The notes under the pieces are model-generated. The model was not told the DNA's origin. It saw only the letters and a program-made list of their open reading frames with translations, and made no database searches. A DNA stretch of 64,000 nucleotides from an uncultured Bacilli bacterium (lineage in GTDB: Bacteria; Bacillota_I; Bacilli_A; RF39; UBA660), in assembly GCA_944359065.1 (NCBI GenBank), contig CALVSP010000001.1, positions 4,314 through 68,313 of the forward strand, read 5' to 3'. Numbering within the stretch: the first letter of the stretch is position 1; the number at the start of each line of letters is the position of its first letter. A program made the position numbers and the translations under genes. This document shows positions 1 to 64,000 of this stretch, piece by piece.

Positions 1-88
1 TTAACTTGCTTAAGTTTATGCTCTTAAATACAATAAAATGATTATCGTTCTACTAACATCGTAGTCTATATTTAAACAGCCTATGAAT

Positions 89-1657
89 TTAATTACAAGC
101 CTTTTCTTTTGATTGTCCTTCACTATTGAATAAATCTAAAAGACTTGAATCAATATTTGAATTGGTATCTGTATCATTTTTATTATTTGCTCTTTCTATT
201 TCTAATTGTTCTTTATAATGCCGATTATCATTCAGGCAATTTTCTAATAGGTTATTTGTGAATTTAGCAGCTGATTCATACCTTTCATTATCTTCTTTTA
301 ATTCTTCTACCTTGTTTTTTAAATATTGAAGCATCACTTCATTATCAACTTTTTCATCTAAGCTCTCTTGAGTATAATAAATTAAATTATATTCTTTATC
401 TGCCTTTACCAATATTTGATTAATTAAATTGCCATCTAATGATTTTAATAAAGATACTTCAATTACTTTGCTTCGATTTGATGAATTATCTCCTTTTACT
501 GCTAAAATAACCGATGAATATGTTTTTACTATATCTGAAATATAAGACAAATTATAATAAACCCCTTGTTCTAAAAGTTCATTATATGTTGATAAAGATT
601 CATTTGTTACTATTATGGGTATTTGATCACCTGTGCCTAGAAAATTAGATGCCATATCTTTAAAAAAGCTATAATACTCTTTTTCAACTAAATTACGATT
701 TGTAATAATTCGCCTACTAGTTTCAATATGTAAATTTGATAATCCATCTATTACAATTAAATCTATTGGTTTATTAGTTGACTTAACAAATTTATCATTT
801 GCAATAGTAAACAATCTTTGAAAAACAAATATATTTTGCATATTTAAATCTTCCTCATCAAATAATGCTAAATGTGTATCAAAATAATTTTTTATATCAC
901 GATAAAGACAACCATATGTATCTCTATTTTTTTTATTTATCAACTCTAATTTACTCAATGATTTACCAAATTTCAAATCACAAGAATGCCTACTTATAAG
1001 GTCTAAGTAAATATTTTTTTGGTTGTAATCAAATGATAAAAACAAAACATTTTTTCCTTGCATAATTAATTTATAAACCATATTAATTACAATCATGTGT
1101 CGATAAATTTTGTCCATTCCTACAATTGAAGTAACCTTACCAATTGGTAATCCATGGGTCATTTCATCTATATTTTTAATACCAGTTGGAATTCCATCTA
1201 AAAGTCGTTCTTCATCTAAATCAACGAAACATTCTAACTCACTCAATATATTTCTATCTTTTATTTCAATGTTAGCCTTATATCTTTTATTAATTATGTC
1301 AATTGCTTCTTTGCTAAATACATCATAATTTGTTATATCTAACACATCATTACAAATTTTTTGATTGTATTGTTTTCTTCTTTTAATAGTCCATTCATCA
1401 ATCATAATTAATATTTTTGACTCTTCATACGGTACTATTGAATTAATTTCTTCTATATTCATTCCATTCTGTTTTAGAACAGAAGAAATATTGTGTTTAC
1501 CTAAAATAGCATAATTATCTATAATTGCATCACATAACTTTTTTTCTTCATTATTAAGAACATCAGCATTATATAAATATCTAATTTGGTCCTTATTAGT
1601 TAAAGATAATAATATTTTTATAAGATCATTATCAATATTTTTTATCAAAGTTCTCAC
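89..1657 (-). CDS. DnaB-like replicative helicase C-terminal domain protein; the Walker A position reads GMDKIY rather than GxGKT
   Basis: 522-aa ORF. The segment GIPTGIKNIDEMTHGLPIGKVTSIVGMD...VLFLSFDYNQKNIYLDLISRHS follows the DnaB C-domain pattern (GxxTGfxxLDxxTxGLxxGxLiiiaaRPsMGKT...vlfFSLEMsxxQlxxR) but lacks the GKT lysine/threonine. Confidence 0.5.
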   Translation of the reverse strand: MRTLIKNIDNDLIKILLSLTNKDQIRYLYNADVLNNEEKKLCDAIIDNYAILGKHNISSVLKQNGMNIEEINSIVPYEESKILIMIDEWTIKRRKQYNQKICNDVLDITNYDVFSKEAIDIINKRYKANIEIKDRNILSELECFVDLDEERLLDGIPTGIKNIDEMTHGLPIGKVTSIVGMDKIYRHMIVINMVYKLIMQGKNVLFLSFDYNQKNIYLDLISRHSCDLKFGKSLSKLELINKKNRDTYGCLYRDIKNYFDTHLALFDEEDLNMQNIFVFQRLFTIANDKFVKSTNKPIDLIVIDGLSNLHIETSRRIITNRNLVEKEYYSFFKDMASNFLGTGDQIPIIVTNESLSTYNELLEQGVYYNLSYISDIVKTYSSVILAVKGDNSSNRSKVIEVSLLKSLDGNLINQILVKADKEYNLIYYTQESLDEKVDNEVMLQYLKNKVEELKEDNERYESAAKFTNNLLENCLNDNRHYKEQLEIERANNKNDTDTNSNIDSSLLDLFNSEGQSKEKACN

Positions 1658-1756
1658 ATCCTTTTATATATATACTAAATAATTTGGAAATTCCCTTACA
1701 AAACAGGATATTTTCATTTTTTCATTAACATAACTTTATGTTTTTTTCACACAAGT

Positions 1757-2941
1757 TTATAGTTCATCATATGGCACTTCTCCTAAATAGACTTTAAGAC
1801 TTTTTATAATTTCTGGTTTTATCTCATCTGATTTTTCATTCCAATATTCATTCAATTCCTTATGATATTGTTCTCGTTCTTTTTCTTCTTGACTTTTATC
1901 TTTACAATCTTCTGGATTAATTTCAGAATAATTATAATAACTTATCTTGTTTTCCTGCTCCATTTTCCTTAATACCTTACAAGCTATTTTTAATATATGT
2001 TTACTTTGCCTGTTATAATTACTTTTAATCTTCAGTATTGGATCTTCAACAAACCTCGTTAATTCTCCTAAATCTATTTCAAATGAAACTTTAGGATTTA
2101 ATGCTTTAGTGCGAAGTCCTTTTTCTATAAATATAATTCTAGCCAAATACATAGCTACCAAATTTTCCTTTACTTGATTAAAATTAACTTTAAAGAATTC
2201 TACTGGTGCTAGAGTTGAGTATCTTTTAGAATTTTTAAGTATTTTACCTAACATACCAAATGAATAGCTGAATCTTACATTATTAGAACCATCTTGAAAT
2301 GAATTGTTTATTTTAATTAAAGATTGTGCCAATTCAATATTATTTACACCATAATTTAAATTTCTAAATACAGCATTAGTCTTAATATATAATTCCTTAT
2401 TACATAGTAGATTGATAGTTATTAAATATCTATTGTATGTATCATTATTTAAAACTATATTTCTTCGAGAAATAGCCATCGATCTATACATTATTTCCAT
2501 TTCTTTTAACGAAATAGAAAAATCATAAGGACTATCTAGATATTTATCTAATAATATATTCATAATGTATTTTTCATTATTAGAAAGACATAGATATTTA
2601 CCATATTTATCATATATTTCTTCTGAATGTTTTTCTAAATCTGAAAAATCATCTTTACCATATTTGATTTTTGCTTTTTTATAATACTCAAACTCTATGT
2701 GCAGATCTTCGTTTAAAATACGATCAATATTCTTTATCAATGTCCCACTCTCTATTTTACTATCTAGCTTTTCCTCTAGTTTTTTTCTAAACCCTATTTC
2801 AAAATTATCACGCTTAATAGTATTTATTAAATATGGTTGCCCATCAATTATTTTATATATAACTGTATCTAAATTTAAATTAAACAACTCATATAATACT
2901 TCATCATGAATCATATATCGTTCTTCACGCATTCTTCTCAT
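1757..2941 (-). CDS. hypothetical protein, possibly a replication-associated protein of the mobile element
   Basis: 394-aa ORF lying between the helicase-like and recombinase genes. No recognisable motif; assigned from context only. Confidence 0.3.
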   Translation of the reverse strand: MRRMREERYMIHDEVLYELFNLNLDTVIYKIIDGQPYLINTIKRDNFEIGFRKKLEEKLDSKIESGTLIKNIDRILNEDLHIEFEYYKKAKIKYGKDDFSDLEKHSEEIYDKYGKYLCLSNNEKYIMNILLDKYLDSPYDFSISLKEMEIMYRSMAISRRNIVLNNDTYNRYLITINLLCNKELYIKTNAVFRNLNYGVNNIELAQSLIKINNSFQDGSNNVRFSYSFGMLGKILKNSKRYSTLAPVEFFKVNFNQVKENLVAMYLARIIFIEKGLRTKALNPKVSFEIDLGELTRFVEDPILKIKSNYNRQSKHILKIACKVLRKMEQENKISYYNYSEINPEDCKDKSQEEKEREQYHKELNEYWNEKSDEIKPEIIKSLKVYLGEVPYDEL

Positions 2942-2944
2942 TTT

Positions 2945-3208
2945 CTACCTCCTGTTATAATATCTAAATTTTCTTACTTCTTCTGCATCTAATGCTAATA
3001 CTTCAAGATAACAATCTTTACATAGAGGGTAAGATGGATTTGAAACACATCTGTTACATCCTTCTCTTCTACACCTAACATTTTTGTAGTTTGATTTAAA
3101 TAAAATCATACATTTTTTGCAATTTCTTGCACTACAAATATAATCATATTTTTTACCACATGACATACATCTTGAATGTAATTCGTACATAAATTCACCT
3201 CCTGTCAC
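2945..3208 (-). CDS. small Cys-rich zinc-ribbon protein
   Basis: 87 aa with many CxxC pairs (CMSCGKK...CSARNCKKC...CRREGCNRC...CKDCY). Its stop is 3 bp from the start of the upstream ORF. Confidence 0.4.
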   Translation of the reverse strand: MTGGEFMYELHSRCMSCGKKYDYICSARNCKKCMILFKSNYKNVRCRREGCNRCVSNPSYPLCKDCYLEVLALDAEEVRKFRYYNRR

Positions 3209-3327
3209 CTTTAATTATACATTTAAGGTATATTCTAAAAGAATTGGTTTAATTATCGTAAAATTCGTAAAATATATTGACTTATAAAAAATAATAATTA
3301 TAATATTTAGCAAGGAGGAGATAAAGT

Positions 3328-4296
3328 ATGATTAAATATTTTTTAGAAAAGGAATTAAATTACTATTATGATGATGATATTAAAACTGATGGTGGAAGTA
3401 TTTATCAACAAGATTTGGCTATATTAAATTTGTGTGAAAGGAATCATAGTAGAATAATTGAAAAAGTTTTTGTTAGTTTAGATGATGTTCTTCATGAACT
3501 TATCGAGTTAGGTAAAACATTTTACAATAACAACATTAAAGATGATGACAATAATCATCTTACAGAAAACATAAAAATACTAGAAAAGTGGATTGAAGAA
3601 AATGAAGTTAGTGTAAAGAGCAAAATAAATTATTCTGAAATATATACAATAGACTTATTTAAAAATATTGAAAATGAGGCAGACATAATTTCTAAATGTG
3701 AAAAATTATATATTGTAAATTACATATATGGACATTATAAAGAAAGAAATTTTATTACCTTCTATAACAAAATGAAAAAGCTGATAATTGATCGTGTGAA
3801 TATGTCTGTATTTATTTCAGATATTCTAAACTTTTATAATGATGAAAATATAACCTTAGATAAATTTTATGAAGATATAAATAACAAGCAAAGATTTAAA
3901 GAGATATTACACAAAGAAGACTTTTATGCGCAACTATTATTGCATTTACTAATTTTATATTTAAATTTTAATGATGTAAACATTAAAGTATGTCTTCCAA
4001 TATATATACATGAAAAATCAATATATCATTACTATTGTTCTGCCAATTCTATTTATGATTTAGCAGCTTATCAACTTTTACTTAATTTAACTTCTTCTTT
4101 TGAAGGCAGTAAAGTTAAACCTTGTCATAATAAAAAATGTCATAACTTAGTTGAAATAAAAGGAAATACAAAATATTGTAAAAAATGCAGAGATAGTGGT
4201 ATTGCTAAAAAACTTGCAGATAAAGCTTATAATGAAAGTAAAAAAGGTAAAGAAACAAGAAAAAAACATTACGAAAGCAAAAAAAATAAACAATAA
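3328..4296 (+). CDS. hypothetical protein with C-terminal Cys4 zinc ribbon and lysine-rich tail
   Basis: 322 aa. A strong RBS (aaggaggag) precedes the ATG. The C-terminus reads CHNKKCHN...CKKCRDSG followed by a K-rich tail. Confidence 0.45.
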   Translation: MIKYFLEKELNYYYDDDIKTDGGSIYQQDLAILNLCERNHSRIIEKVFVSLDDVLHELIELGKTFYNNNIKDDDNNHLTENIKILEKWIEENEVSVKSKINYSEIYTIDLFKNIENEADIISKCEKLYIVNYIYGHYKERNFITFYNKMKKLIIDRVNMSVFISDILNFYNDENITLDKFYEDINNKQRFKEILHKEDFYAQLLLHLLILYLNFNDVNIKVCLPIYIHEKSIYHYYCSANSIYDLAAYQLLLNLTSSFEGSKVKPCHNKKCHNLVEIKGNTKYCKKCRDSGIAKKLADKAYNESKKGKETRKKHYESKKNKQ

Positions 4297-4299
4297 TCA

Positions 4300-4908
4300 T
4301 CAATTGCTTATTTTTTTTATCCAATTTGTTATTGTATTTCTTGATACACAACATAATCTACTTAATTCAATTAAGTTAATATGCCCATTTACATAATCTA
4401 TATAATACTTAGCAAAATTAGGACATTTAGCATAAATCCTTTCTTTTGTTAATTTAGGTTGTCCACCTATCCTTCCCTGTTCTCTTGCTGTTATTAAGCC
4501 ATCTTTTACATTTTCTACTATTATTAATCTTGTTAATTCTGCAACTAACCCTAACATGAGTAATTGTCCTTCAGTTAAAGCTGATAAATTATTTCTACAG
4601 TCAATTATAAAATCACCAAATACTAATTTTACTTTGTACTGTTTCGCATATTCAACTAATTCCATTAACTGCTTTAAAGATCTTGTTGCTCTTGATACAT
4701 CTGAAAAATATATTTCTTTAGATTCTACATTTGATAGTTTTACATACTCTAATAATTTCTGAAACTCAATTCTTTCAGATTTAGCACCACTAGCGTATTC
4801 TTTATAAATATTTTCTTTAGATACTCCATTATTAATAGCAAATCTAATCTGTCTATCTAAACTTTGTTTATCTTGTGTTGTAGAACATCTACAATATGCC
4901 CACTTCAT
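4300..4908 (-). CDS. small serine recombinase (resolvase/invertase family)
   Basis: 202 aa. N-terminal catalytic motif MKWAYCRCSTTQDKQSLDRQ with the Ser nucleophile and conserved R/Q. C-terminal HTH (IELSRLCCVSRNTITNWIKK). Confidence 0.85.
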   Translation of the reverse strand: MKWAYCRCSTTQDKQSLDRQIRFAINNGVSKENIYKEYASGAKSERIEFQKLLEYVKLSNVESKEIYFSDVSRATRSLKQLMELVEYAKQYKVKLVFGDFIIDCRNNLSALTEGQLLMLGLVAELTRLIIVENVKDGLITAREQGRIGGQPKLTKERIYAKCPNFAKYYIDYVNGHINLIELSRLCCVSRNTITNWIKKISN

Positions 4909-5095
4909 AATATCTCCTCTCTATGCCCAAAGAAACCTATTTTAAGTAAATTGAACATTTTTATTAAAAAATCACCAAATCAACCAACAAAATCAAATAC
5001 ATTTTGCACATAATTAAGTACCCAACATAACAATTGTTTCTTTGAACAAACATATTAAAATAATAGCACCACAATTTAAAGGTGCTATTATAGTT

Positions 5096-5419
5096 TTAAG
5101 CTGGTTTGTTGCTTGATAAAAATGATATTTTTTCTGCTATTAATTGTACTGTTTTTACTTCAACACCATTGATATTTTTTAAGTTTGATTCCAATCTACC
5201 TCTTATTCCTAAAAAATCTCCTTTTTTACAATATTCATTTGCTAATTGAGCAACAGATTGGAATAAAATGCAATCTATAAAATCTGTTCCATACTCACCA
5301 TTAATATTTTTGATATTTCTTGGAACTGCTAAACATAATTGGCACACATCTTTATCTTCAATTTTCTTATACTCTATATCTTTTACAACTCGGCCAACTA
5401 ATACTGATTGATTTAACAT
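5096..5419 (-). CDS. ssb: single-stranded DNA-binding protein (short phage/plasmid type, no acidic tail)
   Basis: 107 aa. N-terminus MLNQSVLVGRVVKDIEYKK...CLAVPRN matches the SSB OB-fold signature (MlNkVxLvGRltkDPE...). Confidence 0.75.
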   Translation of the reverse strand: MLNQSVLVGRVVKDIEYKKIEDKDVCQLCLAVPRNIKNINGEYGTDFIDCILFQSVAQLANEYCKKGDFLGIRGRLESNLKNINGVEVKTVQLIAEKISFLSSNKPA

Positions 5420-5480
5420 TTCTACACCTACCTTCCTACTCTCCTATTGTAAACATTATTAAAATAATTACCAGACTTAA

Positions 5481-5526
5481 TAACAAAAAATAACAAAAAT
5501 CTGCCTATAATGACTAATTTTTGTTA
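5481..5526 (-). terminator. rho-independent terminator downstream of the XRE gene
   Basis: 10-bp inverted repeat taacaaaaat / atttttgtta with a 16-nt loop, followed on the minus strand by a T-run. Confidence 0.4.
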
Positions 5527-5533
5527 TTTTATT

Positions 5534-5785
5534 TTAAATATCTTTAAATAATTCTTGAATAGGAATATCAAGTGCTTTAGCAATTTGACTTAAATCATTT
5601 AAGGTAAGTCTTCTTTTAGTACCAATTGCTAAGATCCTTTTTATTTTGCTTTCCTTTAAATCAGTTCTATCTTTTAAATAATTAACATATTTCTTTTTGC
5701 TATCATTAACTTCAATTTTTTCATCTATGTGTTTAATAATATTCATAACTACTTTATCTTGAAATCTTATATAATTAGTATTCAT
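5534..5785 (-). CDS. XRE-family helix-turn-helix transcriptional regulator
   Basis: 83 aa. The C-terminal part LTLNDLSQIAKALDIPIQELF is a typical HTH_XRE motif. Confidence 0.75.
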   Translation of the reverse strand: MNTNYIRFQDKVVMNIIKHIDEKIEVNDSKKKYVNYLKDRTDLKESKIKRILAIGTKRRLTLNDLSQIAKALDIPIQELFKDI

Positions 5786-6063
5786 TAATATTCCTTTGCA
5801 AACATTATAGTGGTATAACTTCTATCTCTTTCAGTAGTTATATATACCTTACCTTTTGAAGTTAGATAAGCACCTAACAATCTTTCATTATTAATCAAAG
5901 CTAAGTCATTTGCCTTTTTATCTTCTGCTTCTAAATTTCCCCAATTGCCACTAATAAACTTTATAAATATACTAATTATTTCATAAAGATAATATTCATC
6001 CTCTTTAAGTGCTTGGTCTATTCCATTTGTTTTATAGACTTTACCAACATTAAATTTCACCAT
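5785..6063 (-). CDS. hypothetical protein
   Basis: 92-aa ORF. The 83-bp repeat copy A lies directly upstream. Confidence 0.45.
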   Translation of the reverse strand: MVKFNVGKVYKTNGIDQALKEDEYYLYEIISIFIKFISGNWGNLEAEDKKANDLALINNERLLGAYLTSKGKVYITTERDRSYTTIMFAKEY

Positions 6064-6122
6064 AATATATCACTCTCCTTATGTTCTAGTTGTATTTGCG
6101 TTATGTACTTTAATTAAACAAT

Positions 6123-6205
6123 CTTATCAAACAAAATAAACGATTGTGGCAACTTTAAATATTATTTAACACATGACACACCACCCCAAAACAAATGTCA
6201 AAAAT
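6123..6205. repeat. 83-bp direct repeat, copy A (1 mismatch to copy B)
   Basis: cttatca[a/c]acaaaataaacgattgtggcaactttaaatattatttaacacatgacacaccaccccaaaacaaatgtcaaaaatt occurs again at 8862..8945. Confidence 0.85.
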
Positions 6206-6208
6206 TCA

Positions 6209-6475
6209 CTAGTCTAACCAACTTAAATCTTGTTCTTGTACATCATCATTATTGGTTTCTTGTGATTTCCATGATTGAAGTATTTTATATATGTATCTAA
6301 AACTAACAGCACTATTATATACTGCTTGCTTTAATGCTTTAATTATAGTGTCATCAGAAAATCCTTCTTTTTTCCAATCATCAATAATTTCTTTTTCAAG
6401 TGGAGTTAATAATCTATTAAACTCACATTGAAAAATATGATATATATCTAAATGTTCCATATTATCTCCTTTCAT
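6209..6475 (-). CDS. DnaD-domain protein (replisome organiser / DnaD C-terminal domain)
   Basis: 88 aa. LTPLEKEIIDDWKKEGFSDDTIIKALKQAVYNSAVSFRYIYKILQSWKS matches the DnaD_dom consensus (l.p.e.e.l..W...g.s.elI..Al..A.....s..Yi..IL..W). Confidence 0.7.
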   Translation of the reverse strand: MKGDNMEHLDIYHIFQCEFNRLLTPLEKEIIDDWKKEGFSDDTIIKALKQAVYNSAVSFRYIYKILQSWKSQETNNDDVQEQDLSWLD

Positions 6476-6476
6476 A

Positions 6477-7901
6477 TTAACCTACTATTCTATGTAGTAT
6501 TTTTGCCTGCCACAAATCTAAAAATTTTTGTTGTTCTTTACTTGGATTATCATTATGCTTTATTCTTGCTTGAACTATATTATTATGTTGTACCTCAATA
6601 GTAACTAAAGGCTTATCCTTATCATTTATATTTCGTAAAAAATAAATATCAGTTTCAGCTAAAGCATATCTTTGAGAATATGTTTTTACACAATGTTCTA
6701 ACTGATTGGATTCTTCAATTAAACTTTCAATAGAAGGTGCCGGAAAAATTATATATTTGTCATTCTGATATATATTTTGATTCAATGTTTTTAATCTTTG
6801 TTTAATCAATCTATCATTAGCTTCATTTTTGACTACTTCCACTAAATTAGTTACCCTATCATGTTCAAATTTTAAATCTTTCGGATAAAGAACTTTTTTG
6901 TCCTTCATTGGATATTGTAATTCAACACATGCTTTTAAATAGTCTAAATAATCGTATTCATTATTTCTTTTAACTTTTAAAACTTTGTAGTAAGCTTCTT
7001 CCAAATCAACATACCTAGATAATTCCTCTAAATTATTAAAACGTAATAACTTGTTAATAAGTTTAATATCTTCTTTTTTAATTAATATCAATACTTCTAA
7101 TTGCTCATAAGACAAATTATGTTTTTTAATAAAAGTATAAAATGTTTTAGGCACTCCAAATACTTCTTGAAAGTTTTTACCACTTCTAAACTTATCAGCA
7201 CTTTTAGCTAAGTTAAATAGTTTCATTTTTATTAACAATTCAAAACTTGGATAATGTGCTAATCTAGTAAAGTAATCAACAAAATTTATATAATCTCTTT
7301 CCTTTGATATAAATGTATCTAATTGTGAATACTTCAAAACAGTTTTACTTAATATTCTTTTTAAGCCATAAGGACAAACCATTCCTCTAATATCTCTATA
7401 AGACCAACGATAATTTCGGCCTCTCCATGATTTCCTAGGACGAAAATGAGACACATACATGTATCCCATATGATTACAAACTTGATCTGATACAAAATCT
7501 ATTGCTGAATTATTTTCAATAAATGTTCTCATAAATTCAGTTATATTATGACTTACATTATTATTGCTGTAATATGAATAAAGTTCAAAAGTCCTCAATA
7601 CAAATGTATCTTGTATTTTATCTAATAACTGTAAATTATCTTTAAATATATAACTTTGTAATCTATCTGTTTTAACTAATAATTTTTGCTTACAGTTAGG
7701 ACACTTAATTAAACAATTAACCTTTGTTTGTGAGACAAAATTATGCCCACAACACGTACACCAACAAATTCCTCTTTTGCCTTTAATAATCAAATTGTGC
7801 AACTTTTCTCTTTCCATTATAAACTTTTGAAAAGTTGCAGGAATAATAAACTCATTATCTGCTAAATTTAATAGCTCCCTATATTTTTTTCTAATGTACA
7901 C
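6477..7901 (-). CDS. Zn-ribbon-containing protein, tentatively PcfJ-like (conjugative-plasmid/phage associated)
   Basis: 474 aa. N-terminal CWCTCCGH...CLIKCPNCKQK zinc ribbon. The stop lies 1 bp from the DnaD-domain gene. The PcfJ assignment is from memory of the family and has not been verified. Confidence 0.35.
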   Translation of the reverse strand: MYIRKKYRELLNLADNEFIIPATFQKFIMEREKLHNLIIKGKRGICWCTCCGHNFVSQTKVNCLIKCPNCKQKLLVKTDRLQSYIFKDNLQLLDKIQDTFVLRTFELYSYYSNNNVSHNITEFMRTFIENNSAIDFVSDQVCNHMGYMYVSHFRPRKSWRGRNYRWSYRDIRGMVCPYGLKRILSKTVLKYSQLDTFISKERDYINFVDYFTRLAHYPSFELLIKMKLFNLAKSADKFRSGKNFQEVFGVPKTFYTFIKKHNLSYEQLEVLILIKKEDIKLINKLLRFNNLEELSRYVDLEEAYYKVLKVKRNNEYDYLDYLKACVELQYPMKDKKVLYPKDLKFEHDRVTNLVEVVKNEANDRLIKQRLKTLNQNIYQNDKYIIFPAPSIESLIEESNQLEHCVKTYSQRYALAETDIYFLRNINDKDKPLVTIEVQHNNIVQARIKHNDNPSKEQQKFLDLWQAKILHRIVG

Positions 7902-7904
7902 TTA

Positions 7905-8243
7905 TTAGATCTCCAGTTTTAACTGATTATTATCAGCTTTTTGATCTTCTTGTTGTTTTACAGAATTATGTTTAACTATTCCTAGTTTCTCATTACTACT
8001 TGTAAAATATAAAATTGCCCAACTATAAACTTCATCATCTTGAATTATTGCTACACCATTTACTGCTTGTTCTTTTGCCTTTTTATTAATATAACTTACT
8101 AAGTCATCTAAGTTTTTTTCTTCATTAAGATACAATTCACTCATATTAGGTTGTTTCATAAGATGCTTTACTATTACACTTAAGAACTTATCTTTATTTG
8201 TACTTTTCAAATATAATTCTTTAATTCTATTATATCCTTCCAT
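7905..8243 (-). CDS. hypothetical protein
   Basis: The track ORF 7905..8354 overlaps the upstream gene. The start was moved to the internal ATG at 8243, which is preceded by an agagaggt RBS. Confidence 0.4.
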   Translation of the reverse strand: MEGYNRIKELYLKSTNKDKFLSVIVKHLMKQPNMSELYLNEEKNLDDLVSYINKKAKEQAVNGVAIIQDDEVYSWAILYFTSSNEKLGIVKHNSVKQQEDQKADNNQLKLEI

Positions 8244-8271
8244 TGTTATTATTACCTCTCTTATTCTATTG

Positions 8272-8688
8272 TTAAATAGTATCTTTAACAAAAAATCCAT
8301 ATACACATCTTCGACCATTTCTACTTGGATCATAAGTATCATGAATAATACCATTGATTATACAAGTAAGATGTTTTGATAGTTTTGCAATAATAACTTT
8401 ATCATTTGGTAATTCATCTTCTTTTAGATGTACTTTACAACCTGTACCAAATTTCATAGTAGGAATCCAAGTCCAACCTAAATCTGTCAATATTTTAAAT
8501 ATTATATTTTTTGATACACCTATTCTCGAATTACTATTATCTTTATTGCTTTTGGAATAATCATTAATAAGATCATAAACTTTCTTATAATTAAGATTGT
8601 TTGCAATAGCAATTGCTCTACATACACAATCATTTGTATTACCTTTGTAGTACTTATTACGCCCACCATCATCATATATCCATTTCAT
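8272..8688 (-). CDS. hypothetical protein with candidate Cys/His dyad
   Basis: 138 aa, MKWIYDDGGRNKYY...DCVCRAIAIA ... HLTCIINGIIHD. Copy B of the 83-bp repeat lies about 170 bp upstream. Confidence 0.45.
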   Translation of the reverse strand: MKWIYDDGGRNKYYKGNTNDCVCRAIAIANNLNYKKVYDLINDYSKSNKDNSNSRIGVSKNIIFKILTDLGWTWIPTMKFGTGCKVHLKEDELPNDKVIIAKLSKHLTCIINGIIHDTYDPSRNGRRCVYGFFVKDTI

Positions 8689-8861
8689 AAATTCACCTCC
8701 TGATACTATTTAAACAGCTTTAAATTTAATAACAAGAGATGTGTTAAAGAAATAACAAATAATAACAAATAATAACAAACTCATTAATCTAATTAACTTA
8801 AATCTTTTTTTTATCTACAGATATATATCATAATTACAATATAAATAGAAATTCATACAAA

Positions 8862-8945
8862 CTTATCACACAAAATAAACGATTGTGGCAACTTTAAATA
8901 TTATTTAACACATGACACACCACCCCAAAACAAATGTCAAAAATT
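8862..8945. repeat. 83-bp direct repeat, copy B
   Basis: Near-identical to 6123..6205. It sits in a 450-bp AT-rich intergenic region that also contains three tandem copies of aataacaaat (8751..8780). Confidence 0.85.
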
Positions 8946-9146
8946 AAACATTTAACTAGTTACATAACATTTTTACATCATACCTATCTAAGCATTAAAT
9001 TTAAACATAAATAAAAAATGCACATTCTTATAAAACATGCATTTTAAATCAAAATATATGATAACATCAATTATAACGTTTCATTCATTACTATTATTAC
9101 TAAATATCTTTTTATCAATAAATATTATAACTGACTAAAATTAATT

Positions 9147-9509
9147 TTATAGTCTTTTTAAAACTTCTTTACACACGTTGTTTTTGTCACAAATAATTTC
9201 TAAACAATCATCCCATCTATATATACGATTGTTATTATTTGAAATATCAACATCGGAATGCTTTCCAATTATGTCTTCTATATTGTTTAATTTTTTTCCT
9301 ATAATATCTTCTTGTTCAAACATTCTATTTATTTGTGTTTGTAAAGTAGCTTTAGGTATATTTTCACCAATAGCATTAGCTATAGCAAAAAATATTCCAC
9401 TAAAAACAGTTATAAATATTGCTGGATAAAATCCATTTAAAGTTACTATTATTCCTCCCAAAAATAATATAGCACCTATTATATACATTAAACATCCAAT
9501 CGCAAACAT
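9147..9509 (-). CDS. small integral membrane protein
   Basis: 120 aa with three hydrophobic helices at the N-terminus. Confidence 0.5.
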   Translation of the reverse strand: MFAIGCLMYIIGAILFLGGIIVTLNGFYPAIFITVFSGIFFAIANAIGENIPKATLQTQINRMFEQEDIIGKKLNNIEDIIGKHSDVDISNNNNRIYRWDDCLEIICDKNNVCKEVLKRL

Positions 9510-9523
9510 AATTATATCACCAC

Positions 9524-9898
9524 TTATTCAATGTTACTTAAAAAATCGAATTTAACATCATCCAAATAAAATGAATCTGTATCACTTGAAATAGTTTTTA
9601 TGTCATTTTTATCTTCTTCAAGGTACGTCCATTGAATTTTTAAGGTTTTAGTCTCTTTATAAAAATCTACAATACATATTCCTAAGTCTTCTTCACCAAG
9701 TCTTATCACACAAGTAGGCTTTGAAAGTTTGGTATTTAATTCAGGGTCATTTATAATTAATGTATAACCACTAGAACTTTTCCATTTGCTATGATATATA
9801 TTTTTATTTGTTGATTCAGAACTACAACCTGTAATCATTAAAATAGATAATATAAAAGCAATTATAGGAATTACTAATTTCTTTAATTTATCTTGCAT
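9524..9898 (-). CDS. lipoprotein
   Basis: 124 aa with signal peptide and lipobox LMITGC. Confidence 0.55.
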   Translation of the reverse strand: MQDKLKKLVIPIIAFILSILMITGCSSESTNKNIYHSKWKSSSGYTLIINDPELNTKLSKPTCVIRLGEEDLGICIVDFYKETKTLKIQWTYLEEDKNDIKTISSDTDSFYLDDVKFDFLSNIE

Positions 9899-9899
9899 A

Positions 9900-10619
9900 T
9901 TATCTCCTTAATCTTGATAGAACTTCATTTTTATCGGCATGCGCCGCCCTAAAATAAGAATGACCACTAGCAGATTCTAAATATCCATACCAAATAGTAG
10001 ACGAACCATAAAAATCTAACAATTCTTCATGTGTAGTAGTGCATTTTACTAAAATTATTTCATCATCTGTAATAGACTCAGCATTACATTTAAGTTCATT
10101 TGATTTAACAGTGGAAAAAGCAAGTCCCAGCTCTGGTACATCTTCAAGTGCCTTTTGTTCTGCCCAACTACAGTCGCTAGTATCACACCCACTGTTAGAA
10201 TCGTTAGATAATGGATCTATCACAAAAAAGAAAAATACTAAACCAAAAATTATAGCGCCAACAATACATCCCATAGCTCCACTTAAAGCCTCCAAATCTT
10301 TTTCATTAGTTGCGTTATTATTGTTATGGTTAATATTTGCTTTAGGTATATCTTCTTTTTCTTTATTATTTTCTTCCATCTCTATAAAAGTTGCTTTTAT
10401 TTGGCCTTCAGTAGTATAAGTAATATATATATTATTTATTTGTTCCTTCAATACTCTAATATTTGCTTTTTTCCTTCCATGTTTAATAGTAAGTAAGCCA
10501 TCTTCTTCTATTGTTGTTTTAAAAATATCTTTATAACCTGATTCTCCAATTATATTATTATTAAGCAATATTTTGACATCAACGTCAATGTCAAAATTTA
10601 TAATTAAATTATTTTTCAT
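9900..10619 (-). CDS. single-pass membrane protein; its N-terminal domain is paralogous to ORF 10708..10965
   Basis: 239 aa: an N-terminal domain of about 85 aa, a TM helix (GCIVGAIIFGLVFFFFVI), and a Cys-containing extracytoplasmic C-domain. Confidence 0.5.
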   Translation of the reverse strand: MKNNLIINFDIDVDVKILLNNNIIGESGYKDIFKTTIEEDGLLTIKHGRKKANIRVLKEQINNIYITYTTEGQIKATFIEMEENNKEKEDIPKANINHNNNNATNEKDLEALSGAMGCIVGAIIFGLVFFFFVIDPLSNDSNSGCDTSDCSWAEQKALEDVPELGLAFSTVKSNELKCNAESITDDEIILVKCTTTHEELLDFYGSSTIWYGYLESASGHSYFRAAHADKNEVLSRLRR

Positions 10620-10707
10620 ATTAAAACTAACTCCTTCTCAAACTACTTGAAACTTAACTTCGAGACATATTATACCTACAATAAATTTATTTTTAGTTTA
10701 ACTATCA

Positions 10708-10965
10708 TTAAATATACTTTGCCTTAAGTGAACCTGTAAATCTATTAAACTCTAAAGATATTTTATTTATCTTATCCTTATAGACTTTAATTTTTGCTTT
10801 CCTTATACTACATTTGAACACAAGTACACAATCATCTTCCACTCTAAATTCAAAAGAATCACGATGTGAGACCTCACCTATCAATTTGTCATCACAATAG
10901 ATTTGAATTTTTGGATAAACTGCATATTCCCCTGTATATCCATAAACAATAACATTATTTTTCAT
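10708..10965 (-). CDS. small protein paralogous to the N-domain of 9900..10619
   Basis: 85 aa. Both proteins start MKNN. Shared features are IGE, a D.F motif and K.KA.I.V.K..IN.I. Confidence 0.45.
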   Translation of the reverse strand: MKNNVIVYGYTGEYAVYPKIQIYCDDKLIGEVSHRDSFEFRVEDDCVLVFKCSIRKAKIKVYKDKINKISLEFNRFTGSLKAKYI

Positions 10966-11059
10966 AAATCACATCCTATCAAATTTAATGCTACAATAGC
11001 ATCAATCATAAAAATTACTATTTTTTTAATTTGTATTTCATAATATGTCTCTTAATTTA

Positions 11060-12331
11060 TTAATAATACCAACACGTTGTTTTTGTACATTTAACCTTAT
11101 ACCCAACATCTGGCTTAATATTAGATGTAGGAAGTCCATGATTATCAAAACCAACATTAAAATATTTTACATAATTACGAATATATTCATTAGGGCTTCC
11201 CTGATATAATGGAGCAGCGTAGTTTGGATCACACAATTCATCTATAACCAAAACTCTACCATATTCATCAAAAACTATCACTAATCCTTTGGCAATATAC
11301 AAATTGCCTTTAGGTTCAGTATAAAAATAACCATAATAATCTATCCACATATCAACGTATTTATTAACTTCACTTTCTACCAAACTTGTTCCAGTTATAA
11401 TTTCTCCATCAATTTCTTCTGTCCAATGATTACATACAGCTTTTCTATCTGGAATAACATAGCTTCCTAATGGTTTTTCTTCTACTATAGGTGGAACATT
11501 AGGATTATTAGCATTTTGGTTTTCATCATCTTTATCATTATTGGATTGATTTTCATCATCTTTATCATTATTTGATGGTTTTTCTTCAGGATCGACTTTA
11601 TTTTTCTTCCATATTGCTTTTAACTCTATATCATTTACAACCTCATTGTTAAAATTGTATTTTATACCATCTAATTGCCACTCTACAAAAGTATATCCAC
11701 TTTTTGTAGGACTCATAGGAGCTGATACCTTCTCACCTTCAAAAACATTTTGACTAGCAACTTTTGATCCACCATTACTATTAAAAGTAATAGTAAAAGT
11801 TTTTCTTGCTTCTTCTAAGTTCGTTCCTATATCATCAATTTCTTCTTTATTAACTACATTAACACTAAAAGACCAATTACTAGTTATCTCTTCATGATCA
11901 TCAATATAATCATTAATTATAGAATAATCACTATAAACATCTACTGTATTAAACTCAACTTCACTGTCTCTAGCAGTTTGAGCTATTAAAAGTAACACAT
12001 TGCTTAATTCTCCATTAGTTTTAGAAAAATCTATATCATTATAAATTTCTTTGGCATCATCATTTACTAATTCATAATCAATAACTAATGGTTCACTACA
12101 AACATTATCTTTGCAAGATACTTTAAAAGTTAATTTTATCAACGGATTGATACTTATATAAGCTGTATAATTTGTATCAACAGTATTAACTTCATTATTC
12201 TCAATATTATTTTTATCTTCATTTTTAGCTTTATCAGTTAAAACATATTTAAATAAAACACATCCTATCATAATTAATACTACAATAACAATAATTATAG
12301 GTATTAATAATTTTTTTAATTTATCTTTCAT
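11060..12331 (-). CDS. cell-surface (lipo)protein with a Listeria-Bacteroides repeat (Flg_new-type) domain and a tandem NDKDDENQ repeat
   Basis: 423 aa. N-terminal TM/lipobox MIGC. FTITFNSNGGSKV...GYTFVEWQLDG...ELKAIWKK matches the List_Bact repeat. A DNA tandem repeat of about 33 bp x2 lies at 11519..11584. Confidence 0.55.
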   Translation of the reverse strand: MKDKLKKLLIPIIIVIVVLIMIGCVLFKYVLTDKAKNEDKNNIENNEVNTVDTNYTAYISINPLIKLTFKVSCKDNVCSEPLVIDYELVNDDAKEIYNDIDFSKTNGELSNVLLLIAQTARDSEVEFNTVDVYSDYSIINDYIDDHEEITSNWSFSVNVVNKEEIDDIGTNLEEARKTFTITFNSNGGSKVASQNVFEGEKVSAPMSPTKSGYTFVEWQLDGIKYNFNNEVVNDIELKAIWKKNKVDPEEKPSNNDKDDENQSNNDKDDENQNANNPNVPPIVEEKPLGSYVIPDRKAVCNHWTEEIDGEIITGTSLVESEVNKYVDMWIDYYGYFYTEPKGNLYIAKGLVIVFDEYGRVLVIDELCDPNYAAPLYQGSPNEYIRNYVKYFNVGFDNHGLPTSNIKPDVGYKVKCTKTTCWYY

Positions 12332-12405
12332 AATCTACCTCTTAATTCTTCTTCATTATCATTACAAAATAATATGTATCTAATTCTTTAACATAAATTT
12401 ATCTT

Positions 12406-12822
12406 TTATAAACTCATTCTAGCATTTAATAACTTCAAAGATACATCTGAAATATAGAATCTTTGCTTTATTTGGCTAAATGTTTTAAATCCAATTATTA
12501 ATTCAGACAATTCTTTTTTAGTAATTGGTTTAAAAGATTTAATCGTATTCTTGCTTAAAATATAAACACCTAAATTACCATCAATAGTTGGTTTTTTAAA
12601 TCTGATTATATCATTCAGCTTTGCTGAAGCAATAATACTATTTTTCATTTGGAACAATAACAAATCTCCTTTATTCGCTTCCATCCCCTTTCTCCCATAA
12701 TAATACCAGCCTTTTCCTTCGTAAGTCAAATAATCATCAAAAAATTCTTTTTGAATTTGATTAATTGTTTTACCTTCAAATTCACTATTATATATGGTCA
12801 TCGGAATTATTCTAATATTCAC
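12406..12822 (-). CDS. hypothetical protein
   Basis: 138-aa ORF with a clean intergenic context and no recognisable motif. Confidence 0.4.
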   Translation of the reverse strand: MNIRIIPMTIYNSEFEGKTINQIQKEFFDDYLTYEGKGWYYYGRKGMEANKGDLLLFQMKNSIIASAKLNDIIRFKKPTIDGNLGVYILSKNTIKSFKPITKKELSELIIGFKTFSQIKQRFYISDVSLKLLNARMSL

Positions 12823-12921
12823 CCTATCACCTCTAGTATTATTATATCATACTTTCTAGTATTCAAGCAATACCTTTGGGGTATACTAATAAAAACTTTG
12901 TAGTTGATAAAATTATATTAG

Positions 12922-13308
12922 GTGATTAAAATGAGGATAAATGACAAAGAAAACTATGATATTATAAGAAACTCAATCTCAATGACTAATTTAAAAAAGA
13001 TTATAGATAACAAACAAATATCAATGGTAAAATTAGCAATGAATTCTAAAATTTCTGATTCTACAATTAAAGCATACATATCAGGCCAAAAGATTCCAAG
13101 TCTTCCAACTTTGGTTTCTATAGCCGACTATTTAAATTGTAATATAGATTATTTACTTGATAGAACTAATAATCCTATAAAGATAGATGATATTAATTCT
13201 ATAAACAAAAATGAAGAAGTAAATCAATTATTTCAAAATATTATATCTTTACCTAACGAAAAACGAAATCTTGTAATAGGATATGTTCAAGGTCTTCTAA
13301 AACAATAG
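12922..13308 (+). CDS. XRE-family HTH regulator
   Basis: ISMVKLAMNSKISDSTIKAYISGQKIPSLPTLVSIADYLNCNIDYLL is an HTH_XRE motif. The true start may be the second Met (MTNLKK). Confidence 0.65.
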   Translation: MIKMRINDKENYDIIRNSISMTNLKKIIDNKQISMVKLAMNSKISDSTIKAYISGQKIPSLPTLVSIADYLNCNIDYLLDRTNNPIKIDDINSINKNEEVNQLFQNIISLPNEKRNLVIGYVQGLLKQ

Positions 13309-13431
13309 AAGACCTTTTACTATAATAAACATATATTAGATATTTAAGTAATAATTATAATGTAATGTTACTTTTTTTCATAACATTCTATCTTAATAGT
13401 AATCTAACACAATATAAATTTAAAAACAAGT

Positions 13432-13842
13432 TTAATCAAAAAATTTATACCAATTGCTTTGTGTATCAATTATATTAAGTAATGATTTAGTAATATCAAC
13501 GCCAACTATTTTAATTTGGCGATTTTTTCTACTATCATCTCTAAGCCTTAATATCAAATTATTATGATTGCTTTTTATATAACTATATGTTTTAAACATA
13601 TACATATAATTTATTCTGGAATCTGCATTTTTATCGGTAAATGGATTTCCATTGATATCCGTTTTACCATTTAAAAAGCTTTTTATTCTATTAATAGTTG
13701 CTATATCTAATATACCTAGTTTATGGCCTCTTTCAGTTCCATAAACTAGGCCATTATCACAAATGGATATTCTATTATTTGTATTTTTATCTTCAATCTG
13801 AAGAAACCATTTTTTATTATTCATATCATCAATCCTTATCAT
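13432..13842 (-). CDS. hypothetical protein
   Basis: The track ORF starts at TTG 13857. The first ATG gives MIRIDDMNNKKWF at 13842. Confidence 0.4.
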   Translation of the reverse strand: MIRIDDMNNKKWFLQIEDKNTNNRISICDNGLVYGTERGHKLGILDIATINRIKSFLNGKTDINGNPFTDKNADSRINYMYMFKTYSYIKSNHNNLILRLRDDSRKNRQIKIVGVDITKSLLNIIDTQSNWYKFFD

Positions 13843-13880
13843 AAATTGTGACCACAATATTAAACAATTGTGGCCACTTT
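13843..13880. promoter_or_regulatory. pair of operator-like palindromes (aattgtg-ac-cacaatt and caattgtggccac)
   Basis: Perfect inverted repeats sit immediately upstream of the 13432..13842 gene. They share an ATTGTGRC core with the 83-bp repeats. Confidence 0.35.
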
Positions 13881-14237
13881 TTTATTTTATTAATTATAAG
13901 CCACCCACCCATTAGATTGGAGGCTTGTAAAACCATAAATCAAAATTATAAATGTTCGATACTGCTATTATAATAAACAGGGATAGGTTGTTCTTATTAT
14001 AATAGTCTAATAGTTTTAACTTTCTATTAGTTTTTAATAGTTCTCTCTTCTCTTTCTTTTTTTAATGTGATTGTTATTCTTCTTATTAGTAGTAGTGCTA
14101 CTAGTGTTATTGCTATTCTTCCTTTTAATATTACTGTCAGTGTTATTGTGATTAATATTATTAAGATTATTGAACTGGCTTTTGCATGAGGTTTCCACTC
14201 GTATCATGATGCGCGAACTTGCTGTATATTTATATTT

Positions 14238-14552
14238 TTACACTTTTTCTAACATTAATTTATCATTTTCAAATATAGATACTACTTTTAATCTATACTT
14301 ACGTTTTAATATACTACATATTAAATTATCTAACTTCCTTTCATCACATAAATTAAATATGAAATCATCCTTAGACATTCTCTTGATACTATGAAAAGAT
14401 AGATTAATATCATTACCATAATATTTATAGTAAATGACAATGTTATCAGCTACCAAATTAGCATAGTGTTTTATGTAGTTCTTTCGCAAATCGTTTTCAA
14501 TATTTTGCTCTAATTTTGTTAATATATTATCCATTGCTTTCATTCCTCTCAT
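14238..14552 (-). CDS. small hypothetical protein, 3rd of 3 overlapping ORFs downstream of the FtsH-like gene
   Basis: 104 aa. Overlaps the upstream ORF by 26 nt, indicating translational coupling. Confidence 0.4.
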   Translation of the reverse strand: MRGMKAMDNILTKLEQNIENDLRKNYIKHYANLVADNIVIYYKYYGNDINLSFHSIKRMSKDDFIFNLCDERKLDNLICSILKRKYRLKVVSIFENDKLMLEKV

Positions 14553-14814
14553 TTTTAAATTCTAACAAACAATGATAAACATTACATATAAACGAATCAG
14601 GTTTTGAATAATTGTCACAATCATCTAACAAAGATGAAGGAAGTGAATACTTAACTTCCATAAACTTTATAACTTCATCGAACTTAATTGTGTTATTCCA
14701 CAACTTAGATATCATTACAAACAATTCAAATAATGAAAAATTTAATATTATATTTCCTTTTAACCAATGCAACAGTATATCGTTTAATATTTTATTTAAT
14801 CGACTATCCTTCAT
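14527..14814 (-). CDS. small hypothetical protein, 2nd of 3
   Basis: 95 aa. Overlaps neighbours on both sides (11 nt and 26 nt). Confidence 0.4.
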   Translation of the reverse strand: MKDSRLNKILNDILLHWLKGNIILNFSLFELFVMISKLWNNTIKFDEVIKFMEVKYSLPSSLLDDCDNYSKPDSFICNVYHCLLEFKNERNESNG

Positions 14815-15133
14815 CTCTACAAATCCTTTTCTTTAATGGTTTATAACCTATGTTTATCTCGTTTATTCTATTTCTTCTTTTAAAAGCTCTAATCGTAGTC
14901 TTAATGATTAGATTATCATTTTTAAATTTATCATTTAAAGAGAAATATATGTTTGGAACGTATTTTATTGATTTCAAACTTGCTTCATAGTTATCGTTTA
15001 ATAGATCAATAAACATTTTTGGAACGTATTTTATCCAAGTATCCTTACTCATTACTTTTAATATATCTACAACATCTTTAGCCAAAACACATTGAACAAA
15101 TTCGCCTATATCATTTTTATCCTTGTATTTCAT
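14804..15133 (-). CDS. small hypothetical protein, 1st of 3
   Basis: 109 aa. Lies 83 bp downstream of the FtsH-like gene. Confidence 0.4.
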   Translation of the reverse strand: MKYKDKNDIGEFVQCVLAKDVVDILKVMSKDTWIKYVPKMFIDLLNDNYEASLKSIKYVPNIYFSLNDKFKNDNLIIKTTIRAFKRRNRINEINIGYKPLKKRICRDEG

Positions 15134-15216
15134 AATGAATTACTCTATTGGGTTAACTTCCTAATACTAATGTACCACATTGTAATTATTAATCAAGACC
15201 TAACAAACATTTAGTT

Positions 15217-16491
15217 CTATTTATTACAATTATTAATGATGTTATAAATATCTTCTTTAAAAAGAATTTTCTTTTCCTTCAACTCATTTGCAAGTACATC
15301 TAGTTTATTTCTATTCTGTAATAATATTTGTTTAACTTCATTGTAATACATATCAAGAATTTTAGTAGCGTTTTTATCTTTATTGTTTTTCACTATATCT
15401 GAACTATCAAAGCTATTTGATATACTATCAAATCCAAAAAAAGTATAATCGCTGACTAATCTTCGTGCTAAAGAATATGCATTATTTGTATCGCGATCAC
15501 TTCCAATATCGCATTTGTTATATACTATTTCTAACGCGGCCTTCCCTGCTAATAATATTTTAATTTTATTCTTTACAACATCAATATCATCAATATAATC
15601 GTTACCATTATATATAGCTAAACCCTTATTATTACCTATTTTAACAACTGAAACTGCTAAAACTGATTGTGGTTGTAATAAGTTTGCTATTAAAGCATGA
15701 GCTGCTTCATGATAAGCAACTCTTTGAGTATATTCGTTTTCTTCATTTAAATCATCAATTATTTCACTATAAGTATGTTCTAAAGATGCTTTAATCAGTT
15801 CTTCCATTCCTATTGATTTTTTATTTTTATATCCTGCATAAATACCTGCTTCATTGCATATATTTTCTAAATCTGCACATGATACTCTTTTTAGAATATA
15901 TGATATGTTTCTTGCATTTACATTCTTATCTATTTGCTTGTTACTTAAATAATGTTTAATTATTTTATAACTATCTTCATCTCTAGGATTTTCAACTTCT
16001 ACAATTATATCGAATCTACCTGATCTTAATAGTGAATCAGGAATATCATATTTCCAATTAGCAGTAGCAATTATAAATATATCGTCATCTTTCACTTCAT
16101 CTATTAATGATTGAACTGTAGCAAATTCCTTACTATTCTTTTTGTCTTGAGCTTCAGAAAATTTATCTAAATCATCTAACAAGATTAAAGATGGTTGAGT
16201 TTCTTTTGCTTGTTTAAAAATATCATTTAAGTGTTCTATAAAATTTTCATCTGCTTTATTTTTCCTTACAATATATGATTTTCTATTAGTGTAATCAATA
16301 AAGTTTTTGGCAATGCAAGTTTTGCCTATACCTGGGGGCCCATATAAAAATAAACCTTTGGGTATGCTTGAACCTAATTTTTTATATTTCTCTGGGTTAT
16401 TTAATACATCAATAGTTCTTTTTAAATGTTGTTTTATATTATCATATCCAATTATATTACTAAATATCTCTTTCTTTTTTTTCTCTTTCAT
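15217..16491 (-). CDS. soluble FtsH-like protein: AAA+ ATPase fused to an M41-type zinc-metalloprotease domain, with no transmembrane or periplasmic N-domain
   Basis: Walker A GPPGIGKT, Walker B ILLDDLD, second region of homology ATANW...RSGRFD, then AYHEAAHAL (HEXXH). Alignable along its length to FtsH from the AAA module onward. Confidence 0.75.
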   Translation of the reverse strand: MKEKKKKEIFSNIIGYDNIKQHLKRTIDVLNNPEKYKKLGSSIPKGLFLYGPPGIGKTCIAKNFIDYTNRKSYIVRKNKADENFIEHLNDIFKQAKETQPSLILLDDLDKFSEAQDKKNSKEFATVQSLIDEVKDDDIFIIATANWKYDIPDSLLRSGRFDIIVEVENPRDEDSYKIIKHYLSNKQIDKNVNARNISYILKRVSCADLENICNEAGIYAGYKNKKSIGMEELIKASLEHTYSEIIDDLNEENEYTQRVAYHEAAHALIANLLQPQSVLAVSVVKIGNNKGLAIYNGNDYIDDIDVVKNKIKILLAGKAALEIVYNKCDIGSDRDTNNAYSLARRLVSDYTFFGFDSISNSFDSSDIVKNNKDKNATKILDMYYNEVKQILLQNRNKLDVLANELKEKKILFKEDIYNIINNCNK

Positions 16492-16840
16492 TATATCCTC
16501 CTCATTTGTTTTAGGGAGTGTAAATGGTATAAATCAATTAATTTATTTAACAAACTTTTAATCATAAAAACATTTATATAACCCAAAACCCTTTCTTATA
16601 TTTTTATTAAATCAAAATCATTTACCTCCCTACTCTTAATCTAACAGCTTGTCAATATAAGTCAAGAGTTGTAAAACAAATATTAAACTTACTTTAGATT
16701 ATTATTGGGTATCACAATTTCCTTCGTAATAAATTAACTCATTTAAAAAATAGAACATCATTTAAAGATGCTCTATAATCAATTTATACTCTTTAATTTT
16801 ATGATAATAGTATTATACAATCCCTTATAATATAAGGTCA

Positions 16841-17752
16841 CTATATGGTATCTACGTTCTTAAAGGTAGAACCAGGTTCATATGTCATCCAAATTGGTAA
16901 ATTACGATTGATTATTTCAGATGAATAATCTTGATAATTACTTGGTTCAAATGTAGGTCGAGAAGATATTGCAAGTATCTCACCAGTTTTAGGGTCCATA
17001 ACTATTCCTAATGCTTGATCAGGATTATATTTACTAATAGCATTATCTAATTCACTTTCTAGTGCTACTTGAATATTATAGTCAACAGTTAGATAAACAT
17101 CTATTCCATCTTGTGGTTGTTCATATACTTCTGATAATTTTAATTTGTTTCCTTTAGCATCACTAAAAAATTTAATAGCCCCATAACTTCCTGTTAAATA
17201 ATCATCATACATAAGTTCTAAACCAGATAATCCTTGATTATCGATACCAACAAAACCTAAAGTATGAGCAAGCATACTACCATATGGATAATATCGTTTA
17301 CTTTCTTTTAATAAATATACTCCAGGTAAATCTAAATCATTTATTTTATCTGCTGTTTCATAATCTAATCTTCTACCTTCAGGATGAACTCTTTCAATCG
17401 AAGATTTAACCGAAACATGCTCATACATTTCTTCATAAGTAACACCTAAAATAGGTGCGATTAATTCAGCAGTTTTTTCCTTATCTTCAATTTGATTAGG
17501 GATTAAAACTAAAGATGTCGTTGTTATATTATCAGCTAAAACAACACCATTTCGATCATATATTTTTCCTCTATTTGCTTCTATGGGTAAATTTCTACTC
17601 CATAAACTAGTTGCATAATTATTTAATTTTTCATATTCAAAAACTTGAATATAAAATACTTTACCAATTATCAAAATAAAAAATAAAAATATTATTAACA
17701 TTACTATTTTAATTCTTATATGAATATTTTTAAAAAACATATACTCACCCAC
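16841..17752 (-). pseudogene. truncated penicillin-binding protein (class B PBP N-terminal/dimerisation part) that stops 6 codons after the SXXK active-site motif
   Basis: N-terminal TM, then a PBP dimerisation-domain-like sequence. It ends ...YEPGSTFKNVDTI*. The transpeptidase domain after STFK is missing, and a non-coding stretch of about 350 bp follows before the accessory region. Confidence 0.6.
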
Positions 17753-17800
17753 TTAAGTATATGTTTTATTTATAATATTTTTACTTTATAAATATCGACT

Positions 17801-18148
17801 TTAGTATTCATATAATTCATAATTCCAATTTTTTATTCCACCAAAAGTATATATATTATCATACCCATTTTCAGCTAATATTTCTAAAGCTATTTGAGCA
17901 CGATTACCAGATAAACAATAAACAATTATTTTTTTGTCTTTATCTATTTCGTTTATTTTTTCTTCTAAATCATCTAGTGGAATATTAATAGCATTTTCTA
18001 AGTGTCCACTATTATATTCAAAATATTCTCTAACATCTATTATAACAACATCTTCGTTTTCCATCATCTTATAAGCTTGTTCTGGTGAAATATTTTGTTT
18101 ATCACAGCCAACTAATAATAAAATTAAACAAATAATTATATATTTCAT
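17801..18148 (-). CDS. rhodanese-domain lipoprotein
   Basis: 115 aa. Lipobox LVGCDK. Rhodanese active-site loop CLSGNRAQIA. Confidence 0.7.
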   Translation of the reverse strand: MKYIIICLILLLVGCDKQNISPEQAYKMMENEDVVIIDVREYFEYNSGHLENAINIPLDDLEEKINEIDKDKKIIVYCLSGNRAQIALEILAENGYDNIYTFGGIKNWNYELYEY

Positions 18149-18366
18149 TATTATTCCTCCTTTTATTATAATCTTTCATTTATTCCATATAATATTTTAC
18201 ACTTTTTTTGTAATTATTCAATATTATTTTCTTTATATAATCAAATAAAATTTTTTTATTAATAATATAAATTCTATAATATATTTATAAAGACAAAAAA
18301 GAGTAGATTTTCATCCACACTTTAATTAATCATTTATCTTTTTGAATTTACCATTTGATTACATCT

Positions 18367-19578
18367 TTAAACTATCAAATTAGATTTAGATACAATTATA
18401 ATAGGCACAATTTTACAACTATCAGTTTTTAAACCTTTATAATATTTTGAATTATTATCGTCAATTTTTTGATATTGAAATGCACCATCATTATATTCAT
18501 TATTAATCCAATAACAACTATTAGAAACTAAATAACTAAAATTAGAATTATTAAATTTATAATATCCATCATTTGTGATTGCATAATTTAATTCATTATT
18601 TAATCTATCTTGATAATTTAAATTTCCAATTATAACATCAGATAAATTATTTCTTACTAAAACAGAATTATTAACATCTTTAGAAATAACTGATAATATA
18701 TCACTCATTTCTAATGGTTTTGACGTAACTTTCCAATTTTTAGTTATTTGATTCATAGTAGTAGTATAATTTTCATATGTACTTACATCAAAGCCACTAT
18801 TTAAATCTGGTAATAACTTAACTGTAGTATCTCCTACTTTATTTCTTGAATCAATTACATAAGTTTTTAAACAAAAAGCACTTACTTGATCACAGACTTT
18901 ATTATTAATAACATCATATAAAACAACATCACCTAAATTGTAATTAGTGTCTGATGTTTCATTAGTAATCATCATTTGTTCCGCTTTTATTTCAATAACC
19001 ACTTCTAAAGATGATCTTATTTCATAATCAGGATTAGATTGTTTTTTTTGTTGTTCTTCCATATAAAATTGATATGCTTTATTTCCCCATTCACTATCCA
19101 ATTCATCATTATTAGAATCAAGTGGCCATGATATAGAAACATTAAACTTACCACTATCACCATGAGATAAAGCATAGTCTTTATCTAAATTCATATTAAT
19201 ATGAAATGGGTAATCATGAGATAATTTATCTATTAATTCCTCATTAGAATTATTATTTAAAACTTCATTTAAAACTCTAACTGACTTAATATTATAACTA
19301 ATTTGGGCATCAGAATCCCCTAAATTAGCTATATCAACATCTTTAAATTCAGTATCCATACCAGGATGAATATCCGATAATGAGATAACAATTTCATTTG
19401 AAACAACTTGTTCACCATTTTTAAATTCAATATTCCAAGCTTTAATATCAACATCAACAGTAGCGCTTGATAAACCACTATAAGCAAACCAAGCTAAAGT
19501 AATAGAAACAAAAGAAATTGCAACAAAAAATAGCGACATCAAATTTAATTTCAAAAATAATTTATGCTTTCTTTCCAC
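18367..19578 (-). CDS. secreted protein with SipW-cognate-type signal peptide (SITLAWFAYSG)
   Basis: 403 aa. N-terminal K-rich region, a hydrophobic helix, then a T-L-A-W-F motif. Immediately downstream of the SipW gene, the same arrangement as sipW-tasA. Confidence 0.55.
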   Translation of the reverse strand: MERKHKLFLKLNLMSLFFVAISFVSITLAWFAYSGLSSATVDVDIKAWNIEFKNGEQVVSNEIVISLSDIHPGMDTEFKDVDIANLGDSDAQISYNIKSVRVLNEVLNNNSNEELIDKLSHDYPFHINMNLDKDYALSHGDSGKFNVSISWPLDSNNDELDSEWGNKAYQFYMEEQQKKQSNPDYEIRSSLEVVIEIKAEQMMITNETSDTNYNLGDVVLYDVINNKVCDQVSAFCLKTYVIDSRNKVGDTTVKLLPDLNSGFDVSTYENYTTTMNQITKNWKVTSKPLEMSDILSVISKDVNNSVLVRNNLSDVIIGNLNYQDRLNNELNYAITNDGYYKFNNSNFSYLVSNSCYWINNEYNDGAFQYQKIDDNNSKYYKGLKTDSCKIVPIIIVSKSNLIV

Positions 19579-19597
19579 TGTTACAACTCCTTTTCTT

Positions 19598-20152
19598 TTA
19601 CGCTTTTTTTCTTCTTTTTTCTTCTTTTTCTAGCATAGTCATAAGTATTTCAGAACCAATAATATATAAAAGTGGTATAAATATTAGGAAAAACATTCCA
19701 AATTTTGTAGCAACTATTTTATATATAAATGATAATATTATACATTTATATATAATTTTGCCATATACTTGACTTTCATAAACTATTGGATCTGGTGCAT
19801 CATTGGCGATACCTTGGGTATGAAAAATATATTTTCCATCTTCATCTTGTTCGATATTAATAACTTCGTGAGTTACAACTTTTCCAGCTAAAGTGCCTTG
19901 CTTACCTAAATAAGAAATAGAATCTCCAATTTCAATTTTAGATGGTTCAATCTCTTTAGCAATTAAAACATCGCCTATTTTATATTTTGGATCCATACTT
20001 CCAGATACAACAGTAAACATTCTAAAACTTAAAAATGATATTTTATTATTACTAAATCTTTGTAAAGCAACTACTAACAAAAATAAAATAATAAATATTG
20101 CAACAAATATATTTAAAATTGTTTTAATTATTTTAAAAGCCTTATTATTCAT
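19598..20152 (-). CDS. sipW: signal peptidase I, SipW/S26B (ER/archaeal) type
   Basis: 184 aa. N-terminal TM, VVSGSMDPKY (Ser nucleophile), VVTHEVI (His), TQGIANDAPD (counterpart of GDNNxxxD), C-terminal TM. Confidence 0.8.
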   Translation of the reverse strand: MNNKAFKIIKTILNIFVAIFIILFLLVVALQRFSNNKISFLSFRMFTVVSGSMDPKYKIGDVLIAKEIEPSKIEIGDSISYLGKQGTLAGKVVTHEVINIEQDEDGKYIFHTQGIANDAPDPIVYESQVYGKIIYKCIILSFIYKIVATKFGMFFLIFIPLLYIIGSEILMTMLEKEEKRRKKA

Positions 20153-20164
20153 ACTAACTAACCA

Positions 20165-21289
20165 CTACAAGTATTCTTGTGCCCTTTCTAAGTATTCTTC
20201 CATTGCATTTTTAAACTTTTTCTTAACATCATCCATACCAACTAATCTTTCACTTTTATCTTTTTTTATTTCTTTAGCTATCATATTTAATAATTCTTCA
20301 TCAGTTATTTCAATACCTGCACTTAATAATAAATCAACTATTCTTCTTATTTCTTCTCTTAACAATAAAACTGCGTTTTTAGCCATTTTTTTCTTTTGTT
20401 CTCTTTTAGAAGGAACTAAAGAATCTAAAACTAAATAATCTATTAAGAATGAGTGATCCAAAAATCCTTTTAATACATCATTTCCATTATCAGTATCATT
20501 TTCTTTTTTATTTTCATCATCCTCAAATTTTAATAAATATTCCCATAGTTTAACAGCAATTCTAAAGTTAGGATTCTTTAAAATGATATTAGTTTTCTTA
20601 ATTGGTGGCTTTATGAATGACACATGTGCTTTATCTAAAGCTTTATACATTTCACTTCTTTGCCAACTAGAAATATATTCTTTAATTCTTTTAATTCTAG
20701 CTTTGATTTTTTTAATTTCATCTTTAATTTTTTTGTCAACCTTTGCAGTTGGTAAAGTTTCTGATGTAACTTTTAATTCAATATCTAATTTTTCAAAATC
20801 AGTTACTGTTTTAGCAGAATACTCTAATACTTTATCATCACTTAATTCAAAATTATTAAGTAATTCCTCTTTTTCTAAAACAAATTTTAATAAAGAATCT
20901 ATTAGAGTATAGAGAAACCTATTTTCATATATATTATAGGTTTCTTCATTTCTAACATCCAATATTTTTTTAGGTTCAACACTTTTAGTTTTCTTATCAA
21001 CTTTATTAATATATTCAGTATGTTTACTCAAATCTTTAATACTTGCTACAGTAATTTTTTTTGATTTTTCAATTTTAACAGTATTTTCTTCTCTAATAAG
21101 TGCGATTTTAGGTTGTCTTACAATAATATCAATATATGGACAAGCATCTTCTATTACATCAATCCAATCAAAAGATACTAAATTACCTTCATAATCAGAT
21201 TTAAAAAACATCTCAGAGCCTAATTTTTTTAAAAATATATCAGTTCTATCTTTTACTTCTTTTTCAACTTCACATTTGAAATTGTCCAT
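20165..21289 (-). CDS. hypothetical cytoplasmic protein, apparently partnered with the McrB-like AAA+ gene (13 bp from the neighbours on each side)
   Basis: 374-aa ORF, K/E-rich, with no confidently recognisable nuclease motif. Confidence 0.4.
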   Translation of the reverse strand: MDNFKCEVEKEVKDRTDIFLKKLGSEMFFKSDYEGNLVSFDWIDVIEDACPYIDIIVRQPKIALIREENTVKIEKSKKITVASIKDLSKHTEYINKVDKKTKSVEPKKILDVRNEETYNIYENRFLYTLIDSLLKFVLEKEELLNNFELSDDKVLEYSAKTVTDFEKLDIELKVTSETLPTAKVDKKIKDEIKKIKARIKRIKEYISSWQRSEMYKALDKAHVSFIKPPIKKTNIILKNPNFRIAVKLWEYLLKFEDDENKKENDTDNGNDVLKGFLDHSFLIDYLVLDSLVPSKREQKKKMAKNAVLLLREEIRRIVDLLLSAGIEITDEELLNMIAKEIKKDKSERLVGMDDVKKKFKNAMEEYLERAQEYL

Positions 21290-21306
21290 ATAATATCAAC
21301 CCCTAA

Positions 21307-22836
21307 CTATATGCTTTTCTTAAGATTTTGTAAATATGCAATACATTCTTTCATTACATCTTTACCAAATTTTTTATTCAAATAAGAAATAAATGGATCA
21401 ATTTCATCTCTAATTAAAGCAACACTTAATTGATCAAATTTTCTTAATATTTTTTTAGCAATAAAGTAATCAATAGCTTCGATTTCTTTACCACCACATG
21501 CTACATAAACAGGAACAAATACACCTAATTGTTTCATAATACGATTACCAAAAGCAATTCTAAAATGTTCAATAACGTAATCATCTATTTCTCCAACATA
21601 ATTTAATCCTTTATCAGATAATGGATATTTTTCAATTGCATCAGCGAATAAACTGTCTAAATAACTTGAATTTATTTTTACTACATCTTGTTCACGACAT
21701 TTAAATGGATCTACTTTTGTATTAATATCAATAGGCATTGCTCTATCATATACTTTATCAGTAACCATAAATGTTGAATCATCATTATTAATAGTACCAA
21801 TATACCAAATATTACCTGGTAATTTAATTTTTCCTTTAATTAATTTTTTAGGATCATCTGGCCAAGCACTAGGAACTAAATCTACTAACCATTCATCACG
21901 ACTAGGCATTTCAAGAATTGATAATAAATCCGCAAAATAATATTCAACACGTGCTAAATTCATTTCATCTAGAATAATTGTATGAACATCATCATCAAAT
22001 GAAGCAGCATATATTTCACCTAAAGCCTTAGTTTCATTAAACTTTTTAGTAAATTCATTGAAATATCCTAAAAAATCTGATTTATCTCTCCAAGATGGTT
22101 CAACAGAAGATACACAAGCATCCATACCCATAAATTTTCCCCAAGCATATGCTAAGGAAGTTTTACCAGTACCAGAGATACCTTGTAAAATAATTAACTT
22201 ACCACAAGCTAAGCCACCAAAGAAAGGCCTTAAAATTGTAAAATCATAATATAAATGTAATTGACTAGCAGCAAAACATCTAAAATCATCAATTAATTGC
22301 GCTAAAGTTGTATCGTTTTCATATTTTTTAATTTTATAACCTTCAAATTGTTCATCAATAGCCACCAATTTAGGAAATCTAATTCCTTTAATAACAGCAT
22401 CTTCTTCTTCCGGTTTTTCTTCTTCTTTATTTTCTTCAGTTTCTTCCTCAGGATTAATTCCTAATTGAGAAACTTTCATAGCCATTAATTCTTCTCTTTC
22501 TTTCATTAACTTTCTAACTTGATCATTTAAATTACCAATTTCAGTTAATAATTCATCTTTACTTAAATTATTATTTAATTTTCTTATAATTTTTTTAACT
22601 AATAAGAATATTAATAATGCTATTAATAAAACAATTATTATTAAACAAACAACACACATAACAACAAATATTTTTTCATTGCCATTAAAATTATCTTTAT
22701 AACTTTCAATTATTTTAGCGTAATCACCAAAACTAAACATCTGTTTAATACCATTAATAAATCCTTTAAAAGCATTAAACAATCCATCAAAAAAGATAGA
22801 TATAAATTCGTAAAAAAATCTCAAAAATGTATTCAT
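21307..22836 (-). CDS. membrane-anchored AAA+ ATPase of the AAA_5 / McrB-like class
   Basis: 509 aa. TM helix (FVVMCVVCLIIIVLLIALLIFLL), coiled coil, acidic linker. Walker A GISGTGKTS. Walker B/sensor HTIILDEMNLARVEYYFADLLSILE (compare McrB hhIDEINRa...fGEl..LLE). Also IGTINNDDSTF...YDRA. Confidence 0.6.
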   Translation of the reverse strand: MNTFLRFFYEFISIFFDGLFNAFKGFINGIKQMFSFGDYAKIIESYKDNFNGNEKIFVVMCVVCLIIIVLLIALLIFLLVKKIIRKLNNNLSKDELLTEIGNLNDQVRKLMKEREELMAMKVSQLGINPEEETEENKEEEKPEEEDAVIKGIRFPKLVAIDEQFEGYKIKKYENDTTLAQLIDDFRCFAASQLHLYYDFTILRPFFGGLACGKLIILQGISGTGKTSLAYAWGKFMGMDACVSSVEPSWRDKSDFLGYFNEFTKKFNETKALGEIYAASFDDDVHTIILDEMNLARVEYYFADLLSILEMPSRDEWLVDLVPSAWPDDPKKLIKGKIKLPGNIWYIGTINNDDSTFMVTDKVYDRAMPIDINTKVDPFKCREQDVVKINSSYLDSLFADAIEKYPLSDKGLNYVGEIDDYVIEHFRIAFGNRIMKQLGVFVPVYVACGGKEIEAIDYFIAKKILRKFDQLSVALIRDEIDPFISYLNKKFGKDVMKECIAYLQNLKKSI

Positions 22837-22839
22837 AAA

Positions 22840-24882
22840 CTACTCTCCCCAATAACTTCCTATTTTACTTGCTATATCATCATAAGCAATTTTATTGTGT
22901 AATTCTTCTTTAATTGATGATAAAACATCAATCGATTCAAACATTTTCCCTTTTACTCTTTTATCGATAAATATGTATTCCATTGCTTCAACAATTCCTT
23001 GATCTTTTGCTTTAACTGCTGAAGTTTGTAAATCAACGGCAAATCTATATCCATCTTTAATTAATGATTTAATAACCTTTTTATTCTTTGACAATTCTTC
23101 ATATTGAGATAAAACAATAATATTATTTTTAGCATATTCATCACCAAATAAATTAAATATTTTATCTAACTTATTAGATTTAGTATATAAACTTTCTGGT
23201 ATATAGAATATATATTTTTTATTAAAATCAGCATTCAACATATCTTTAACAACTTGTACCAATAATAATGTTAATAAAACTTCTATTTTGTCTTCAGCAA
23301 CAATGCCATCATAATATGTTTTATCTACAATATAATCGCTATATACTTTACTAAAATTGATATTATGATTTAGTTCAACTGCGTAAGTATTTTTTATTGA
23401 TAAACTATTATAATTTAATTCAAATAAACTTGTTTCTAATTTTTCAATCGATTCTTTAACAATAGATTTATAAGTTTTTTGAATTTTTAATATACTACTA
23501 ATCATAGTATTCATTGTTTTTGGATCAACTTCAGTTCCAATTAATTTAACCATCTTATTTTTATAAGTTTGTTTTTTTATCTTAGTATCATCAATAACTA
23601 AATATGTGTGTTCTAAATGCATAATTAAAGTAAATATATTAGTGTATTTTTTTACCTTTTCACTATATTTATTATCAGTACCTTTATATACTTTAATCAT
23701 TTTTTCTGCTGCTTCTTTTAATGCATTTTCAATTCTAGTATTCATATTACGGCCATTATATTCAACATTGACATCTCCGCAATAATTATAATATTTACCA
23801 TCAATATAAACACTCATAAAGTTTTCTCTAATCGTTGCTTCATTAGTTTTTAAAGTTTCATCATTATTTAAAACTTCAATAATTTCCTTTAATTCTTCTT
23901 CTTTCATAAACATAGTTTTTTCGATTATATTTTTGAATTTTTTCTTTTTATTTTGTAACATTTCTAATTTTAATTCAACTTCAGCAACTTTAGGTTCTTC
24001 TTCTTTTTCTACAACGACTGGTTGTTCTTCTTCAATTTCAATTTTTTTAGCATAAGCATTTTCGATTTCATCTTTATCAACTTGAATCATTCTAAAATAC
24101 ATAGTTTTATCTAAATCTTCTGCTTCTAAAGGTTTTAAATCAGTAATTGTTTCATCAATTTTTTCATCTTTTACTTCTTCAACCTTAGTAACTTTTACTT
24201 CTTCATCTTCTTCTTTTATATTATTTTGAATTTTTTCTGGTTCTGATTTTTCTTTAATATATTCATCATTAACTATTTTTTTCTTATCCTTTTTAATTAA
24301 TTTAATAATATTTTTTATAAATATTTTTATTTTTTTAACTACATTTGCCATAAATACATCAAATTTCTTCATATCTTTTTCCTTCTTATTCTTCTTAATT
24401 GTTAATGTTACTAAATAAACAGTAATAATAATTGCAACTAAAACATAAGGATTAAATATTGTTTTTTTAAATATACCAAAAGCAGGTAATACTTTAACAA
24501 CTTTTCCAACTATTTGTTCTTGTGTAATTGGATCATCCTTAGCATCATTAGCATCACCTTTAGTTACATAAGTACCTTGGTATGCTTCAATAACTCTATG
24601 AGTTATAAATTCACCATCTTGCTTAAATGTAATAATATCATCTAATTTTATATTTTTAGAATACTTAACAACAATCCAATCACCAGGTTCAACTGCTTCT
24701 CCCATACTTCCTGTCTGCACTTCAAATACAGAGTAACCAAAAAAACTAGAGTAATCATTACCTAATAATTTAACTTGGATATTGTTGTATATAGAAATTA
24801 ATAATACTATTCCAAAAATAAAAATTAATATATTTAAACCAATATTGGCAACTTTTTCTAAAATTTTACCTTTATTTACCAT
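22840..24882 (-). CDS. fusion protein: N-terminal S26B/SipW-type signal peptidase domain plus a long K/E-rich coiled-coil and a C-terminal domain of about 380 aa of unknown function
   Basis: TM helix, QTGSMGEAVEPGDWIVV (Ser), FITHRVIEAY (His), TKGDANDAKDD, then a second TM (YVLVAIIITVYLVTLTI). Cytoplasmic extension of about 500 aa follows. Confidence 0.6.
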   Translation of the reverse strand: MVNKGKILEKVANIGLNILIFIFGIVLLISIYNNIQVKLLGNDYSSFFGYSVFEVQTGSMGEAVEPGDWIVVKYSKNIKLDDIITFKQDGEFITHRVIEAYQGTYVTKGDANDAKDDPITQEQIVGKVVKVLPAFGIFKKTIFNPYVLVAIIITVYLVTLTIKKNKKEKDMKKFDVFMANVVKKIKIFIKNIIKLIKKDKKKIVNDEYIKEKSEPEKIQNNIKEEDEEVKVTKVEEVKDEKIDETITDLKPLEAEDLDKTMYFRMIQVDKDEIENAYAKKIEIEEEQPVVVEKEEEPKVAEVELKLEMLQNKKKKFKNIIEKTMFMKEEELKEIIEVLNNDETLKTNEATIRENFMSVYIDGKYYNYCGDVNVEYNGRNMNTRIENALKEAAEKMIKVYKGTDNKYSEKVKKYTNIFTLIMHLEHTYLVIDDTKIKKQTYKNKMVKLIGTEVDPKTMNTMISSILKIQKTYKSIVKESIEKLETSLFELNYNSLSIKNTYAVELNHNINFSKVYSDYIVDKTYYDGIVAEDKIEVLLTLLLVQVVKDMLNADFNKKYIFYIPESLYTKSNKLDKIFNLFGDEYAKNNIIVLSQYEELSKNKKVIKSLIKDGYRFAVDLQTSAVKAKDQGIVEAMEYIFIDKRVKGKMFESIDVLSSIKEELHNKIAYDDIASKIGSYWGE

Positions 24883-24978
24883 ACTATATCAACCCTATCT
24901 TTGACTCTTTTCTTACTATATATAATTTTACCATATTCGACATTTTTTTACAATACAAAAAATCAAAAAAAAGAATGT

Positions 24979-26589
24979 TTAATCATTCTCTTTAATTTCT
25001 TTAGCAACAATTTTTTCAACTTGCACAATAAACCAAATCTTTTCAATTGTTGTTTCACTTTTTTCTATTTTATTTACTCTTAATATTAATAATATCTTAT
25101 TAAGTAAATTTTTAAGATTATCTTCATTTAAATCATCTTCACTAATATTAATACTATTTAATCGATATTTATTACTAATTGTTTTAGCAATATTATTACT
25201 AGAAAAAATTGGTACTCCAGTAATAATAATATTAGTTGGATTCATTGCAAACAAATCAAAATTATCGCTATATTTAATAATTTCATCATAATCAGTTATA
25301 TTATAAACTTTTTGAATTGTTAATTTTTTAAAATAATCAAAACTATAATATAAATTCAAAACATCAGAAATAGTTAATGTATCATTTAATATCATCATTA
25401 CTTTATCTTTAAAATATTCAATATCATAAGTTTTATATAACTCATATAATTCTTTAGCTTTTAAAACTGATTGTAATTTTAATTGCTTTAAAGCACTATC
25501 AGATCTAAACTCAAATAAACCTGGTTTACCACTAAAGATTTTCTTATTTAATTTTTCTAATTCATTTTCTTTAGTTTCTATTTGATCAATAATAGTTTTT
25601 AAACCTTTATACTCTTTTTTATCAGTAGTCAATAATTTTTCATATTCATCTTTAAAATACTTAAACATTGGATAAAACTCTAAATAATTTTGATATTCTA
25701 AAATATTTAATTTTAATTTTTCTAAAGCAGGCGCTACTTTATCAACATCAGTAACTTCTGGAATTAAAGAATCAAATGCTGTTTTGCGTCCTTTACTATC
25801 ACTTAAATATTGTTCGATATCTAATTCTTTAGTTTTAGCCATAGCTATTATGTCACTAATAGTTTCTTTACTTGCCATATTTAAATCAATATAAGCATCT
25901 TGTAATTTTTCTAAACAATGAGCATAATCTCTAATTTTATTTTTCTCCATTACTTCTTTTTGTAATGTTAAAATATAATTATTAAATTTACGACTATTTT
26001 TCTTAATTAACTTTCTAAAATTTAATTCTATATGTTGAATAAGTTCAGGATTTACCCAATAAATTTGTTCAAATATTTCTGATACTTTATCATAACTACT
26101 TAATCTTCTATTTCTTACTTCTAAAAAAGCAGTCATATATTCATGGACATAACAAGTATAATTAAAATCATCACTTTCTAAATGAATACCTGCTTGTTCA
26201 AACTTATCTAATAAACCATTTATTATTTCATTTAAAGATTTAAAATTAAATGTATCATAATTATTAATTTGATATAGTAAATCATCAAAACACATTTTTT
26301 CGACATAGGTATTAGTTGGATTTAAAAGAAATTTAACATTTTCTAAAGTTTCTAATTTTTCTGTTAATTGATCTAAATCAGTAGATTCTTTAACTTCAAA
26401 ACTTTTAGCCTTAGCAATTAAATAATTTCTAGTGCTAGTTTTATATTCTTCATATCTTTCAATTATATCATCAATTGTTTCATTAAATTTCTTTTTATTT
26501 GTTTTAGTTTTAGTAGGCATAGTGGAAATTAATGTTTTTTTTGCTTCAATATCTTTATTTATAAATTCTAAAAAATTATTCATCTTCAT
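24979..26589 (-). CDS. hypothetical all-alpha cytoplasmic protein
   Basis: 536 aa with no TM. Sits inside the same tightly spaced minus-strand gene string. Confidence 0.4.
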   Translation of the reverse strand: MKMNNFLEFINKDIEAKKTLISTMPTKTKTNKKKFNETIDDIIERYEEYKTSTRNYLIAKAKSFEVKESTDLDQLTEKLETLENVKFLLNPTNTYVEKMCFDDLLYQINNYDTFNFKSLNEIINGLLDKFEQAGIHLESDDFNYTCYVHEYMTAFLEVRNRRLSSYDKVSEIFEQIYWVNPELIQHIELNFRKLIKKNSRKFNNYILTLQKEVMEKNKIRDYAHCLEKLQDAYIDLNMASKETISDIIAMAKTKELDIEQYLSDSKGRKTAFDSLIPEVTDVDKVAPALEKLKLNILEYQNYLEFYPMFKYFKDEYEKLLTTDKKEYKGLKTIIDQIETKENELEKLNKKIFSGKPGLFEFRSDSALKQLKLQSVLKAKELYELYKTYDIEYFKDKVMMILNDTLTISDVLNLYYSFDYFKKLTIQKVYNITDYDEIIKYSDNFDLFAMNPTNIIITGVPIFSSNNIAKTISNKYRLNSINISEDDLNEDNLKNLLNKILLILRVNKIEKSETTIEKIWFIVQVEKIVAKEIKEND

Positions 26590-26736
26590 TTTCCTCTTCT
26601 AACTCTATTTTACTTTCAACTAAAAATTGCGAAAAATCTGTAATATTTTGATAAACTTCAATCAATTCTTTTAAAGTTAGTGTCGATAAATCGAAATCTA
26701 CTTTTTCTTCCCTTTTCATCTTATCACCTTTTTCCC

Positions 26737-27783
26737 CTATTCATATCCTTGTGTATCTTTTAAGAAATTTAATGAAATATATATTTCAGCACCATCAGAA
26801 TCTGTTTCTAGACTATCAATATCTTGTCCTTCAATCCAAACATATACTCTTGTTTTAGTTATACCATCTGGTACAGTAAATAAAGGTTGTTCAAAATCTT
26901 CATCAGTCATAGTTTCTTGTAATTCAAAATAATTTGGATCAAGATTTGGTGAACCAGATACTGTATTTGCTACAAATATAGGACCACCTGCTCTAGTAAA
27001 TGCATATGTTGGAAATTCTTGCCCATCAATTAAATTAACGCCATATTTAGTAGCCCTTTCAATAGAAAGATTTGAATGTGCTTTACTATTTGGCTCAAAA
27101 ATAATAGAATAACAATTATTATTACATTCAATATTTTGAACTTCATTTGCTGGTGCATCTTTAGCAACAGATCCAATTTTAACAATACCAATACGAGCAG
27201 AATTTAATAAACCTATCATTTCTTCTTCTGCATTTTTTTCCATTGTGATTGAAGTACCATATTCAAAATATAAATTATCGCTTACTGGAGAACCAGAATC
27301 ATTTTTGAAAAACAAATCAAATGCTATATAATTATTGTACTCATTTCTGCCACCTTCATGCATTAAATTAGTTCTTATATAACCATTATTTTTATCCTTA
27401 TTTGGATATCTAACCCCACTACTTGAAAACATATTAAATATCGGACTATCATGATTAGTAATTCCATTTGAAGAAATAGGTACTAATCCGCCACCTGCCC
27501 ATTGACTTGTATTATTAGGATAAGTATATCTTAATCCTCTTATAAGTTCATCAGCAGATATAATTAAATCAGTATCAAAATTAATACCATCTAAAGAAAT
27601 AGATAATCCAGTATTCTTTTTAACCGTCATAGTAAATGTTTTTACTCTAACATTTAAATTGGTTGAAAACCATGCATATGTTGAAAAAATAAGCAAAATA
27701 CCTACTAATACCATAATAGTGATAGTAACTTTTTTATTTGTTTTTTCAATAATTCTTTGTCTAAAAGTATTTTGTTTTTTCAT
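26737..27783 (-). CDS. secreted protein, SipW-cognate signal (STYAWFSTNLNV); member of the IWIEGQDID family
   Basis: 348 aa. C-terminal region TKTRVYVWIEGQDIDSLETD shared with paralogues. Confidence 0.55.
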   Translation of the reverse strand: MKKQNTFRQRIIEKTNKKVTITIMVLVGILLIFSTYAWFSTNLNVRVKTFTMTVKKNTGLSISLDGINFDTDLIISADELIRGLRYTYPNNTSQWAGGGLVPISSNGITNHDSPIFNMFSSSGVRYPNKDKNNGYIRTNLMHEGGRNEYNNYIAFDLFFKNDSGSPVSDNLYFEYGTSITMEKNAEEEMIGLLNSARIGIVKIGSVAKDAPANEVQNIECNNNCYSIIFEPNSKAHSNLSIERATKYGVNLIDGQEFPTYAFTRAGGPIFVANTVSGSPNLDPNYFELQETMTDEDFEQPLFTVPDGITKTRVYVWIEGQDIDSLETDSDGAEIYISLNFLKDTQGYE

Positions 27784-27844
27784 TTTTCACCACCTAATTA
27801 ATAAAGGAAGAGTAATTAACCAAATTACTCTTCTTTATTATCAA

Positions 27845-29146
27845 TTATTCACCATTTGTTGGAGTAATATCTGTACTTGGTCCATCGTAACCTGGAATAT
27901 CAGATTCAATATATCTTTCTTTAGTGAATCCAAAATTAACTGTAATTTTCTTTCCTAATGAAGCGAAATCATAATTATCGATATCTTGTCCTTCAATCCA
28001 AATGTAAACTCTAACTTTTGTAATACTATTTGGAGCTAAAGTCATAAACTGTGGACGATCTTTACCAGCAACATTTTTCATTGTATCAGTAAAGTATGGG
28101 AATTCAACTAAGTTATATGTACTTCTATTTCCTGCAATGTAAGTTTCATAATCTACAGTATTTTTTGTATAAGTATTGTAAGCTAATCCATCATAAATAT
28201 TTACATTATCAGCAATTTCAATATCATTACTAATTGCATATGTTGGATAAGCTGTACCATTTTCTACTGCAGTACATTTTGAACCAGCATTATATGAATC
28301 TGGATCATTAACATCGTCACCATCAGTAGAAGCTTTTCTTGTTAAACAAGATTTTTGATACCAATTAATAGCATTTTGTACGTGTTTAGTATCGTTTGGT
28401 TCCCAAATTTGAGCATCTCTACAAATTCCAGTTACTTGAACTTGGCCATCAGCAGCAGGTACATCAGCGCAAGTGATTTTTGTAATATTGTCAACTGATT
28501 CAGTATTAGCTTCAACACGCCCGATTTGCGCGAAAGCAACTCTTACTGAATTTTCAATACCTGCTTTTTTTTCTCCACCATTTGCAGAAACTTTAACTTC
28601 TGAATTAGTAGTTAAATAAATTGCTTCTTCATTTAATGGATTATTATCAGTATAATAAGCATTTCCTGATAAGTTTTTAATGAATAAGTCAAATGCTACA
28701 TATCCATTTTCTTCTTCATATTCAACACCACCAGCATTTAAAGTAGTATGGTTATCAACTTGTTTAGATAATAATCTATAACCACCAGTAACAGCAGTTA
28801 AACTTCCTTTTTCATATAATTTCATTCTTGATGAAGCTTTATGCATATCACCAACAGATGACATTGGAATTAATCCTTCGCCAGGTTGATCTAACCATTG
28901 GTTAGCATTTCCTTCATAAGGATCAGCATTTCTTGCATCTAATGTATATTTCCAGTTTTCTCCATCCATAGATAAGAATAAACCTTCTGTTGTTGCTATG
29001 TTAACACTAAATTCTGCAACATTAACAGTTTTCATACCAATAAACCATGCATAAGTTGAAACTGATAATAAGATTGCACATAAAGAACAAATAGCAACTA
29101 AATCTCTAATTCTTTTACTTTTTTTACTATTATGTTTTTTTGCCAT
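27845..29146 (-). CDS. secreted protein, SipW-cognate signal (STYAWFIGMKTVNV); paralogue of 37550..38866
   Basis: 433 aa. Ends ...RVYIWIEGQDIDNYDFASLGKKITVNFGFTKERY. Confidence 0.55.
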   Translation of the reverse strand: MAKKHNSKKSKRIRDLVAICSLCAILLSVSTYAWFIGMKTVNVAEFSVNIATTEGLFLSMDGENWKYTLDARNADPYEGNANQWLDQPGEGLIPMSSVGDMHKASSRMKLYEKGSLTAVTGGYRLLSKQVDNHTTLNAGGVEYEEENGYVAFDLFIKNLSGNAYYTDNNPLNEEAIYLTTNSEVKVSANGGEKKAGIENSVRVAFAQIGRVEANTESVDNITKITCADVPAADGQVQVTGICRDAQIWEPNDTKHVQNAINWYQKSCLTRKASTDGDDVNDPDSYNAGSKCTAVENGTAYPTYAISNDIEIADNVNIYDGLAYNTYTKNTVDYETYIAGNRSTYNLVEFPYFTDTMKNVAGKDRPQFMTLAPNSITKVRVYIWIEGQDIDNYDFASLGKKITVNFGFTKERYIESDIPGYDGPSTDITPTNGE

Positions 29147-29214
29147 AATTTCCTCCTATATTTAAATTTTAGTAACCTAGAAGATTAATTAAAATCTTCT
29201 AGTTACTTTAATAA

Positions 29215-30459
29215 TTATTCACCTAATGTTGGTCTCTTATCAACATCACTTGGTAATTTAGGATCACCATCATAGTTGATATCTTCACCATATAATTGTT
29301 CTTTAGTAAATCCAAATGAAAGTGAGATTTGTCCTCCTAATGAAGCAAAATCATAGTTATCAACATCTTGTCCTTCAATCCAAATATAAACTCTAATTTT
29401 TGTAATACTATTTGGAGCTAAATAGAATAATTCTGGTCTTTCAGTACCTTTTAAATTTTTCATTGTATCTGTGAAAGTAGATACTTTCATTAATTTGCCT
29501 TTAGTAGCAGTCATAGCAACTGAAGCAGTATAACCATTGTATTCAGTACCATCATATACATCTACTTGATCAGTGTAATTAATTTCACCACTTACTGCAT
29601 ATGTTGGAACAAAAGTACCATCAGTAACAGTACCACATGTACCACTAAATGAACTTGGATTAGTAATATCAGCCGCTTTTCTCTTTAAGCATGATTTTGT
29701 ATACCATTGAATTGCATTATTTACGTGTTTTGTATCATTTGGTTCCCAAATTGTAGCATCTCTATTTGTACAAATACTAGAAACGCCATTACCACCTGTA
29801 CAATCAATTCCTTGAATTTTTGAAGTATTTTCTTCAGTTGCAACTACACGTCCAATTTGTGCGAAAGCAACTCTTACTGAATTTTCAATACCAGCTGTTT
29901 TTTGTCCAGCAGCACCAGTTTTAACAACTGATTGTGGAGTTAAATAAATTCCTTCTTCATTTTTTATATCAACTGTATCATAATAAGCATTTCCTGATAA
30001 GTTTTTAACAAATAAATCAAATGCTACATATCCATCTTGTTCAGTAGTATCATTTTCAACTTGCCTAGCCATTACACGATAACCACCAGGTGAAGCTGTG
30101 AAACTACCTTTTTCATATAAAATTAAGTTAGATGAATCAGTGTCGATTTTTCCAACTGTTGACATTGGAATTAATCCTTTGCCACCCCAACTGTTTGTAT
30201 TAGTCGAATATGTTCCTTTAACACCAGGATCACTATAATTACTTTCGTTAATTGTTACTGTGTCACCAAAATTTTTACCATCTAATGAAAGTGATAAACC
30301 ATCGATTGCAGCAATTTCTACATCGAATGCGGTAACGTTAACAGTTTTCATACCAATAAACCATGCATAGGTTGAAACTGATAAAATAGTAGCACATAAA
30401 CCAGCTCCAACAAGCAATTTTTTGACACGTTTTTCATGTCTTCTATTTCTTTTTTCCAT
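29215..30459 (-). CDS. secreted protein, SipW-cognate signal; paralogue of 38877..40295
   Basis: 414 aa. STYAWFIGMKTVNVTAFDVEIAAIDGLSLSLDG... and RVYIWIEGQDVDNYDFASLGGQISLSFGFTKEQ. Confidence 0.55.
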   Translation of the reverse strand: MEKRNRRHEKRVKKLLVGAGLCATILSVSTYAWFIGMKTVNVTAFDVEIAAIDGLSLSLDGKNFGDTVTINESNYSDPGVKGTYSTNTNSWGGKGLIPMSTVGKIDTDSSNLILYEKGSFTASPGGYRVMARQVENDTTEQDGYVAFDLFVKNLSGNAYYDTVDIKNEEGIYLTPQSVVKTGAAGQKTAGIENSVRVAFAQIGRVVATEENTSKIQGIDCTGGNGVSSICTNRDATIWEPNDTKHVNNAIQWYTKSCLKRKAADITNPSSFSGTCGTVTDGTFVPTYAVSGEINYTDQVDVYDGTEYNGYTASVAMTATKGKLMKVSTFTDTMKNLKGTERPELFYLAPNSITKIRVYIWIEGQDVDNYDFASLGGQISLSFGFTKEQLYGEDINYDGDPKLPSDVDKRPTLGE

Positions 30460-30478
30460 ATGTACCTCTCTCTTTTCA

Positions 30479-31174
30479 TTAATTTTCTACGTACTCTGAA
30501 TTGAAATCCATATAAACAGAGAATTCGCCACCTAAGATATCATCTGTACATTCAGGATCACTACCCTCAACCCAAATGACAATTGTATATTTATCGATAT
30601 CTCCAGGTTTGAAATTATCAACTTTATTACGAGCAACTAATTTTTCTTCTTCAAATGGAATAGTATCTGGCTCATTTCTTCCATTAGAAGCTTTCTTAGC
30701 GTACGTAACAGGTTGTCCATTTCGATAGACTCTAATTCTTACAGCACTGTCGATTTTTTTGATAACATCTGTGATAAAAAGTTCACTCCAATAGCTTGTA
30801 ATTTCATATCCAACATTCTCAACAAAAAATGTATAAGCAAGGTATTCAGAACCATTATGAGAACCACCAGTAGAATCATCTAAATTATCGGGTAACCAAT
30901 TACCAGATATATTAGTGAATGTTTTAGGCGAAGCAACTGATAATTCTGCTTGATACACTTTATAATTAGGATCATCGTAAATGATAATACCTCTACTAAA
31001 GTATAAGTTTTTATCCAGTGTTATACTAAAATTACCACTATTATAAATAATACCTATAACTAAATACAAAAGAATAAATAGGAAAAGAAATATTAATAAA
31101 GCTATTCTAAAGATCTTTTTAAGTTTTTTTTCATTTTTGATTTTCTTTGAACTAAGCTTAATCTTATCTTCCAT
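30479..31174 (-). CDS. membrane-anchored 231-aa paralogue (N-terminal TM, no obvious cleavage motif) sharing the C-terminal W[IV]EG.D motif; first gene of cassette 1
   Basis: KKLKKIFRIALLIFLFLFILLYLVIGIIYNSGNFSITLDKN ... KYTIVIWVEGSDPECTDDILGGEFSVYMDF. About 60% identical to 40285..40977. Confidence 0.55.
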   Translation of the reverse strand: MEDKIKLSSKKIKNEKKLKKIFRIALLIFLFLFILLYLVIGIIYNSGNFSITLDKNLYFSRGIIIYDDPNYKVYQAELSVASPKTFTNISGNWLPDNLDDSTGGSHNGSEYLAYTFFVENVGYEITSYWSELFITDVIKKIDSAVRIRVYRNGQPVTYAKKASNGRNEPDTIPFEEEKLVARNKVDNFKPGDIDKYTIVIWVEGSDPECTDDILGGEFSVYMDFNSEYVEN

Positions 31175-31239
31175 AACTCTACCCCTTCATATTACCCTAT
31201 AAACTAGGGTCACTATGATATTCTTTACAATACAATATA

Positions 31240-31267
31240 ATTATAACATACATATTTTTTTTGTCAA
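31240..31267 (-). promoter_or_regulatory. consensus sigma-A promoter (TTGACA-16-TATAAT on the minus strand) driving cassette 1
   Basis: The minus strand reads ttgaca aaaaaaatatgtatgt tataat. ATTGTCGA direct repeats lie further upstream at 31273..31290. Duplicated at 41031..41058. Confidence 0.6.
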
Positions 31268-31477
31268 TATAATATGTCGATAATTGTCGAATTTAATTTT
31301 ACTTTGTTTTTCTTTATTTTACAATAGTTTTTTGTCAATCATTTACACTATTTCGTTATTTTTGTTAAATATTTTACACATATTGACATATATAAAATCA
31401 CATTTTACACTTTTATGTTGATTTTTTACACATATATATGTATAATAAAGATGTAAAAGAAGAAAGAAGGGTTTTAA

Positions 31478-32089
31478 ATGGCAATGAAATTTAAAATATT
31501 GTTAGTTATTAGTTCTTTGGCATTAACATTAAGTTTGATGAGTAATACTTATTCAAGATATGTTGCTGATGTTGATAGCAATATTGATTTGTTATTCGCT
31601 AAGTGGCAAATTTTAGTTAATGAAAATGATATTACCAATAATACTACAACTTCTATCAATATTACTCCAGTTATGGAAGAAAATGTTAACGTTGCTGAAA
31701 ACACCGTTGCTCCTTCTTCTAAAGGTTATTTTGATATTGACATTGATCCATCTAATGCTGGTGTATCATTTGATTATTCAATCAATTTAAACATTGAAGA
31801 TGAAAATATGCCTGATTTAATGATTAGTAAATATGCAGTTTTAGATAAAGATTATAATGAAGGAGATCAAATAACTACAACCACTATTTTAAATAATACA
31901 ATAGATGGAACTGTTGATTATAACGCTACTACACATGAACCATTTACAGTAAGAGTTTTCTTTGAATGGTATGAAGGTGTTGATGAAAAAATGGATGATG
32001 AAGCTGATACAAATATAGGTTATGAAGCAGCATTAAATAATAAATCATTACTAGTAAACGCATCAATTAGTTTCAATCAAAAAATTTAA
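31478..32089 (+). CDS. TasA/camelysin-sized secreted protein with SipW-cognate signal (MSNTYSRYVADVDSN)
   Basis: 203 aa. It has its own promoter (ttgatt-17-tataat at 31418..31446) and is divergent from cassette 1. Confidence 0.55.
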   Translation: MAMKFKILLVISSLALTLSLMSNTYSRYVADVDSNIDLLFAKWQILVNENDITNNTTTSINITPVMEENVNVAENTVAPSSKGYFDIDIDPSNAGVSFDYSINLNIEDENMPDLMISKYAVLDKDYNEGDQITTTTILNNTIDGTVDYNATTHEPFTVRVFFEWYEGVDEKMDDEADTNIGYEAALNNKSLLVNASISFNQKI

Positions 32090-32155
32090 GAGATTTTTTA
32101 AAATCTCTTTTTTAATATATTTATATATTAAAAAAACACAATTTTTTATTGTGTT

Positions 32156-32689
32156 TTATTCTTCTACATCTACTTCATCACCATATTTAATTTCAACTAT
32201 TAATGCATATAATTCATAAATAAAGATTAAGAAACAAGGTACTAATACGATAAATAAGAAGCCCCATTGTGATTCGATAATTCCTAACACTCCTCCAATA
32301 TCATTATATACTTTAGTAGGTCTACCAATTAAATATTTGATTGAATATGTTTCACCATTTTCTAATGTAAGATAATCATCCATAACTTCTCCAACTTTAC
32401 CAATATTGATATCAGCAGTTTTAGACATCTTATCGACTTTATAAACGAATACTTCTTCACCTTTTTGTAAATTTTCTGGTGCAGCTTCTTCAACTAAAAC
32501 TAAATCACCTTTTTGATATTCTTCATGACTTACCTTATCTTTTAAAATTACTAATGAAGTTTCACCAAATACTGTTACACGATAATCATTGAAATTCAAA
32601 AGTAAAATTGTCATAAATAATGCAAAGGTAAAATAAACAATTCCTAATGTTACTAATAATACTTTCTTAATTTTTTTTAAAACTTTCAT
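32156..32689 (-). CDS. SipW-like topology protein (N- and C-terminal TM helices flanking a beta-rich domain) lacking recognisable catalytic Ser and His; candidate inactive signal-peptidase paralogue
   Basis: 177 aa. TM1 VLLVTLGIVYFTFALFMTILLL. The domain contains KGDLVLV and EVFVYKV. TM2 FLFIVLVPCFLIFIYELYALIV. No GSM or THRV motif. Confidence 0.35.
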   Translation of the reverse strand: MKVLKKIKKVLLVTLGIVYFTFALFMTILLLNFNDYRVTVFGETSLVILKDKVSHEEYQKGDLVLVEEAAPENLQKGEEVFVYKVDKMSKTADINIGKVGEVMDDYLTLENGETYSIKYLIGRPTKVYNDIGGVLGIIESQWGFLFIVLVPCFLIFIYELYALIVEIKYGDEVDVEE

Positions 32690-32698
32690 ACTTCCTCC

Positions 32699-33556
32699 TT
32701 AATTACATTCTACTTCTAATAAAGAAAATTCATTTATATCATAAGTAGCTGCTTTATCTACTTTATAAAATATATAACTTAAATTATCCTTACTAGGTAT
32801 TTCTAAAATTATTTCATTAATATAACCATCTGTCATATTATAGTTTGTTATATTTTCATTATCAATTCTTAATTTATTAGCATCCCAATTTATTTTGACA
32901 CATTTTTTAGTATCAGAAGAATTAGTTACTGTTAATCTATCATAATTAGAAAATGATTGATATAGCATATCTGTTTTTTCTATTAAGTTTTTATCCTTTT
33001 TAAGAATAAATGTACCAGTTAATTTTTTTTCATATGGTTCAGTAGTAACAACTTCAATATTAGCAGTTACATTATCATTTTCTACATCAAAATATATATC
33101 TGAAGTTGCTTTTTGAATAACCCAATCGTAACCTTTTACTTCACAAGTTGCTTTATCAAAATCAGTTGTATCGACACCATCATTTGTATTATTTACGCAA
33201 CTATTATAACTAGACAATGTTCCATAATAAACATTCGAATCAGTTCCATTGATTTTACAATCACTACCATCATCTAATGTACAAGTTACTTTATATTTTA
33301 TATCATAATCAGTAACTAAAGCATCGTTGATATTATTTTTTAAATTGAAATGAATACTTGTTCCATCCCAAACATTATTAACATTTTTTACATTGTTCCC
33401 TAATTGATCACTACTTAAATAAAATCCTTGAGAATTTAAATAATAATTCCAAACTGTATTAGATACATATTTTGCTAAGGTAAAACCATTAGTAATAAGT
33501 AATATTGTACCTAAAAATATAACAATCATTATTAAATATTTGCGCATTTTAATCAC
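32699..33556 (-). CDS. secreted protein with SipW-cognate-like signal (NGFTLAKYVSNT)
   Basis: 285 aa. Overlaps the upstream gene by 8 nt. Confidence 0.5.
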   Translation of the reverse strand: MIKMRKYLIMIVIFLGTILLITNGFTLAKYVSNTVWNYYLNSQGFYLSSDQLGNNVKNVNNVWDGTSIHFNLKNNINDALVTDYDIKYKVTCTLDDGSDCKINGTDSNVYYGTLSSYNSCVNNTNDGVDTTDFDKATCEVKGYDWVIQKATSDIYFDVENDNVTANIEVVTTEPYEKKLTGTFILKKDKNLIEKTDMLYQSFSNYDRLTVTNSSDTKKCVKINWDANKLRIDNENITNYNMTDGYINEIILEIPSKDNLSYIFYKVDKAATYDINEFSLLEVECN

Positions 33557-34085
33557 CTAACTTCTGCCAACTATTTATTTCCACATCAATGAAATCTGCT
33601 AAATTTGTATATTCTAATGAATTATACTCACTAGGGAAAGTTACTTTTAATTTATAATTATCTAACGTTTCATTTGTATGTTCTAGTGTTTGAATTGAAG
33701 AATTACATACCAATTCATTTTTTTCATTTCTTGAATAAGTCTCATCACATTTCATTATTAATTCTTCCGTTTCCCCTACTTTATATAATTCAATATCTAA
33801 AGGCATAAAATGAAATGTTTTAATAGTAATTTGATATTCAACTGTTACATTACTTAATTCATTATCCTTATTAGCAACTGAAAATAAATACTCTTCATTA
33901 CTACCAGGATTTAAATTACTTAAATTTAACTCTAAATGATCTAATTGTTTACTTTCAAATACAAATTTAGCGATTTTTTGATCTACTTTTATATTACTGT
34001 TAGAATTAAACATTGAATATGTAACACCAGTACCTAAAAATATAGTTATTAAAATAAATAAAATTATCAATACTTTATGTTTCAT
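33549..34085 (-). CDS. TasA/camelysin-sized secreted protein with SipW-cognate signal (GTGVTYSMFNSNSN)
   Basis: 178 aa. Lies 10 bp downstream of the 1109-aa gene. Confidence 0.55.
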   Translation of the reverse strand: MKHKVLIILFILITIFLGTGVTYSMFNSNSNIKVDQKIAKFVFESKQLDHLELNLSNLNPGSNEEYLFSVANKDNELSNVTVEYQITIKTFHFMPLDIELYKVGETEELIMKCDETYSRNEKNELVCNSSIQTLEHTNETLDNYKLKVTFPSEYNSLEYTNLADFIDVEINSWQKLGD

Positions 34086-34094
34086 AACACCCTC

Positions 34095-37000
34095 CTATCT
34101 AACAATAAATTTCTTTTCGATTGTTCCTATTTTAGTTGTACCATCGTATAATTCAATTACAAATTTGTAACCACCTAACATATTTTTAAGTTCTAATTTA
34201 TTAGGTAATTCATAAATATTATCAGTTATTTTATTTAACTGTGTAGTAGTGTAATTATTTAAATCAACTAGTGAATAATCTTGATTATAGGCTGATAAAA
34301 CTTGTTTTTTATATAATGAAATTCTAACAATTGGATTAGTAAAATTACCAGTTTTAATTACATCAAAATTAATTATATTGTCTGTTATAACATTATTAAA
34401 TGATACATCAAATCCATAATCAATTGTAACGTTGTTAGTTACGGTTATAGGAATAGTTATTTCATTACTATATGTATTAGCATATTTTCCATCATAAGAT
34501 GCAAGTGCTTTTATTTTAAAATAATAAGTTCCTGTTTCTAATTTACTATTATCAACTGAAGTAGTTATTTCTAAATTACCAATATCAGGTATTCTAACTA
34601 TACCATCATTACTTGGTGAATATTCTTTTCCATTTACTTTAAATGTTAAATTTTTTAAGTATTCCTTATTTACTATATTTCCATTTTTATCAACTAATCT
34701 AATATTTAATCCCATTATTTTATCTTCATATGTTGTATCATTTATTTGATTACCATTTATAAAATCATATACTAAATTACTTGTAATATCAATTGTATTA
34801 ATAGAATCACTATTATAAATAATTGTGTCGCTATAATTAGAACTAATATTTATACTAGCACTACTTTCATAAATATTAAATGGTTTTAAAGTAGTTGTTA
34901 AAGTTTTAATTACACTATCTTGATTATTTAATTCCATAGTTATTTTAATATCTTCAACATTAGTTATATCAGTATTCTTAAAATCTAAAACAATAGTAAA
35001 ATTTTCATTTATTTGATTTGTGTAATTATCTTCATTAAATAAATTATCACTACCTACTTCTTTAAATAAAGTTAAATTATAAATTGTATCTTGTTTATCA
35101 ACTGTATATGTATATACTTTATTTTGATTATTATCAATTAAAGTTATTTTTGTATTAAGTGGTAAAGAAGTATTAGATACAATACTATGTATTTTTCCTT
35201 CATTATAATCATAACTTGATTGATAACTTACATTTAAAGTTATAGATGATTTATTTGTTATATAATTTGTAGTAAAGTTATTATTTCTACCAGCATTTAA
35301 ACTATCAACACTATAGCCATCAAATATTATATATTCACTATTAACATAAGTAACATAATCAGCATTATCAATTACTTTAACATATAAAATATAAGTACCT
35401 TTATTATCAATTGTTATTTTATCATTATAAGTATTCCAACTAATACTTTCTAATTTATCTTCAGTTATTATTTCATTAGATAAATAATATTCCACACTTT
35501 TAATACCAGATAAATTATCAATAGCAGTTATTGTTAAATCGGTATTTTCATTTATATAATTTTTAATAGTTGGATTATTTAATTTATTCCAAGTTTTATC
35601 ATTCATATTAATAGTAACTTCAGAACCAGATAAATCTACTATAATTAAATCAGAGTTTAAATAATAGATATTATCATTATTATCAACTACTTTAGCATAT
35701 ATAACATATTTACCTTCATTATTTAATTCAGCTATATTTTCATAATTAATAAAAGTTAAATTTTGTATTTCTTCTTTTGTTAATTCTTTATCACTAATAT
35801 AATAACTAACTTCTTTAAATGGTCTCAATGGATCAATTTGTTCAATACTAAATGCTGTTGCTTTATTAAATTTAATTGAATTTAATTCATATCCTAAATT
35901 ATTCCATGAATATGTTCCAACATGAATATTAGCAATTGGATTATTTATATCATCAGTAGCTAAAATAGGAAAACTTCCTTCTTCATAAACCCAAACATTT
36001 TCTACATTATTAGCTAAATCTGTACTGTCAATAAATTCATTAAATTGCAAATTATTGATAACAAAATCTTTATCTTTTAAATTATTAACATCTGTTAATG
36101 TAACACTACCAAATATACTTCCTTCATTTGTTACATTACCATCAGTATAATAAGAGTTTTTAAAACTAACAACACTACTTATAATAGAATTTACTAAATA
36201 TGTTGTCTCGGTAGCAAAAGAATTATTAATAGTTAAATTACCATTTGTAACATTATTAATTAAGTGAGTAACATTACCTGTACTATAAATTTTGTTTAGT
36301 GTTCCTTTACCATGAAGTTTATTAATTAATCCAGATGTTTTATCACCTGATAATGTTCCATTATTATATGATTTATTAATTGTAATATCATTAGTATATC
36401 CTACTAAACCAACACTATTTTTACCTATAACATTAGATTTATTAATAACATTACTTAAAGTAATTTTATCTGCCTTAGCAACTATTCCACTACTAATACC
36501 ATAATTATAAGTTACATCATAAGTTAAATTATCTAAAGTTATACTAGTATCTATAACTATTTTACTAATATTTCCCAAGTCAAGACTAAAATCACCAGTT
36601 ACTTGATTATTATTAATTTTTATTTTATTTTCACCAATATTACCTTTAATTGTAACATTAGTTATATCACCTTTTATATAAGGAATCATTACATTAGAAA
36701 AATTAGAAATTGTAGGAACATTAAATGTTTCTGTTTTAGATAATTCTTCATTAGTACCAACAACATAACCATTATATAAAACATTAGTTATATTAGAATT
36801 AGTAGCACTAGAAGCAATTCCAGCAGTAATATTACCACCATAAACCATTGAATTTTCAACATATAAATTACTTACATTGCCACTTAAATTAGTAAATAAA
36901 CCTACTTCTTCATTTTCACTAGAAATATATAAACCATATATTCTAAAATAATTACCATCTAAATTACCTTTAAAATTATTTAAAGATTCAAATAAATTGA

Positions 37001-37424
37001 TATTTTTTATTTTAGTACCAGTTTTATCTACATTATCATATATTTCATTAGTATTCTCTTTTACATAAAATGTCGTATTATTTAATTTATATTTAATACC
37101 TTCTTCATCATAACTAAAAATGCCATCATTTAAAACAATATCCTTATTTAATTCAAAATATGTATCAGCATAATCAGTAGTCTCTAACATTTGCGCAAAA
37201 TAAGCCAATTCGTTACCATTAGAAATAATATAGGGGTCTTCTAAAGTACCACTACCACTTCGATAACTAGTAGCGACATTTCCATCCCAAACATCAATTT
37301 CTTTAATAGTATTCCTGTTTTTATAGCGCGCTAAACTAGGTATCATAATAGAACAAACTAATATTAAACATAAAATTAAAATTAAATAATTCTGCTTAGG
37401 TATTCTTTTCAACAAATCTTTCAT
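34095..37424 (-). CDS. large (1109 aa) secreted repeat protein, probably a beta-helix / GLUG-like N-domain followed by Ig-like repeats, with SipW-cognate-like signal (PSLARYKNRN)
   Basis: After the signal comes GSGTLEDPYIISNGNELAYFAQML, which is typical of Firmicute beta-helix surface proteins. Highly N/T/S-rich repetitive sequence. Own promoter with extended -10 (tgttataat) at about 37450. Confidence 0.5.
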   Translation of the reverse strand: MKDLLKRIPKQNYLILILCLILVCSIMIPSLARYKNRNTIKEIDVWDGNVATSYRSGSGTLEDPYIISNGNELAYFAQMLETTDYADTYFELNKDIVLNDGIFSYDEEGIKYKLNNTTFYVKENTNEIYDNVDKTGTKIKNINLFESLNNFKGNLDGNYFRIYGLYISSENEEVGLFTNLSGNVSNLYVENSMVYGGNITAGIASSATNSNITNVLYNGYVVGTNEELSKTETFNVPTISNFSNVMIPYIKGDITNVTIKGNIGENKIKINNNQVTGDFSLDLGNISKIVIDTSITLDNLTYDVTYNYGISSGIVAKADKITLSNVINKSNVIGKNSVGLVGYTNDITINKSYNNGTLSGDKTSGLINKLHGKGTLNKIYSTGNVTHLINNVTNGNLTINNSFATETTYLVNSIISSVVSFKNSYYTDGNVTNEGSIFGSVTLTDVNNLKDKDFVINNLQFNEFIDSTDLANNVENVWVYEEGSFPILATDDINNPIANIHVGTYSWNNLGYELNSIKFNKATAFSIEQIDPLRPFKEVSYYISDKELTKEEIQNLTFINYENIAELNNEGKYVIYAKVVDNNDNIYYLNSDLIIVDLSGSEVTINMNDKTWNKLNNPTIKNYINENTDLTITAIDNLSGIKSVEYYLSNEIITEDKLESISWNTYNDKITIDNKGTYILYVKVIDNADYVTYVNSEYIIFDGYSVDSLNAGRNNNFTTNYITNKSSITLNVSYQSSYDYNEGKIHSIVSNTSLPLNTKITLIDNNQNKVYTYTVDKQDTIYNLTLFKEVGSDNLFNEDNYTNQINENFTIVLDFKNTDITNVEDIKITMELNNQDSVIKTLTTTLKPFNIYESSASINISSNYSDTIIYNSDSINTIDITSNLVYDFINGNQINDTTYEDKIMGLNIRLVDKNGNIVNKEYLKNLTFKVNGKEYSPSNDGIVRIPDIGNLEITTSVDNSKLETGTYYFKIKALASYDGKYANTYSNEITIPITVTNNVTIDYGFDVSFNNVITDNIINFDVIKTGNFTNPIVRISLYKKQVLSAYNQDYSLVDLNNYTTTQLNKITDNIYELPNKLELKNMLGGYKFVIELYDGTTKIGTIEKKFIVR

Positions 37425-37510
37425 AAATATCTTCCTTTACCACTTATTTATTCTTTAACTTTTCTACCTTATATCAATTATAACATAATTCGACATCTTT
37501 TGCACTACAT

Positions 37511-37545
37511 TTCAAAAAAAATATCACACAAATTGTGTGATATTT
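37511..37545 (-). terminator. rho-independent terminator ending the cassette-2 transcript
   Basis: Perfect inverted repeat atatcacacaa/ttgtgtgatat, followed on the minus strand by an 8-T run. Confidence 0.55.
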
Positions 37546-37549
37546 TAAA

Positions 37550-38866
37550 TTATTCATTTGTTGTTGGAACATCTGGTCCATCATAATCAGGGAAATCTGA
37601 TTGATTGTATCTTTCTTTAGTGAATCCGAAGTTAATAGTAATTTTCTTTCCTAAAGATGCGAAATCATAGTTATCAATATCTTGTCCTTCAATCCATACA
37701 TAAACTCTTAATTTAGTAATACTATTTGGAGCTAATGTCATAAATTGTGGACGATCTTTACCAGCAACATTTTTCATTGTATCAGTAAAATATGGGAATT
37801 CGATTAATTTCATTGCACCTTTTTGTCCTGGTTGTGTTCCTTCTGCAGCAGCATTGTATTCTGCTAATGTATTAGTATTAGCTGTATATTTATTATAAGC
37901 AGTACCATCATAAATATTAACATTATCATCAACACCAATTGTTCTACTAATAGCATATGTTGGATAAGCAGTTGTTGTATTTAATGTTTTACATGGTGTA
38001 GCATCAGTATAAGATGCACTTGAATTAACATCTGAACCAGTTCTTTCTAAACAAGATTCATTATACCAATTAATAGCATTTTGTACGTGTTTAGTATCAT
38101 TTGGTTCCCAAATTTGAGCATCTCTACAAATACCTGTAACATGTTTTGGTTCATCTGCATCATCTGCACTACTAGCACAAGTCATACTTGTTACTAATTT
38201 TTGATTTTCTGGTACATCTGTATCTAGAGCAGCACTTACACGTCCTAATTGAACAAATCCAACTCTTACTGAATTTTCAATACCAGCTTTACCTTCACCA
38301 TCTAAAGCAACTGTAACAGCTGAATTAGTATTTAAATAAATTGCTTCTTCATTTAAAACATTATTTTCTGGATAATAAGGATTTCCTGATAAGTTCTTAA
38401 CAAATAAGTCAAATGCTATATATCCATCACCTTCAACATATTCTTTTGAACTAGTTGATCCACCTACTTGTTTAGTATGATTATCAACTTGACTAGATAA
38501 TAATCTATAACCACCAGTAACAGCAGTTAAACTTCCTTTTTCATATAACTTCATTCTTGATGAAGTTGCATCCATTTCACCAATTGAAGACATTGGAATT
38601 AAACCTTGTTTAGGTTGATCTAACCATTGATTTGCATTTCCATCATAAGCATGGGCAGTTTTTGCATCTAATGTATAAACCCAATCTTTTCCATCCATTG
38701 ATAAGAATAAACCTTCGGTTGTTGCAATATTAATATCGAATTCTGTTACATTAACAGTTTTCATACCTATAAACCATGCATAAGTTGAAACTGATAATAA
38801 AATAGCACATAAAGCACAAAGAGTAATCAGATTTCTTACTTTTTGATTTTTCTTTCTTCTTTTCAT
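37550..38866 (-). CDS. secreted protein, SipW-cognate signal; paralogue of 27845..29146
   Basis: 438 aa. STYAWFIGMKTVNVTEFDINIATTEGLFLSMDG. C-terminus identical in motif (RVYVWIEGQDIDNYDFASLGKKITINFGFTKERY). Confidence 0.55.
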   Translation of the reverse strand: MKRRKKNQKVRNLITLCALCAILLSVSTYAWFIGMKTVNVTEFDINIATTEGLFLSMDGKDWVYTLDAKTAHAYDGNANQWLDQPKQGLIPMSSIGEMDATSSRMKLYEKGSLTAVTGGYRLLSSQVDNHTKQVGGSTSSKEYVEGDGYIAFDLFVKNLSGNPYYPENNVLNEEAIYLNTNSAVTVALDGEGKAGIENSVRVGFVQLGRVSAALDTDVPENQKLVTSMTCASSADDADEPKHVTGICRDAQIWEPNDTKHVQNAINWYNESCLERTGSDVNSSASYTDATPCKTLNTTTAYPTYAISRTIGVDDNVNIYDGTAYNKYTANTNTLAEYNAAAEGTQPGQKGAMKLIEFPYFTDTMKNVAGKDRPQFMTLAPNSITKLRVYVWIEGQDIDNYDFASLGKKITINFGFTKERYNQSDFPDYDGPDVPTTNE

Positions 38867-38876
38867 TTTATACCTC

Positions 38877-40295
38877 CTAATTTATTGTCCATATATCATC
38901 TACTCGCGTAGCTGTTTTTTTAACTCCACCATCTTTAAATGTAAATTTAGTCATCCAATTTGGTAAAGTAAATTCCTTTTTGTCATTATCATAAGTAATT
39001 TTTGAATTTGAAATATCAGTTATTTCACCAGTATTAACATAAGATACTGTTTGGTCTCTAACTACATCATCTGGTAATTCTGGATCACCATCATAATCGA
39101 TATCTTCTCCATAGAATCTTTCTTTAGTAAATCCAAATGATACAGAGATCTTTCTTCCTAACGAAGCAAAATCATAGTTGTCTATATCTTGTCCTTCTAT
39201 ATAAATATAGATTCTTACCTTAGTAATACTATTTGGAGCAAGTGTTATAAAATCAGGTCTATTAACTCCTTCATTAAATTTATCAGTATCAGTAAAGTAA
39301 TCTACTTTGTATAGTTTACCTTTTTGATATGAACTCGCTATTGATTTGGTATAGCCATTATATTCTTTACCATCATACACATCAACTTGATCTGTATAAT
39401 CAATAACACCACTTACAGCATAAGTTGGATAATAAACTCCATCTTTAATAGTTTTACAAGGTCCACTAAATGAAGCAGGATTAGTTATATCACTGCCAAT
39501 TCTTTTACGACATGATGTTGTATACCAACTAATAGCATTAGTAACATGTTTAGTGTCATTAGGTTCCCAAATTTGAGCATCCCTATCAGCACATATACCA
39601 GTAACATCATCATTTGATTTACAAGTAATGCCTGTAATTACATCAACATCATCTTCTACTGCTATAACACGTCCGATTTGTGCAAAAGCTACTCTTACCG
39701 AATTTTCAATACCAGCCTTTATTTCTCCATCTTCAGCAACTTTTACTTCTGATTCTGGATCTAAATAAATTGCCTCTTCGTTTTTTGGATTTAATTCTTT
39801 ATAGTATGCATGACCTGATTTATTTTTAATAAATAAATCGAACGCAACATATCCATCAACCTCTTTAGCGCCAGTATTTTCTACTCTTTCAGCCATTACA
39901 CGATAACCACCAGGTGATGCTGTAAAACTTCCTTTTTCATACATTATAAGTCTTGATGAGCCAGTATCAATCTTACCAACTGATGAAACAGGAACTAATC
40001 CTTTGCCACCCCAACTGTTAGTGTTTCCAGGATAACTTACAGTTTTATGATTTTTTTCATTAATAGTTACTGTTGTTTCCCAATTTTCTCCATCTAATGA
40101 TAATAATAAACTATCAATAGCAGCAATGGAAACATCAAAACTAGAAACATTAACAACCTTCATACCAATAAACCATGCATAAGTTGAAACGGTTAGAATA
40201 ATCGTACATAAAACAGCAGCAACAAGTAATTTTTTTACTCTTGTTTCATGTTTTTTCTTACGTCTTCTCATAATCCCTTCTTTCTTATTCTGCAT
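38877..40295 (-). CDS. secreted protein, SipW-cognate signal; paralogue of 29215..30459 with an extra C-terminal extension of about 60 aa
   Basis: 472 aa. STYAWFIGMKVVNVSSFDVSIAAIDSLLLSLDG. Confidence 0.55.
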   Translation of the reverse strand: MQNKKEGIMRRRKKKHETRVKKLLVAAVLCTIILTVSTYAWFIGMKVVNVSSFDVSIAAIDSLLLSLDGENWETTVTINEKNHKTVSYPGNTNSWGGKGLVPVSSVGKIDTGSSRLIMYEKGSFTASPGGYRVMAERVENTGAKEVDGYVAFDLFIKNKSGHAYYKELNPKNEEAIYLDPESEVKVAEDGEIKAGIENSVRVAFAQIGRVIAVEDDVDVITGITCKSNDDVTGICADRDAQIWEPNDTKHVTNAISWYTTSCRKRIGSDITNPASFSGPCKTIKDGVYYPTYAVSGVIDYTDQVDVYDGKEYNGYTKSIASSYQKGKLYKVDYFTDTDKFNEGVNRPDFITLAPNSITKVRIYIYIEGQDIDNYDFASLGRKISVSFGFTKERFYGEDIDYDGDPELPDDVVRDQTVSYVNTGEITDISNSKITYDNDKKEFTLPNWMTKFTFKDGGVKKTATRVDDIWTIN

Positions 40296-40977
40296 CTATT
40301 GGTTTAAAATTCATACGAACTTTAAATTCACCACCCAAAATATTATCAGTACAATCAGGATCTTCGCCTTCAATCCATAAAACTATTGTATACTTGTCAA
40401 TATCGTTAGGTTTAAAATTAGTAACATCTTCACTCATGATTATATTATCATCAATAAAAGGAATTGTATTTGGTTCTGCTTCTCCTTCGCTTGATAATTT
40501 TGCATAAGTAAGATATTCTCCATTCTTATAAATTCTAACTCTGATGGCAGCATCAACATTCTTGATAACATCATCGATAATAACTTCTCTAGTATAACTA
40601 GCAATTTCATCACCAGTATTTTCAATATAAAATGTATATACTAAATAACTATCGCCATTATGTGATCCACCTTCATAATCTTTGATTTCTTCAGGTAGCC
40701 ATATTTCCTTAATACTATTAAAAGTTTCAGGTGCTTTAGCAAGTAGTTCTGTACGATATACTTTATATTGGAAATCGTCATAAATAATTATGCCATTATC
40801 TAAATAAAGATTTTTATCGAGTGTTATGCTAAAATTACCACTATTATAAACAATACCTATTACAAAATATAAAATAAGTAAAAGCAAAAGTAATAATATC
40901 ACAGCTAGTTTAAATTTTTTCTTGAGTTTTTTTTCTTTTTTTAATTTATCGGTAGTTTTAGTAAATTTACTTTCCAT
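40285..40977 (-). CDS. membrane-anchored 230-aa paralogue of 30479..31174; first gene of cassette 2
   Basis: Near-identical TM plus NSGNFSITLDKNLY. C-terminal KYTIVLWIEGEDPDCTDNILGGEFKVRMNF. Confidence 0.55.
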   Translation of the reverse strand: MESKFTKTTDKLKKEKKLKKKFKLAVILLLLLLLILYFVIGIVYNSGNFSITLDKNLYLDNGIIIYDDFQYKVYRTELLAKAPETFNSIKEIWLPEEIKDYEGGSHNGDSYLVYTFYIENTGDEIASYTREVIIDDVIKNVDAAIRVRIYKNGEYLTYAKLSSEGEAEPNTIPFIDDNIIMSEDVTNFKPNDIDKYTIVLWIEGEDPDCTDNILGGEFKVRMNFKPIDAE

Positions 40978-41030
40978 CTTTTACCTACACCCCTTTTTGT
41001 ATACTACGATATCCTTTACAATACAATATA

Positions 41031-41058
41031 ATTATAACATACCTACTTTTTTTGTCAA
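41031..41058 (-). promoter_or_regulatory. duplicate consensus promoter (TTGACA-16-TATAAT) driving cassette 2
   Basis: The sequence 41014..41060 is near-identical to 31223..31268. ATTGTCGA x2 upstream at 41064..41082. Confidence 0.6.
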
Positions 41059-41142
41059 TATTAATTGTCGACTATTGTCGAAAATTGTGTGATTTTTGTG
41101 AAAATATCATGTCAAATTTGTTATAATATAATTGGTGATAAA

Positions 41143-41721
41143 ATGAAATTTATATATGCTATTTTTATTAGTCTTTTATTTATTGTTAATGTAAATGCTC
41201 AAAAATTAGAAGTTACTTTAGATAGTTGTGTCGATGGTGATACTGCTTGGTTTATTTTAAATAATGAAAGAATTAAAACAAGATTTTTAGCTATCGATAC
41301 GCCTGAATCTACTAATAAAAAAGAACCATATGGTAAAGAGGCTAGTGATTTTACTTGTAATATTTTAAGTAATGCTAGTAAGATCGAAATTGAATATGAT
41401 CCTAATAGTGACAAATTAGATAAATATGACCGCCATTTAGTTTGGATATTTGTCGATGATAATTTATTACAAGACTTAATTATTAAAAATGGTTTAGGTG
41501 AAGTTGCTTATTTATATGGTGATTACCAATATACATATATTTTAGAAGCTAGTCAATTGATTGCTAAAACGAGTAAAATTGGTATTTGGAGTGAAACAAA
41601 TGATTACTTATATGTTATAATAGGTATTGCTATTTTTATTGTAATTTTAATAGTTTGTATTTTTAATAAAAAAATTAGAAAAAAAGTATTTAAAAAAATA
41701 TTAAAAAAAATAGGAGTTTAA
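41143..41721 (+). CDS. secreted thermonuclease (staphylococcal nuclease / SNase fold) with C-terminal membrane anchor
   Basis: Signal peptide MKFIYAIFISLLFIVNVNAQ. DGDTAWF...RFLAIDTPE...YGKEAS...DRHLVWIFVDD are SNase motifs. C-terminal TM IIGIAIFIVILIVCIF. The track start at 41065 was replaced by the ATG at 41143, which is preceded by a ggtga RBS. Confidence 0.7.
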   Translation: MKFIYAIFISLLFIVNVNAQKLEVTLDSCVDGDTAWFILNNERIKTRFLAIDTPESTNKKEPYGKEASDFTCNILSNASKIEIEYDPNSDKLDKYDRHLVWIFVDDNLLQDLIIKNGLGEVAYLYGDYQYTYILEASQLIAKTSKIGIWSETNDYLYVIIGIAIFIVILIVCIFNKKIRKKVFKKILKKIGV

Positions 41722-41724
41722 TTT

Positions 41725-42111
41725 ATGAAATATTATTTAGTGCCAATTGAAGAAGTTAGAACATTTGATAAAGGGGTTAATGATTTTTTAAAAATTATGT
41801 ATCCTAAAATATATAATTTATATAGTAGAGGATTTACTGTTGATAGATTTGTTACTAAAGCATTAGATAACAATAATTTACCAACTCATATTTTGTTTGA
41901 ATCAAAGCAAAAATTTAATTCAAAAAAAATAAAAGTTATCGAACCAATTACTGAAATTGAATTGAAATTTCCTTTATTTTATTGTCTTGCTCACGAGGTC
42001 ACAAGACAAAAAGCATTGTTTTATTTAAGGAATTTAAGTGAACAACAAATTGAAGTGTCGCTATTTCATTTTATAAATTTATTTATGAGCGAAAAGAAAA
42101 ATGTAAAATAA
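41725..42111 (+). CDS. hypothetical protein
   Basis: 128-aa ORF, 4 bp after the nuclease gene. Confidence 0.4.
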   Translation: MKYYLVPIEEVRTFDKGVNDFLKIMYPKIYNLYSRGFTVDRFVTKALDNNNLPTHILFESKQKFNSKKIKVIEPITEIELKFPLFYCLAHEVTRQKALFYLRNLSEQQIEVSLFHFINLFMSEKKNVK

Positions 42112-42149
42112 TCGAATTTCCACTAAAAAAGCTTTAGGTTTTCCTAAAG

Positions 42150-42290
42150 TTATTTTAAATTACAAGATATATATTCTTCATTTATATCTTTTGTTTCTTC
42201 TAGTTTGGTACTAGGTGTACTAATAATAGTTATCCCTAACATAATAATAATAAAGGCAATAATAGTTTTATCTTTTAACATTTCTTTCAT
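42150..42290 (-). CDS. 46-aa single-TM peptide (MKEMLKDKTIIAFIIIMLGITIIS...), not in the ORF track; second gene of a LexA-controlled operon
   Basis: ATG at 42290, preceded by GGAG with 8-nt spacing. Overlaps the stop of the upstream HTH gene by 4 nt. One hydrophobic helix. Confidence 0.35.
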   Translation of the reverse strand: MKEMLKDKTIIAFIIIMLGITIISTPSTKLEETKDINEEYISCNLK

Positions 42291-42469
42291 AATTCAATCT
42301 CCATTCTTTTAATAAAATAAATTTTTTCAATTTTGTTTTCAAATATTACTGGTTTGTAATCTTTATATCTTTCTTTAATTTCCTGATTTAATTTTTTAAT
42401 CAACAAACAAACTTTTCTTTTACTATAACCAGTCAATAATTGAATATCTTTAATTGTATAGTATTCCAT
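42287..42469 (-). CDS. small HTH DNA-binding protein (excisionase/HTH_17-like), SOS-regulated
   Basis: MEYYTIKDIQLLTGYSKRKVCLLIKK. Start taken at ATG 42469 with RBS aaaggaaggg. Its promoter TTGACA-17-TAAAAT (42493..42521) has a Cheo box in the spacer. Confidence 0.5.
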   Translation of the reverse strand: MEYYTIKDIQLLTGYSKRKVCLLIKKLNQEIKERYKDYKPVIFENKIEKIYFIKRMEIEL

Positions 42470-42501
42470 AGCACCCTTCCTTTCATGATTTAATTTTATC
42501 A

Positions 42502-42515
42502 CGAACAAATATTCG
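42502..42515. promoter_or_regulatory. LexA (Cheo) box 1: CGAACAAATATTCG
   Basis: Matches the Firmicute SOS box CGAACnnnnGTTCG with one mismatch. Located in the spacer of the divergent promoter. Confidence 0.6.
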
Positions 42516-42539
42516 TGTCAATACATTTTTGATAAAAAA

Positions 42540-42553
42540 CGAAAATATGTTTG
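42540..42553. promoter_or_regulatory. LexA box 2 (CGAAAATATGTTTG), overlapping the -35 of the lexA promoter (ttgaca 42551..42556; -10 taagat 42574..42579)
   Basis: Two mismatches to consensus. Position is consistent with lexA autoregulation. Confidence 0.45.
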
Positions 42554-42610
42554 ACAAATGTAAAATTATATGTTAAGATGTTAATAGAAAGTTAAAAGGA
42601 GGTTTTCACT

Positions 42611-43228
42611 TTGGAAAAATTAACTAATCAACAAGAAAAAATGTTAGATATAATTAAAAAATATGTTGTCAAACACGGATATGCACCAACCGTAAGAGAA
42701 TTATGTCAAGAAATGAATTTATCAAGTACAGCAACAGTTCAAGTTCACTTAAATAACTTAGAAAAAAAAGGATATATTAAAAAAGAAGAAAGTAAAAATA
42801 GAACGATTGAAATATTAGTTGACAATGAATATGAAATTAAAAATGAATTAATTACTGAAGTACCACTACTTGGTAAAATTACAGCTGGTAATCCAATTGA
42901 AGCAATTGAAAGACCAGATGAATATTTTAGCTTACCATCATATTTAATACCTAAAAATAAAGATGTTTTTACTTTATTAGTAAGTGGTGAAAGTATGATT
43001 AATGCTGGTATTTTAGATGGCGATATCGTTATAGTTGAAAGAAAAAATACCGCTAATAATGGTGAAATAGTTGTAGCAATGACTGATGAAAACGAAGTAA
43101 CATTAAAAACATTTTATAAAGAAAAAGATCATTTTAGGTTACAACCTGAAAATGATACAATGGCACCATTTATTATGAATAATGTTACAATTTTAGGTAA
43201 AGCTATTGGCTTATATAGAAAAATATAA
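42611..43228 (+). CDS. lexA: LexA repressor (S24 peptidase)
   Basis: N-terminal winged HTH (TVRELCQEMNLSSTATVQVHLNNLEKKGYI). C-terminal VSGESMINAGILDGDIVIV...EVTLKTF (Ser-Lys dyad region). TTG start after aaggagg. Confidence 0.9.
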   Translation: MEKLTNQQEKMLDIIKKYVVKHGYAPTVRELCQEMNLSSTATVQVHLNNLEKKGYIKKEESKNRTIEILVDNEYEIKNELITEVPLLGKITAGNPIEAIERPDEYFSLPSYLIPKNKDVFTLLVSGESMINAGILDGDIVIVERKNTANNGEIVVAMTDENEVTLKTFYKEKDHFRLQPENDTMAPFIMNNVTILGKAIGLYRKI

Positions 43229-43236
43229 AAATCAGG

Positions 43237-45447
43237 TTATTCCTGATTTTTTTCTAATTTAACTAATACTTCTCTAGGTTTAGATCCATTAGATGGACCG
43301 ATAATACCTCTTTCCTCTAATAAATCAATTGCTCTAGCAGCCCTATTATAACCCAATCTAAATCTTCTTTGTAATAATGAAGCACTAGCTTTTCCTTGCG
43401 TTACAACAAATTCTACTATTTCATTATATAATGGTTCTTCCATTGCATCATCAGTCATCGTTGTAGCACCTTTTACATCTTCAGAAGCAATTTGTAATGA
43501 TTCATCATATCTTGCTTTTTGTTGGGATATTGTATAATCAGCAACCGATTTAATCTCTTCATCAGATATAAAAGTTCCTTGAACTCTTATTGGAATATTT
43601 TCTCCTTGTGGCAAAAATAACATATCACCTTTACCTAATAATTTTTCCGCACCAGTCATATCCAATATCGTTCTTGAATCGATACTAGAAGATACGGCAA
43701 ATGAAATACGCGATGGAATATTAGCCTTTACAACACCCGTAATTACATCGGTAGATGGCCTTTGAGTTGCAACGATTAAATGAATTCCTGCTGCTCTTGC
43801 CATTTGCGTAATTCGCATAATAGATTCTTCAACTTCTTTAGCAGCAACTAACATTAAATCTGCTAACTCATCGATTATAACTACGATATATGGTAGTTTT
43901 TTTATTTGTCCAAATTCATCTTTTGTTTTATTTTTCTTTTCTAAATAAGCATTATATCCCGCAATATTTTTTGTTCCTGTTTCTTCAAATAAATCATATC
44001 TATGCTCCATTTCAGTAACAATTTTTTTAAGAACTATATTCGCTTTTTTAGGATCAGTTACCACTGGCGTTAATAGGTGTGGTACACCGTTATACATTGA
44101 TAATTCAACTTTTTTAGGATCAACTAAAACTAATTTAACTTCATCTGGTTTAGTACGCATTAATATTGATATCAACATACTATTAATACATACAGATTTA
44201 CCAGAACCAGTTGAACCTGCAACTAATAAATGTGGTGTTTTATTTATTTCACAAAATATTGGTTTACCCATTATATCCTTACCTAAAGTTACTAACAATT
44301 TTGAATCTTCCATTCCTTTAGGAACACTTTCTAATATTTCTCTTACACTAACCATCGTTACAGATTTATTAGGTATTTCCACACCAACAGTTTTTTTACC
44401 AGGAATTGGCGCTTGTATATGGACACTTTTAGCCGCTAACGCCAAAGCAAGTTCCTTATCTAAACTTACGATTCTACTTAATTTAGTTCCTGCTTTAATA
44501 TCTAATTCGTATTGTGTTACCGCAGGTCCAATATTAATTGCAACAACTTTCGCCTCGATTCCAAAATCTTTAAATACTGTTTGTAATATATCGATAGTAT
44601 CCTTAATTGCTTCTTGATTTTCTTTATTATTTTTCTTAGTTGGTTTAGATAATAAACTAATTGGCGGATACTTATAATTAACATTAACCTTGTCATCGCT
44701 TTTTATTTCATCTAACTCAATTGTTTCAATATCATCTTTTTTAACTTCTTCCGTTTGAATAATTTCATCCATACTAGAAATAACAATTTTATCATTTTTT
44801 TCATATTCATCTTCAACTTTTTTAATATGTTCTTTATCTTTAGTTTTGTGGGCTAAATTAACTGTTCCTTGAACTGTTTTTTTAACGCCTTCTTTTAATG
44901 ACTTAATAATATCATAAATAGTAATGCCAGTAAATAAAATAAATCCACATATTATTAAAGCAATACTTACAACATTAGCCCCTTGTAATGATACTAATTT
45001 TACCATTGTGACACTTAAAACTGCTCCTATCATTCCCCCACCTTGAATATCCATCGAGCCATCAATAAAATAATTTAGATTATTAAATGTTTCTTCAATA
45101 ACAGTACCATAGCCAATAGTATCATCAATGATTAATTGTTTGATATATCCTAAATGAAATAAACATAATATACCTAATATAATTATATATAATCCTATTA
45201 ATTTACTAGTTAATAAATCTGGTTTTGTTCTTTTTACAATCATATAGCCACCGATAACACCAACTATTACTAATAAAATAGTCCATAAAACTCCAACTAA
45301 GAAGCCAGCAAATCCAACTATAATATTAGATAATAAACCAAATCGACAACAACCGATTATAGCCGCTAAAATTAATAATATTCCATATATCTCAACTCTT
45401 GCAGTATTATCTTTCTTTACTTCTTTTCTTACTTTTTTCTTAGTCAT
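43237..45447 (-). CDS. ftsK: DNA translocase FtsK/SpoIIIE
   Basis: 736 aa. N-terminal 4-5 TM helices. Motor domain with HLLVAGSTGSGKSVCIN and VVIIDELADLM. C-terminal gamma domain (winged helix). Confidence 0.9.
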   Translation of the reverse strand: MTKKKVRKEVKKDNTARVEIYGILLILAAIIGCCRFGLLSNIIVGFAGFLVGVLWTILLVIVGVIGGYMIVKRTKPDLLTSKLIGLYIIILGILCLFHLGYIKQLIIDDTIGYGTVIEETFNNLNYFIDGSMDIQGGGMIGAVLSVTMVKLVSLQGANVVSIALIICGFILFTGITIYDIIKSLKEGVKKTVQGTVNLAHKTKDKEHIKKVEDEYEKNDKIVISSMDEIIQTEEVKKDDIETIELDEIKSDDKVNVNYKYPPISLLSKPTKKNNKENQEAIKDTIDILQTVFKDFGIEAKVVAINIGPAVTQYELDIKAGTKLSRIVSLDKELALALAAKSVHIQAPIPGKKTVGVEIPNKSVTMVSVREILESVPKGMEDSKLLVTLGKDIMGKPIFCEINKTPHLLVAGSTGSGKSVCINSMLISILMRTKPDEVKLVLVDPKKVELSMYNGVPHLLTPVVTDPKKANIVLKKIVTEMEHRYDLFEETGTKNIAGYNAYLEKKNKTKDEFGQIKKLPYIVVIIDELADLMLVAAKEVEESIMRITQMARAAGIHLIVATQRPSTDVITGVVKANIPSRISFAVSSSIDSRTILDMTGAEKLLGKGDMLFLPQGENIPIRVQGTFISDEEIKSVADYTISQQKARYDESLQIASEDVKGATTMTDDAMEEPLYNEIVEFVVTQGKASASLLQRRFRLGYNRAARAIDLLEERGIIGPSNGSKPREVLVKLEKNQE

Positions 45448-45499
45448 TTTAAATCACCTTCTACAATAAAATTATATCATATTTTATAATAAAAAGGAA

Positions 45500-47177
<1,678 letters not shown>

Positions 47178-47187
<10 letters not shown>

Positions 47188-47981
47188 TTCTCTATTCTCC
47201 TATTTTTTATGTATGTATTTATCTGTTCAATATATTCTTTTATATAATCTTTTTTATCTTTTTTTATTTCAAATTTTTCTAAAATTTCATCTAAACTAGC
47301 AACAAGCTCATCTAATTTAGGTACTATATCTGAAATGAAATCATAATGATTATCAATTATGTAATCAATTATTTCAGGAATCTCAAAATATTGATAACCT
47401 ACACAACAATATGGAATACCAACAGATTTATAACTATTAAAAGAAAAACCATTATCAAATGAAGGCGGCAACCTATATTGTTTTGTTTTTTCATTAAATA
47501 TTAAACCAATATTTTCCATTTTAGCATCAATATTCTCTGTTATGCATTTTCCAAATAATATTCTTATATATTCTTTTTTTAACTCATTTTGATTTTCCTT
47601 TGATATCATACCTAAATTGACAAATTTATTAAATATTTGTTCAAAACATAATCTAAGTTCTTCTTCTCTTAACGATGTTCTAACGGGAATCCAATCCAAC
47701 CATTCATATAGCACATCAGCTTCATCAGTTAAAAAATTTGTTACTAAACAGCAATTATGTCTAGCATAAAGATCATACCCTAATTGAACATCAACACAAG
47801 GAATATTAATTTGACCTAATATTATACTAGTCAAACATTCCATAACATCTTGATCTGTATTTTTACTAACTTTAACCAGTTTTTTTACATTATCGTCAGC
47901 AACCCAGAATTTTTCATTTACAGCTTTACCTCGTGGCTCAATTCTTAAAAATTCTAGTTTTGACACATCTACTCGTTCCAT
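47178..47981 (-). CDS. HipA-like kinase C-terminal domain protein
   Basis: ENIDAKMENIGLIFNEKTKQYRLPPSFDNGFSF resembles HipA_C (DxHxxNxSllxxxxxxxrLAPxYD). Confidence 0.45.
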
Positions 47982-47983
47982 AC

Positions 47984-48283
47984 TTATCTTTCTCTTTCAT
48001 ATTTAATTAATAATTTATCCGTGATTAATTCACCATAATCCCGTTTCATCGATTCTATACTAAAATTATAATATCTATTTTTAAACACTTGAAACAAATC
48101 TTTACTTTTATACATTTTATTAATATCCAACATATCAGGAAATGGACGAAAACCTTCTTTCATAGCTTTTTTAATACAATTAGAATTATATTTAAAATAC
48201 CATAAATCATCGTAAATTAAAAAGCCAACTACTTGTTTATTTTTTTCGTCATAACTATGCCATATTACATAAAAAACTTCCAT
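47984..48283 (-). CDS. hypothetical protein, 3 bp upstream of the HipA-like gene (possibly a split HipA N-part)
   Basis: 99-aa ORF. Confidence 0.35.
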   Translation of the reverse strand: MEVFYVIWHSYDEKNKQVVGFLIYDDLWYFKYNSNCIKKAMKEGFRPFPDMLDINKMYKSKDLFQVFKNRYYNFSIESMKRDYGELITDKLLIKYERER

Positions 48284-48286
48284 AAA

Positions 48287-49618
48287 TCACCTCAAACTAT
48301 TTATTACTCTTTTAAAGTCATCTCCTCTATCTTCAAATTTTTCATATTGATCCCAAGATGCACAAGCTGGACTTAATAATATAACATCATTTTCTTTAGA
48401 ATTATCATAAGCCAAAATAGTTGCTTCTTCTAAGTTATCCTTTTTATAACAAGTTATATTATTTTTATTACAAAAATCTAAAATTCTTTCTTTTGTTTCG
48501 CCATAACACACAACAAATTTAACATTATTCATATGAGGTAATAATTCATCGAAAGAATGTCCTCTATCTAATCCCCCTAATAACAAAATAGTCGGTTGTT
48601 TAAATGAATCTAAAGCAATAATTGTCGATGTTACATTAGTTGCTTTTGAATCATTATAAAAACTTCTTTTATTTAATTCTTTAACAAATTCTAAACGATG
48701 TTCAACCCCTGCAAAAGTTGTTAAAATTTCTTTAATAACTTCATTAGATACATTAAAATATTTAGCCACGACAATCGCACACATAATATTTTCATAATTA
48801 TGATTACCTTTTAACCTAATATCATCTAATTTGATAATTTCTTCATTATAATAAATTGCGTTATTTTTAATACATATATCACATTCCTTAGAAGAAGAAA
48901 AATAAACTTTTTTAGATTTAATATCATTAGTTAAATCGATAACATCTTGATTACCACCGTTTAAAATGACTAAAGAGGTATTATGATTAAATATTTTTTT
49001 CTTGCATCTTTTATAATTTTCATAAGTTTTAAAATGATCTAAATGAACTGGCGTTAAATTGGTTAAAATACCAATATCCGTTCTAAAATCGTAAAAATCG
49101 TGTAATTGTTGAGCAGATAATTCGATTACAATTATTTCATTTTCCTTTAATTCATCTAATAAAGAACACATTGGATACCCTATATTTCCACCTAAATGGA
49201 CAGGTAATCCAGCACTTTTTAATATTTCATAAGTTAATGTTGTCGTTGTTGTTTTACCATTACTACCAGTAACAGCAACTATTTTAGTATTCTTTGGTAA
49301 ATAATGATAAGCAACTTCTAATTCATTAATAACTGGTATATTTAATTCTTTTGCTTTCAAACATACTTTATGATCTACTTTTATACCAGGATTTTTAACA
49401 ACATAAGCAAAACTATCATCTAATAATTCTTCTGGTTTATCAGTAATTATTAAATTAATTCCCAACTCTTTTAATTCTTTTACTTTTTCTTCATCTTGTT
49501 CCTTCATATCGGTAATTAAAATTTCACAATTATGTTTAACTAAAACTTTAGCAACTTCATAACCTGATCTTGCCATACCTAATATGAACATTTTTTTATT
49601 GTCATACATTTCTATCAC
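48287..49618 (-). CDS. murD: UDP-N-acetylmuramoyl-L-alanine--D-glutamate ligase
   Basis: GMARSG and VTGSNGKTTTTTL are Mur ligase motifs. 443 aa. Confidence 0.9.
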   Translation of the reverse strand: MIEMYDNKKMFILGMARSGYEVAKVLVKHNCEILITDMKEQDEEKVKELKELGINLIITDKPEELLDDSFAYVVKNPGIKVDHKVCLKAKELNIPVINELEVAYHYLPKNTKIVAVTGSNGKTTTTTLTYEILKSAGLPVHLGGNIGYPMCSLLDELKENEIIVIELSAQQLHDFYDFRTDIGILTNLTPVHLDHFKTYENYKRCKKKIFNHNTSLVILNGGNQDVIDLTNDIKSKKVYFSSSKECDICIKNNAIYYNEEIIKLDDIRLKGNHNYENIMCAIVVAKYFNVSNEVIKEILTTFAGVEHRLEFVKELNKRSFYNDSKATNVTSTIIALDSFKQPTILLLGGLDRGHSFDELLPHMNNVKFVVCYGETKERILDFCNKNNITCYKKDNLEEATILAYDNSKENDVILLSPACASWDQYEKFEDRGDDFKRVINSLR

Positions 49619-49681
49619 CTACTAACATTATATCATTTTTTATTATAAAATATAAAAAAATTGTAATATTTCATACAATTT

Positions 49682-50125
49682 TTACAGATTATTTAGTTTT
49701 TCTTTTACTAATTTATTAACTAATGACATATCAGCTTTACCTTTAAGTAATGGTGAGATTTTACCCATAATTTTTCCTGTATCTTGAGCACTAGTTGGAT
49801 TTACTTCCTTAAATACTTCTTCAATTACTTTATTTATTTCTTCTTCACCCATCATAGCAGGCATATATTTTTCTAATATGCTTATTTCTTTTTCTGCTTG
49901 TTTAATCAATTCTGTTCTACCACTTTTTTCTAAATCAGTAATTGTTTCTTTTCTAGTTTTGATTTGTTTAGAAATTACTGCTACTACTTCTTCATCAGTT
50001 AATTCTCTTTTTTTACTAATTTCTTCTAATTGAATAGCTCCTTTAACCATTCTTACAACATTAAGTAAATCTTTGTTTTGATTTTTCATCGCATTTTTTA
50101 AATCGATTAATATTCTTTCTTTCAT
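49682..50125 (-). CDS. yqeY: GatB/YqeY domain protein
   Basis: 147 aa. The conserved rpsU-yqeY arrangement of Bacillota. Confidence 0.75.
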   Translation of the reverse strand: MKERILIDLKNAMKNQNKDLLNVVRMVKGAIQLEEISKKRELTDEEVVAVISKQIKTRKETITDLEKSGRTELIKQAEKEISILEKYMPAMMGEEEINKVIEEVFKEVNPTSAQDTGKIMGKISPLLKGKADMSLVNKLVKEKLNNL

Positions 50126-50161
50126 TATTCATTCCCTTTCTATTTAAAAAAGCCATAAGGC

Positions 50162-50353
50162 TTAATTATAATTTCTTTCACGACGACGACTATTTTTTAT
50201 TGCTTCTTTTTTAGCTTCTCTTCTTCTTTCTCCTGGTTTACTATAGTGTTCTCTTTTTCTTACTTCTTTTAGGAGGCCATCTTTAACATTTTTTTGTTTA
50301 AACATTTTTAATGCACCATCAACATTACCATTTTTGACTACAACTCTTGACAT
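50162..50353 (-). CDS. rpsU: 30S ribosomal protein S21
   Basis: MSRVVVKNGNVDGALKMFKQK...RRREAKK. The start was moved to the second Met of the track ORF. Confidence 0.9.
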   Translation of the reverse strand: MSRVVVKNGNVDGALKMFKQKNVKDGLLKEVRKREHYSKPGERRREAKKEAIKNSRRRERNYN

Positions 50354-50420
50354 ATGATCCCTCCTTCCACACAACTACTTGAGATTATATCACTTTTTTC
50401 TTTTGTTTACAATAGTTTTT

Positions 50421-50459
50421 AAACAAAAATAAAGAAAAAGAATGATTTTCACCATTCTT
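50421..50459 (-). terminator. rho-independent terminator ending the bacteriocin operon, upstream of rpsU
   Basis: Stem aagaatg/cattctt (50438..50444 / 50453..50459) with an 8-nt loop, followed on the minus strand by tttttctttattttt. Confidence 0.55.
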
Positions 50460-50602
50460 TTAGACTGGACAAGAAGTTAAGCATCTAATAGAAGAACCTA
50501 CTAAATTGCCAAATTTAAATATTATTTCCACACATATAGGAAACAAAGGTAATAAACAAAGTACTACAACGGCTAATATAATTTGTTTATAATAATTTTT
50601 TA

Positions 50603-50764
50603 TTATACTGGACACACTGAACCTGATATCGCTCTTCTAATCGCACTACCTAAGCTTCTTCCGACATCCATTATTGCTTCAATTCCTTTATAAATTGAAC
50701 TTAATAAACTACCAGTAATATTGATACCACCTACTACTTGTAATAATTCTTCTTTTTCTAACAT
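50603..50764 (-). CDS. class II bacteriocin-like precursor peptide with double-glycine leader (not in the ORF track)
   Basis: MLEKEELLQVVGG | INITGSLLSSIYKGIEAIMDVGRSLGSAIRRAISGSVCPV (53 aa). Perfect RBS ggaggtg 7 nt upstream of the ATG. Confidence 0.7.
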   Translation of the reverse strand: MLEKEELLQVVGGINITGSLLSSIYKGIEAIMDVGRSLGSAIRRAISGSVCPV

Positions 50765-50774
50765 AATTCACCTC

Positions 50775-50909
50775 CTAATTACATTTAAGTGGTCTTATAT
50801 AACCATCGATAACACCGATTAAAAATATAACACCAGCTCCTATTAATAAGCCTAAACCTAATCCACCGCCGGATATCTTTTGTAATTCATTTTTTCCTAA
50901 CCTTTCCAT
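50775..50909 (-). CDS. second double-glycine-leader peptide; Gly-rich hydrophobic core (not in the ORF track)
   Basis: MERLGKNELQKISGG | GLGLGLLIGAGVIFLIGVIDGYIRPLKCN (44 aa). RBS aaagga. Overlaps the end of the accessory gene by 13 nt. Confidence 0.65.
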   Translation of the reverse strand: MERLGKNELQKISGGGLGLGLLIGAGVIFLIGVIDGYIRPLKCN

Positions 50910-51355
50910 TTTTCAAATCCTTTCTTTAATTGATGATAAATTGTCGTTTTATCATTTTTTAAAACAATATTAATAATATTATTTTCTATTTTACTTTCTT
51001 GTTTTAAAGCAAAATCTAATATTACTTGATAACACAATTTATCATCAATAGCAAAATATTCTTCACTTATTGAAACAACTTTAAAACTATAATCTTGATT
51101 ATCTACTAATAAATTACTTTTAGATAATTTATCTATACTTTCTTTTGGAACATAAATAATAGTATAAAATGAATCATCTATTTTTTTTACATATCCAAAA
51201 TATGATTGATACAAATAATATTCGTATTTTAAAGCGATAATTACAAATATAATAAAAGAAATAATTAAAAATATAATAAAGAAAATAATCGATTTGGAAG
51301 TTTTTTTATTCAAAATGTAAGAGAAGTTATTATATATTTTTGGATAGATCATCAA
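50897..51355 (-). CDS. single-TM accessory protein of the bacteriocin exporter (short; HlyD-like N-terminus or immunity-like)
   Basis: 152 aa. TM SIIFFIIFLIISFIIFVIIAL. Overlaps the ABC gene by 26 nt. Confidence 0.4.
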   Translation of the reverse strand: MMIYPKIYNNFSYILNKKTSKSIIFFIIFLIISFIIFVIIALKYEYYLYQSYFGYVKKIDDSFYTIIYVPKESIDKLSKSNLLVDNQDYSFKVVSISEEYFAIDDKLCYQVILDFALKQESKIENNIINIVLKNDKTTIYHQLKKGFEKWKG

Positions 51356-53366
51356 CTATTTTTCCTTTCTCTATTTTTATAACTTGGTTAAATAAATCCA
51401 TATTATCTAAACGATGGGATATAAATATTATTGTCTTATCGTTGTATTCTTTTAAAATATTTTTCATAATCACGCGTTCCATATTAGTATCAACTTGACT
51501 TAATCCTTCATCGATAATTAAAATATCAAAAGGATTAGAAATTGCGCGACTTAAAATTATTCTTTGTTTCTCACCACCCGATAAATTAAAGCCATTTTCT
51601 TCAATTAAAGTTTTATAACCTAATTGCATCTTTTTAACAATTTCATCAACTAAACATATTTTAGACACTTTATAAATATCGTTACCTATATTGTTTTCCA
51701 ATGTATCAGAAAATAATATTTCATTTTGTGATACATAAACAATATTATTTAATTTGTAGTCATTAATATCAATATCACCAATATATACTTTATCTCTTTT
51801 AATTTCATAGTGTTGTTTTAAAATTTTAAATAAAGTACTTTTTCCACTACCACTACTTCCTAATACCATAACCTTACTTTTATTTTTTATCGTTAAATTA
51901 ATATCTTTTAAAACATCTGTGACATCATCAAAACTATAACTTAGATTATTAAATACTATATCGCCAGTAACTGAATTAACCAAGGAATCACTCTTTTTAT
52001 AATATAAATATAGAATTTTTTTTAACGATATTTTTGATTGTTTTAAATTGTTATCTAAATCGATAATATTTCGAATTGGACTTAAAAAATAAACGAGTAA
52101 TGAATTGAATGACAATAATGTACCAAACGTTATTTCATTATCAATTACTAAAATAATGCCTACTAATATAATAATTAAAAATCCAATATCATTTATTAAT
52201 TCTTTTAGTAAAAATTGATAATTATAACATTCATCTAAGTTTTTTATTTTATTAGAATAAGTAGCATATTTATCTTCAAAATTATCTATAATTTTATTTT
52301 CAATATTACATCCTTTTAAAGTTTCATAACCATTAATCGTCTCCACCATATAAGAAGTTACCAAAGATTTATTTAATATAGTTTCATCAATTAATTCATT
52401 AAACTTATTTCTAAATATAACTATAATCAATAAATAAAACATCATAATAACTAGACTTATAAAAAACAAAGTAGAATTTAAAATATACATAATTATTAAA
52501 GATAAAATTGTGAGTGGTAAATCGATAAATAAACTTAAAGCAACTTTAGCAATCACTTGTCTTACTGCTTCTAAATCATTTATCTTTGATATTATTTCAC
52601 CAGTTGTATTATTTTTATAATAACGATATGGGAGGTTTATAATTTGTTTAAAAGTATTAAATGTAAGATTAAAATCGATTTTTTGATTGATCAAAATCAA
52701 TATTTTATTTCTTAAAAAATCTGAAACTATTTTTAATAGATAAACAAGTAAAAATAATATAAATATTAAAATTATTTTTGTTTTAGAAAACATAATATTA
52801 TCGATCATATATTGCATATAAAATGATGTGATAATAGAAAATATTGTAATAAAAATAGATATAATAATAACTTGAACCAATTGATTAGTTGAGGTCTTGA
52901 TAATTTCTTTTAAAAATTCTATACGCGAGTTATTGGGGGTATTTATTATTTTCTTAATAGGATATAAAAAAATTATTATACTGCTAAAAATTTTTGCAAA
53001 TTCTTGATATGAATAGTATTTATGTATGCCAATTGGATCGTAAATTAATAACTTTTTCTTTTTAAAATCTATTTTTTCAATTACAACATAATGTTTGTAG
53101 GAGTTATTTACGATTACATGAGCAATACATGGTAATATTACATTTTCTTTTTTTAAATCTTCTAATTTACATTTAAAACCATAACTTTCGAATCCTAATT
53201 TTTTACTTGCTTCAATTAAATGATAAGCGGTCGTTCCAGATTTATCAGTTTTACACATTTCTTTTAAATCATTAATATCGACATTACCTTTGTAATGTTT
53301 AATAATATTAAGTAGACAACTAGGTCCACAATCTTTTAAACCTTCTTGCTTAATTCTTCTAAACAC
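51330..53366 (-). CDS. bacteriocin-processing ABC transporter with N-terminal C39 peptidase domain
   Basis: C39 (LKDCGPSCLLNII, catalytic Cys). Six TM region. NBD with GSSGSGKST, LSGGEKQRI, ILIIDEGLS. Confidence 0.9.
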   Translation of the reverse strand: MFRRIKQEGLKDCGPSCLLNIIKHYKGNVDINDLKEMCKTDKSGTTAYHLIEASKKLGFESYGFKCKLEDLKKENVILPCIAHVIVNNSYKHYVVIEKIDFKKKKLLIYDPIGIHKYYSYQEFAKIFSSIIIFLYPIKKIINTPNNSRIEFLKEIIKTSTNQLVQVIIISIFITIFSIITSFYMQYMIDNIMFSKTKIILIFILFLLVYLLKIVSDFLRNKILILINQKIDFNLTFNTFKQIINLPYRYYKNNTTGEIISKINDLEAVRQVIAKVALSLFIDLPLTILSLIIMYILNSTLFFISLVIMMFYLLIIVIFRNKFNELIDETILNKSLVTSYMVETINGYETLKGCNIENKIIDNFEDKYATYSNKIKNLDECYNYQFLLKELINDIGFLIIILVGIILVIDNEITFGTLLSFNSLLVYFLSPIRNIIDLDNNLKQSKISLKKILYLYYKKSDSLVNSVTGDIVFNNLSYSFDDVTDVLKDINLTIKNKSKVMVLGSSGSGKSTLFKILKQHYEIKRDKVYIGDIDINDYKLNNIVYVSQNEILFSDTLENNIGNDIYKVSKICLVDEIVKKMQLGYKTLIEENGFNLSGGEKQRIILSRAISNPFDILIIDEGLSQVDTNMERVIMKNILKEYNDKTIIFISHRLDNMDLFNQVIKIEKGKIVDDLSKNI

Positions 53367-53420
53367 TTTTTTACCTCCCTACTAGTTATATTAGCCAAAA
53401 GTATCACGAATTCCTGCAAG

Positions 53421-53450
53421 AAATAAAAAAAAATTGCATTTTTTGCAATT
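53421..53450 (-). terminator. rho-independent terminator after the yebC-like gene
   Basis: aattgca-ttttt-tgcaatt hairpin, with a T-run on the minus strand. Confidence 0.5.
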
Positions 53451-53451
53451 T

Positions 53452-54168
53452 TTATACATTTGTTACATTGTGGTAAACATTTGAGACATCTTCAACATCA
53501 TCTAGCATTGCTAATAATTTTTTAAATAATTCTAAATCTTCACCATTTAAAGTAATTTTATCTTTAGCCAACATCGTTATTTCGTCCATATCAAATGTAA
53601 CATTAGGTAATACTTTAGTAATACTTTCTTTTATTTTAAATAAGTCTTGAGGATCACCATAAATAACAATACCATCATCTTCTTCAATATCTTTAACATC
53701 GACATCATTTTCAATTAAAGCATTAATTGTATCATCGATACTTAATCCTTTAAAATTTACAATACATAAATTATCATAATTATAAGATACACTACCAATA
53801 CTTCCCATTTTAATATGACATTTATTAACTACTGCTCTTAATTCGCTTACACTTCTATTAACATTATCAGTTAAACATTCAACGATTAAAGTAGAACCTG
53901 CTGGTCCAAATAATTCATAAGTATTTTTAACATATGTTTCATCAACACCACTATTTACTTTATCGATAGCCCTTTTGATAATATCAGACGGAACTTGTTC
54001 TTTTTTAGCCCTTTCAACTAATCTTTTTAATGATGCATTAGCCTCTAAACTAGTACCACCATTTTTAGCCGCTTGATAAATTTCTTTTGCATACATACTA
54101 TAAATTTTACCACGTGCTGCCCCTGTTTTTTGAATACTTGCTTTTCTTACTTCATACGCTCTTCCCAT
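53452..54168 (-). CDS. yebC: YebC/PmpR-family transcriptional regulator
   Basis: MGRAYEVRKASIQKTGAARGKIYSMYAKEI. Confidence 0.85.
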   Translation of the reverse strand: MGRAYEVRKASIQKTGAARGKIYSMYAKEIYQAAKNGGTSLEANASLKRLVERAKKEQVPSDIIKRAIDKVNSGVDETYVKNTYELFGPAGSTLIVECLTDNVNRSVSELRAVVNKCHIKMGSIGSVSYNYDNLCIVNFKGLSIDDTINALIENDVDVKDIEEDDGIVIYGDPQDLFKIKESITKVLPNVTFDMDEITMLAKDKITLNGEDLELFKKLLAMLDDVEDVSNVYHNVTNV

Positions 54169-54220
54169 TTCAAATCACCTCCTATATTTTACATTTATTT
54201 TTTTAATTTATCAATATTTT

Positions 54221-54886
54221 TTAACATTTTTGTGCTTTTTTTAAAGCATCACAAGCCGCTTGTTGTTCGGCTTCTTTTTTACTATGAGCAACACCTTCGC
54301 CATAAATAATATCATCTATTTTAACGATTACTTTAAATGTTTTATTATGGGCTGGTCCAAATTCATCAACTACAACATATTCTAAAGATTTTTTATCAGT
54401 TTGAACTAATTCTTGAAGCATAGATTTATAATCAGTATCAAACTCTATTTCTTTACTTTCAATTAAAGTTACGACATTATCGTATATAAATTTTTTAACA
54501 TAAATAAAACCTAAATCTAAATACATTGCGCCAATAAACGCTTCAAATATATCCGCAACTATGGCTTTTCTATATCGCCCACCATTTTCTTCTTCACCAT
54601 GACCTAGTCTTAAATATTTGTTTAAATTCAATCTTTTAGCATATTCAAAATTAGCATCTTCACAAACATATTTAGCTCGTAATTTAGTCATAATGCCTTC
54701 TTCATAATCTGTATTTTGATATAAATATTCGCTTATAACTAATTCTAAAACCGCATCCCCTAAATATTCTAATCTTTCATAACTTTCTTCATTATTTTCA
54801 TTAGCAAATGAAGTATGTGTTAAGGCAGTTAAATATAATCCTTCATTTTTATAATTTATTTTTAAATCTTTCAATAATTTCATCAA
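54221..54886 (-). CDS. rnc: ribonuclease III
   Basis: ERLEYLGDAVLELVISEYLY RNase III signature, plus a dsRBD at the C-terminus. Confidence 0.9.
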   Translation of the reverse strand: MMKLLKDLKINYKNEGLYLTALTHTSFANENNEESYERLEYLGDAVLELVISEYLYQNTDYEEGIMTKLRAKYVCEDANFEYAKRLNLNKYLRLGHGEEENGGRYRKAIVADIFEAFIGAMYLDLGFIYVKKFIYDNVVTLIESKEIEFDTDYKSMLQELVQTDKKSLEYVVVDEFGPAHNKTFKVIVKIDDIIYGEGVAHSKKEAEQQAACDALKKAQKC

Positions 54887-54963
54887 ATCACCAATATTAT
54901 TATACTATAAAATTATCAAAAATAAAATTTACTTTTTACACTTTTTAATGTATAATTATTATT

Positions 54964-55185
54964 ATGAAATATTTTTTATTAGGATTTATAAAAACATATC
55001 AAATGATACCAGGGCCTTGGCATAATTGTTGTCGTCATACCCCAACTTGCTCTAATTATGGGATTGAAGCAATAATAAAACATGGTTCGTTTAAAGGTAG
55101 TATTTTGACTATTAAAAGAATAATTAGGTGTAACCCATTTGGAAGTTGTGGTTATGATCCTGTACCAGAGAGGAGAAAAAAATGA
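54964..55185 (+). CDS. yidD: membrane protein insertion efficiency factor YidD
   Basis: [29 protein letters not shown]. Confidence 0.85.
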
Positions 55186-56075
55186 AAAAAATTATTTTAT
55201 TAATTATTTGTATTTTATGTTTAACAGGATGTTTTAAAAGAGATACGATGGAAGGAATAAATATTTACACAACTATTTATCCAATTACTTATATAACAGA
55301 AAGATTATATGGCGAATATAGTAATATCGAAAGTATTTATCCAAATGGCGTTAATATTCAACTAGAAAAATGTGAAGAATGTGACAATTTACTTTATACA
55401 TTAACAGATAAACAATTAGCTGATTATAGTAAAGCCGATTTATTCATATTCAATTCATTATTATATGAAGGAGAATATGTTAAACCGATGTTTGAAAATA
55501 ATAAAAAATTAAAGATAATTAATGCGACAGACAATTTAACGATGGATGAATTTTATGGTTTAGAAGAAATTTGGTTTGATCCATCAAGATTACTAACTTT
55601 AGCTCGTAGTATTAAAAATGGTTTAAATGAATATATTAGTAACTATTATTTAAAACAAAATATTGAAAACAATTTTAACACATTAAAAGAAGAATTAGAT
55701 AAAATTGGATCAAAATTATCTGATACAACTAAAGGTGCTACTAATAAGATATTAGTTACAAATGATGAAATGTTTGAATTCTTATCACGCGATAAATATG
55801 GTTTAACAGTTTATGTTTTAAATGAAAATTCTAGTAGTAAAACAATAAGTGACGTTAAAACATTAATTGAAAATGACACAATTAATTATATATATATTAA
55901 ACAATATGATGAACCAAACGAAATAATTAATAATTTAATTGAAGGAACAGATGTTGAAATAATAAAATTACATATGTTAACTAACTTAACAGAAAATGAA
56001 ATAAGTAATAAAAAAGATTATTTTACTATTATGAACGAAAATATTGAATTATTAAGAAAAAATTTATATAATTAA
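55182..56075 (+). CDS. lipoprotein, ZnuA/TroA-like metal ABC substrate-binding fold (possibly degenerate)
   Basis: Lipobox [14 protein letters not shown]...[23 protein letters not shown] resembles the SBP_bac_9 family. Confidence 0.45.
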
Positions 56076-56091
56076 GTAAGGAGGTTTATTT

Positions 56092-56844
56092 ATGTGGATT
56101 ATTTTAATTATTATTGTTTTAGTTGTTTTATCATCAATTAAACAAATTGATGAATACGAACGAGGCGTTAAATTTACGACAGGAAAATTTAGTAAAATGA
56201 TGGAGCCTGGTTGGAGATTAGTATTACCTATTTTTCAATCATTTAAAAAAGTCGACATTAGAACAAAAGCAGTCGATGTTCCAGAACAAGAAGCAATTAC
56301 TAAAGATAATGTTTCAGTTAAAATTAATGCAGTATTATACTATAAAGTATTTGATGCTTCTAAAGCAATATTAGCCGTTGAAAACTTTAGATATGCTGTT
56401 AGCCAATTAGCCCAAACAACAATGCGTAATGCAGTTGGTGCGGTATCATTAGATGAATTGTTAGGAGAAAGAGAAAAAATTTCTACTGAAATATGTAAAG
56501 TTATCGATGAAGCAACTGATCCTTGGGGAATCAAAGTTGAAAATGTCGAATTAAAAGATATTTCACTACCAGAAGAAATGAAACGAGTTATTGCTAAAGC
56601 AGCCGAAGCAGAAAGAGAAAAAGCAGCAGTAATTACTAAAGCACAAGGTGAAGTTGAAGCTTCACAAAATCTAGCCAAAGCGGCTGAAATTATGGCTACA
56701 ACACCAGGAGCATTACATTTAAGAACATTATCAACATTAAATGATATTAGTTCTGATCAATCAAATACAATTGTATTTGCCGTTCCATTAGAAGTATTAA
56801 GAGCATTTGAAAATAATGATGTTACTAAAATAATTAAAAAGTAG
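56092..56844 (+). CDS. SPFH/band-7 (stomatin/HflK-like) membrane protein
   Basis: N-terminal TM, then the SPFH domain and a C-terminal Ala/Glu-rich coiled coil. Confidence 0.8.
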   Translation: MWIILIIIVLVVLSSIKQIDEYERGVKFTTGKFSKMMEPGWRLVLPIFQSFKKVDIRTKAVDVPEQEAITKDNVSVKINAVLYYKVFDASKAILAVENFRYAVSQLAQTTMRNAVGAVSLDELLGEREKISTEICKVIDEATDPWGIKVENVELKDISLPEEMKRVIAKAAEAEREKAAVITKAQGEVEASQNLAKAAEIMATTPGALHLRTLSTLNDISSDQSNTIVFAVPLEVLRAFENNDVTKIIKK

Positions 56845-56896
56845 ATGATTTTATGGATATAGATCATTAAAAAAGAGTCATTTATAAATGATTCTT

Positions 56897-58102
56897 TTAT
56901 TTTATCCAATCTTTACCTTCAACCAATCTTGTAACTAACATTGAACTTGATACATCCCCTACTACATTTAAACAAGTTGCAGGTGGATCAATTAACCAAC
57001 CAATTGTAGCAATGATAGGGAATGCTTCTAAAGGAAATCCATATAAAGAAACTATTAACATTTCTCCTATTAAACCACCACCAGGAATTCCTGACATAAC
57101 AACCGCACTTAATACTGCTATTGTTATTGCTATAGTGTAAGTATCAAAACCGACAAATGGCATATTAAATATTCCAAATAAAAATACTATTTTTAAAATT
57201 GCTCCCATACTAGAGCCTTCCATATGCATTGTAGCCCCAATCGGTAATGTTACATCCCTTATATCCTTCGGAATATCCATATTACTTGCTGTTTCTAAAT
57301 TAGTTGGTAAACTTGCTAATGAAGACTGTGTCGCTAAAGAAGTAGCTGTTGCAGGAAATATATTTTTAAAAAATAATTTAACTCCCTTTTTCTTACCTGC
57401 AATATAAGCATATAAATAATAAAATATTACAAAATAAATTACACACATTACATAATATAAAATCATACTTTTAGCATAACTACCTATTAATTGTGGACCA
57501 AATTCCCCTATTAAATTAGCAAAATAAGCACATAAACCAATCGGTGCATAATACATAATAATATTAATTATTTTCATCATTACATTAGATATATTTTCTA
57601 ACGATTTAGCTAACTTATCATTTTTAGTTAATGCAACACCAATACCAAATAATATCGTAAATATAATTAAAGGTAACATATTACTTCTAGATAATAAATT
57701 AGAAAAATCAGTTACAGTTAATGCTTGAACAATTTGATCACCAATACTAACTTCTGTAGCCTCTCCTTGCTCTAATACTATATTCGCATTACCAACTGGA
57801 TCAATTACCTTAGTAACACCTAACATTAAAATTCCAGCTACTGCACTAGTTAAAATAAAAACTAAAAAAACATATTTTAATATTCTTCCTAATCGTTTTA
57901 AGTTAACCATATTAGCAATACTACTGGATATCGTAAAAAATACTAATGGCACTACTATCGTATACATCATATTTAAAAATACCGCTCCAAATGGTTTTAA
58001 TATAACTGCATCCTCTTCTAAAATTATTCCTAAAATACAGCCTATTATAATTGAAAATAATAATATAATTGGAAATTTATAATTTTTCCAAATTTTTTTC
58101 AT
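56897..58102 (-). CDS. dicarboxylate/amino acid:cation symporter (DAACS, GltP-like)
   Basis: 401 aa, polytopic. Conserved SSS..LPT and GATMHMEGS motifs. Confidence 0.8.
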   Translation of the reverse strand: MKKIWKNYKFPIILLFSIIIGCILGIILEEDAVILKPFGAVFLNMMYTIVVPLVFFTISSSIANMVNLKRLGRILKYVFLVFILTSAVAGILMLGVTKVIDPVGNANIVLEQGEATEVSIGDQIVQALTVTDFSNLLSRSNMLPLIIFTILFGIGVALTKNDKLAKSLENISNVMMKIINIIMYYAPIGLCAYFANLIGEFGPQLIGSYAKSMILYYVMCVIYFVIFYYLYAYIAGKKKGVKLFFKNIFPATATSLATQSSLASLPTNLETASNMDIPKDIRDVTLPIGATMHMEGSSMGAILKIVFLFGIFNMPFVGFDTYTIAITIAVLSAVVMSGIPGGGLIGEMLIVSLYGFPLEAFPIIATIGWLIDPPATCLNVVGDVSSSMLVTRLVEGKDWIK

Positions 58103-58168
58103 TTTTCCCTCCTTAATTAATTATATTTTTTTATAAACAAATATTACCACATACATATAATAAATTAG

Positions 58169-58777
58169 GTGATTTGTATGTATATCGGTATTATAGGAAG
58201 AAAAAATGAAGATAAAATAACCTTTAATCAAGAAATTATTAATGTTATTTACAAATATAATTTTGTTCCGCTTGGAATAATAGTTAATTTTAATAATGAT
58301 ATAAATAAAGAATTTAATAAAATTAAAAATTTATTAGATATGTGTAGTGGCTTTATTTTACAAGGTGGATCTGATTATTATGATATCGATATATTAATAA
58401 CAAAATATTTATATGATAAAAATATTCCAACTTTAGGTATTTGTTTAGGTATGCAAACAATGGGAGCAGCGTTTAATGGCATTATGGATAATATAGATAA
58501 TCATAAAAGTTTAGATAAATATGTCCATTATATAGATATAAATAATAATTCAAAATTGTATCAAATAATTAAAAAAAATAAAATATTAGTTAATAGTCGC
58601 CATAAATCATATATTTTAAAAACTAATTTAGATATTGCAGCAACCAATGAAATAATAGAAGCAATTGAAGATAAAAATAAAAAATTTTTCATTGGTGTCC
58701 AGTGGCATCCGGAAAGTTTAATGGATGAAAATAGCCTTTTATTGTTTAATTCTTTCTTTAATAGTATAAAATGTTAA
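58169..58777 (+). CDS. class I glutamine amidotransferase-like / gamma-glutamyl-GABA hydrolase family (peptidase C26)
   Basis: GICLGMQTMG (Cys nucleophile). VQWHPE. Confidence 0.75.
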   Translation: MICMYIGIIGRKNEDKITFNQEIINVIYKYNFVPLGIIVNFNNDINKEFNKIKNLLDMCSGFILQGGSDYYDIDILITKYLYDKNIPTLGICLGMQTMGAAFNGIMDNIDNHKSLDKYVHYIDINNNSKLYQIIKKNKILVNSRHKSYILKTNLDIAATNEIIEAIEDKNKKFFIGVQWHPESLMDENSLLLFNSFFNSIKC

Positions 58778-58805
58778 AAAATTTAGAAAAAATATTAAAA
58801 AAGAC

Positions 58806-58834
58806 TTGCCAAAATAAAAAAAATAAGGTATACT
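58806..58834 (+). promoter_or_regulatory. promoter of the tRNA cluster (ttgcca-17-tatact)
   Basis: Correct spacing. Lies 20 bp upstream of tRNA-Ile. Confidence 0.45.
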
Positions 58835-58854
58835 TAATATGCGTTTCAAAAATT

Positions 58855-58931
<77 letters not shown>

Positions 58932-58934
58932 TAC

Positions 58935-59011
58935 GCCTTAATAGCTCAGTCGGTTAGAGCACTTGACTGTTAATCAAGGGGTCGTAGGTTCGAGTCCTAC
59001 TTGAGGCGCCA
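58935..59011 (+). tRNA. tRNA-Asn (anticodon GTT)
   Basis: Acceptor gccttaa/ttgaggc, anticodon loop ctGTTaa, T-arm ggttcgagtcc, encoded CCA. Confidence 0.85.
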
Positions 59012-59013
59012 TT

Positions 59014-59090
59014 GGCCAGTTGGTGAAGTGGCTTAACACACTGCCCTTTCACGGCAGCATTCATGGGTCCGAATCCCATACTGGTCACCA
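59014..59090 (+). tRNA. tRNA-Glu (anticodon TTC)
   Basis: Acceptor ggccagt/actggtc, anticodon stem ctgcc/ggcag with loop ctTTCac, encoded CCA. Confidence 0.8.
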
Positions 59091-59105
59091 AAGAGACAAT
59101 AATAA

Positions 59106-59131
59106 AAGAACTTGTTGTAAGTTCTTTTTTT
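59106..59131. terminator. bidirectional terminator between the tRNA cluster and ddl
   Basis: 8-bp stem aagaactt/aagttctt with loop gttgt, flanked by A/T runs. Confidence 0.55.
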
Positions 59132-59138
59132 CATATAA

Positions 59139-60335
59139 CTATTTTAATTTACCTTTAATTCCTTTAACACCATTATAATTACTTAATATATTAGTATCAA
59201 ATGATACTGTTTTTTCATGTTTTTTCTTATATTGTTTAATTGCTAAAGTAATCATTTCATCTAATAGTTGTTCGTAATTTTTATCTGTTTTTTCCCAAAG
59301 ATAAAATGATAAACTACCTGGTATTGTATTAGGTTCATTAATATATATTTTATTATTTTTACCATCGATTAAAAAATCAATTCGACAAACACCACTTAAA
59401 TTTAAAGCTTTAAATACTTCTTTAGCTATTTCCTTTATTTTATCAGTCATTTTATCATCTAATCTAGCTGGTATTAAACGATTAGTACTAGCCATTCCCT
59501 TTGAACCTTTAGCCCCAATTTTACCTTTAGCGCCATTTAGATATTTATCTTGATAAGTTAAAAATTCTTTGGTACTCATTACTTCTTCTAAAACACTAGC
59601 TTGTTGATTTTCATAATTACCTAAAACACTACAATTAACTTCAATTAAATTTTCCACAGCTTTTTCAACAACTACTTTATTATCATATGAAATAGCATCA
59701 ACAATAGCATTTTCTATTCCTAAATCATCCTTAACATAAGTAATACCAACACTACTACCTAATGTTGCCGGTTTTACTATAACCGGATATCCTATTTTTT
59801 TAATATCTTTTAATATTTGTTCTTTATTTAAAAAATATTCATTTTCATAAAAATATGTGTACTCAACAATTGGTAAATCTAAACTTTCAAAAATTTGCTT
59901 CATAACAACTTTATCTTGGCCTAAACTAGAACCTAAAACATTACTACCAACATATGGAACACCAACTAATTCTAAATAACCTTGTAAAGTTCCATCTTCC
60001 ATATTGTTACCATGAACAATAGGCAAAACAATATCTAAGTCGGCTATAATTGTTCTAAATAAATTTAATGCTTGTAATCTAAATAATCCTTTATGATTAT
60101 ACAAAACAACCTTTTTAGCATATTTTTTTAAAGTATCAAAATCACGATATATATCAATATCTGCTAACATTTTACCAGTATACCAAATTCTATCTTTAGT
60201 TATGTATATTGGATATATATCATATTTCTCCTTATTTAAATGTTCTATTGCTTGTACAGCTGAAATAATACTTACTTCATGCTCAACCGTAGGTCCTCCA
60301 AATATAACTCCTACTTTAATTTTCATTACTATCAT
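59139..60335 (-). CDS. ddl: D-alanine--D-alanine ligase family protein
   Basis: ATP-grasp. GYPVIVKPATLGSSVGI. N-terminal KVGVIFGGPTVEHEVS. Confidence 0.85.
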   Translation of the reverse strand: MIVMKIKVGVIFGGPTVEHEVSIISAVQAIEHLNKEKYDIYPIYITKDRIWYTGKMLADIDIYRDFDTLKKYAKKVVLYNHKGLFRLQALNLFRTIIADLDIVLPIVHGNNMEDGTLQGYLELVGVPYVGSNVLGSSLGQDKVVMKQIFESLDLPIVEYTYFYENEYFLNKEQILKDIKKIGYPVIVKPATLGSSVGITYVKDDLGIENAIVDAISYDNKVVVEKAVENLIEVNCSVLGNYENQQASVLEEVMSTKEFLTYQDKYLNGAKGKIGAKGSKGMASTNRLIPARLDDKMTDKIKEIAKEVFKALNLSGVCRIDFLIDGKNNKIYINEPNTIPGSLSFYLWEKTDKNYEQLLDEMITLAIKQYKKKHEKTVSFDTNILSNYNGVKGIKGKLK

Positions 60336-61059
60336 CTCCTAAAAAACTTTTTAAAACTCTTATTGTCTGATCAAATCTTTCTAAATAAGCATAATGTGAG
60401 CAACCTTCATATGTTACTAAACCACAATTAGATATTAATTTTTCTAATTGATAGGCATCATTAATACTTACAGCTTTATCCATCGTTCCCCATATCAATA
60501 AGGTTGGACATTTAATTTTTTTTACTTCTTCTGTTATATCATAATTAATTGTTTGAACTAAAATTTTTCGCATCATTTCACTAGCATTTTTATAATCTGT
60601 TGAACCGATATGTTTTTTAGCAAATCCTTCTAATTTATTTAAAATCGGTATTTTTTTAGCTGTTTTTAATATTTTAACTTTAAATGACATATCTTTTGAA
60701 CTTTTTTTATAAGGACTAGCTAAACAAACTAATTTTTTTACCCGATATTTACTAGCGTACAATAATCCAATTTTTCCCCCAAAGGAATGACCTATAATAA
60801 TTGGATTAGAAACGTTTAAATTTTCTAATAACTCTTTTACACAAATTACATAATCTTCAACTGTCCAAGCTGTTTTAGGCTCTTCACTTTGACCATAACC
60901 AGGTAAATCAATTATTATAATTCGATTAGTAAAACTAAATTGATTACCTAATCCTTTCATCATTTCTATATTCTGTCCCCACCCATGAAGTAAAACAATA
61001 GGATTTTCTTTTTGACCATAATCGATATAATTAACATTAATATTTTTAATTATCATCAT
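60316..61059 (-). CDS. alpha/beta hydrolase
   Basis: HGWGQN and GHSFGG nucleophile elbow. Confidence 0.75.
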   Translation of the reverse strand: MMIIKNINVNYIDYGQKENPIVLLHGWGQNIEMMKGLGNQFSFTNRIIIIDLPGYGQSEEPKTAWTVEDYVICVKELLENLNVSNPIIIGHSFGGKIGLLYASKYRVKKLVCLASPYKKSSKDMSFKVKILKTAKKIPILNKLEGFAKKHIGSTDYKNASEMMRKILVQTINYDITEEVKKIKCPTLLIWGTMDKAVSINDAYQLEKLISNCGLVTYEGCSHYAYLERFDQTIRVLKSFLGDDSNEN

Positions 61060-61086
61060 ATCACCTATATAATTATACCATTTTTT

Positions 61087-61485
61087 TTAATTATTTACTA
61101 TCATATTTTCAATATTTAAACTATTAATTTTATCAATATTACTATAAATTTTAACTTTACTTATAATAATTCCAGAAATTGAAAGATTTATTGCCTCTAT
61201 TTTATAATTTTGTTTATTTAATTCATCTATATATTTATTTTTTGCATCAATAATATTTTTATAAACATATCGATTTTTTATATTATATTTTGTATTAAAT
61301 TCTATCCAAACAACTTGAATATCATTAAAATAATTTAAAAAGTTATTAGTAGATAAATTATTATTAGGGAATTCTAAAATATAAAAATTATTCATATTAT
61401 TTTCTTTAAAAGTTGTCATTATATTTTCACTATAATTTAAATTAAACAAAAAAATAAAAATGATTAATACTATTATTTTTTTCAT
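61087..61485 (-). CDS. secreted hypothetical protein
   Basis: 132 aa with signal peptide. Confidence 0.45.
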   Translation of the reverse strand: MKKIIVLIIFIFLFNLNYSENIMTTFKENNMNNFYILEFPNNNLSTNNFLNYFNDIQVVWIEFNTKYNIKNRYVYKNIIDAKNKYIDELNKQNYKIEAINLSISGIIISKVKIYSNIDKINSLNIENMIVNN

Positions 61486-61529
61486 AATACTTCACCATTT
61501 TTATTTTGGATTTTTTTTAATAAATTAAA

Positions 61530-62768
61530 CTATTTTTTTAATTCATCTATTCCCATACCTCTTTTATGTTTAATAGGTTCCCAACTCATATCTTTTTTAA
61601 ATAAACAAATAAAATTAATTGGTATCCAAGATAACATAAACAATGAGAATAATAATATACCAGACATTATTTCTTTAACATTCTTTTTATTATATTTTAC
61701 AACAAATAAATTTATAATAACATTTCCTATATAAGTTAGTAAGAAAAATAGTAATCCATAAGCATACATATATGAGAAAACATCATATAATTGAACATCA
61801 AAGATTTTAAATAAAATTAAGACAACAGTTAAAATAGTAGCTAAAACTTGAATATAAGGAGCCATAAAAGATAACAACATATCCCAACAAGGTAAGAAAC
61901 CTGTTTTGCTATATGTTCTAAATAAATCCTTACTATATCTTCTAAAACATTGAATATTTCCTAATGACCATCTTTTTCTTTGTTTCCATGAAACTTTAAA
62001 TTCAGTTGGTTGTTCATCATATGTTATAGCATCTTCAACAAACATAACTTTAATTCCTCTTAAAGCACATTGTGCAGTAAATTCAACATCTTCAGTTAAA
62101 GTATAAGTATTAAAACCATATTCGTCTACTACTTCCTTTTTAAATACAAAACCAGTACCATTTATACTTGCTGATCCGCCCATTTGCATACGAGCCTTAC
62201 TAAAGAAAAAATTTTGAATCCAATAAAATATTGAATAACTACCACTTATCCAGTTATCACCTGGATTTTTACTATCTCTAAAACCTTGCGCAACTTTATA
62301 TCCTTCACACAAAGCATCATTCATTCGTGATAAAAATTCAGGATGAACAACATTATCAGCATCAAAAACAACATAAGCGTCGATATCTTTTCTTTTAGAT
62401 AATTTTTCTAAAGTAAATTTTAAAACATCACCTTTAGATTTAGTTGGAACAGTACATTTAATAATTTCTGCACCAGCTTTTTTTGCAACTTTTTCTGTAT
62501 CATCAGTACAATTATTTGGAATAACATAAACATTGTATAAATCTTTAGGATAATCTTGTTGTAATAAACTTTTTACTAAATGTTCTATTACATCCTCTTC
62601 ATTTCTTGATGCTATTAAAACTGCAAATTTATGCTTTGGTTTATGTTTTTTTAATAATTTTTTATTGATATTTTTAAATCCAAAAAAACCAGTTACAAAA
62701 AAATATAAACCATATGCCAACGAAATAATAAATAAAATATAATATATAAATTGTATCATTAAATTCAC
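61530..62768 (-). CDS. family 2 glycosyltransferase (processive, membrane-embedded; IcaA/cellulose-synthase-like)
   Basis: DAD-type motif VFDADNVV, and QRKRW, with N- and C-terminal TM helices. Confidence 0.8.
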   Translation of the reverse strand: MNLMIQFIYYILFIISLAYGLYFFVTGFFGFKNINKKLLKKHKPKHKFAVLIASRNEEDVIEHLVKSLLQQDYPKDLYNVYVIPNNCTDDTEKVAKKAGAEIIKCTVPTKSKGDVLKFTLEKLSKRKDIDAYVVFDADNVVHPEFLSRMNDALCEGYKVAQGFRDSKNPGDNWISGSYSIFYWIQNFFFSKARMQMGGSASINGTGFVFKKEVVDEYGFNTYTLTEDVEFTAQCALRGIKVMFVEDAITYDEQPTEFKVSWKQRKRWSLGNIQCFRRYSKDLFRTYSKTGFLPCWDMLLSFMAPYIQVLATILTVVLILFKIFDVQLYDVFSYMYAYGLLFFLLTYIGNVIINLFVVKYNKKNVKEIMSGILLFSLFMLSWIPINFICLFKKDMSWEPIKHKRGMGIDELKK

Positions 62769-62812
62769 TCCTAAGACAATTACATTATACCATATTTTAA
62801 AAAAATAGCAAA

Positions 62813-63277
62813 TTATAAATATTTTTTTAATTTGCTAATAGATTCTTGCTGAAATTCTAAAAATTCTTCAGCTAATTTTATTGTTTTTTTATTTGCGATT
62901 TCATCATACTGACTCAATTTTTTTTCAATATCTAATACTCCCATTGACATACCTTTTATTAGCATATCAGCAATACTAGAATCACTATTATCACTAATAA
63001 CTTCTTTTTTTATCCCCATAGTTGCACCCATTTTAGAAAAAACAGAAGTTTCCTTTGGCCTGATACTTTCTTTTTTTAATTGTTTTTTTAAATCTTTATA
63101 AAATATTTCATATTTTTTTAAAATATCTTCAGCATCCTTAATAATTTTATTGTCTTTTCCTTTTAATTCACAAATTAACTTCTCTAATGTATATTTACCC
63201 ATTTCACTATTTTGATAAATATATTCTAATAACTCATTATTTTCATTCATTTTAATCACCAATAATATTTTGTTCAA
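62813..63277 (-). CDS. hypothetical protein
   Basis: 154-aa ORF. Confidence 0.4.
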   Translation of the reverse strand: MNKILLVIKMNENNELLEYIYQNSEMGKYTLEKLICELKGKDNKIIKDAEDILKKYEIFYKDLKKQLKKESIRPKETSVFSKMGATMGIKKEVISDNSDSSIADMLIKGMSMGVLDIEKKLSQYDEIANKKTIKLAEEFLEFQQESISKLKKYL

Positions 63278-63304
63278 AATTTTATTTTATATACAAAAAA
63301 AGAA

Positions 63305-63742
63305 TTAGTTTTCTTCCAATTCTTCATCAGATAAAATTGCTAAATCATCCATATCTTCGTCAGCATCTTCTAGATCTTCATCTTCTATTGCTGTATCAAT
63401 GTCATCTTCGTATTCATTTTCTACTTCATCAGTTTCTTCTTCAGCTTCTTCATAATCTTCTTCATCTTCATCTTCGTCCATAACAATATCGATAGGATTT
63501 TTTTCTCTTAAATCCCATTCATTAGTATCTAAAAAAACAAATCTTTTATCGGTTGCTAAAGAAGTATAATAATCTCCTATTTTATCAGTATATTCTTCAT
63601 CAGTATGTCCTAATATATCACATATTTTTTTAAATATAGTAGGTGTATTTAAAGGTTTATTTTCCTCTTTTAAAATTAACTCAGTTAAATCTGCATAAGA
63701 CAAAATTTCTAAATCTTCCTTTGCCATATTTTTTATCAACAT
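63305..63742 (-). CDS. rpoE: DNA-directed RNA polymerase delta subunit
   Basis: N-terminal HARE-HTH-like domain plus a long poly-acidic C-terminal tail (DEDEDEEDYEEAEEE...). Confidence 0.8.
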   Translation of the reverse strand: MLIKNMAKEDLEILSYADLTELILKEENKPLNTPTIFKKICDILGHTDEEYTDKIGDYYTSLATDKRFVFLDTNEWDLREKNPIDIVMDEDEDEEDYEEAEEETDEVENEYEDDIDTAIEDEDLEDADEDMDDLAILSDEELEEN

Positions 63743-63841
63743 AATTCCTCCTTGTTTAAAATATCACCATAATTTTAGCACATTTTGAAAATGTGTCAAT
63801 ACTATTTTTATAATATGTTATAACTTTCATAAAATATACTA

Positions 63842-64000
63842 CTATTTTACACATTCTAATTTAAAAATTACATCTTGCTCTGTTGTAATAACATTATATT
63901 TTAATATAATTAAATCATTATCAATAATTAAATAATCAGTTAGTATATCTAAATCTATTATAGAATTATTATCTTTTAACAAATATTTACCTTTTGTTTT
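63842..64000 (-). CDS. C-terminal fragment of an unidentified gene running off the window edge
   Basis: Open frame of 53 codons ending in TAG at 63842..63844. Confidence 0.3.
   Translation of the reverse strand, partial: KTKGKYLLKDNNSIIDLDILTDYLIIDNDLIILKYNVITTEQDVIFKLECVK

Follow-up and report, generated by a model that had tools for sequence, protein, structure and literature searches.

A conserved CoCoPALM-type gene cluster as a candidate surface-fibre assembly system in an uncultured gut Bacilli bacterium

Results

Within the 64,000-nucleotide stretch of DNA that was analysed (the window), positions 18367–40977 form a chromosomal gene cluster of 22.6 kb from an uncultured gut bacterium. 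It codes for some twelve secreted surface proteins in the style of TasA, for signal peptidases dedicated to them, and for a membrane-tethered GTPase derived from a DNA-restriction system. The open reading frames (ORFs) and coordinates given in the initial annotation held, as did the near-single-strand layout: all genes and the elements given below lie on the minus strand, except the gene of a 203-aa protein (31478–32089, plus strand).

ORFs of at least 100 aa were scanned for at least two K/R residues, then a hydrophobic stretch, and then [ST]x[AS]x[FYW], all within the first 75 aa. This signal motif was found in 10 of the 19 locus ORFs and in none of the 45 outside (Fisher p 6e-7), and it is kept in the orthologues of every family. 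The membrane anchors of 230 and 231 aa carry a variant, Y-N-x-G-x-F; the N-terminal architecture claimed for at least 13 proteins is real, but the count comes to 10 plus these two variants. The locus signal site, [ST]-[YLW]-[AS]↓x-[FY], has the same form as the TasA P3–P2' site, T-W-A↓A-F, in which the aromatic P2' residue blocks LepB and requires SipW (PMC10269814). The proposed SipW-cognate type of the signals was borne out, as the TasA site is copied with its P2' aromatic included, whereas membership in the SipW-cognate HMM class was not: there was no TIGR04088 match, and the sole TIGR04090 match scored 12.5 bits.

Cassette 1 lies behind a predicted promoter/operator (41031–41081) with a perfect TTGACA-16-TGnTATAAT, a 12/12 match to the sigma-70 consensus with an extended -10; the direct repeat TCGACAAT-AG-TCGACA comes before it. 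A duplicate of this element (31240–31290) stands before cassette 2. Over about 75 bp, the cassette 1 sequence shares ~90% identity with that found upstream of the 231-aa gene, and the operator repeat pattern occurs at just these two sites in the window, as compared with 0.01 expected. Each cassette is headed by the gene of a membrane-anchored protein: one of 230 aa (40285–40977), a candidate fibre base or nucleator, whose gene precedes large-subunit genes in relatives, and its 231-aa paralogue (30479–31174; 57% identity). The C-terminal block described initially as common to the 230-aa and the 348–472-aa families was recovered by hhalign (93.7% probability, E 2e-7, 44 columns).

The head genes are followed by those of the large subunits. 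In cassette 1, these are a 472-aa type A protein with a 58-aa C-terminal extension (38877–40295) and a 438-aa type B protein (37550–38866), both with the motif STYAWF; in cassette 2, they are a 414-aa type A protein (29215–30459), identified by its signal motif and by paralogue comparison, and a 433-aa type B protein (27845–29146). The type A paralogues are 67% identical and the type B paralogues 71%. A terminator-like hairpin with an 11-bp stem and a T-rich tail, a consensus match only, follows the 433-aa gene (27807–27833), and beyond it lies the gene of a divergent, type C member of 348 aa (26737–27783), which keeps STYAWF and RVYVWIEGQDID at 32–35% identity to the other large-subunit paralogues. 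These bulk subunits (348–472 aa) constitute a separate family without a Pfam model; the family to which the 472-aa protein belongs comprises ~1,760 clusters. The 433-aa protein was modelled with a pLDDT of 91, and with lower confidence at residues 31–50, just past the predicted cleavage site. A structural search with the model returned no significant solved relative; its top neighbours were the Sulfolobus acidocaldarius threads (Saci_0406), archaeal bundling pili and cannulae, none of them significant.

Among the smaller secreted proteins, the one of 178 aa (33549–34085; ITYS↓MF) represents a family that belongs to TasA/camelysin. The search for Peptidase_M73/TasA suggested initially gave a match for 8 of 28 of its orthologues (Pfam, best E 1e-5), but not for the window's own protein. 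NCBI lists two orthologues as 'TasA family protein', and PF12389 is assigned to one of these; hhalign pairs the family with a provisional TasA sequence at 65% probability (E 5.9e-5). The 203-aa protein (NTYS↓RY) belongs to a paralogous family (hhalign 96.3%, E 1.5e-9), and in relatives its gene stays in place and still points the opposite way. AF2 models the protein as a jelly-roll sandwich (pLDDT 72) that matches generic jelly rolls only. A 285-aa protein (32699–33556; FTLA↓KY), recognised by its motif and conserved position, has a signal region that can be aligned to the one in the 203-aa family. The 403-aa protein (18367–19578; ITLA↓WF) is encoded by the final gene of the peptidase/GTPase operon, after the 184-aa peptidase gene in nearly all loci, and over 66 N-terminal columns it can be aligned to the large-subunit family (88% probability). 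The largest product, of 1109 aa (34095–37424; PSLA↓RY), has the same signal type and is a candidate adhesin or tip component; its gene neighbours the 178-, 285- and 177-aa genes in relatives. The searches did not bear out its initial description as beta-helix-like: they gave only a weak OmpL47/Ig-type match, and no Pfam or PDB match.

All three S26-type peptidase homologues listed in the initial annotation are present, but only two keep Ser/His/Asp. The 184-aa protein (19598–20152) is predicted to be an ER/archaeal-type, SipW-like signal peptidase I with intact catalytic residues; it scores 78.9 bits against TIGR02228, above the cut-off of 51.85, and 68.5 bits against the SipW equivalog NF046067, below the cut-off of 190. 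The second is a 680-aa fusion (22840–24882), in which residues ~1–170, with two TM segments, form an intact SipW-like peptidase (Peptidase_S24, 9.4e-6; conserved TGSM/THRV/GDAN motifs); a K/E-rich linker then leads on to a cytoplasmic domain of ~330 aa. In an alignment of 26 orthologues, [ST]GSM...TH[EQR]V...G.AN..D is retained in both families. A more distant clade has a free-standing ~330-aa protein, encoded upstream of the GTPase, that aligns with the C-terminal part of the 680-aa protein; the fusion thus ties the peptidase to the cytoplasmic module in Rosetta-stone fashion. The third homologue, a 177-aa SipW-like protein with N- and C-terminal TM segments (32156–32689), matches TIGR02228 weakly (1e-4) and is without the catalytic Ser and His, which are also missing in 10/10 of its orthologues shown in the same alignment. 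As both residues are lost in every orthologue aligned, this protein, found in 62 loci, is not a Ser-His enzyme and is, judged by its sequence, a conserved pseudo-peptidase.

The claimed membrane-anchored McrB-like AAA+ protein and its partner were both found, and the label of the former can be refined to a McrB-type GTPase with NxD and a coiled coil. This 509-aa protein (21307–22836) has a TM segment at residues 62–80, and its Walker A (GISGTGKTS), Walker B (LDEMN) and NxD signature (N-N-D-D) are invariant in 81 orthologues; the match to McrB in the PDB (E 7e-4) spans all three. The partner, of 374 aa (20165–21289), has a McrC N-domain (DUF2357, 1.3e-11, residues 53–148) and a K/E-rich middle region. 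It gave no PD-(D/E)xK family match at E<=0.1, and thus has no detectable nuclease, and its family profile gave no match in the PDB. A 536-aa helical, predicted cytoplasmic protein (24979–26589), encoded after the large-subunit genes in relatives, has neither a TM segment nor a signal, and no informative Pfam or PDB match. The start of its gene is overlapped by that of a 47-aa acidic micro-protein (26576–26719), absent from the initial annotation. Of 24 loci, 19 have a micro-ORF of 32–58 aa with the motif DLSxLSxxELxExYxxIxxFxxFL at this place, and it is also annotated as a gene in loci L001 and L082.

Comparison of gene order in 80 genomes showed that the locus is conserved as a unit, including the AAA+ pair. 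All modules are syntenic in 80/80 loci from species-level genomes of uncultured gut Bacilli/"Tenericutes", at a GTPase identity of 54–99%, and the order kept is pseudo-peptidase, small subunits, (330-aa/680-aa protein), GTPase, DUF2357 protein, SipW-like peptidase and 403-aa protein. As the components stay together in 80 species-level genomes, the locus is one unit. The 680-aa, GTPase, DUF2357, 184-aa peptidase and 403-aa genes form a tight operon with gaps of 3–19 nt.

Discussion

The view that no described system has such a composition could not be maintained. The association of a McrB-like GTPase (TM segment and coiled coil) and a McrC homologue with signal peptidases is already known as CoCoPALM, named in 2024 (Bell et al., eLife; PMC11090510) in three sentences that leave its analysis for later, and uncharacterised; the McrBC–signal-peptidase link was independently recognised there as 'pilus assembly linked' (PMC11090510). 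No follow-up paper on CoCoPALM was found in the literature searched. Its four features, an NxD McrB-like GTPase, an N-terminal TM segment with a coiled coil, a DUF2357 McrC homologue and adjacent signal-peptidase-family genes, are all in the locus, which adds the substrates, pseudo-peptidase, anchors, large-subunit family, micro-ORF and peptidase fusion that the publication does not contain. The SipW-cognate interpretation is upheld in part: the signals, two peptidases, the TasA family and the conserved unit stood, while TIGR04088 membership, the third peptidase and the lack of precedent did not.

In comparison with the tapA-sipW-tasA (B. subtilis), calY/camelysin (B. cereus) and sipW-bsaABC (C. 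perfringens) operons, the locus is 5–8 times larger, has two predicted active peptidases and a dead one, draws its bulk subunits from a separate family, and has cytoplasmic proteins including a GTPase as obligatory neighbours, of which those operons have none. As in E. coli McrBC, the GTPase fold and motifs are present and a DUF2357 activator partner is encoded immediately downstream; unlike it, the pair has no DNA-binding domain and no PD-(D/E)xK nuclease, is membrane-tethered, carries NxD in place of NxxD, and resides within a secretome operon. Archaeal threads, bundling pili and cannulae, to which the locus was likened, are donor-strand filaments processed by archaeal-type signal peptidase I; each has a Sec signal cut right before an N-terminal strand, and a gene cluster that includes paralogous minor subunits (PMC9715654).

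These likenesses suggest how a fibre might be made. Pre-subunits would be inserted by Sec and retained by their signal anchors, and SipW-like cleavage would free an N-terminal strand to insert into the neighbouring subunit, in the way that TasA, BsaA and archaeal threads use donor-strand complementation. In the case of BsaA, the oligomers are anchored in the membrane, SipW cuts them once strands have been exchanged, and their efficient export depends on T4P genes that include an ATPase (PMC11580942). Both duplicated cassettes (anchor, type A and type B subunit), each behind an identical consensus promoter/operator, would supply the bulk polymer. The strongly hydrophobic 230/231-aa proteins, which share the subunits' C-terminal EGxDxD block, may serve as a membrane base or nucleator in a TapA-like role, and the 178-, 203-, 285-, 403- and 1109-aa proteins as minor, adaptor or tip components. 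The 177-aa pseudo-peptidase may bind signal or cleavage regions as a chaperone, in the manner of the inactive SPase-like SipA, which is essential for pilus polymerisation in S. pyogenes (PMC4049620). Like the 177-aa protein, SipA/LepA has a signal-peptidase fold without catalytic residues and is encoded in a pilus locus (PMC4049620), but it comes from the P-type (Ser-Lys) lineage and serves sortase pili, whereas the 177-aa protein is ER-type, with no sortase or LPXTG. A GTPase hexamer, McrC-like stalk protein, 330-aa domain, 536-aa protein and 47-aa peptide would make up a cytoplasmic module coupling GTP hydrolysis to processing, to polymerisation or to extrusion across the wall. This is the least certain step; no NTPase is needed for the assembly of the known TasA, thread and cannula filaments (PMC9715654), so the GTPase may have a different task.

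The secreted proteins might instead form a surface coat (S-layer-like lattice), or be adhesins or enzymes merely sharing SipW-dependent export, with the GTPase module as a quality-control device or dislocase for signal anchors. The large-subunit fold without a significant solved relative is compatible with this, the five paralogues with their GC-enriched genes (0.31 vs 0.24 in the surroundings) would suit an abundant coat protein, and some members of the family have additional Ig-like surface domains; the generic match of the 203-aa model was likewise counted against a fibre. On the other side, we counted for a fibre the lack of an LPXTG motif anywhere (no sortase is present either), the TM segment of the 230-aa protein (KD 3.36, compared with 1.8–2.9 for cleavable signals), the housekeeping flanking genes (PBP, FtsK, LexA, enolase, MurD), and the lack of any viral relatives found. 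We regard a coat or mere co-export as unlikely, though to be taken seriously.

We give still less credence to a CoCoNuT-like immune system of the NxD McrBC clade, in which the GTPase/McrC pair would sense infection (e.g., through a phage-receptor pilus) and the pilus proteins would be a sensor or effector arm. The GTPase matches the PADLOC defence-candidate model PDC-M26A at 2.5e-36, and its relatives in the NxD clade are all predicted immune systems, restriction or RNA-targeting (PMC11090510), which counts against a fibre. However, searches of the McrC homologue and its neighbours revealed no nuclease or other effector domain, the TM segment and coiled coil replace the N-terminal nucleic-acid-binding specificity domain, and the locus, with its stable synteny in 80 species, graded identity and housekeeping context, does not resemble a defence island, which is typically patchy. 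Given that McrBC systems are both common and mobile, the pair could have landed by chance in an unrelated SipW secretome locus; this idea is barely tenable, being effectively refuted by the gene order retained in the 80 loci examined, the short intergenic gaps, and the independent report of the same association (PMC11090510).

Taken together, we consider it fairly likely that the locus is a chromosomal, CoCoPALM-type apparatus for building a protein fibre or pilus on the surface of a walled, uncultured bacterium of the Bacilli class from the gut. The fibre would be SipW-dependent and probably formed by donor-strand exchange, with its assembly coupled to a nuclease-less, McrBC-derived GTPase module. 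The locus belongs to a kind of system, CoCoPALM, that has a name but has yet to be studied.

Signal Motif and Predicted Cleavage Sites

The open reading frames (ORFs) that the initial annotation had listed in the locus (18367–40977) were present as described. A motif [ST]x[AS]x[FYW], preceded by at least two Lys/Arg residues and a hydrophobic stretch, all within 75 residues, was found in 10 of the 19 locus ORFs of at least 100 aa and in none of the 45 ORFs elsewhere in the window (p 6e-7). It is retained in the orthologues of each family, even in species whose 509-aa McrB-like protein (hereafter, the GTPase) is ~55% identical to that of the window, which indicates that it is under selection. 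The 230- and 231-aa proteins carry a variant motif, Y-N-x-G-x-F, behind a far more hydrophobic segment (KD 3.3 vs. 1.8–2.9), and these two features fit a role of both proteins as permanent membrane anchors.

The cleavage sites predicted in the locus (STYA↓WF, NTYS↓RY, ITYS↓MF, FTLA↓KY, PSLA↓RY and ITLA↓WF) all have Ser or Thr at P3, Ala or Ser at P1 and an aromatic residue at P2′. TasA is cleaved at T-W-A↓A-F, and its P2′ Phe with the P3–P4′ context makes it a poor substrate of LepB and a substrate of SipW (PMC10269814). At the motif level, the P3–P2′ site of the locus proteins is of the same form. None of eight N-terminal fragments scanned against NCBIfam at E ≤ 10 matched TIGR04088, and among these eight the 348-aa protein alone matched TIGR04090 (BsaA family), with 12.5 bits and E 0.087, under the cut-off of 60. 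Thus, the proposal that these N-termini belong to the SipW-cognate class held for the logic of the site, which is that of TasA, but class membership is not established, as neither model was matched.

Lipoprotein, sortase-substrate and type IV pilin readings of the secreted proteins were rejected on motif grounds. Sortase-assembled pili of Gram-positive bacteria depend on an LPXTG signal and a sortase gene, whereas no C-terminal LPXTG-like motif occurred in any of the 18 locus proteins and no sortase family of Pfam or NCBIfam matched them. Type IV and Com pili have a class III signal cut before the helix, and PilB, PilC and PilD; in contrast, the conserved small-residue site of the locus proteins lies after the hydrophobic helix, not before it, and T2SSE, T2SSF and Peptidase_A24 had no match in the locus.

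Structural Subunits

The five paralogues of 348–472 aa (the large subunits) could be aligned throughout. Their C-terminal block, RVYIWIEGQDIDN, is homologous to the IVxWxEGxDPxC block of the anchors (hhalign 93.7%, E 2e-7), so that the common block that had been noticed by eye in the two families is borne out by profile comparison. The large-subunit family comprises 3,074 hits at 90% clustering and, at 50%, as many as 1,764 clusters; its members have no Pfam domain or name, barring the additional Ig-like domains that some relatives carry at the C-terminus (Bact_surface_Ig-like, 4.6e-11; InlK_D3; Big_13). The 472-aa paralogue (38877–40295) has a C-terminal extension of 58 aa, and the C-terminus of the family seems to be where extra modules are attached. 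The G+C content of the large-subunit genes (27845–30459 and 37550–40295) is 0.31, compared with ~0.24 around them, a difference that would suit high expression in a genome of low GC.

An AF2 model of the 433-aa protein (pLDDT 91, pTM 0.88) consisted of an N-terminal helix (residues 2–36) and a mostly beta body, with lower confidence at residues 31–50, a stretch that spans the predicted cleavage site and continues beyond it. A Foldseek search of the PDB with the large-subunit model returned nothing significant, and no profile or fold match of the 348–472-aa subunits to TasA/camelysin (Peptidase_M73, PF12389) was found. PDB sequences were also searched with profiles of the large-subunit, 203-aa, 178-aa, DUF2357 and 536-aa families, and no useful match resulted; those of the 536-aa family to GST were judged spurious. 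Most of the 18 locus proteins were left without a family by Pfam and NCBIfam.

Signs of a link to TasA came from the 178-aa family. Peptidase_M73 was matched by 8 of its 28 orthologues (best E 1e-5), the window copy having no match at E ≤ 1, and two orthologues bear the NCBI name 'TasA family protein', with PF12389 precomputed for one of them. Against an approximate sequence of Bacillus subtilis TasA, hhalign aligned 62 columns of the family, beginning at the cleavage motif and extending to the end of the NLSNLxPG strand, with 65% probability and E 5.9e-5; this match should be read as a lead and not as a test. Homology between the 203-aa and 178-aa families was supported with 96.3% probability, and the AF2 model of the former, built on a shallow MSA with a moderate pLDDT of 72, shows a jelly-roll sandwich for which no specific neighbour emerged. 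The 285-aa and 403-aa families share with the others the signal/N-terminal region only.

Signal Peptidases and a Pseudo-Peptidase

The 184-aa protein scored 78.9 bits against TIGR02228 (archaeal/ER-type signal peptidase I; curated cut-off 51.85). Against the Bacillus SipW equivalog NF046067 it reached 68.5 bits, under the cut-off of 190, and it is therefore SipW-like rather than an orthologue of SipW. In the 680-aa protein, the N-terminal ~170 residues matched the S24/S26 clan. The Ser of the SGSM box, the His of the HR box and the GDxN..D motif have the catalytic roles established for B. subtilis SipW. The Ser-His dyad itself is given in PMC10269814. In an alignment of 26 orthologues, the [ST]GSM, TH[EQR]V and G(D)AN..D boxes were kept in the 184-aa family and in the N-domain of the 680-aa protein, whereas the 177-aa family, with the same two-TM architecture, had lost both Ser and His in every sequence. 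Hence, all three S26-type homologues that had been reported are there, but one of them lacks the catalytic residues, and the locus is predicted to encode two peptidase enzymes and one conserved pseudo-enzyme. A precedent for the latter is SipA of Streptococcus pyogenes, an inactive signal-peptidase fold essential to pilus polymerisation (PMC4049620).

In the more distant clade, a free-standing cytoplasmic protein of ~330 aa is encoded upstream of the GTPase, and it can be aligned with the C-terminal portion of the 680-aa protein. The 680-aa protein is thus a predicted fusion in which a presumably active peptidase is joined to a cytoplasmic GTPase partner, and it provides a Rosetta-stone link that ties the secretome half of the locus to the GTPase half.

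The GTPase Module and Its Published Relatives

The 509-aa protein could be aligned with Escherichia coli McrB over Walker A, Walker B and the signature motif, and it matched PADLOC PDC-M26A at 2.5e-36. Its N350-N-D352-D353 is aligned with the NTAD signature of McrB, and GISGTGKTS (Walker A), LDEMN (Walker B) and N-N-D-D are invariant in 81 orthologues. In place of the N-terminal nucleic-acid-binding domain of McrB, it has a TM segment (residues 62–80, KD 3.84) followed by a conserved heptad-like stretch, LLxEIxxLNxxVxxLMKEKxExxAMKVSQLG, which is coiled-coil-like. The gene of a 374-aa protein, which matches DUF2357 (1.3e-11) and has a K/E-rich central region as judged by inspection, starts 17 nt past the GTPase gene. 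DUF2357 is the N-domain of McrC, the activator of McrB (PMC11090510). Type IV restriction by McrBC relies on a PD-(D/E)xK nuclease carried by McrC and on a domain of McrB that binds nucleic acid, neither of which was detected here; for the DUF2357 protein, Pfam, PADLOC and PDB profile searches revealed no nuclease family. The GTPase is membrane-tethered and apparently active, with a McrC partner lacking a detectable nuclease.

An acidic micro-ORF of 47 aa, MKREEKVDFDLSTLTLKELIEVYQNITDFSQFLVESKIELEEENEDE (26576–26719, minus strand), which the initial annotation had omitted, overlaps the start of the 536-aa gene and has counterparts of 32–58 aa in 19 of 24 related loci. Neither the 536-aa helical protein nor the micro-protein has a TM segment or a signal, and both are presumably cytoplasmic.

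The statement that no such system had been described is, strictly, wrong. A survey of McrBC systems by Bell et al. (eLife 2024) names CoCoPALM systems and defers their analysis to a later paper (PMC11090510); no later paper using the term was found in the literature searched. According to the survey, CoCoPALM systems have a shortened NxD signature, usually followed by D/E, an FtsB-like N-terminus (TM and coiled coil), an adjacent McrC homologue (DUF2357), usually with a coiled coil, and an association with the signal-peptidase family (PMC11090510). The GTPase pair of the window has three of these four features outright: the NxD signature, the adjacent DUF2357 homologue and the signal peptidases, here three genes, two of them flanking the pair, the association recurring in the loci of the best 80 of at least 397 GTPase relatives. 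The fourth, the FtsB-like N-terminus, is matched by architecture only (TM and heptad-like stretch). The published description ends at the McrBC–peptidase association. The locus is of a kind that has a name and lacks a characterisation, and the finding is real, conserved and substantial.

Gene Order, Duplicated Cassettes and Host

A search with the GTPase over 185,579 species genomes yielded at least 397 relatives, the best 80 of which (54–99% identity) were all from uncultured gut or rumen Bacilli, 'Tenericutes' or mislabelled bins. When the 18 window proteins were mapped onto these best 80 of at least 397 loci, a constant core emerged, ordered as follows: the pseudo-peptidase; small subunits of the 203-, 178- and 285-aa types, often with the 1109-aa protein; the 680-aa or ~330-aa protein; the GTPase; the DUF2357 protein; the 184-aa peptidase; the 403-aa protein; a 203-aa type protein on the opposite strand; the anchor; the large subunits; and the 536-aa protein. 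The locus is therefore kept as a unit in these relatives.

Relative to this order, the modules of the window are permuted, and the structural cassette occurs twice, the two copies being 57% (230/231-aa anchors), 67% (472/414-aa) and 71% (438/433-aa) identical. Each cassette is preceded, on the minus strand, by a promoter/operator region with a perfect extended -10 sigma-70 promoter (cassette 1, 41031–41081; cassette 2, 31240–31290). These regions are ~90% identical over ~75 bp, which exceeds the conservation of the coding sequences. A direct repeat, TCGACAAT-NN-TCGACA, stands before each cassette promoter and nowhere else in the window, and also upstream of the anchor gene in two related loci (L007 and L035); it is probably an operator for a regulator. 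A hairpin, ACCCTAGTTTATAGGGT (31190–31215, minus strand), lies in the 5′ UTR of the 231-aa gene between promoter and start codon; the leader of the 230-aa gene, identical in other respects, lacks it.

The window (G+C ~25%) matched, at 99%, contig CAMLWC010000002.1 (L002) of an uncultured gut 'Tenericutes' MAG, and also a gut metagenome scaffold in ENA (L001). We take MAGs labelled 'Tenericutes' of this kind, and 'Clostridium sp. CAG:567', to be RF39-type lineages. Housekeeping genes of the chromosome flank the locus on both sides, those for an FtsH-like protein, a PBP fragment and a rhodanese on one and those for a SNase-like nuclease, LexA, FtsK, enolase and MurD on the other, and no relatives of the large subunits were found in a viral contig collection. 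A prophage or plasmid origin was therefore rejected: the locus is chromosomal, in a walled, low-GC host of the Bacilli class.

Several neighbouring features were also recorded. The PBP-like ORF (16841–17752, minus strand, 303 aa) ends ~50 residues into the transpeptidase domain and is conserved in this truncated form at 95–97% in L002 and in another related locus, L003; the FtsH-like ORF (15217–16491, minus strand, 424 aa; AAA and Peptidase_M41) lacks the usual N-terminal membrane part, and both may be truncated or rearranged genes. A 423-aa protein outside the locus (11060–12331, minus strand), with a Listeria–Bacteroides repeat (Flg_new, 3.3e-15), is a probable further surface protein. The staphylococcal-nuclease homologue (41065–41721, plus strand) is membrane-anchored and divergent from cassette 1, with the LexA repressor gene close to it (42611–43228, plus strand). 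Three tRNA genes, for tRNA-Ile(GAT), tRNA-Asn(GTT) and tRNA-Glu(TTC), form a cluster at 58855–59090 (plus strand).

Discussion

The best-supported interpretation of the locus, and one that we consider probable, is a fibre system of the SipW/TasA type coupled to an NTPase. Subunits would be exported by Sec and then retained by their signal anchors, and cleavage would free an N-terminal strand for donor-strand complementation, after the model for BsaA, in which strand exchange occurs before SipW cleavage and the growing oligomer stays membrane-anchored (PMC11580942). The 230- and 231-aa proteins could serve as the fibre base or nucleator, the 177-aa pseudo-peptidase as a chaperone, and the small subunits with the 1109-aa protein as adaptor, tip or adhesin.

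The weakest step is the GTPase module, in which nucleotide hydrolysis may be coupled to processing or extrusion, because known fibres do without an NTPase and the relatives of the GTPase are predicted immune proteins. The fibres of TasA, threads and cannulae need no NTPase (PMC9715654), and efficient export of BsaA needs T4P genes, including the ATPase (PMC11580942); the mention of 'McrB' in the latter paper, on Clostridium perfringens, is irrelevant here. The same immune kinship favours a defence system with a pilus arm, which we nevertheless hold to be improbable, as no nuclease family could be detected in the McrC homologue by Pfam, PADLOC or PDB profiles. A coat or secretome that does not polymerise is somewhat easier to entertain, though still unlikely. 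Chance adjacency of the McrBC-like pair and the secretome deserves hardly any credence, since the constant core in the best 80 of at least 397 loci, together with the duplicated, regulated cassettes, excludes the chance juxtaposition of a McrBC island.

Within the NTPase-coupled fibre interpretation, a more specific proposal is tentative, and may well be wrong: an NTP-driven filament pathway of Gram-positive bacteria, in which a tethered, nuclease-less GTPase ring of the McrB type, derived from restriction and physically coupled to a SipW-type peptidase, would gate or power donor-strand polymerisation of a previously unrecognised family (~1,760 clusters) of 350–470-aa subunits, forming the principal surface organelle of RF39-like Bacilli, a prevalent and uncultured group of the gut.

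Donor-strand fibres of the TasA, thread and cannula types are regarded as self-assembling. The locus obligatorily ties a secretome of the donor-strand kind to a McrBC-derived GTPase, which points to an energised route of assembly and to a clear example of how a defence ATPase was exapted to build the cell envelope. Beyond the three-sentence mention of CoCoPALM, the substrates, cleavage motif, pseudo-peptidase, anchor, micro-protein and peptidase fusion described here make up a testable model. The system takes up ~22 kb of the genome and occurs in hundreds of uncultured gut species (at least 397 GTPase relatives, with gene order mapped in the best 80), and its large-subunit family, for which Pfam has no model, is abundant in metagenomes. 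In the gut microbiota of humans and animals, it is probably a major and so far unstudied antigen or adhesion structure of the cell surface.

Follow-up and report, generated by a model that had tools for sequence, protein, structure and literature searches.

Related signal-peptidase systems

[quoted passage not shown] Streptococcal SipA is related to the P-type (S26A) peptidases, has a single TM helix and works together with sortases. The eukaryotic signal peptidase complex (SPC; SEC11A/C with SPCS1-3, PDB 7P2P/7P2Q) shows how a peptidase can consist of several subunits, some of them membrane partners without catalytic function. A second function of SipW depends on its 20 C-terminal cytoplasmic residues (PMC8767453), and SipA of Streptococcus pyogenes, although signal-peptidase-like, has no catalytic residues, yet pili cannot polymerise without it (PMC4049620). 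Bell et al. 2024 (PMC11090510) introduced the name 'CoCoPALM' in a single paragraph, for a class which has stayed uncharacterised.

The window (the whole stretch of 64,000 nucleotides analysed, from an uncultured Bacilli bacterium) was found to encode three S26B paralogues: an ordinary one, one that carries a large cytoplasmic domain as a fusion, and one that is catalytically dead. These three genes are the conserved core of a named cluster of uncultured gut Bacilli, in which an McrB-type GTPase is linked with secreted surface proteins. As in tapA-sipW-tasA, dedicated peptidase genes lie beside their presumed substrates, and these have an aromatic P2'. In contrast to B. subtilis there are three paralogues rather than one, a cytoplasmic extension of 515 aa rather than 20 residues, an McrB-like GTPase with a DUF2357 protein, and secreted proteins which are not detectably TasA/camelysin homologues.

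Organization and conservation of the locus

An earlier note on this DNA had described the three paralogues, and each of the ORFs was recovered, all on the minus strand (Table 1; the fusion ORF occupies 22840..24882). Its overall reading was supported in part: it stood with respect to two paralogues which keep the catalytic residues and one which has lost them, the conservation of the fusion and the co-occurrence of the genes, and the substrate channelling or assembly role that it suggested is a conjecture. It had omitted the McrB-like GTPase and DUF2357 genes which also lie within 19598-24882, and so missed this context.

Table 1. Features of the locus, with positions in the window; the arrow in motifs marks the putative cleavage site.
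Feature	Position	Strand	Basis
p403, secreted, 403 aa, I-T-L-A↓W-F; always downstream of free-standing SipW	18367..19578	-	synteny, motif
Free-standing S26B (ER/SipW-type) signal peptidase, 184 aa, predicted active (Ser52, His95, Asp121)	19598..20152	-	TIGR02228, homologues
DUF2357 protein, McrC N-terminal-domain homologue, 374 aa	20165..21289	-	Pfam DUF2357
McrB-like AAA+ GTPase, 509 aa, hydrophobic N-terminus/TM and helical coiled-coil-like segment	21307..22836	-	PDB profile, PADLOC
Fusion aa 483-680 and stop: alpha/beta domain, EAL-like predicted fold, without EAL motifs	22840..23436	-	Foldseek
Fusion aa 297-482: conserved helical bundle, signature YIDxKYYNYCGDxNVEYNGRNM	23437..23994	-	AF2, invariant residues
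Fusion aa 166-296: K-rich helix next to the membrane, followed by a disordered, acidic linker that varies in length	23995..24387	-	pLDDT, alignment
Fusion aa 1-165: TM1, extracytoplasmic S26B domain (Ser59, His95, Asp110, Asp116), TM2	24388..24882	-	Pfam, SEC11 alignment, AF2, hhalign
p536, helical cytoplasmic protein, 536 aa, core locus component	24979..26589	-	conserved; synteny
Substrate block 1: three paralogous secreted proteins (348, 433, 414 aa), S-T-Y-A↓W-F, and a 231-aa N-terminally anchored protein	26737..31174	-	
Secreted 203-aa protein, N-T-Y-S↓R-Y; opposite-strand placement conserved	31478..32089	+	motif, synteny
Catalytically dead S26B-fold paralogue, 177 aa, TM / beta domain / TM	32156..32689	-	AF2, Foldseek, hhalign, reciprocal HMMs
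Secreted proteins of 285 aa (T-L-A↓K-Y), 178 aa (T-Y-S↓M-F) and 1109 aa (S-L-A↓R-Y)	32699..37424	-	motif, synteny
Substrate block 2, second module copy: 230-aa anchored protein and 472- and 438-aa S-T-Y-A↓W-F proteins	37550..40977	-	

The five genes (three paralogues, McrB-like, DUF2357) and at least eight secreted families kept their synteny across no fewer than 80 uncultured species of Bacilli/"Tenericutes". The set comprised 82 loci from about 80 species, many of which end early at contig ends; the McrB-like gene was present in 80 loci, SipW in 77 (in each no more than 10 kb from the fusion gene), DUF2357 in 71, always after the McrB-like gene, p403 in 68 and the pseudo-peptidase in 58. The canonical order is substrates, p536, p1109, p178, p285, pseudo-peptidase, fusion, McrB, DUF2357, SipW, p403; p285, p178 and p1109 always lie upstream of the pseudo-peptidase gene, and in this common order the latter is directly upstream of the fusion gene. 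The genes from the fusion to p403 are tightly packed, with gaps of 3-19 nt. p536, for which Pfam and PDB searches gave no match, was syntenic in 39 of the 82 loci (many ended by contig ends) and also occurred in a divergent locus, L083. That the three peptidase-like genes co-occur with one another and with SipW-motif secreted proteins in dozens of species argues for specialised, non-redundant roles.

Two predicted active peptidases and a dead paralogue

Sequence evidence supports the 184-aa protein as a standard active ER/SipW-type peptidase. It scored 78.9 bits against TIGR02228 sigpep_I_arch (cutoff 51.85), and Ser52, His95 and Asp121 were invariant in 71/71 homologues. The description 'canonical SipW' was accurate insofar as this is a bona fide S26B peptidase, but in comparison with B. 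subtilis SipW the protein fell below the equivalog cutoff (68.5 vs 190) and I/L replaces the first Asp of its GDxN box.

The 680-aa fusion matched Pfam Peptidase_S24 at 25.8 bits (cutoff 23.3), its family profile matched human SEC11C/SEC11A at E 7e-6 to 6e-5, where the Ser, His and Asp of the two coincide, and its peptidase domain aligned with the 184-aa SipW by hhalign (97.7% probability, E 2e-12). S59, H95, D110, N112 and D116 were kept in 73 of 74 species-level homologues, which reach down to 33% identity, and the AF2 model placed a beta domain (50-132) between TM helices 7-39 and 145-164. The complete S26B domain between two TM helices that had been proposed was borne out, including the catalytic Ser and His on which the proposal hung. 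Of the 'K/E-rich coiled coil' that was said to follow, a single K-rich helix (aa 168-199) held up; the remainder was an acidic linker of variable length with pLDDT <50 over 195-296. Alignment columns in the linker were gappy, with D258, T260, R264 and V268 invariant, and a motif EDLDKTMYFRMxxVDKxEI was conserved at aa 255-275 (nt 24058..24120). The C-terminal domain of about 380 aa was confirmed as a 384-aa module (aa 297-680), confidently predicted by AF2 (pLDDT about 80-93), in which helices 299-482 form the bundle at similar pLDDT. Sequence and model together support a further, intact S26B active site on the outer side of the membrane, tethered via TM2 and a flexible linker to a cytoplasmic module made up of the helical bundle and the EAL-like fold.

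For the 177-aa protein AF2 predicted a TM / beta domain / TM topology. Its top Foldseek matches in the PDB were SEC11A, SEC11C, LexA and SipA (E 6e-3 to 4e-2, prob 0.87-1.0), hhalign matched it to the 184-aa SipW (86% probability, E 5e-6), and reciprocal family HMMs picked only these paralogue ORFs within the window. The position aligned with the nucleophile Ser was I/V in 52/57 homologues, and no Ser or His was conserved at >=90% within aa 33-130 of the family. These data support an S26B fold and topology without nucleophile or general base, in agreement with the earlier view of a SipW-like protein lacking Ser and His, for which similarity to the S26 fold had been the point to check. The most conserved part of the protein is its C-terminal TM helix (SQWGFLFIVLVPCFLIFIYExYALIVEIKYG).

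The inactive subunits of the eukaryotic SPC had been offered as a comparison for this paralogue, which proved loose. SEC11A/C were the best profile and structure matches for both the active domains and the dead paralogue, which thus resembles a degenerate copy of the catalytic subunit and not an accessory-subunit homologue. By analogy, bacterial SipA is the closer precedent, as a non-catalytic S26 fold from a surface-polymer locus (SipA / LepA-like, PDB 4N31), and 4N31 was among the top Foldseek matches of both the fusion N-domain and the 177-aa protein. The 177-aa protein differs from SipA in being S26B-like with two TM helices, and neither a sortase signature (TLxTC) nor an LPXTG motif was found in the window or the locus.

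The McrB-like GTPase and its DUF2357 partner

The McrB-like family profile matched McrB in the PDB (E 9e-6), with Walker A GISGTGKTS and Walker B IILDEMN aligned and the signature NNDD aligned to NTAD. The DUF2357 protein scored 44.6 bits against Pfam DUF2357 (cutoff 23.3); no nuclease domain or PD-(D/E)xK part was detected in it, and a PDB sequence search gave no match. With these two proteins between the peptidases, the locus matches the CoCoPALM class as set out in the paragraph of Bell et al. 2024 (PMC11090510); the clade-defining NxD signature cannot be told from NxxD in the motif NNDD of the protein here. The features in common are an McrB-like GTPase with an N-terminal TM and helical segment in Bacillota, an adjacent DUF2357 (McrC N-domain) protein and an association with the signal-peptidase family. 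That paragraph does not contain the three distinct S26B paralogues, the fusion of a peptidase to an EAL-fold module or the obligatory adjacency of this module to the GTPase, the conserved TM helix of the dead paralogue, or the T-x-A↓x-F/Y substrate family seen here.

Secreted proteins with a shared motif

At least eight co-located secreted families carry T-x-(A/S)↓x-(F/Y) right after a hydrophobic region, and the motif is conserved within each family. In sequence it resembles the cleavage-site signature of the SipW substrate TasA, for which PMC10269814 gives Phe at P2' and cleavage by SipW. The secreted family of block 1 has at least 2043 unnamed database members, a few with a DUF5011 Ig-like domain. 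p1109, a large, repeat-rich protein and putative adhesin, gave a weak match to an OmpL47-type domain. No sequence similarity was detected between the secreted proteins and TasA/camelysin or any solved pilin, so that 'pilus' or 'fibre' is an assumption from the signal-peptide type and the label used by Bell et al.

Proposed function of the locus

We propose, with about even confidence for and against, that the locus encodes a GTPase-coupled platform for surface-protein processing and probable assembly, with the dead paralogue as scaffold or chaperone. The two active peptidases would remove the signal anchors of the co-located secreted proteins, and the machine would process, and probably help to assemble, this dedicated set. 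Within the membrane the dead paralogue may provide a scaffold, or it may hold substrates as a chaperone, a part like that of SipA in streptococcal pili. The cytoplasmic module may dock the McrB-like ring and its DUF2357 partner, as gene adjacency suggests, and GTP hydrolysis or the GTPase state would then gate or drive cleavage outside the membrane and the hand-over of subunits into a surface polymer.

A profile of the module matched 359 cluster representatives, some of which were TM-only forms and others standalone proteins about 320-350 aa long. In four loci (L083, L085, L086, L087) a standalone or TM-only module lies immediately 5' of the McrB-like gene, with DUF2357 next where the contig continues. 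This supports the module as an autonomous unit, always immediately upstream of the McrB-like gene whether fused to a peptidase, TM-anchored or free. The domain which corresponds to the fusion's peptidase has no Ser in L083 and is missing entirely in L086, so catalysis by the fusion paralogue is not universally required; we counted this against the platform, together with the fact that McrBC relatives are overwhelmingly defence systems.

It is unlikely, in our estimate, that the three are independent, substrate-specialised peptidase-like proteins which divide the T-x-A↓x-F/Y precursors among them, the McrB-like and DUF2357 proteins being merely co-transcribed with a separate role and the cytoplasmic extension serving as a tail for regulation or signalling, like the C-terminal cytoplasmic tail of B. 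subtilis SipW but larger. The bifunctionality of SipW through its tail (PMC8767453), the many distinct substrate families and the two active-site contexts (TGSM vs SGSM; GDANxxxD vs G(I/L)ANxxxD) are consistent with such a division, but even an unfused module keeps its place immediately 5' of the McrB-like gene, only 3 nt separate the fusion stop codon from the McrB-like start codon, and a dead paralogue cannot serve as a specialised peptidase.

We also think it quite improbable that the locus is a conflict or defence system, a branch of the McrBC family (type IV restriction-like) which senses infection through the McrB/McrC-like pair and in which the membrane peptidases alter or release surface structures, phage receptors for example, or damage the envelope, rather than a housekeeping assembly machine. 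The McrB-like protein does match the PADLOC candidate-defence model PDC-M26A (2.5e-36) as well as McrB structures, and the surface proteins are the fastest-evolving parts of the locus (p1109 31-46% and p285 29-49% identity in the non-close relatives). The paragraph of Bell et al. 2024 (PMC11090510) places CoCoPALM beside the CoCoNuT defence systems. Against this, those locus proteins that were scanned showed no nuclease, HEPN or nucleic-acid-binding domain, with no PD-(D/E)xK part detected in the DUF2357 protein, and the gene order is constant in about 80 species of one lineage. The GC of the locus equals that of its surroundings, and no PHROG matches were found for it. The McrB-like protein is the most conserved of the locus (mean column identity 75%), and such strong conservation would not generally be expected of a defence gene.

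The EAL-like domain

The last ~200 aa of the fusion are predicted to adopt an EAL-like fold without EAL sequence motifs, a fold which the earlier note had not recognised. Foldseek matched this domain in the PDB to the EAL domains of Bd1971, FimX, LapD, RocR, MucR and MorA (E 6e-5 to 7e-3), with target TM-scores of 0.43-0.52 for isolated FimX/MucR/MorA/LapD domain entries and 0.27-0.35 for multi-domain entries; the call comes from a single AF2 model (mean pLDDT 71) with TM-scores near 0.5.

The domain could in principle be a degenerate c-di-GMP receptor which switches the outside peptidase on or off in LapD-like inside-out signalling, in the way that LapD controls LapG, and we hold this to be very improbable. 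The degenerate receptor domains of FimX and LapD are among the structural matches and the topology is analogous, with a cytoplasmic sensor and an extracytoplasmic protease function. However, a Pfam search of the fusion found no EAL match, hhalign against E. coli PdeH and PdeK was negative, and the candidate positions for the EAL Glu (E503; E30/K12/N11/D10) and the DDFG Asp (D617; D21/V14/...), picked by eye in a manual motif alignment, were variable. No GGDEF or DDFG(T/S)G motif was found in the window or the 82 fetched loci, and the hosts are labelled Tenericutes/Mollicutes-like Bacilli, organisms in which c-di-GMP signalling is often absent. LapD/LapG and FimX share with the fusion an EAL-like fold on the cytoplasmic side and a protein output outside the membrane; here the EAL signature, conserved c-di-GMP/metal ligands, HAMP and GGDEF are lacking, and the protease is fused and not recruited. 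Most likely the domain is not a c-di-GMP phosphodiesterase but a protein- or ligand-binding module.

The probability is negligible that faulty assembly or gene calling produced the 680-aa ORF by joining a peptidase gene with an unrelated gene downstream of it: other lineages do have split forms, with an S26B-like gene apart from a standalone module (L083, L085), but an artefact is refuted by the recurrence of the same unbroken architecture in 73 homologues at species level and in metagenomic proteins, hundreds in number, whose assemblies are independent, and the fusion, as first proposed, is real and conserved. Matches to it at E<=1e-3 numbered 797 database proteins, with full-length proteins among the matches listed down to 48% identity.

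Two predicted active S26B peptidases and a recurrent pseudo-enzyme

The three ORFs which the earlier note had described as SipW-type signal peptidase homologues were present in the window as it described them (table), and with reciprocal family HMMs they alone stood out in the window as S26B-type proteins (the ER/archaeal/SipW class of signal peptidases). The SipW-family HMM gave 309, 43.6 and 23.1 bits for the three against a noise level below 8 bits.

The free-standing 184-aa protein scored 78.9 bits against TIGR02228, a curated model for signal peptidase I of the archaeal/ER type (cutoff 51.85), and Ser52, the nucleophile in an (S/T)GSM box, His95 and Asp121 were kept in all 71 homologues collected. 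The B. subtilis SipW catalytic triad is S47/H87/D106 with His rather than Lys as the general base (PMC8767453), and a second function of that enzyme is reported to depend on 20 cytoplasmic C-terminal residues (PMC8767453). On sequence grounds the 184-aa protein is a predicted active S26B signal peptidase. Since the B. subtilis SipW equivalog cutoff was not reached and I/L stood in place of the first Asp in the GDxN box, we regard it as a SipW-type enzyme and not as a SipW orthologue.

The 680-aa fusion scored 25.8 bits against Pfam Peptidase_S24 (cutoff 23.3) and had no match to TIGR02228. A profile of the fusion family nevertheless found human SEC11C and SEC11A (E 7e-6 to 6e-5), the alignment matching the Ser of SGSM, the His of HRV and the Asp residues of GDxN...D, and hhalign against the 184-aa protein (97.7% probability) spanned the beta domain and both TM helices which flank it in each protein. 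Foldseek matched the N-terminal part of the fusion to SipA, LexA and UmuD in the PDB, and S59, H95, D110, N112 and D116 were kept in 73 of 74 species-level homologues, including therefore both the catalytic Ser and His. The SEC11 alignment, the residue conservation and the AF2 topology together confirmed the claim of a complete S26B domain between two TM helices. An artefactual fusion was rejected, as 797 database proteins matched at E<=1e-3 (identity down to 48% among the full-length matches listed) and species-level homologues reached down to 33% identity. Within the otherwise disordered and variable linker a short linear motif, EDLDKTMYFRMxxVDKxEI, was conserved, and was carried twice by an 873-aa homologue (P0263); it is likely to be a docking motif for some partner.

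The 177-aa protein, said to keep the TM/beta/TM topology with no recognisable Ser or His, scored 22.1 bits against TIGR02228, below the cutoff, and was related to the 184-aa protein by hhalign at 86% probability (E 5e-6). Its AF2 model (pLDDT 77) contained the expected TM, beta domain and TM arrangement (H2-31, strands 38-128, H142-169) and was best matched in the PDB by SEC11A, SEC11C, LexA and SipA, so that similarity to the S26 fold was found at both the profile and the structural level. The position aligned with the nucleophile was I/V in 52 of 57 homologues, the His-aligned position was variable, and no Ser or His was conserved at >=90% in the extracytoplasmic part. The description of this ORF was thus upheld, and the most strongly conserved part of the dead paralogue was its C-terminal TM helix. 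In one divergent locus (L083) a separate 185-aa counterpart of the fusion's peptidase domain kept the His and Asp boxes (IHRIV and KGDDN) and had lost the nucleophile Ser (hhalign 94%); S26B pseudo-peptidases of a second kind, independent of the first, are thus represented by this protein. In another (L086) the dead-paralogue homologue was longer.

Streptococcus pyogenes SipA is also signal-peptidase-like, is without catalytic residues and is essential for pilus polymerisation (PMC4049620). The dead paralogue resembles it in having an S26 fold without catalytic residues in a syntenic locus with secreted proteins, but differs in that no locus protein contained an LPXTG-like motif and no TLxTC sortase signature was found in the window; sortase pili were rejected on these grounds.

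Coordinates and predicted features of the locus, its neighbours and related loci (the arrow marks the putative cleavage point)
Feature	Position (strand)	Protein length or residues (aa)	Basis or motif
AAA+/M41 FtsH-like protein	15217..16491 (-)	424	
PBP ORF	16841..17752 (-)	303	
SipW-type peptidase	19598..20152 (-)	184	
DUF2357 protein	20165..21289 (-)	374	
McrB-like GTPase	21307..22836 (-)	509	
Peptidase fusion	22840..24882 (-)	680	
Fusion TM1		7-39	AF2 model
Fusion beta domain		50-132	AF2 model
Fusion TM2		145-164	AF2 model
Fusion K-rich helix		168-199	AF2 model
Fusion acidic linker, low confidence, variable length		195-296	AF2 model
Fusion linker motif	24058..24120	255-275	conserved motif
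Fusion helical bundle, well predicted		299-482	AF2 model
Fusion alpha/beta domain		487-680	AF2 model
First substrate module	26737..31174		
Dead paralogue	32156..32689 (-)	177	
p1109	34095..37424 (-)	1109	T-L-A↓R-x
Second substrate module (p230, p472, p438)	37550..40977		
SNase homologue	41065..41721 (+)		
LexA-like ORF	42611..43228 (+)	205	
Secreted family		348/414/433/438/472	S-T-Y-A↓W-F
p403		403	I-T-L-A↓W-F
p178		178	T-Y-S↓x-F
p285		285	T-x-A↓K-Y
p203		203	T-Y-S↓R-Y
p231/p230		231/230	N-S-G↓N-F
Ser-less peptidase counterpart	L083:2880-3437 (+)	185	
Dead-paralogue homologue	L086:6934-7941 (+)	335	
TM-anchored module (P0321)	L086:8001-9797 (+)	598	

The cytoplasmic module has a predicted EAL-like fold

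When the C-terminal part of the fusion was compared with the PDB by Foldseek the EAL domains of Bd1971, FimX, LapD, RocR, MucR and MorA were matched (E 6e-5 to 7e-3), and EAL domains made up more than 25 of the best 50 matches of the fusion model with a probability of about 1.0. TM-scores normalized to the target were 0.43-0.52 for entries of isolated FimX, MucR, MorA or LapD EAL domains and 0.27-0.35 for multi-domain entries. The model thus predicts an EAL-type (beta/alpha) barrel fold for the C-terminal domain.

This likeness was one of fold only, since Pfam EAL (PF00563) matched none of 13 module family members even at E<=10 and hhalign of the module against E. coli PdeH and PdeK gave no signal. 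The sequence marks of EAL membership (the EAL Glu, DDFG(T/A)GYSS and the catalytic Lys) were not found in the module, and candidate positions for the Glu of EAL and the Asp of DDFG, picked by eye, varied among homologues. No GGDEF or DDFG(T/S)G motif occurred in the window or in 82 fetched loci. That EAL and GGDEF signatures were absent weakens the reading of a LapD-like switch responding to c-di-GMP, which would agree with the fold. The module had its own invariant residues (Y359, Y364, F487, N507, F510, Y514, S515, K521-Y523, G526, E530-K532, Y557, K568, K571 and G611) and a nearly invariant H506 (75 of 81), and these mark a family without annotation.

The module is paired with a McrB-like GTPase

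Among 1.8 billion cluster representatives a profile of fusion residues 296-680 retrieved 359 proteins, of which most were fusions of 600-870 aa, others were standalone modules of 320-350 aa and some carried a TM anchor only. The module is thus an autonomous unit, and fusion to an active peptidase is its commonest architecture and not the sole one. Four non-fused contexts were inspected, three with a standalone module (L083, L085, L087) and one with a TM-anchored module without the peptidase domain (L086); the protein of the latter consisted of a plain N-terminal TM region followed by the cytoplasmic module. A McrB-like gene (46-62% identity) lay directly 3' of the module gene in all four, followed by DUF2357 wherever the contig extended that far, and we therefore take module and GTPase to be the invariant pair. 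SipW, the dead-paralogue homologue and T-Y-A↓W-F proteins were encoded near the module gene in L085 and L086.

The two genes which lie between the SipW-type and fusion genes in the window encode this McrB-like protein and a DUF2357 protein. The McrB-like family profile matched E. coli McrB structures in the PDB (E 9e-6), with a Walker A GISGTGKTS, a Walker B IILDEMN and an NNDD aligned with the McrB NTAD signature. The invariant motif N350-N351-D352-D353 can be read equally as NxD+D or as NxxD, and HMMER aligned it gaplessly to the E. coli NTAD. From its sequence the protein would have a hydrophobic N-terminus or TM segment at about residues 57-81 and a helical heptad-like segment at about 90-125, and no FtsB/DivIC family match was obtained at E<=0.1. 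The DUF2357 protein (McrC N-terminal domain) scored 44.6 bits against the Pfam model, its family matched no McrC structure, and no nuclease was detected in it.

In a one-paragraph description Bell et al. (eLife 2024, PMC11090510) reported that McrB-like GTPases with an NxD motif make up a large clade and are fused to an FtsB-like TM and coiled-coil domain; in this clade the NxD is usually followed by D/E, the McrC homologues carry coiled coils and proteins of the signal peptidase family are associated. They named these loci CoCoPALM, linking these McrBC relatives to 'pilus assembly', and deferred their treatment to a later paper; no such paper was found in a literature search, and the class has apparently stayed unexplored since. 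With a McrB-family AAA+ GTPase, an adjacent DUF2357 and three syntenic S26B-type genes the window locus shows, at the sequence level, the testable parts of the CoCoPALM definition, its NNDD being readable as NxD or NxxD. It probably belongs to this named but uncharacterised class, and the class and the McrBC-like pair are the key context which the earlier note lacked. We found no earlier description of the EAL-fold module and its invariant pairing with the GTPase, of the Ser-less S26B paralogues that recur or of the substrate motif.

McrBC-type proteins could also point to a conflict or defence system, and the sole PADLOC match of the locus was that of the McrB-like protein to PDC-M26A (2.5e-36). 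This reading is weakened because no nuclease was detected in the locus and because the GTPase was its most conserved gene (75% column identity).

Gene order and distribution

In a scan of one genome per species 124 genomes encoded a relative of the fusion. Of these 80 were kept, every one a MAG or an assembly from an uncultured isolate; roughly three quarters carried the label Bacilli, Bacillales, Tenericutes, Mollicutes or other Bacillota, and several sample names indicated an animal or human gut origin. Several contigs with this Bacilli-type locus (L027, L047, L049, L053-L056, L063, L068-L070, L074 and L078) were deposited under MAG titles such as 'uncultured Muribaculaceae' or 'Ignavibacteriales', probably by mis-binning or mislabelling.

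Among 82 loci the McrB-like gene lay no more than 10 kb from the fusion gene in 80, SipW in 77, DUF2357 in 71 (in each case adjacent), p403 in 68, the dead paralogue in 58 and p536 and the other secreted proteins in 39-56, counts which are lower bounds as many loci were cut by contig ends. The usual order was substrates, p536, p1109, p178, p285, dead paralogue, fusion, McrB-like, DUF2357, SipW and p403, with p203 on the opposite strand; in the window a block of p203, p231, p414, p433, p348 and p536 lay between the dead paralogue and the fusion. Intergenic gaps from the fusion through the p403 gene were 3-19 nt, the minus strand carried nearly all genes, and the GC content of the window was about 25%. 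The p536 protein had no Pfam or PDB match. A phage origin was rejected as no PHROG matches were obtained.

Secreted proteins share a putative cleavage motif

A motif of the form T-x-(A/S)↓x-(F/Y) directly after the hydrophobic region was the most conserved N-terminal feature in seven of the eight secreted families compared (table), and the motif at the same site in the eighth, p231/p230, is possibly a sequence variant of it. As in TasA the motif has small residues at -3/-1 and an aromatic P2'; the P2' Phe of TasA is reported to make it a poor LepB substrate, and SipW cleaves TasA (PMC10269814). Beyond the signal peptide no similarity to TasA/camelysin (Peptidase_M73) or to a solved structure was found for the 178-aa and 414-aa families with Pfam, NCBIfam and PDB profiles, and NCBIfam at E<=5 gave nothing for the secreted proteins, including no SipW-cognate signal-peptide model. 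The 414-aa family had at least 2043 unnamed database relatives, a few of which were labelled with a DUF5011 Ig-like domain. Homology to TasA/camelysin at the sequence level was rejected, as the profile searches with the 178-aa and 414-aa families were empty and the database relatives were only unnamed or DUF5011. With neither this similarity nor an LPXTG/sortase signature the word 'pilus' is an assumption and not a result.

The substrate module was duplicated, each copy having a 230/231-aa anchored protein followed by a 414/472-aa and a 433/438-aa T-Y-A↓W-F protein, and the GC content of both stretches was the window maximum (0.31 versus about 0.24). The p1109 protein gave a sub-threshold match to an OmpL47-type beta-barrel/Ig-like domain (29 bits, cutoff 40) and diverged more between species than any other protein of the locus (31-46% identity), which would be consistent with an exposed, adhesin-like component.

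A proposed membrane platform as the most economical model

We infer, as the most economical model, that parts of four kinds form one platform in the membrane. Signal anchors would be removed from T-x-A↓x-F/Y proteins at two active S26B sites, and the dead paralogue would act as a scaffold or substrate chaperone by means of its beta domain and conserved TM helix. The helical and EAL-fold cytoplasmic module would link this platform with the McrB-like GTPase, which is anchored in the membrane, and with the DUF2357 activator of the GTPase, the nucleotide state of the GTPase gating or driving the processing and hand-over of subunits. A further rival to this platform is that the peptidases are independent, specialised enzymes, and the earlier interpretation of dedicated peptidases and a pseudo-peptidase acting in substrate channelling or assembly is as a whole partly supported.

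A bolder form of the platform model, which we put forward as a speculation and consider rather unlikely, is a new kind of surface-filament assembly machine. In it a ring of the McrB-type AAA+ GTPase would sit in the membrane with its McrC-N partner, both having been recruited from DNA restriction, and would dock on the EAL-fold module of a signal peptidase. T-x-A↓x-F/Y subunits would polymerise outside the cell as they are cleaved, a step gated or powered by GTP hydrolysis, and the dead paralogue would be the subunit-holding chaperone. If true, assembly by this route would be energised and would differ from that of sortase pili, of type IV pili and of TasA-type fibres that form unassisted.

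The window provides a clean, complete example of a probable CoCoPALM locus and of its parts: ER-type signal peptidases, of which two are predicted from sequence to be active and one to be dead; a cytoplasmic module with a predicted EAL fold which is the invariant neighbour of the GTPase; and a large, abundant, unannotated secreted family with a putative SipW-type cleavage site, for which the database contains at least 2000 relatives. If the GTPase couples across the membrane to signal-peptide cleavage, a restriction-type motor would have been exapted for envelope biogenesis, and this would bear on how uncultured, genome-reduced gut Bacilli build surface structures. On a conservative reading the signal-peptidase repertoire is still extended by a new domain fusion and by an S26B pseudo-enzyme that recurs.

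Neighbouring genes

The penicillin-binding protein (PBP) ORF contained a dimerisation domain but, of the transpeptidase domain, no more than the first ~50 residues, and looks to be truncated or a pseudogene; it is followed by the FtsH-like ORF, whose product had no obvious N-terminal TM helices. The LexA-like ORF was judged by eye to encode a repressor with a GESM...K autoproteolytic domain, and if so would bring the S24/S26-clan proteins of the window to four; it has no relation to the locus and its S26B HMM score was at noise level. Divergently encoded beside the locus is a staphylococcal-nuclease homologue (SNase, 59.6 bits), which by eye begins with a signal sequence and ends in a TM anchor.

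Follow-up and report, generated by a model that had tools for sequence, protein, structure and literature searches.

What does a McrB-like ATPase do in a cluster of secretion genes? In a 64,000-nucleotide stretch of DNA from an uncultured Bacilli bacterium (GCA_944359065.1, contig CALVSP010000001.1; here the window), such an ATPase and a partner protein are encoded between genes for SipW-type signal peptidases (Table 1). The first-pass annotation placed the pair in a secretion rather than a restriction context and suggested a mechanical role in fibre export or assembly, with an embedded defence pair as the alternative. From the analysis described here we conclude, with a probability of about 60%, that the pair serves as cytoplasmic NTPase module in a SipW-dependent cluster for the biogenesis of pilus-like surface fibres and is a CoCoPALM-type exaptation of the McrBC restriction motor. 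The fibre-assembly reading is favoured over the embedded defence pair.

Table 1. Features of the McrB-like/McrC-like locus and its neighbours (positions in the window).
Feature	Positions	Strand	Basis or remark
p403, 403-aa secreted protein, last gene of the conserved core block	18367..19578	minus	motif ITLA|WF
SipW184, SipW-type (archaeal/ER-type) signal peptidase I, 184 aa	19598..20152	minus	
McrC-like partner, predicted to lack a nuclease, 374 aa, cytoplasmic	20165..21289	minus	
Variable all-helical tail of partner, aa 270-374, at McrC nuclease position	20168..20482	minus	AF2
Second conserved block of partner, aa 229-249, PIKKTNIILKNPNFRIAVKLW	20543..20605	minus	A2 alignment
Inserted long beta-hairpin (151-176) and long helix of partner, aa 149-215, stalk-like	20645..20845	minus	AF2
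DUF2357 (McrC N-terminal domain) match of partner, aa 53-148	20846..21133	minus	Pfam
McrB-like (NxD-branch) GTPase, 509 aa, predicted to be membrane-tethered	21307..22836	minus	
McrB signature, short NxD form, N350-N-D352-D353	21778..21789	minus	
Walker B, IILDEMN, aa 287-293	21958..21978	minus	
Walker A, GISGTGKTS, aa 219-227	22156..22182	minus	
Acidic disordered linker of ATPase, aa 125-152	22381..22464	minus	low pLDDT
Coiled-coil stalk of ATPase, aa 85-124	22465..22584	minus	heptad-like helix, AF2 helix 93-124
Transmembrane helix of ATPase, aa 56-80	22597..22671	minus	hydropathy scan
Aromatic amphipathic N-terminal helices of ATPase, aa 1-50, conserved	22687..22836	minus	
680-aa SipW-X fusion	22840..24882	minus	directly upstream of ATPase
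Cytoplasmic domain X of fusion, aa 317-680	22843..23934	minus	
SipW-type signal peptidase part of fusion, aa 1-175	24358..24882	minus	
p231, tas414, tas433, tas348 (secreted, common signal motif) and p536 (cytoplasmic)	24979..31174	minus	
Terminator-like hairpin just after tas433	27807..27833	minus	
Promoter-like site TTGACA-16-TATAAT, TG extension, upstream of p231	31240..31267	minus	
Second cluster half: SipW177, p285, p178, p1109, tas438, tas472, p230	32156..40977	minus	

Both reading frames were found as annotated (509 and 374 aa, minus strand), with the 680-aa SipW fusion upstream and the 374-aa protein downstream of the ATPase. The ATPase has more than 8000 full-length homologues (the best 120, which are those listed, are 72–99% identical) and the partner has 1444, so both genes are real and no chance open reading frames. 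Gaps of 13 bp had been given for this gene string; the measured intergenic distances are 3 nt (680- to 509-aa gene), 17 nt (509- to 374-aa gene) and 12 nt (374-aa gene to SipW184).

The three motifs on which the family assignment of the ATPase had been based are present in the translation: GISGTGKTS (aa 219–227), IILDEMNLARVEYYFADLLSILE (from aa 287) and GTINNDDSTF (approximately aa 347–356). In the family alignment A1, the Walker A residues G219, G222, G224, K225 and T226 are invariant, as is D290 of Walker B, where E291 is at least 90% conserved and the segment aligns with IIDEIN of E. coli McrB. N350 and D352 likewise do not vary among the 20 diverse sequences of A1, which have D, E or Q at position 353. 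The NxD branch of McrB GTPases is described in the same terms and otherwise consists of restriction-like systems (Bell et al., 2024; PMC11090510). When the A1 profile was compared with E. coli McrB, the two aligned over 169 columns (hhalign, 96.7%, E = 4.4e-10), and a search of the whole PDB with the same profile returned only McrB chains at E < 0.01 (best 3e-5); RavA, CbbQ and NorQ were not returned by sequence. These sequence comparisons place the ATPase core within the NxD branch of the McrB GTPases. Of the earlier proposal that an AAA_5 module here stands closest to McrB, GvpN and CbbQ, the McrB part is thus upheld, but the AAA_5 label did not hold in Pfam: AAA_5 (PF07728) was unmatched in the 509-aa protein even at E ≤ 0.1, PF00004 being the only Pfam AAA match (E = 0.042). 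A plasmid relative of the ATPase does match AAA_5 (26.2 bits), and the window protein escapes the model because its family is too divergent for it. The AF2 model of the ATPase (pLDDT 70.6, with a low-confidence P-loop region) matched MCM, BrxL, RavA and McrB about equally in a Foldseek search of the PDB (E 0.006–0.07), with nothing at E ≤ 0.001.

Hydropathy, sequence and AF2 agreed on the N-terminal transmembrane helix, coiled coil and acidic linker that had been described for the 509-aa protein. The transmembrane helix is the only 19-residue window of the protein with a mean Kyte-Doolittle (KD) hydropathy above 1.6, and a segment of transmembrane grade lies within the first 130 aa of all 70 of 70 full-length relatives from a metagenome scan. 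It is directly followed by the basic sequence KKIIRK, which by the positive-inside rule places the GTPase in the cytoplasm. The AF2 model has two long helices between aa 53 and 124 (53–88, which contains the transmembrane segment, and 93–124) separated by a short break, and the heptad-like sequence of the stalk is conserved in A1. Beyond the stalk, aa 125–154 are modelled without secondary structure (pLDDT 27–36); this region includes the acidic stretch NPEEETEENKEEEKPEEEDA (aa 128–147), and the length of the acidic linker differs among homologues. The first 50 residues, for which AF2 predicts helices 3–24, 26–33 and 36–49, combine a hydrophobic moment of 1.5–2.0 with a mean KD hydropathy of ~1, a pattern kept in alignments A1 and A7. 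They would be extracellular if the protein has one transmembrane helix, or else would contain a second membrane helix.

The partner matches Pfam DUF2357 (PF09823; E = 1.3e-11, 44.6 bits versus a cut-off of 23.3, profile positions 96–191 of 251), and the same domain was matched in 13 of 14 partner relatives tested besides the window protein. A comparison of the partner profile with E. coli McrC by hhalign returned nothing, so the Pfam DUF2357 match is the single line of evidence for the McrC link. Across the diverse partner set A2, invariant residues fall in two blocks: K108, E116, Y121, E122 and N123 (including a YEN motif) within the DUF2357 region, and P229, T233, N234, N239 and F242 in the second block. 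The stalk-like region between them (aa 149–215) is poorly conserved save R198. No residue after F242 is invariant in A2, only A245, L248, W249, F281 and Y285 being at least 90% conserved, and no D...(D/E)xK-type motif is conserved after residue 250 in the partner family alignment. AF2 (pLDDT 73.9) modelled residues 186–373 as helices only, with tail helices at 271–289, 295–323 and 330–373 (pLDDT about 71–84). A Foldseek search of the PDB with this model gave nothing at E ≤ 0.001 and no nuclease among its matches; the best matches were the long helices of TolC-like proteins (E 0.02), which we regard as meaningless. Searching this protein for a nuclease, as had been proposed, yielded DUF2357 and, by AF2, alignment and Foldseek, no nuclease fold. 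In the Pfam positive control, a plasmid defence-type DUF2357 protein also gave no nuclease family, so the lack of a Pfam match would say little by itself; judging by the alignment and by the secondary structure in the AF2 model, we see no PD-(D/E)xK nuclease in the partner. The protein has no transmembrane segment (maximum mean KD 1.0 over a 19-residue window), and its length is 349–394 aa across the clade covered by the genome scan, save for two longer proteins (451 and 709 aa).

The pair is flanked on both sides by SipW-type peptidases. SipW184 matches NCBIfam TIGR02228 (78.9 bits versus a cut-off of 51.85) and has the SGS and THEV motifs. The 680-aa fusion matches Peptidase_S24 (9.4e-6) and has kept GSM and THRV catalytic motifs; its transmembrane segments are centred near aa 16–31 and 146–156, the second being followed by KKNKKEKDMKK, a K/E-rich linker and then domain X. 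No Pfam or PDB match was found for X. Its C-terminal half looked EAL-like by eye, and an EAL/c-di-GMP domain was rejected after comparison with E. coli PdeH (hhalign, 0.06%).

We asked whether the pair stays with SipW in related loci, as the first-pass annotation had proposed to check. Among loci with adequate flanks (63 from species-level genomes and 39 from metagenomes, 102 together), the partner adjoined the ATPase in 102/102 and SipW adjoined the pair in 99/102 (62/63 genome, 37/39 metagenome). The sole genome exception without SipW (L082) adjoins a giant homologue of the adhesin-like protein of the cluster. Domain X is encoded immediately before the ATPase in 60/63 genome loci. It is fused to SipW in 18 genome loci and five metagenome loci, and the McrC-like protein is itself fused to SipW in three loci (L139, L149 and L154); these fusions tie the module physically to the peptidase. 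The linkage to SipW holds in two deep clades, one arranged X-McrB-McrC-SipW and its sister arranged SipW-McrB-longMcrC-SipW, in which the McrC-like versions are 480–1057 aa long. The next gene, p403, a distant member of the 'tas' family, had a tblastn match after SipW in 76 of 86 loci. With no nuclease fold seen in the partner and the pair kept beside SipW, the assignment to a SipW/secretion cluster stands and a restriction context is disfavoured.

The distribution of the pair points the same way. At least 585 candidate stretches in a one-genome-per-species collection encode an ATPase relative, and across 80 species-level genomes the ATPase is 50–77% identical; the carriers are recorded as Bacilli, Tenericutes or Erysipelotrichaceae MAGs, and the ATPase/SipW arrangement is concentrated in uncultured gut Bacilli. 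No full-length relative of the ATPase was found on 72,556 plasmids or 50,697 phages; the nearest plasmid relatives were AAA_5 plus DUF2357 pairs of the defence type. On this spread and the plasmid and phage scan, we favour the view that the pair is not mobile or defence-like.

Candidate substrates are encoded alongside. A SipW-type signal-peptide motif, [ST]x[AS]|[WFYMKR][FYV] after an h-region, is present in 10 of the 64 ORFs of the window, all of them within 18.4–40.3 kb. Four of 17 members of the p178 family matched Pfam Peptidase_M73 (PF12389, camelysin/TasA) weakly (best E 3.7e-4). The large 'tas' proteins (350–470 aa) had no Pfam or PDB match and no detectable TasA similarity, and neither the p178 nor the 'tas' profile matched the PDB; the 'tas' proteins are putative fibre proteins.

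The window pair matches an association named CoCoPALM by Bell et al. (2024, eLife 13:RP94800; PMC11090510), to which that paper devotes one paragraph, its analysis being deferred; the supplementary files in text form have no CoCoPALM details, and a literature search found no later paper on it. CoCoPALM shares with the window an NxD-branch GTPase with an N-terminal transmembrane helix and coiled coil, a McrC homologue extended by helices or coiled coils (here helices 186–210, 295–323 and 330–373 plus the hairpin) and an association with proteins of the signal-peptidase family. In no feature tested did the two differ, and the locus is a further case of a known, uncharacterised arrangement. The text of Bell et al., as far as used here, does not mention domain X, the SipW-X and McrC-SipW fusions, the signal motif on about ten cluster proteins or that the arrangement is concentrated in uncultured gut Bacilli.

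With E. coli McrBC (PDB 6HZ4, 6UT6) the pair shares the AAA+ GTPase core with its Walker A, Walker B and N..D signature, and a separate partner gene immediately downstream with the McrC N-terminal domain (as equated by Bell et al., 2024); the hexameric ring activated by its partner carries over to the window pair by analogy only. E. coli McrB has a DNA-binding N-terminal domain and an NxxD signature, whereas the window ATPase has a transmembrane helix and coiled coil instead and the NxD form. E. coli McrC is a PD-(D/E)xK nuclease classified in Pfam PF10117, in contrast to the DUF2357 partner, which is predicted to lack a nuclease and in which no similarity to E. coli McrC itself was detected; the window pair sits among secretion genes, E. 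coli McrBC in a restriction-modification context. CoCoNuT/PDC-M26 systems have in common with the pair the NxD GTPase branch and coiled coils fused to the GTPase, and their McrC homologues, like the window partner, are often without an active nuclease. CoCoNuTs are soluble and always come with an associated nuclease such as HEPN (Bell et al., 2024; PMC11090510), whereas the window pair is transmembrane-anchored and no nuclease was found with it.

The other half of the locus resembles the tapA-sipW-tasA operon of B. subtilis and sipW-bsaA of C. perfringens in having a dedicated SipW-type peptidase encoded with secreted substrates, in an N-terminal motif resembling the SipW-cognate signal peptide and in a small family (p178) that is weakly camelysin/TasA-like. 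These operons have no NTPase, in contrast to the window cluster. Nor is an NTPase known to be required by the established SipW/TasA systems (Bacillus subtilis), which counts against reading the pair as part of a fibre machine. In C. perfringens, efficient secretion of the operon protein BsaC is reported to depend on type IV pilus proteins, among them the assembly ATPase PilB2, and these proteins may carry BsaA oligomers through the peptidoglycan layer (PMC11580942); for the window ATPase this is only an analogy.

If the pair does no mechanical work, it could be a regulatory switch in which the GTPase, the McrC-like protein and X form a nucleotide-dependent checkpoint that turns cleavage by SipW, or the start of a fibre, on and off, for instance when X senses a cytoplasmic signal. 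The synteny and the fusions apply to such a switch equally well, and X is a conserved cytoplasmic domain fused to SipW. Donor-strand assembly of the TasA type is not known to require energy outside the cell, which also counts for a switch. The NxD shortening may modulate the hydrolysis rate, as suggested by Bell et al. (2024; PMC11090510). Against it, both Walker motifs and the sensor-like N350 show the strict conservation that an active hydrolase would have, the coiled-coil stalk with a ring-plugging partner is a motor-like architecture, and X has no similarity to known sensor domains, the EAL-like idea having failed. We consider the switch unlikely, yet to be taken seriously.

An embedded anti-phage or conflict system, either a CoCoNuT-like McrBC derivative that is merely co-operonic or an abortive-infection system acting through secreted or membrane effectors, is highly improbable. 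The ATPase core does match the PADLOC candidate PDC-M26A (2.5e-36), over the core only (profile positions 314–431 of 724), and both the plasmid AAA_5 plus DUF2357 pairs and the restriction-like company of the NxD branch speak for defence. However, the partner matched no PADLOC model at E ≤ 0.1, and no nuclease family was found in it or among the cluster proteins scanned; an SNase-like gene 18 kb away (41065..41721), considered as the missing nuclease, was rejected, as it occurs in only 1/160 related loci. The strict gene order and high identity over hundreds of species, as opposed to patchy defence islands, the universal transmembrane anchor and the lack of full-length copies on the plasmids and phages scanned also argue against defence. 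Least probable of the readings considered is a positioning or division scaffold, in which an 'FtsB-like' transmembrane helix and coiled coil would place the SipW machinery at the septum or at the poles, the NTPase ring being mainly an oligomerisation hub. The transmembrane and coiled-coil architecture is present, and homology of the CoCoPALM N-terminal domain to FtsB is reported by Bell et al. (2024; PMC11090510). We did not reproduce it with tools weaker than those of Bell et al., Pfam DivIC being unmatched by the ATPase N-terminus and hhalign giving 0.65% against E. coli FtsB. No division genes were linked in the loci examined. The orientation is opposite as well: the coiled coil of FtsB is periplasmic, whereas the basic residues after the transmembrane helix place that of the ATPase in the cytoplasm.

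For the preferred reading, an NTPase module of a SipW-dependent fibre cluster, a working model can be drawn by reference to E. coli McrBC. The McrB-like protein would form a ring beneath the membrane, held by its transmembrane helix and coiled-coil stalk through the flexible acidic linker, and the DUF2357 domain of the McrC-like protein would plug this ring and stimulate GTP hydrolysis, as it does in McrBC. The helical tail, predicted in place of the nuclease, and domain X may link the ring to SipW, whose active site would face outward, as the fusions and the strict synteny suggest. GTP hydrolysis would then gate or drive the processing and hand-over of about ten cluster-encoded proteins with one type of signal peptide, which may polymerise or be pushed out as a fibre. 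A mechanical role of the ATPase, in export or force generation, is an inference. The full scheme, in which a McrB-type ring, a nuclease-less McrC plug and an X link to SipW use cytoplasmic energy to process and extrude TasA-like or adhesin fibres, is tentative and falls somewhat short of probable.

If the module does energise or gate SipW fibre assembly, it would be the first NTPase known with a SipW/TasA-type system. A large group of uncultured gut Bacilli would then have NTP-driven fibre assembly that is independent of sortase and of type IV pili, as a defining surface structure of these abundant lineages, and McrBC would clearly exemplify how a defence motor can be recruited for cell-surface biogenesis. 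The SipW-X and McrC-SipW fusions supply concrete interaction hypotheses that make the CoCoPALM idea directly testable.

Some features of the wider cluster are recorded here. The upstream string with p231, the three tas genes and p536 has the identical order in two related loci (L001 and L003), and three others (L004–L006) have a closely related order with two tas genes and no p536 homologue; p536 resembles neither X nor any entry of the PDB. SipW177, in the second cluster half, has lost its catalytic motifs (GSM/SGS and TH(R/E)V are absent), and p1109 in the same half is adhesin-like. The promoter-like site upstream of p231 is a 12/12 match, as a consensus match only, and between it and p403 the hairpin after tas433 is the only terminator-like site on the same strand.

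Similarity searches placed the 509-aa ATPase with McrB. McrB was the sole match to the protein among PDB sequences by phmmer and the only PDB match to a profile of its family (20 sequences; 3e-5); hhalign of this profile against E. coli McrB gave 96.7% probability (E 4.4e-10), and the PADLOC candidate defence protein PDC-M26A matched the core (2.5e-36). On these grounds we assign the ATPase to the McrB kin despite the absence of a Pfam AAA_5 match, so that the McrB-style AAA_5 module of the first-pass annotation stands in its McrB kinship and not in its Pfam family. The motifs then quoted are present in the translation (GISGTGKTS, aa 219-227; IILDEMN, 287-293; NNDD, 350-353). Across the 20-sequence family alignment the catalytic residues (those of Walker A, D290, N350 and D352) were invariant and residue 353 was D, E or Q, an exact fit to the 'NxD' branch that Bell et al. 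(2024; PMC11090510) describe among McrB GTPases, where the motif is strictly conserved and E or another D usually comes next. The TM helix, coiled coil and acidic linker proposed earlier were recovered as the only TM-grade segment by hydropathy (aa 56-80, followed by KKIIRK), a heptad-like helical stretch (85-124) and an acidic stretch (128-147). In the AF2 model (pLDDT 70.6), aa 53-124 form two long helices (53-88 and 93-124), 125-154 are without structure, and the AAA+ core and lid follow. The positive-inside rule predicts a cytoplasmic NTPase domain.

The 374-aa partner matched DUF2357 at 1.3e-11, as did 13 of 14 relatives examined; Bell et al. (2024) equate this domain with the N-terminal, McrB-activating domain of McrC. 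Direct similarity to E. coli McrC was not detected, and the E. coli protein belongs to a different Pfam family. The AF2 model (pLDDT 73.9) consists of helices and a single long hairpin (151-176), with residues 186-373 all-helical. No conserved acidic/lysine motif was found in the alignment of 186-373, and Foldseek of the model returned nothing significant, with no nuclease among the matches. From these three results we conclude, on a medium-confidence model and conservation rather than a solved fold, that the partner resembles McrC but lacks a nuclease; the nuclease fold that had been proposed as the mark of a defence module was not found by AF2, alignment or Foldseek.

Tight packing of the genes was confirmed, at spacings of 3 nt (680-aa gene to ATPase, TAG-ttt-ATG), 17 nt (ATPase to partner) and 12 nt (partner to the 184-aa SipW gene); the earlier figure of 13 bp was inexact. 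The upstream 680-aa protein combines a signal peptidase of SipW type, in which GSM and THRV are intact, with a second TM, a linker rich in K and E, and domain X. Downstream of the partner lie the 184-aa SipW (TIGR02228, above cut-off) and a 403-aa secreted protein, p403. The 177-aa SipW copy is probably a pseudo-peptidase. Domain X, ~320-360 aa across loci, had no Pfam or PDB relatives; one clade encodes it as a stand-alone protein and another, to which the window belongs, as a fusion with SipW. We regard it as a probable third core component of the module; like the McrC-like protein, it is predicted to be cytoplasmic. G+C is ~24% throughout the window. The minus strand carries a promoter-like site upstream of p231 and, from there to p403, only one terminator-like hairpin, a layout consistent with a single gene string from p231 to p403. 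Such a promoter-like site with a hairpin after tas433 (a tas protein, of a secreted paralogue family) is the usual pattern for a major subunit expressed at a high level, then read-through into assembly genes.

Features of the locus (window positions)
Feature	Position	Strand	Remarks
SipW-X fusion, 680 aa	22840..24882	-	
Domain X, C-terminal ~360 aa of 680-aa protein	22843..23934	-	conserved across loci
McrB-like ATPase, 509 aa	21307..22836	-	ORF
McrC-like partner, 374 aa	20165..21289	-	ORF; Pfam DUF2357
SipW, 184 aa	19598..20152	-	
Third SipW-like copy, 177 aa	32156..32689	-	GSM and TH(R/E)V motifs lost, unlike other two copies
Promoter-like TTGACA-16-TATAAT with TG extension	31240..31267	-	12/12 match, upstream of p231
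Terminator-like hairpin	27807..27833	-	directly after tas433; sole such hairpin on this strand between the promoter-like site and p403
p231/tas414/tas433	27845..31174	-	
p230/tas472/tas438	37550..40977	-	parallels p231/tas414/tas433
Putative staphylococcal-nuclease-type protein	41065..41721	+	adjoins cluster
Penicillin-binding-protein ORF	16841..17752	-	
424-aa protein	15217..16491	-	

A signal-peptide pattern (h-region, then [ST]x[AS]↓[WFYMKR][FYV]) was scanned over the 64 window ORFs of ≥100 aa. Ten carried it, all within 18.4-40.3 kb (18367..40295) and none elsewhere in the window: p403, five tas paralogues, p203, p285, p178 and a 1109-aa adhesin-like protein. The shared form is T/S-x-A/S↓W/R/K/M-F/Y, as in STYA↓WF; since the pattern was designed after inspection of these same proteins, finding it only in the cluster lends support but is not independent evidence. 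The camelysin/TasA family was matched weakly by 4 of 17 p178-family members, and the larger secreted proteins had no known relatives in Pfam or PDB. One gene set appears duplicated, the tas paralogues being 54-67% identical to tas414.

Full-length homologues of the ATPase numbered >8000 (the best 120 listed were 72-99% identical), and clustering at 50% identity grouped those with E<1e-30 into 720 clusters. When genomes were scanned, one per species, a relative was encoded in at least 585 stretches; the 80 best came almost entirely from MAGs labelled as uncultured gut Bacilli, Tenericutes, Erysipelotrichaceae or Clostridia. Flanks of ≥1.5 kb on the upstream side and ≥4 kb on the downstream side were available for 63 of these 80 loci; in these, a McrC-like gene was always adjacent (63/63), SipW adjoined the pair in 62 and X lay directly upstream of the ATPase in 60; the SipW-X fusion occurred in 18 loci, counted across all 80. 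At L082, the lone SipW exception, the neighbours include a p178 gene and a gene for a 2768-aa protein homologous to the adhesin-like one. A further scan, for which distant relatives served as seeds, yielded 80 metagenome loci, many of them of a sister clade with the order SipW, McrB-like, long McrC-like (480-1057 aa), SipW. The partner was present in 39/39 metagenome loci with adequate flanks and an adjoining SipW in 37/39; a TM-grade segment was found in 70/70 full-length metagenome ATPases. Orthologous loci keep the pair with SipW, and this obligatory linkage includes a second kind of fusion, seen in a sister clade, of McrC-like protein (N-terminal DUF2357) to C-terminal SipW/Peptidase_S26 (L139:9610-12579, L149:1948-5121, L154:9594-12548), a Rosetta-stone arrangement that, at the sequence level, links the motor's partner and the peptidase.

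By analogy with the McrBC structures summarised by Bell et al. (2024), the GTPase would form a ring into which the DUF2357 domain would plug, stimulating hydrolysis. The helical tail of the partner and X could couple this ring to SipW, and hydrolysis might gate or drive the steps in which the cluster's secreted proteins are cleaved and handed over for assembly into fibres. Alternatively, the pair could act as a non-mechanical GTPase switch or as a positioning scaffold. An embedded defence system is disfavoured because the nuclease is missing, the TM anchor is universal, synteny is strict and the pair is conserved across species. The plasmid and phage collections contained no full-length ATPase relative, only core-only relatives of ≤41% identity; the best plasmid match was an 800-aa AAA_5 protein with a 705-aa DUF2357 protein in a defence-type arrangement. 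Within the limits of computation, the SipW linkage, the fusions and the missing nuclease support the role in fibre export or assembly preferred from the outset.

An association of McrBC-like genes with signal peptidases was named 'CoCoPALM' by Bell et al. (2024), who defer its analysis to a later paper; our literature search found no such paper, and the supplement text gives no CoCoPALM detail. Of the CoCoPALM features examined, all were found at the window locus except FtsB homology, which was not detectable in the ATPase N-terminus by Pfam or hhalign. The locus is a further member of a type already named and still unexplored; details that may be new are X, the fused genes, the signal-peptide type common to the ten proteins and the distribution among lineages.

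Several observations concern the flanks. The cluster of L001, a related genome locus, is 90-99% identical to the window's (ATPase 98%, partner 97%) and gives way to other genes (BipA, PilC/PilD-like); the flank therefore varies between close strains. The ORF next to the cluster was assigned by appearance to a putative staphylococcal-nuclease-type protein with a C-terminal TM; L082 has a homologue at 3 kb from the pair, and no other among 160 related loci has one in its flank. The penicillin-binding-protein ORF may be a pseudogene or reflect an assembly break, since it stops shortly past the start of the transpeptidase domain. By eye, the 424-aa protein has an apparent Walker A (GPPGIGKT) and a HEAAH zinc-protease motif, which suggest an FtsH-like protein, and, unlike canonical FtsH, no obvious N-terminal membrane segment.

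Follow-up and report, generated by a model that had tools for sequence, protein, structure and literature searches.

In the 64-kb stretch of DNA analysed here, which we refer to as the window, two sets of related genes (cassettes 1 and 2) are each headed by a nearly identical promoter with a pair of short direct repeats just upstream of it. The question that this locus raises is whether those repeats are a regulatory site, which protein would bind there and with what effect, and what the genes that follow encode.

The initial annotation had described near-identical TTGACA-16-TATAAT promoters on the minus strand, and our analysis confirmed both at the positions given in Table 1. Each of them has the sigma-A consensus features in full, namely TTGACA, a spacer within 16-18 nt, TATAAT and a TG at -15/-14. 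Perfect (12/12) TTGACA-16-TGnTATAAT promoters on the minus strand between 24 and 43 kb number only two, one per cassette, and a search of the whole window for exact TTGACA-N16-18-TATAAT returned both cassette promoters and no others, with a chance expectation of 0.26. The 45-nt core running from TTGACA to TAAAG differs at 2 positions between cassettes 1 and 2, and the 78-nt promoter block is 87% identical. Strong expression from the two promoters, proposed in the initial annotation, is a prediction, as are the transcript 5' ends.

Just upstream of each -35 lie two TCGACA boxes in 10-bp phasing, which on the plus strand read as the repeat pair TGTCGATAATTGTCGA in cassette 1 (31275..31290) and TGTCGACTATTGTCGA in cassette 2 (41066..41081). 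Exact TGTCGA-N4-TGTCGA is found at the two cassette promoters and nowhere else in the whole window. Direct ATTGTCGA repeats, which had been reported upstream of each promoter, are indeed present, but the proximal repeat of cassette 1 is ATGTCGA and not ATTGTCGA. On the plus strand at 41065..41143, the boxes of cassette 2 are overlapped by the listed TTG start of an SNase gene. On other contigs this protein (192 aa) is called with MKFIY as its start, and a start at that point would place the cassette 2 boxes between two divergent promoters. Separately, the divergent intergenic region between A1 and a 203-aa gene (31304..31431, minus strand) contains six GTAAA(A) repeats in one orientation, spaced 20-31 bp apart. 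TGTAAA is enriched 5-13-fold upstream of related promoters, the palindrome GTAAAATTTTAC occurs in some relatives, and these repeats may be the site of a second regulator.

Table 1. Positions of the promoter elements, genes and associated features of the two cassettes and their locus within the window.
Feature	Position	Strand	Remarks
Cassette 1 core promoter	31240..31267	-	TTGACA 31267..31262; 16-nt spacer with TG 31248..31247; TATAAT 31245..31240
Cassette 1 proximal box ATCGACA (6/7)	31275..31281	-	10 bp from distal box; TCGACA core begins 13 nt before -35
Cassette 1 distal box TTCGACA	31285..31291	-	plus strand TGTCGAA, a perfect 0A-box core; at about -58..-52
Cassette 1 start-of-transcript block GTATTGTAAAGAATATCA	31216..31233	-	predicted +1 is G 31233; -10-like TATTGT at +2..+7 (31232..31227)
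Cassette 1 5'UTR hairpin	31187..31218	-	-12.5 kcal/mol, z -2.5; ends 4 nt before RBS
A1, 231 aa	30479..31174	-	N-terminal membrane helix and beta-sandwich domain (model); no Pfam family
B1, 414 aa	29215..30459	-	N-terminal hydrophobic segment ending STYAWF; C-terminal WIEGQD motif
C1, 433 aa	27845..29146	-	paralogue of B1, 58% identity
D1, 348 aa	26737..27783	-	distant paralogue of B and C (33-37%); no cassette 2 counterpart
47-aa small gene (MKREEKVDFDLSTLTLKELIEVYQNITDFSQFLVESKIELEEENEDE)	26576..26719	-	conserved; overlaps start of 536-aa gene; missing from ORF list
536-aa protein (E), no known family	24979..26589	-	last of conserved A-B-C-D-E unit
Cassette 2 core promoter	41031..41058	-	TTGACA-16-TGnTATAAT
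Cassette 2 proximal box GTCGACA (6/7)	41066..41072	-	10 bp from distal box
Cassette 2 distal box TTCGACA	41076..41082	-	perfect 0A-box core on plus strand
Cassette 2 start-of-transcript block GTATTGTAAAGGATATCG	41007..41024	-	predicted +1 at 41024
A2, 230 aa	40285..40977	-	57% identity to A1
B2, 472 aa	38877..40295	-	67% identity to B1; 11-nt overlap with end of A2
C2, 438 aa	37550..38866	-	70% identity to C1
Intrinsic terminator closing cassette 2	37518..37546	-	13-bp stem, then U run
TGTCGAA, forward, in promoter spacer	37489..37495	-	6 nt before extended -10; operon of 1109-aa gene (34095..37424)
TGTCGAA, forward, in promoter spacer	24936..24942	-	5 nt before TAAAAT; 680-aa peptidase-fusion gene (22840..24882)
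SipW/archaeal-type signal peptidase I	19598..20152	-	TIGR02228, 78.9 bits (cut-off 51.85)

The two cassettes had been described as tandem, gene-for-gene paralogues of 55-65% identity. They do run in the same direction with collinear A-B-C genes, but they are not adjacent, being separated by approximately 6.4 kb that hold a divergent gene and a four-gene operon, and the amino-acid identities of the A, B and C pairs (Table 1) are slightly higher than claimed, with DNA identities of 69, 76 and 81%, respectively. Proteins B, C and D are in addition mutually paralogous at 33-59% identity. Hairpins of -16 kcal/mol occur on the minus strand between B1 and C1 (29147..29214, z -3.6) and between C1 and D1 (27784..27845, z -4.1), and could set the ratios of the subunits, acting either as partial terminators or by stabilising the mRNA; the gap between B2 and C2 in cassette 2 is only 10 nt.

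Across homologous loci in 19 genome assemblies and on 80 metagenome contigs, the operon order A-B-C-D followed by the 536-aa gene is conserved in many genera, and the 47-aa gene was found by tblastn directly upstream of the 536-aa homologue in approximately 50 loci, including ones with rearranged gene orders. Cassette 1 corresponds to the ancestral A-B-C-D-small-E operon, and cassette 2 is an extra copy of its first three genes that is either older or faster-evolving. The initial annotation had pointed to a segmental duplication. The genes are collinear as a simple recent one would leave them, but such a history does not fit because the copies are not closest relatives (in a neighbour-joining tree A2 falls outside the clade formed by A1 and the A genes of other species), because synonymous divergence between the cassettes is not uniform but falls along the operon (dS: A 1.19, B 0.77, C 0.42), and because the promoter block is nevertheless 87% identical. 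The cassette 1 promoter block is equally close to that of cassette 2 and to that of a species with an 87% identical A protein, and 14 of the 16 spacer bases are common to both cassette promoters, while species with A proteins that are ~60-66% identical share at most 73% of the promoter block and at most 62% of the spacer. The two promoters are therefore closer than cross-species constraint keeps them, which points to gene conversion or to very uneven coding divergence, and the cassette 2 promoter was probably homogenised with that of cassette 1 by gene conversion.

This likeness between the two promoters also bears on whether the repeats mean anything, as they could be chance sequences or -35-like decoys without a regulatory role, carried along in a promoter that resembles its partner simply as a consequence of duplication or gene conversion. 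TCGACA is a single base away from TTGACA, and the closeness of the two copies, spacer positions included, exceeds what constraint demands. Anchored at the -10 hexamer, the regions upstream of A genes yielded a set of 71 distinct sequences, most with TTGAC[AT], a 16-17 nt spacer and (TG)nTATAAT. Among the 51 non-redundant long-leader promoters (class 1), TTGAC is present at the -35 in 51 of 51 and the -10 elements are near-consensus. The 40 nt before the -35 of these promoters hold 32 occurrences of exact TCGACA, a density of 15.7 per kb against a background of 0.13, and none in the opposite orientation; its offsets from the -35 are mainly -13 and -23, which is the same 10-bp phasing. Exact TCGACA is retained in 29 of the 51, and the box consensus across related promoters is TTCGACAAA. 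An unbiased count of 6-mers placed CGACAA, TCGACA and TTCGAC on top, at 130-150-fold enrichment, and over 694 kb of loci the 7-mer is about eight times as dense in non-coding as in coding sequence, with most of the non-coding copies at the promoters of this operon family.

The element is also found in other settings. Where A and B lie apart (class 2 genomes), it is the B genes that the full module precedes; the module therefore tracks B-type genes and often occurs in more than one copy per genome. Of 68 promoters, 8 have a forward TGTC[GA] within the spacer (0.57 expected); six of these eight lack an exact upstream box, so that the two placements look interchangeable. In one locus (L018:9440..9480) a tandem TGTCGGT-TAT-TGTCGAA directly precedes the promoter of a B-type gene, and its orientation is the reverse of that seen at all class-1 A promoters. 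Within the window, TGTCGAA occurs seven times against 2.95 expected, and four of the seven copies are in promoters of the one locus. A literature search with the extended motif string returned only primer sequences.

Taken together, these comparisons indicate that the repeats are a conserved cis-element rather than chance, and they largely refute the decoy explanation, which we regard as very improbable: the box offsets are fixed in dozens of diverged promoters with spacers that otherwise show no relationship, and the boxes are more than 100-fold enriched and also occur at non-homologous promoters of the locus. The proposal that the repeats are a regulator-type site is hence borne out by the retention of their position, phase and orientation in many related genomes. 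The further proposal that the site is dedicated to the two cassettes does not survive, as the 7-mer is also present at two further promoters of the locus (Table 1) and at homologous promoters across genera; the module is old, widespread in uncultured gut Bacilli and more general than first supposed.

The conserved region extends beyond the -10. At 7 nt after the -10, about where a transcript would be expected to begin, 51 of the 68 promoters have a purine (G in 40, A in 11); in 49-51 of the 68, TATTAT, TATTGT or TATATT comes directly behind it, and TATnnT starts at a distance of exactly 8 nt from the -10. Positions +4 (T) and +8 (A), neither of which was used for selection, are invariant in 49 of 49 class-1 sequences. 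The consensus of this start-of-transcript block is RTATTRTARARRATATCA, in which T+14, A+15 and T+16 are common and +17 is C. From upstream to downstream, the module consists of (i) two TGTCGAA-core boxes in 10-bp phasing, (ii) an extended -10 sigma-A consensus promoter and (iii) a fixed start block, R-TATTRTA-RARRATATCA, whose first hexamer is -10-like. A sigma-dependent pause element has as its consensus a -10-like hexamer in the first transcribed bases and then T+14 N Y+16 G+17 (PMC9191641). On its sequence, the start block could be such a pause element, or equally a repressor operator or a 5' mRNA signal. It was also compared with a CcpA cre site, which it fits at 12 of 14 positions, but this candidate was rejected since the central CG is missed and the TG is not conserved.

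A structural RNA role for the leader is not supported. RNAalifold on 34 leaders gave 0 conserved pairs, single-sequence folds of the leaders have a mean z of -0.58, pairing between ATATCA and TGATAT is seen in some lineages only, and the 5'UTR hairpin of cassette 1 (Table 1) is lost in cassette 2 and not universally conserved. An Rfam search of the whole window and the promoter region returned three tRNAs only. GGYGGTG in short leaders, considered as an ops element, was rejected, as it lies at Shine-Dalgarno distance from the ATG.

A candidate binder of the conserved site is Spo0A, the sporulation master regulator. The published core of its 0A box is TGTCGAA in A/T flanks, which the Spo0A proteins of Bacillus and of Clostridioides recognise in the same way (PMC3485338). 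A pair of 0A boxes with a 3-bp gap, lying directly upstream of a strong sigma-A phage promoter and overlapping it, gives a Spo0A footprint and repression (PMC2731898). Each cassette has one perfect TGTCGAA core with A/T flanks and a partner matching at 6 of 7 positions, and in both cassettes the two boxes are similarly placed and are separated by the 3-bp gap that gives the 10-bp phasing. The lineage belongs to the uncultured gut Bacilli, or 'Tenericutes', known from metagenome-assembled genomes, with 25% G+C, and the window has peptidoglycan genes (MurD, Ddl and PBP). For the uncultured orders RF39, RFN20 and ML615J-28 of gut Bacilli, published gene content predicts that walled members mostly keep spo0A and sporulation genes (PMC10868615). 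A tblastn search with B. subtilis Spo0A found no Spo0A gene in the window or in 99 loci, and one match, in locus L005, was rejected as a generic receiver domain only. A regulator gene accompanying the operon was likewise looked for and not found, none being conserved next to the operon, whose upstream neighbours vary between species. This lack of an accompanying regulator suits a global regulator and, together with a core that is the 0A box of the global regulator Spo0A, argues against a dedicated site. We infer that a phosphorylated Spo0A dimer, or a regulator of the same DNA specificity, would bind the tandem boxes.

Direct repeats in 10-11 bp phasing beside a -35 are typical of OmpR-family regulators. 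The 10-bp-phased boxes beside the -35 fit that pattern, so the main alternative to Spo0A is an unrelated response regulator, for example of OmpR/PhoB/WalR type, or else a global factor for TGTCGA direct repeats, with the 0A-box match being coincidental. In class-1 promoters the TGT/ACAAA part of the boxes is better conserved than the CG, which is what Spo0A contacts, as such a factor would allow, and the presence of spo0A in this genome is a prediction from literature at the level of orders. The consensus sites are TGTWAH-N5 for WalR and TTAACA for PhoP, with ~11-bp phasing, and the boxes do not fit them, having CG at positions 4-5 and a period of 10 bp. Nor are two-component genes conserved beside the operon, and the full TGTCGAA with A/T flanks and a 3-bp gap is the published Spo0A site (PMC3485338, PMC2731898). 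We consider a different regulator unlikely, and put Spo0A itself as the binder of the tandem boxes at roughly an even chance.

The most likely action of the bound protein would be repression, on positional evidence. The consensus -35 and -10 elements of the 51 class-1 promoters need no activator, a box inside the spacer, as found in some relatives, can only hinder RNA polymerase, the upstream tandem boxes of L018 face the other way, and boxes lie within the spacers of two further promoters in the locus. A sequence in the spacer promoters, TGTCGAAT, was considered as a sigma-H -10 and rejected, there being no AGGA-type -35 at the right distance. According to this model, a very strong constitutive promoter would be shut off at commitment to sporulation or in stationary phase, and as two further promoters hold the box in their spacers, the whole fibre locus (see below) would be shut off together.

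The opposite reading is that Spo0A~P is an activator in the manner of spoIIG and spoIIE, turning the fibre genes on in stationary phase or at the onset of sporulation, with a factor bound to the +1..+18 block keeping them silent before then. The tandem boxes, centred near -45 and -55, have one fixed orientation upstream in 51 promoters, and the site as a whole (-58..-42) ends 7 nt before the -35, a position that would suit an activator equally well and that roughly resembles the one bound by Spo0A at spoIIG. The strongly conserved block after the -10 could be the operator of the silencing factor, and the TasA-type matrix genes of Bacillus are induced downstream of Spo0A. Against this, the consensus -35, -10 and TG leave nothing for an activator to supply, activation from a box in the spacer is implausible and most promoters with such a box have none upstream, and the reversed boxes of L018 and the spacer boxes at the two other promoters of the locus point the same way. 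We consider activation rather unlikely, though somewhat less so than a binder other than Spo0A, and favour repression in what follows.

The products of the genes gave few matches by sequence. Homologues number at least 2,199 for B and 775 for A, all of them unnamed. Proteins A-D have no Pfam or NCBIfam match, even at E values of 1-10, most of their neighbours are likewise without one, and profile searches against PDB sequences found no relatives of A-D. Structure models of A1 and B1 are beta-rich; in the PDB, the A1 model matches archaeal bundling pili best (E 2.8e-4), the TasA fibre ranks lower (E 9.5e-3) and TM-scores are only ~0.3, and Foldseek returned no significant structural match for the B1 model. 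Proteins B, C and D share an N-terminal hydrophobic segment ending in STYAWF, similar N-termini are found in four neighbouring proteins, and this segment is possibly a SipW-type signal. A 178-aa neighbour resembles the N-terminus of TasA in a pairwise comparison. Membership of the TasA/camelysin (Peptidase_M73) family was rejected on the Pfam, NCBIfam and PDB profile searches, while the SipW-type peptidase expected of a TasA/SipW operon is encoded in the same locus (Table 1). On the models, A-D are predicted to be a family of secreted or membrane-anchored beta-sandwich proteins lacking annotation, and as they are encoded beside a SipW-type signal peptidase, they are probably TasA-like surface fibre subunits. 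The locus is best read, though with weak support, as encoding a SipW-dependent, TasA-like surface fibre.

Additionally, the neighbourhood of the cassettes has several features of its own. Three genes of the S24/S26 signal-peptidase-like type are present in the locus on the minus strand (19598..20152, 22840..24882 and 32156..32689), the second encoding a protein of 680 aa in which a long domain without known family follows an N-terminal peptidase domain to which it is fused, and the third being a weak S24/S26-like copy that is possibly inactive. A membrane-anchored McrB-like AAA protein (20165..22836, minus strand) matches the PADLOC defence candidate PDC-M26A (E 2.5e-36) and is adjoined by a DUF2357 partner; as this pair stands beside the fibre operon in several genera, in varied arrangements, it may be part of the fibre system and not a phage defence. 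Positions 1..15000 of the window contain resolvase, PcfJ-like, PcfK-like and DnaB-like genes and many small ORFs, and look like an integrated mobile element.

As a whole, the explanation that we prefer is a three-part module in which Spo0A-type binding, probably repressive, controls genes for a secreted TasA-like fibre, and we regard this combination as evenly poised between right and wrong. A more far-reaching proposal, which we consider improbable, makes the module a promoter-proximal control device instead of a simple operator: sigma-A would pause at TATnnT (+2..+7), and the protein on the TGTCGAA boxes, which are placed upstream of or within the core promoter as a phage Q-binding element is, would act on the paused polymerase, deciding whether it runs through the hairpins of the operon. 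The genes would then build an undescribed surface fibre that depends on SipW and is widespread among uncultured, sortase-poor Bacilli of the gut. We know of no documentation of sigma-A pausing of this kind for this lineage. Published gene-content work has found some of these lineages to be without sortases.

If the boxes are Spo0A sites, the master regulator of sporulation would be tied directly to a large gene family without annotation. Members of the A/B family come from uncultured, genome-reduced Bacilli in human, Hadza and ruminant gut samples, and have neither a Pfam family nor a structure. The module would furthermore offer a concrete cis-element with which to probe the Spo0A programme in these Bacilli, which has so far been predicted from gene content only, and the locus is a candidate for a new type of secreted fibre or surface structure. 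The strictly placed -10-like element after the start is a separate lead, towards sigma-dependent pausing beyond E. coli and its phages.

These findings extend two known kinds of system, Spo0A-type operators and SipW/TasA-like operons. The spoIIG and spoIIE promoters of B. subtilis are Spo0A-dependent and have defective spacing or a poor -35, whereas the promoters here match the consensus perfectly, have a spacer of 16 nt and carry a TG extension. Common to both are 0A boxes beside or overlapping the -35 of a sigma-A promoter (cited in PMC12090719). The early promoter A2c of the Bacillus phages phi29 and Nf likewise has two TGTCGAA-type boxes with a 3-bp gap directly upstream of, and reaching into, a strong sigma-A promoter, in the arrangement expected for a Spo0A dimer, and the outcome there is repression (PMC2731898). 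In contrast to A2c, the promoters here are chromosomal, belong to secreted-protein operons of an uncultured gut lineage and are predicted to be bound, and the module adds a conserved start-of-transcript block that has not been described for A2c. That block resembles the pause element of lambda PR' in having TATnnT at a fixed distance from the true -10 and then T+14 N Y+16; it differs in having C at +17, where the published consensus has G, and pausing here is predicted from sequence alone (PMC9191641).

With regard to the gene products, the locus departs from tapA-sipW-tasA of B. subtilis and sipW-bsaA of C. perfringens in that its proteins have no detectable homology to TasA/Peptidase_M73, its subunits are much larger (350-470 aa), and it has extra conserved partners, namely the 536-aa protein, the 47-aa protein and the membrane AAA protein with its DUF2357 partner. 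Control of tapA-sipW-tasA in B. subtilis runs through SinR and AbrB, whereas control here would be by direct boxes. What the three have in common is a SipW-type peptidase encoded with several paralogous secreted beta-sandwich proteins (those here being predicted) and a link, putative in our case, to the Spo0A developmental network (PMC7395162).
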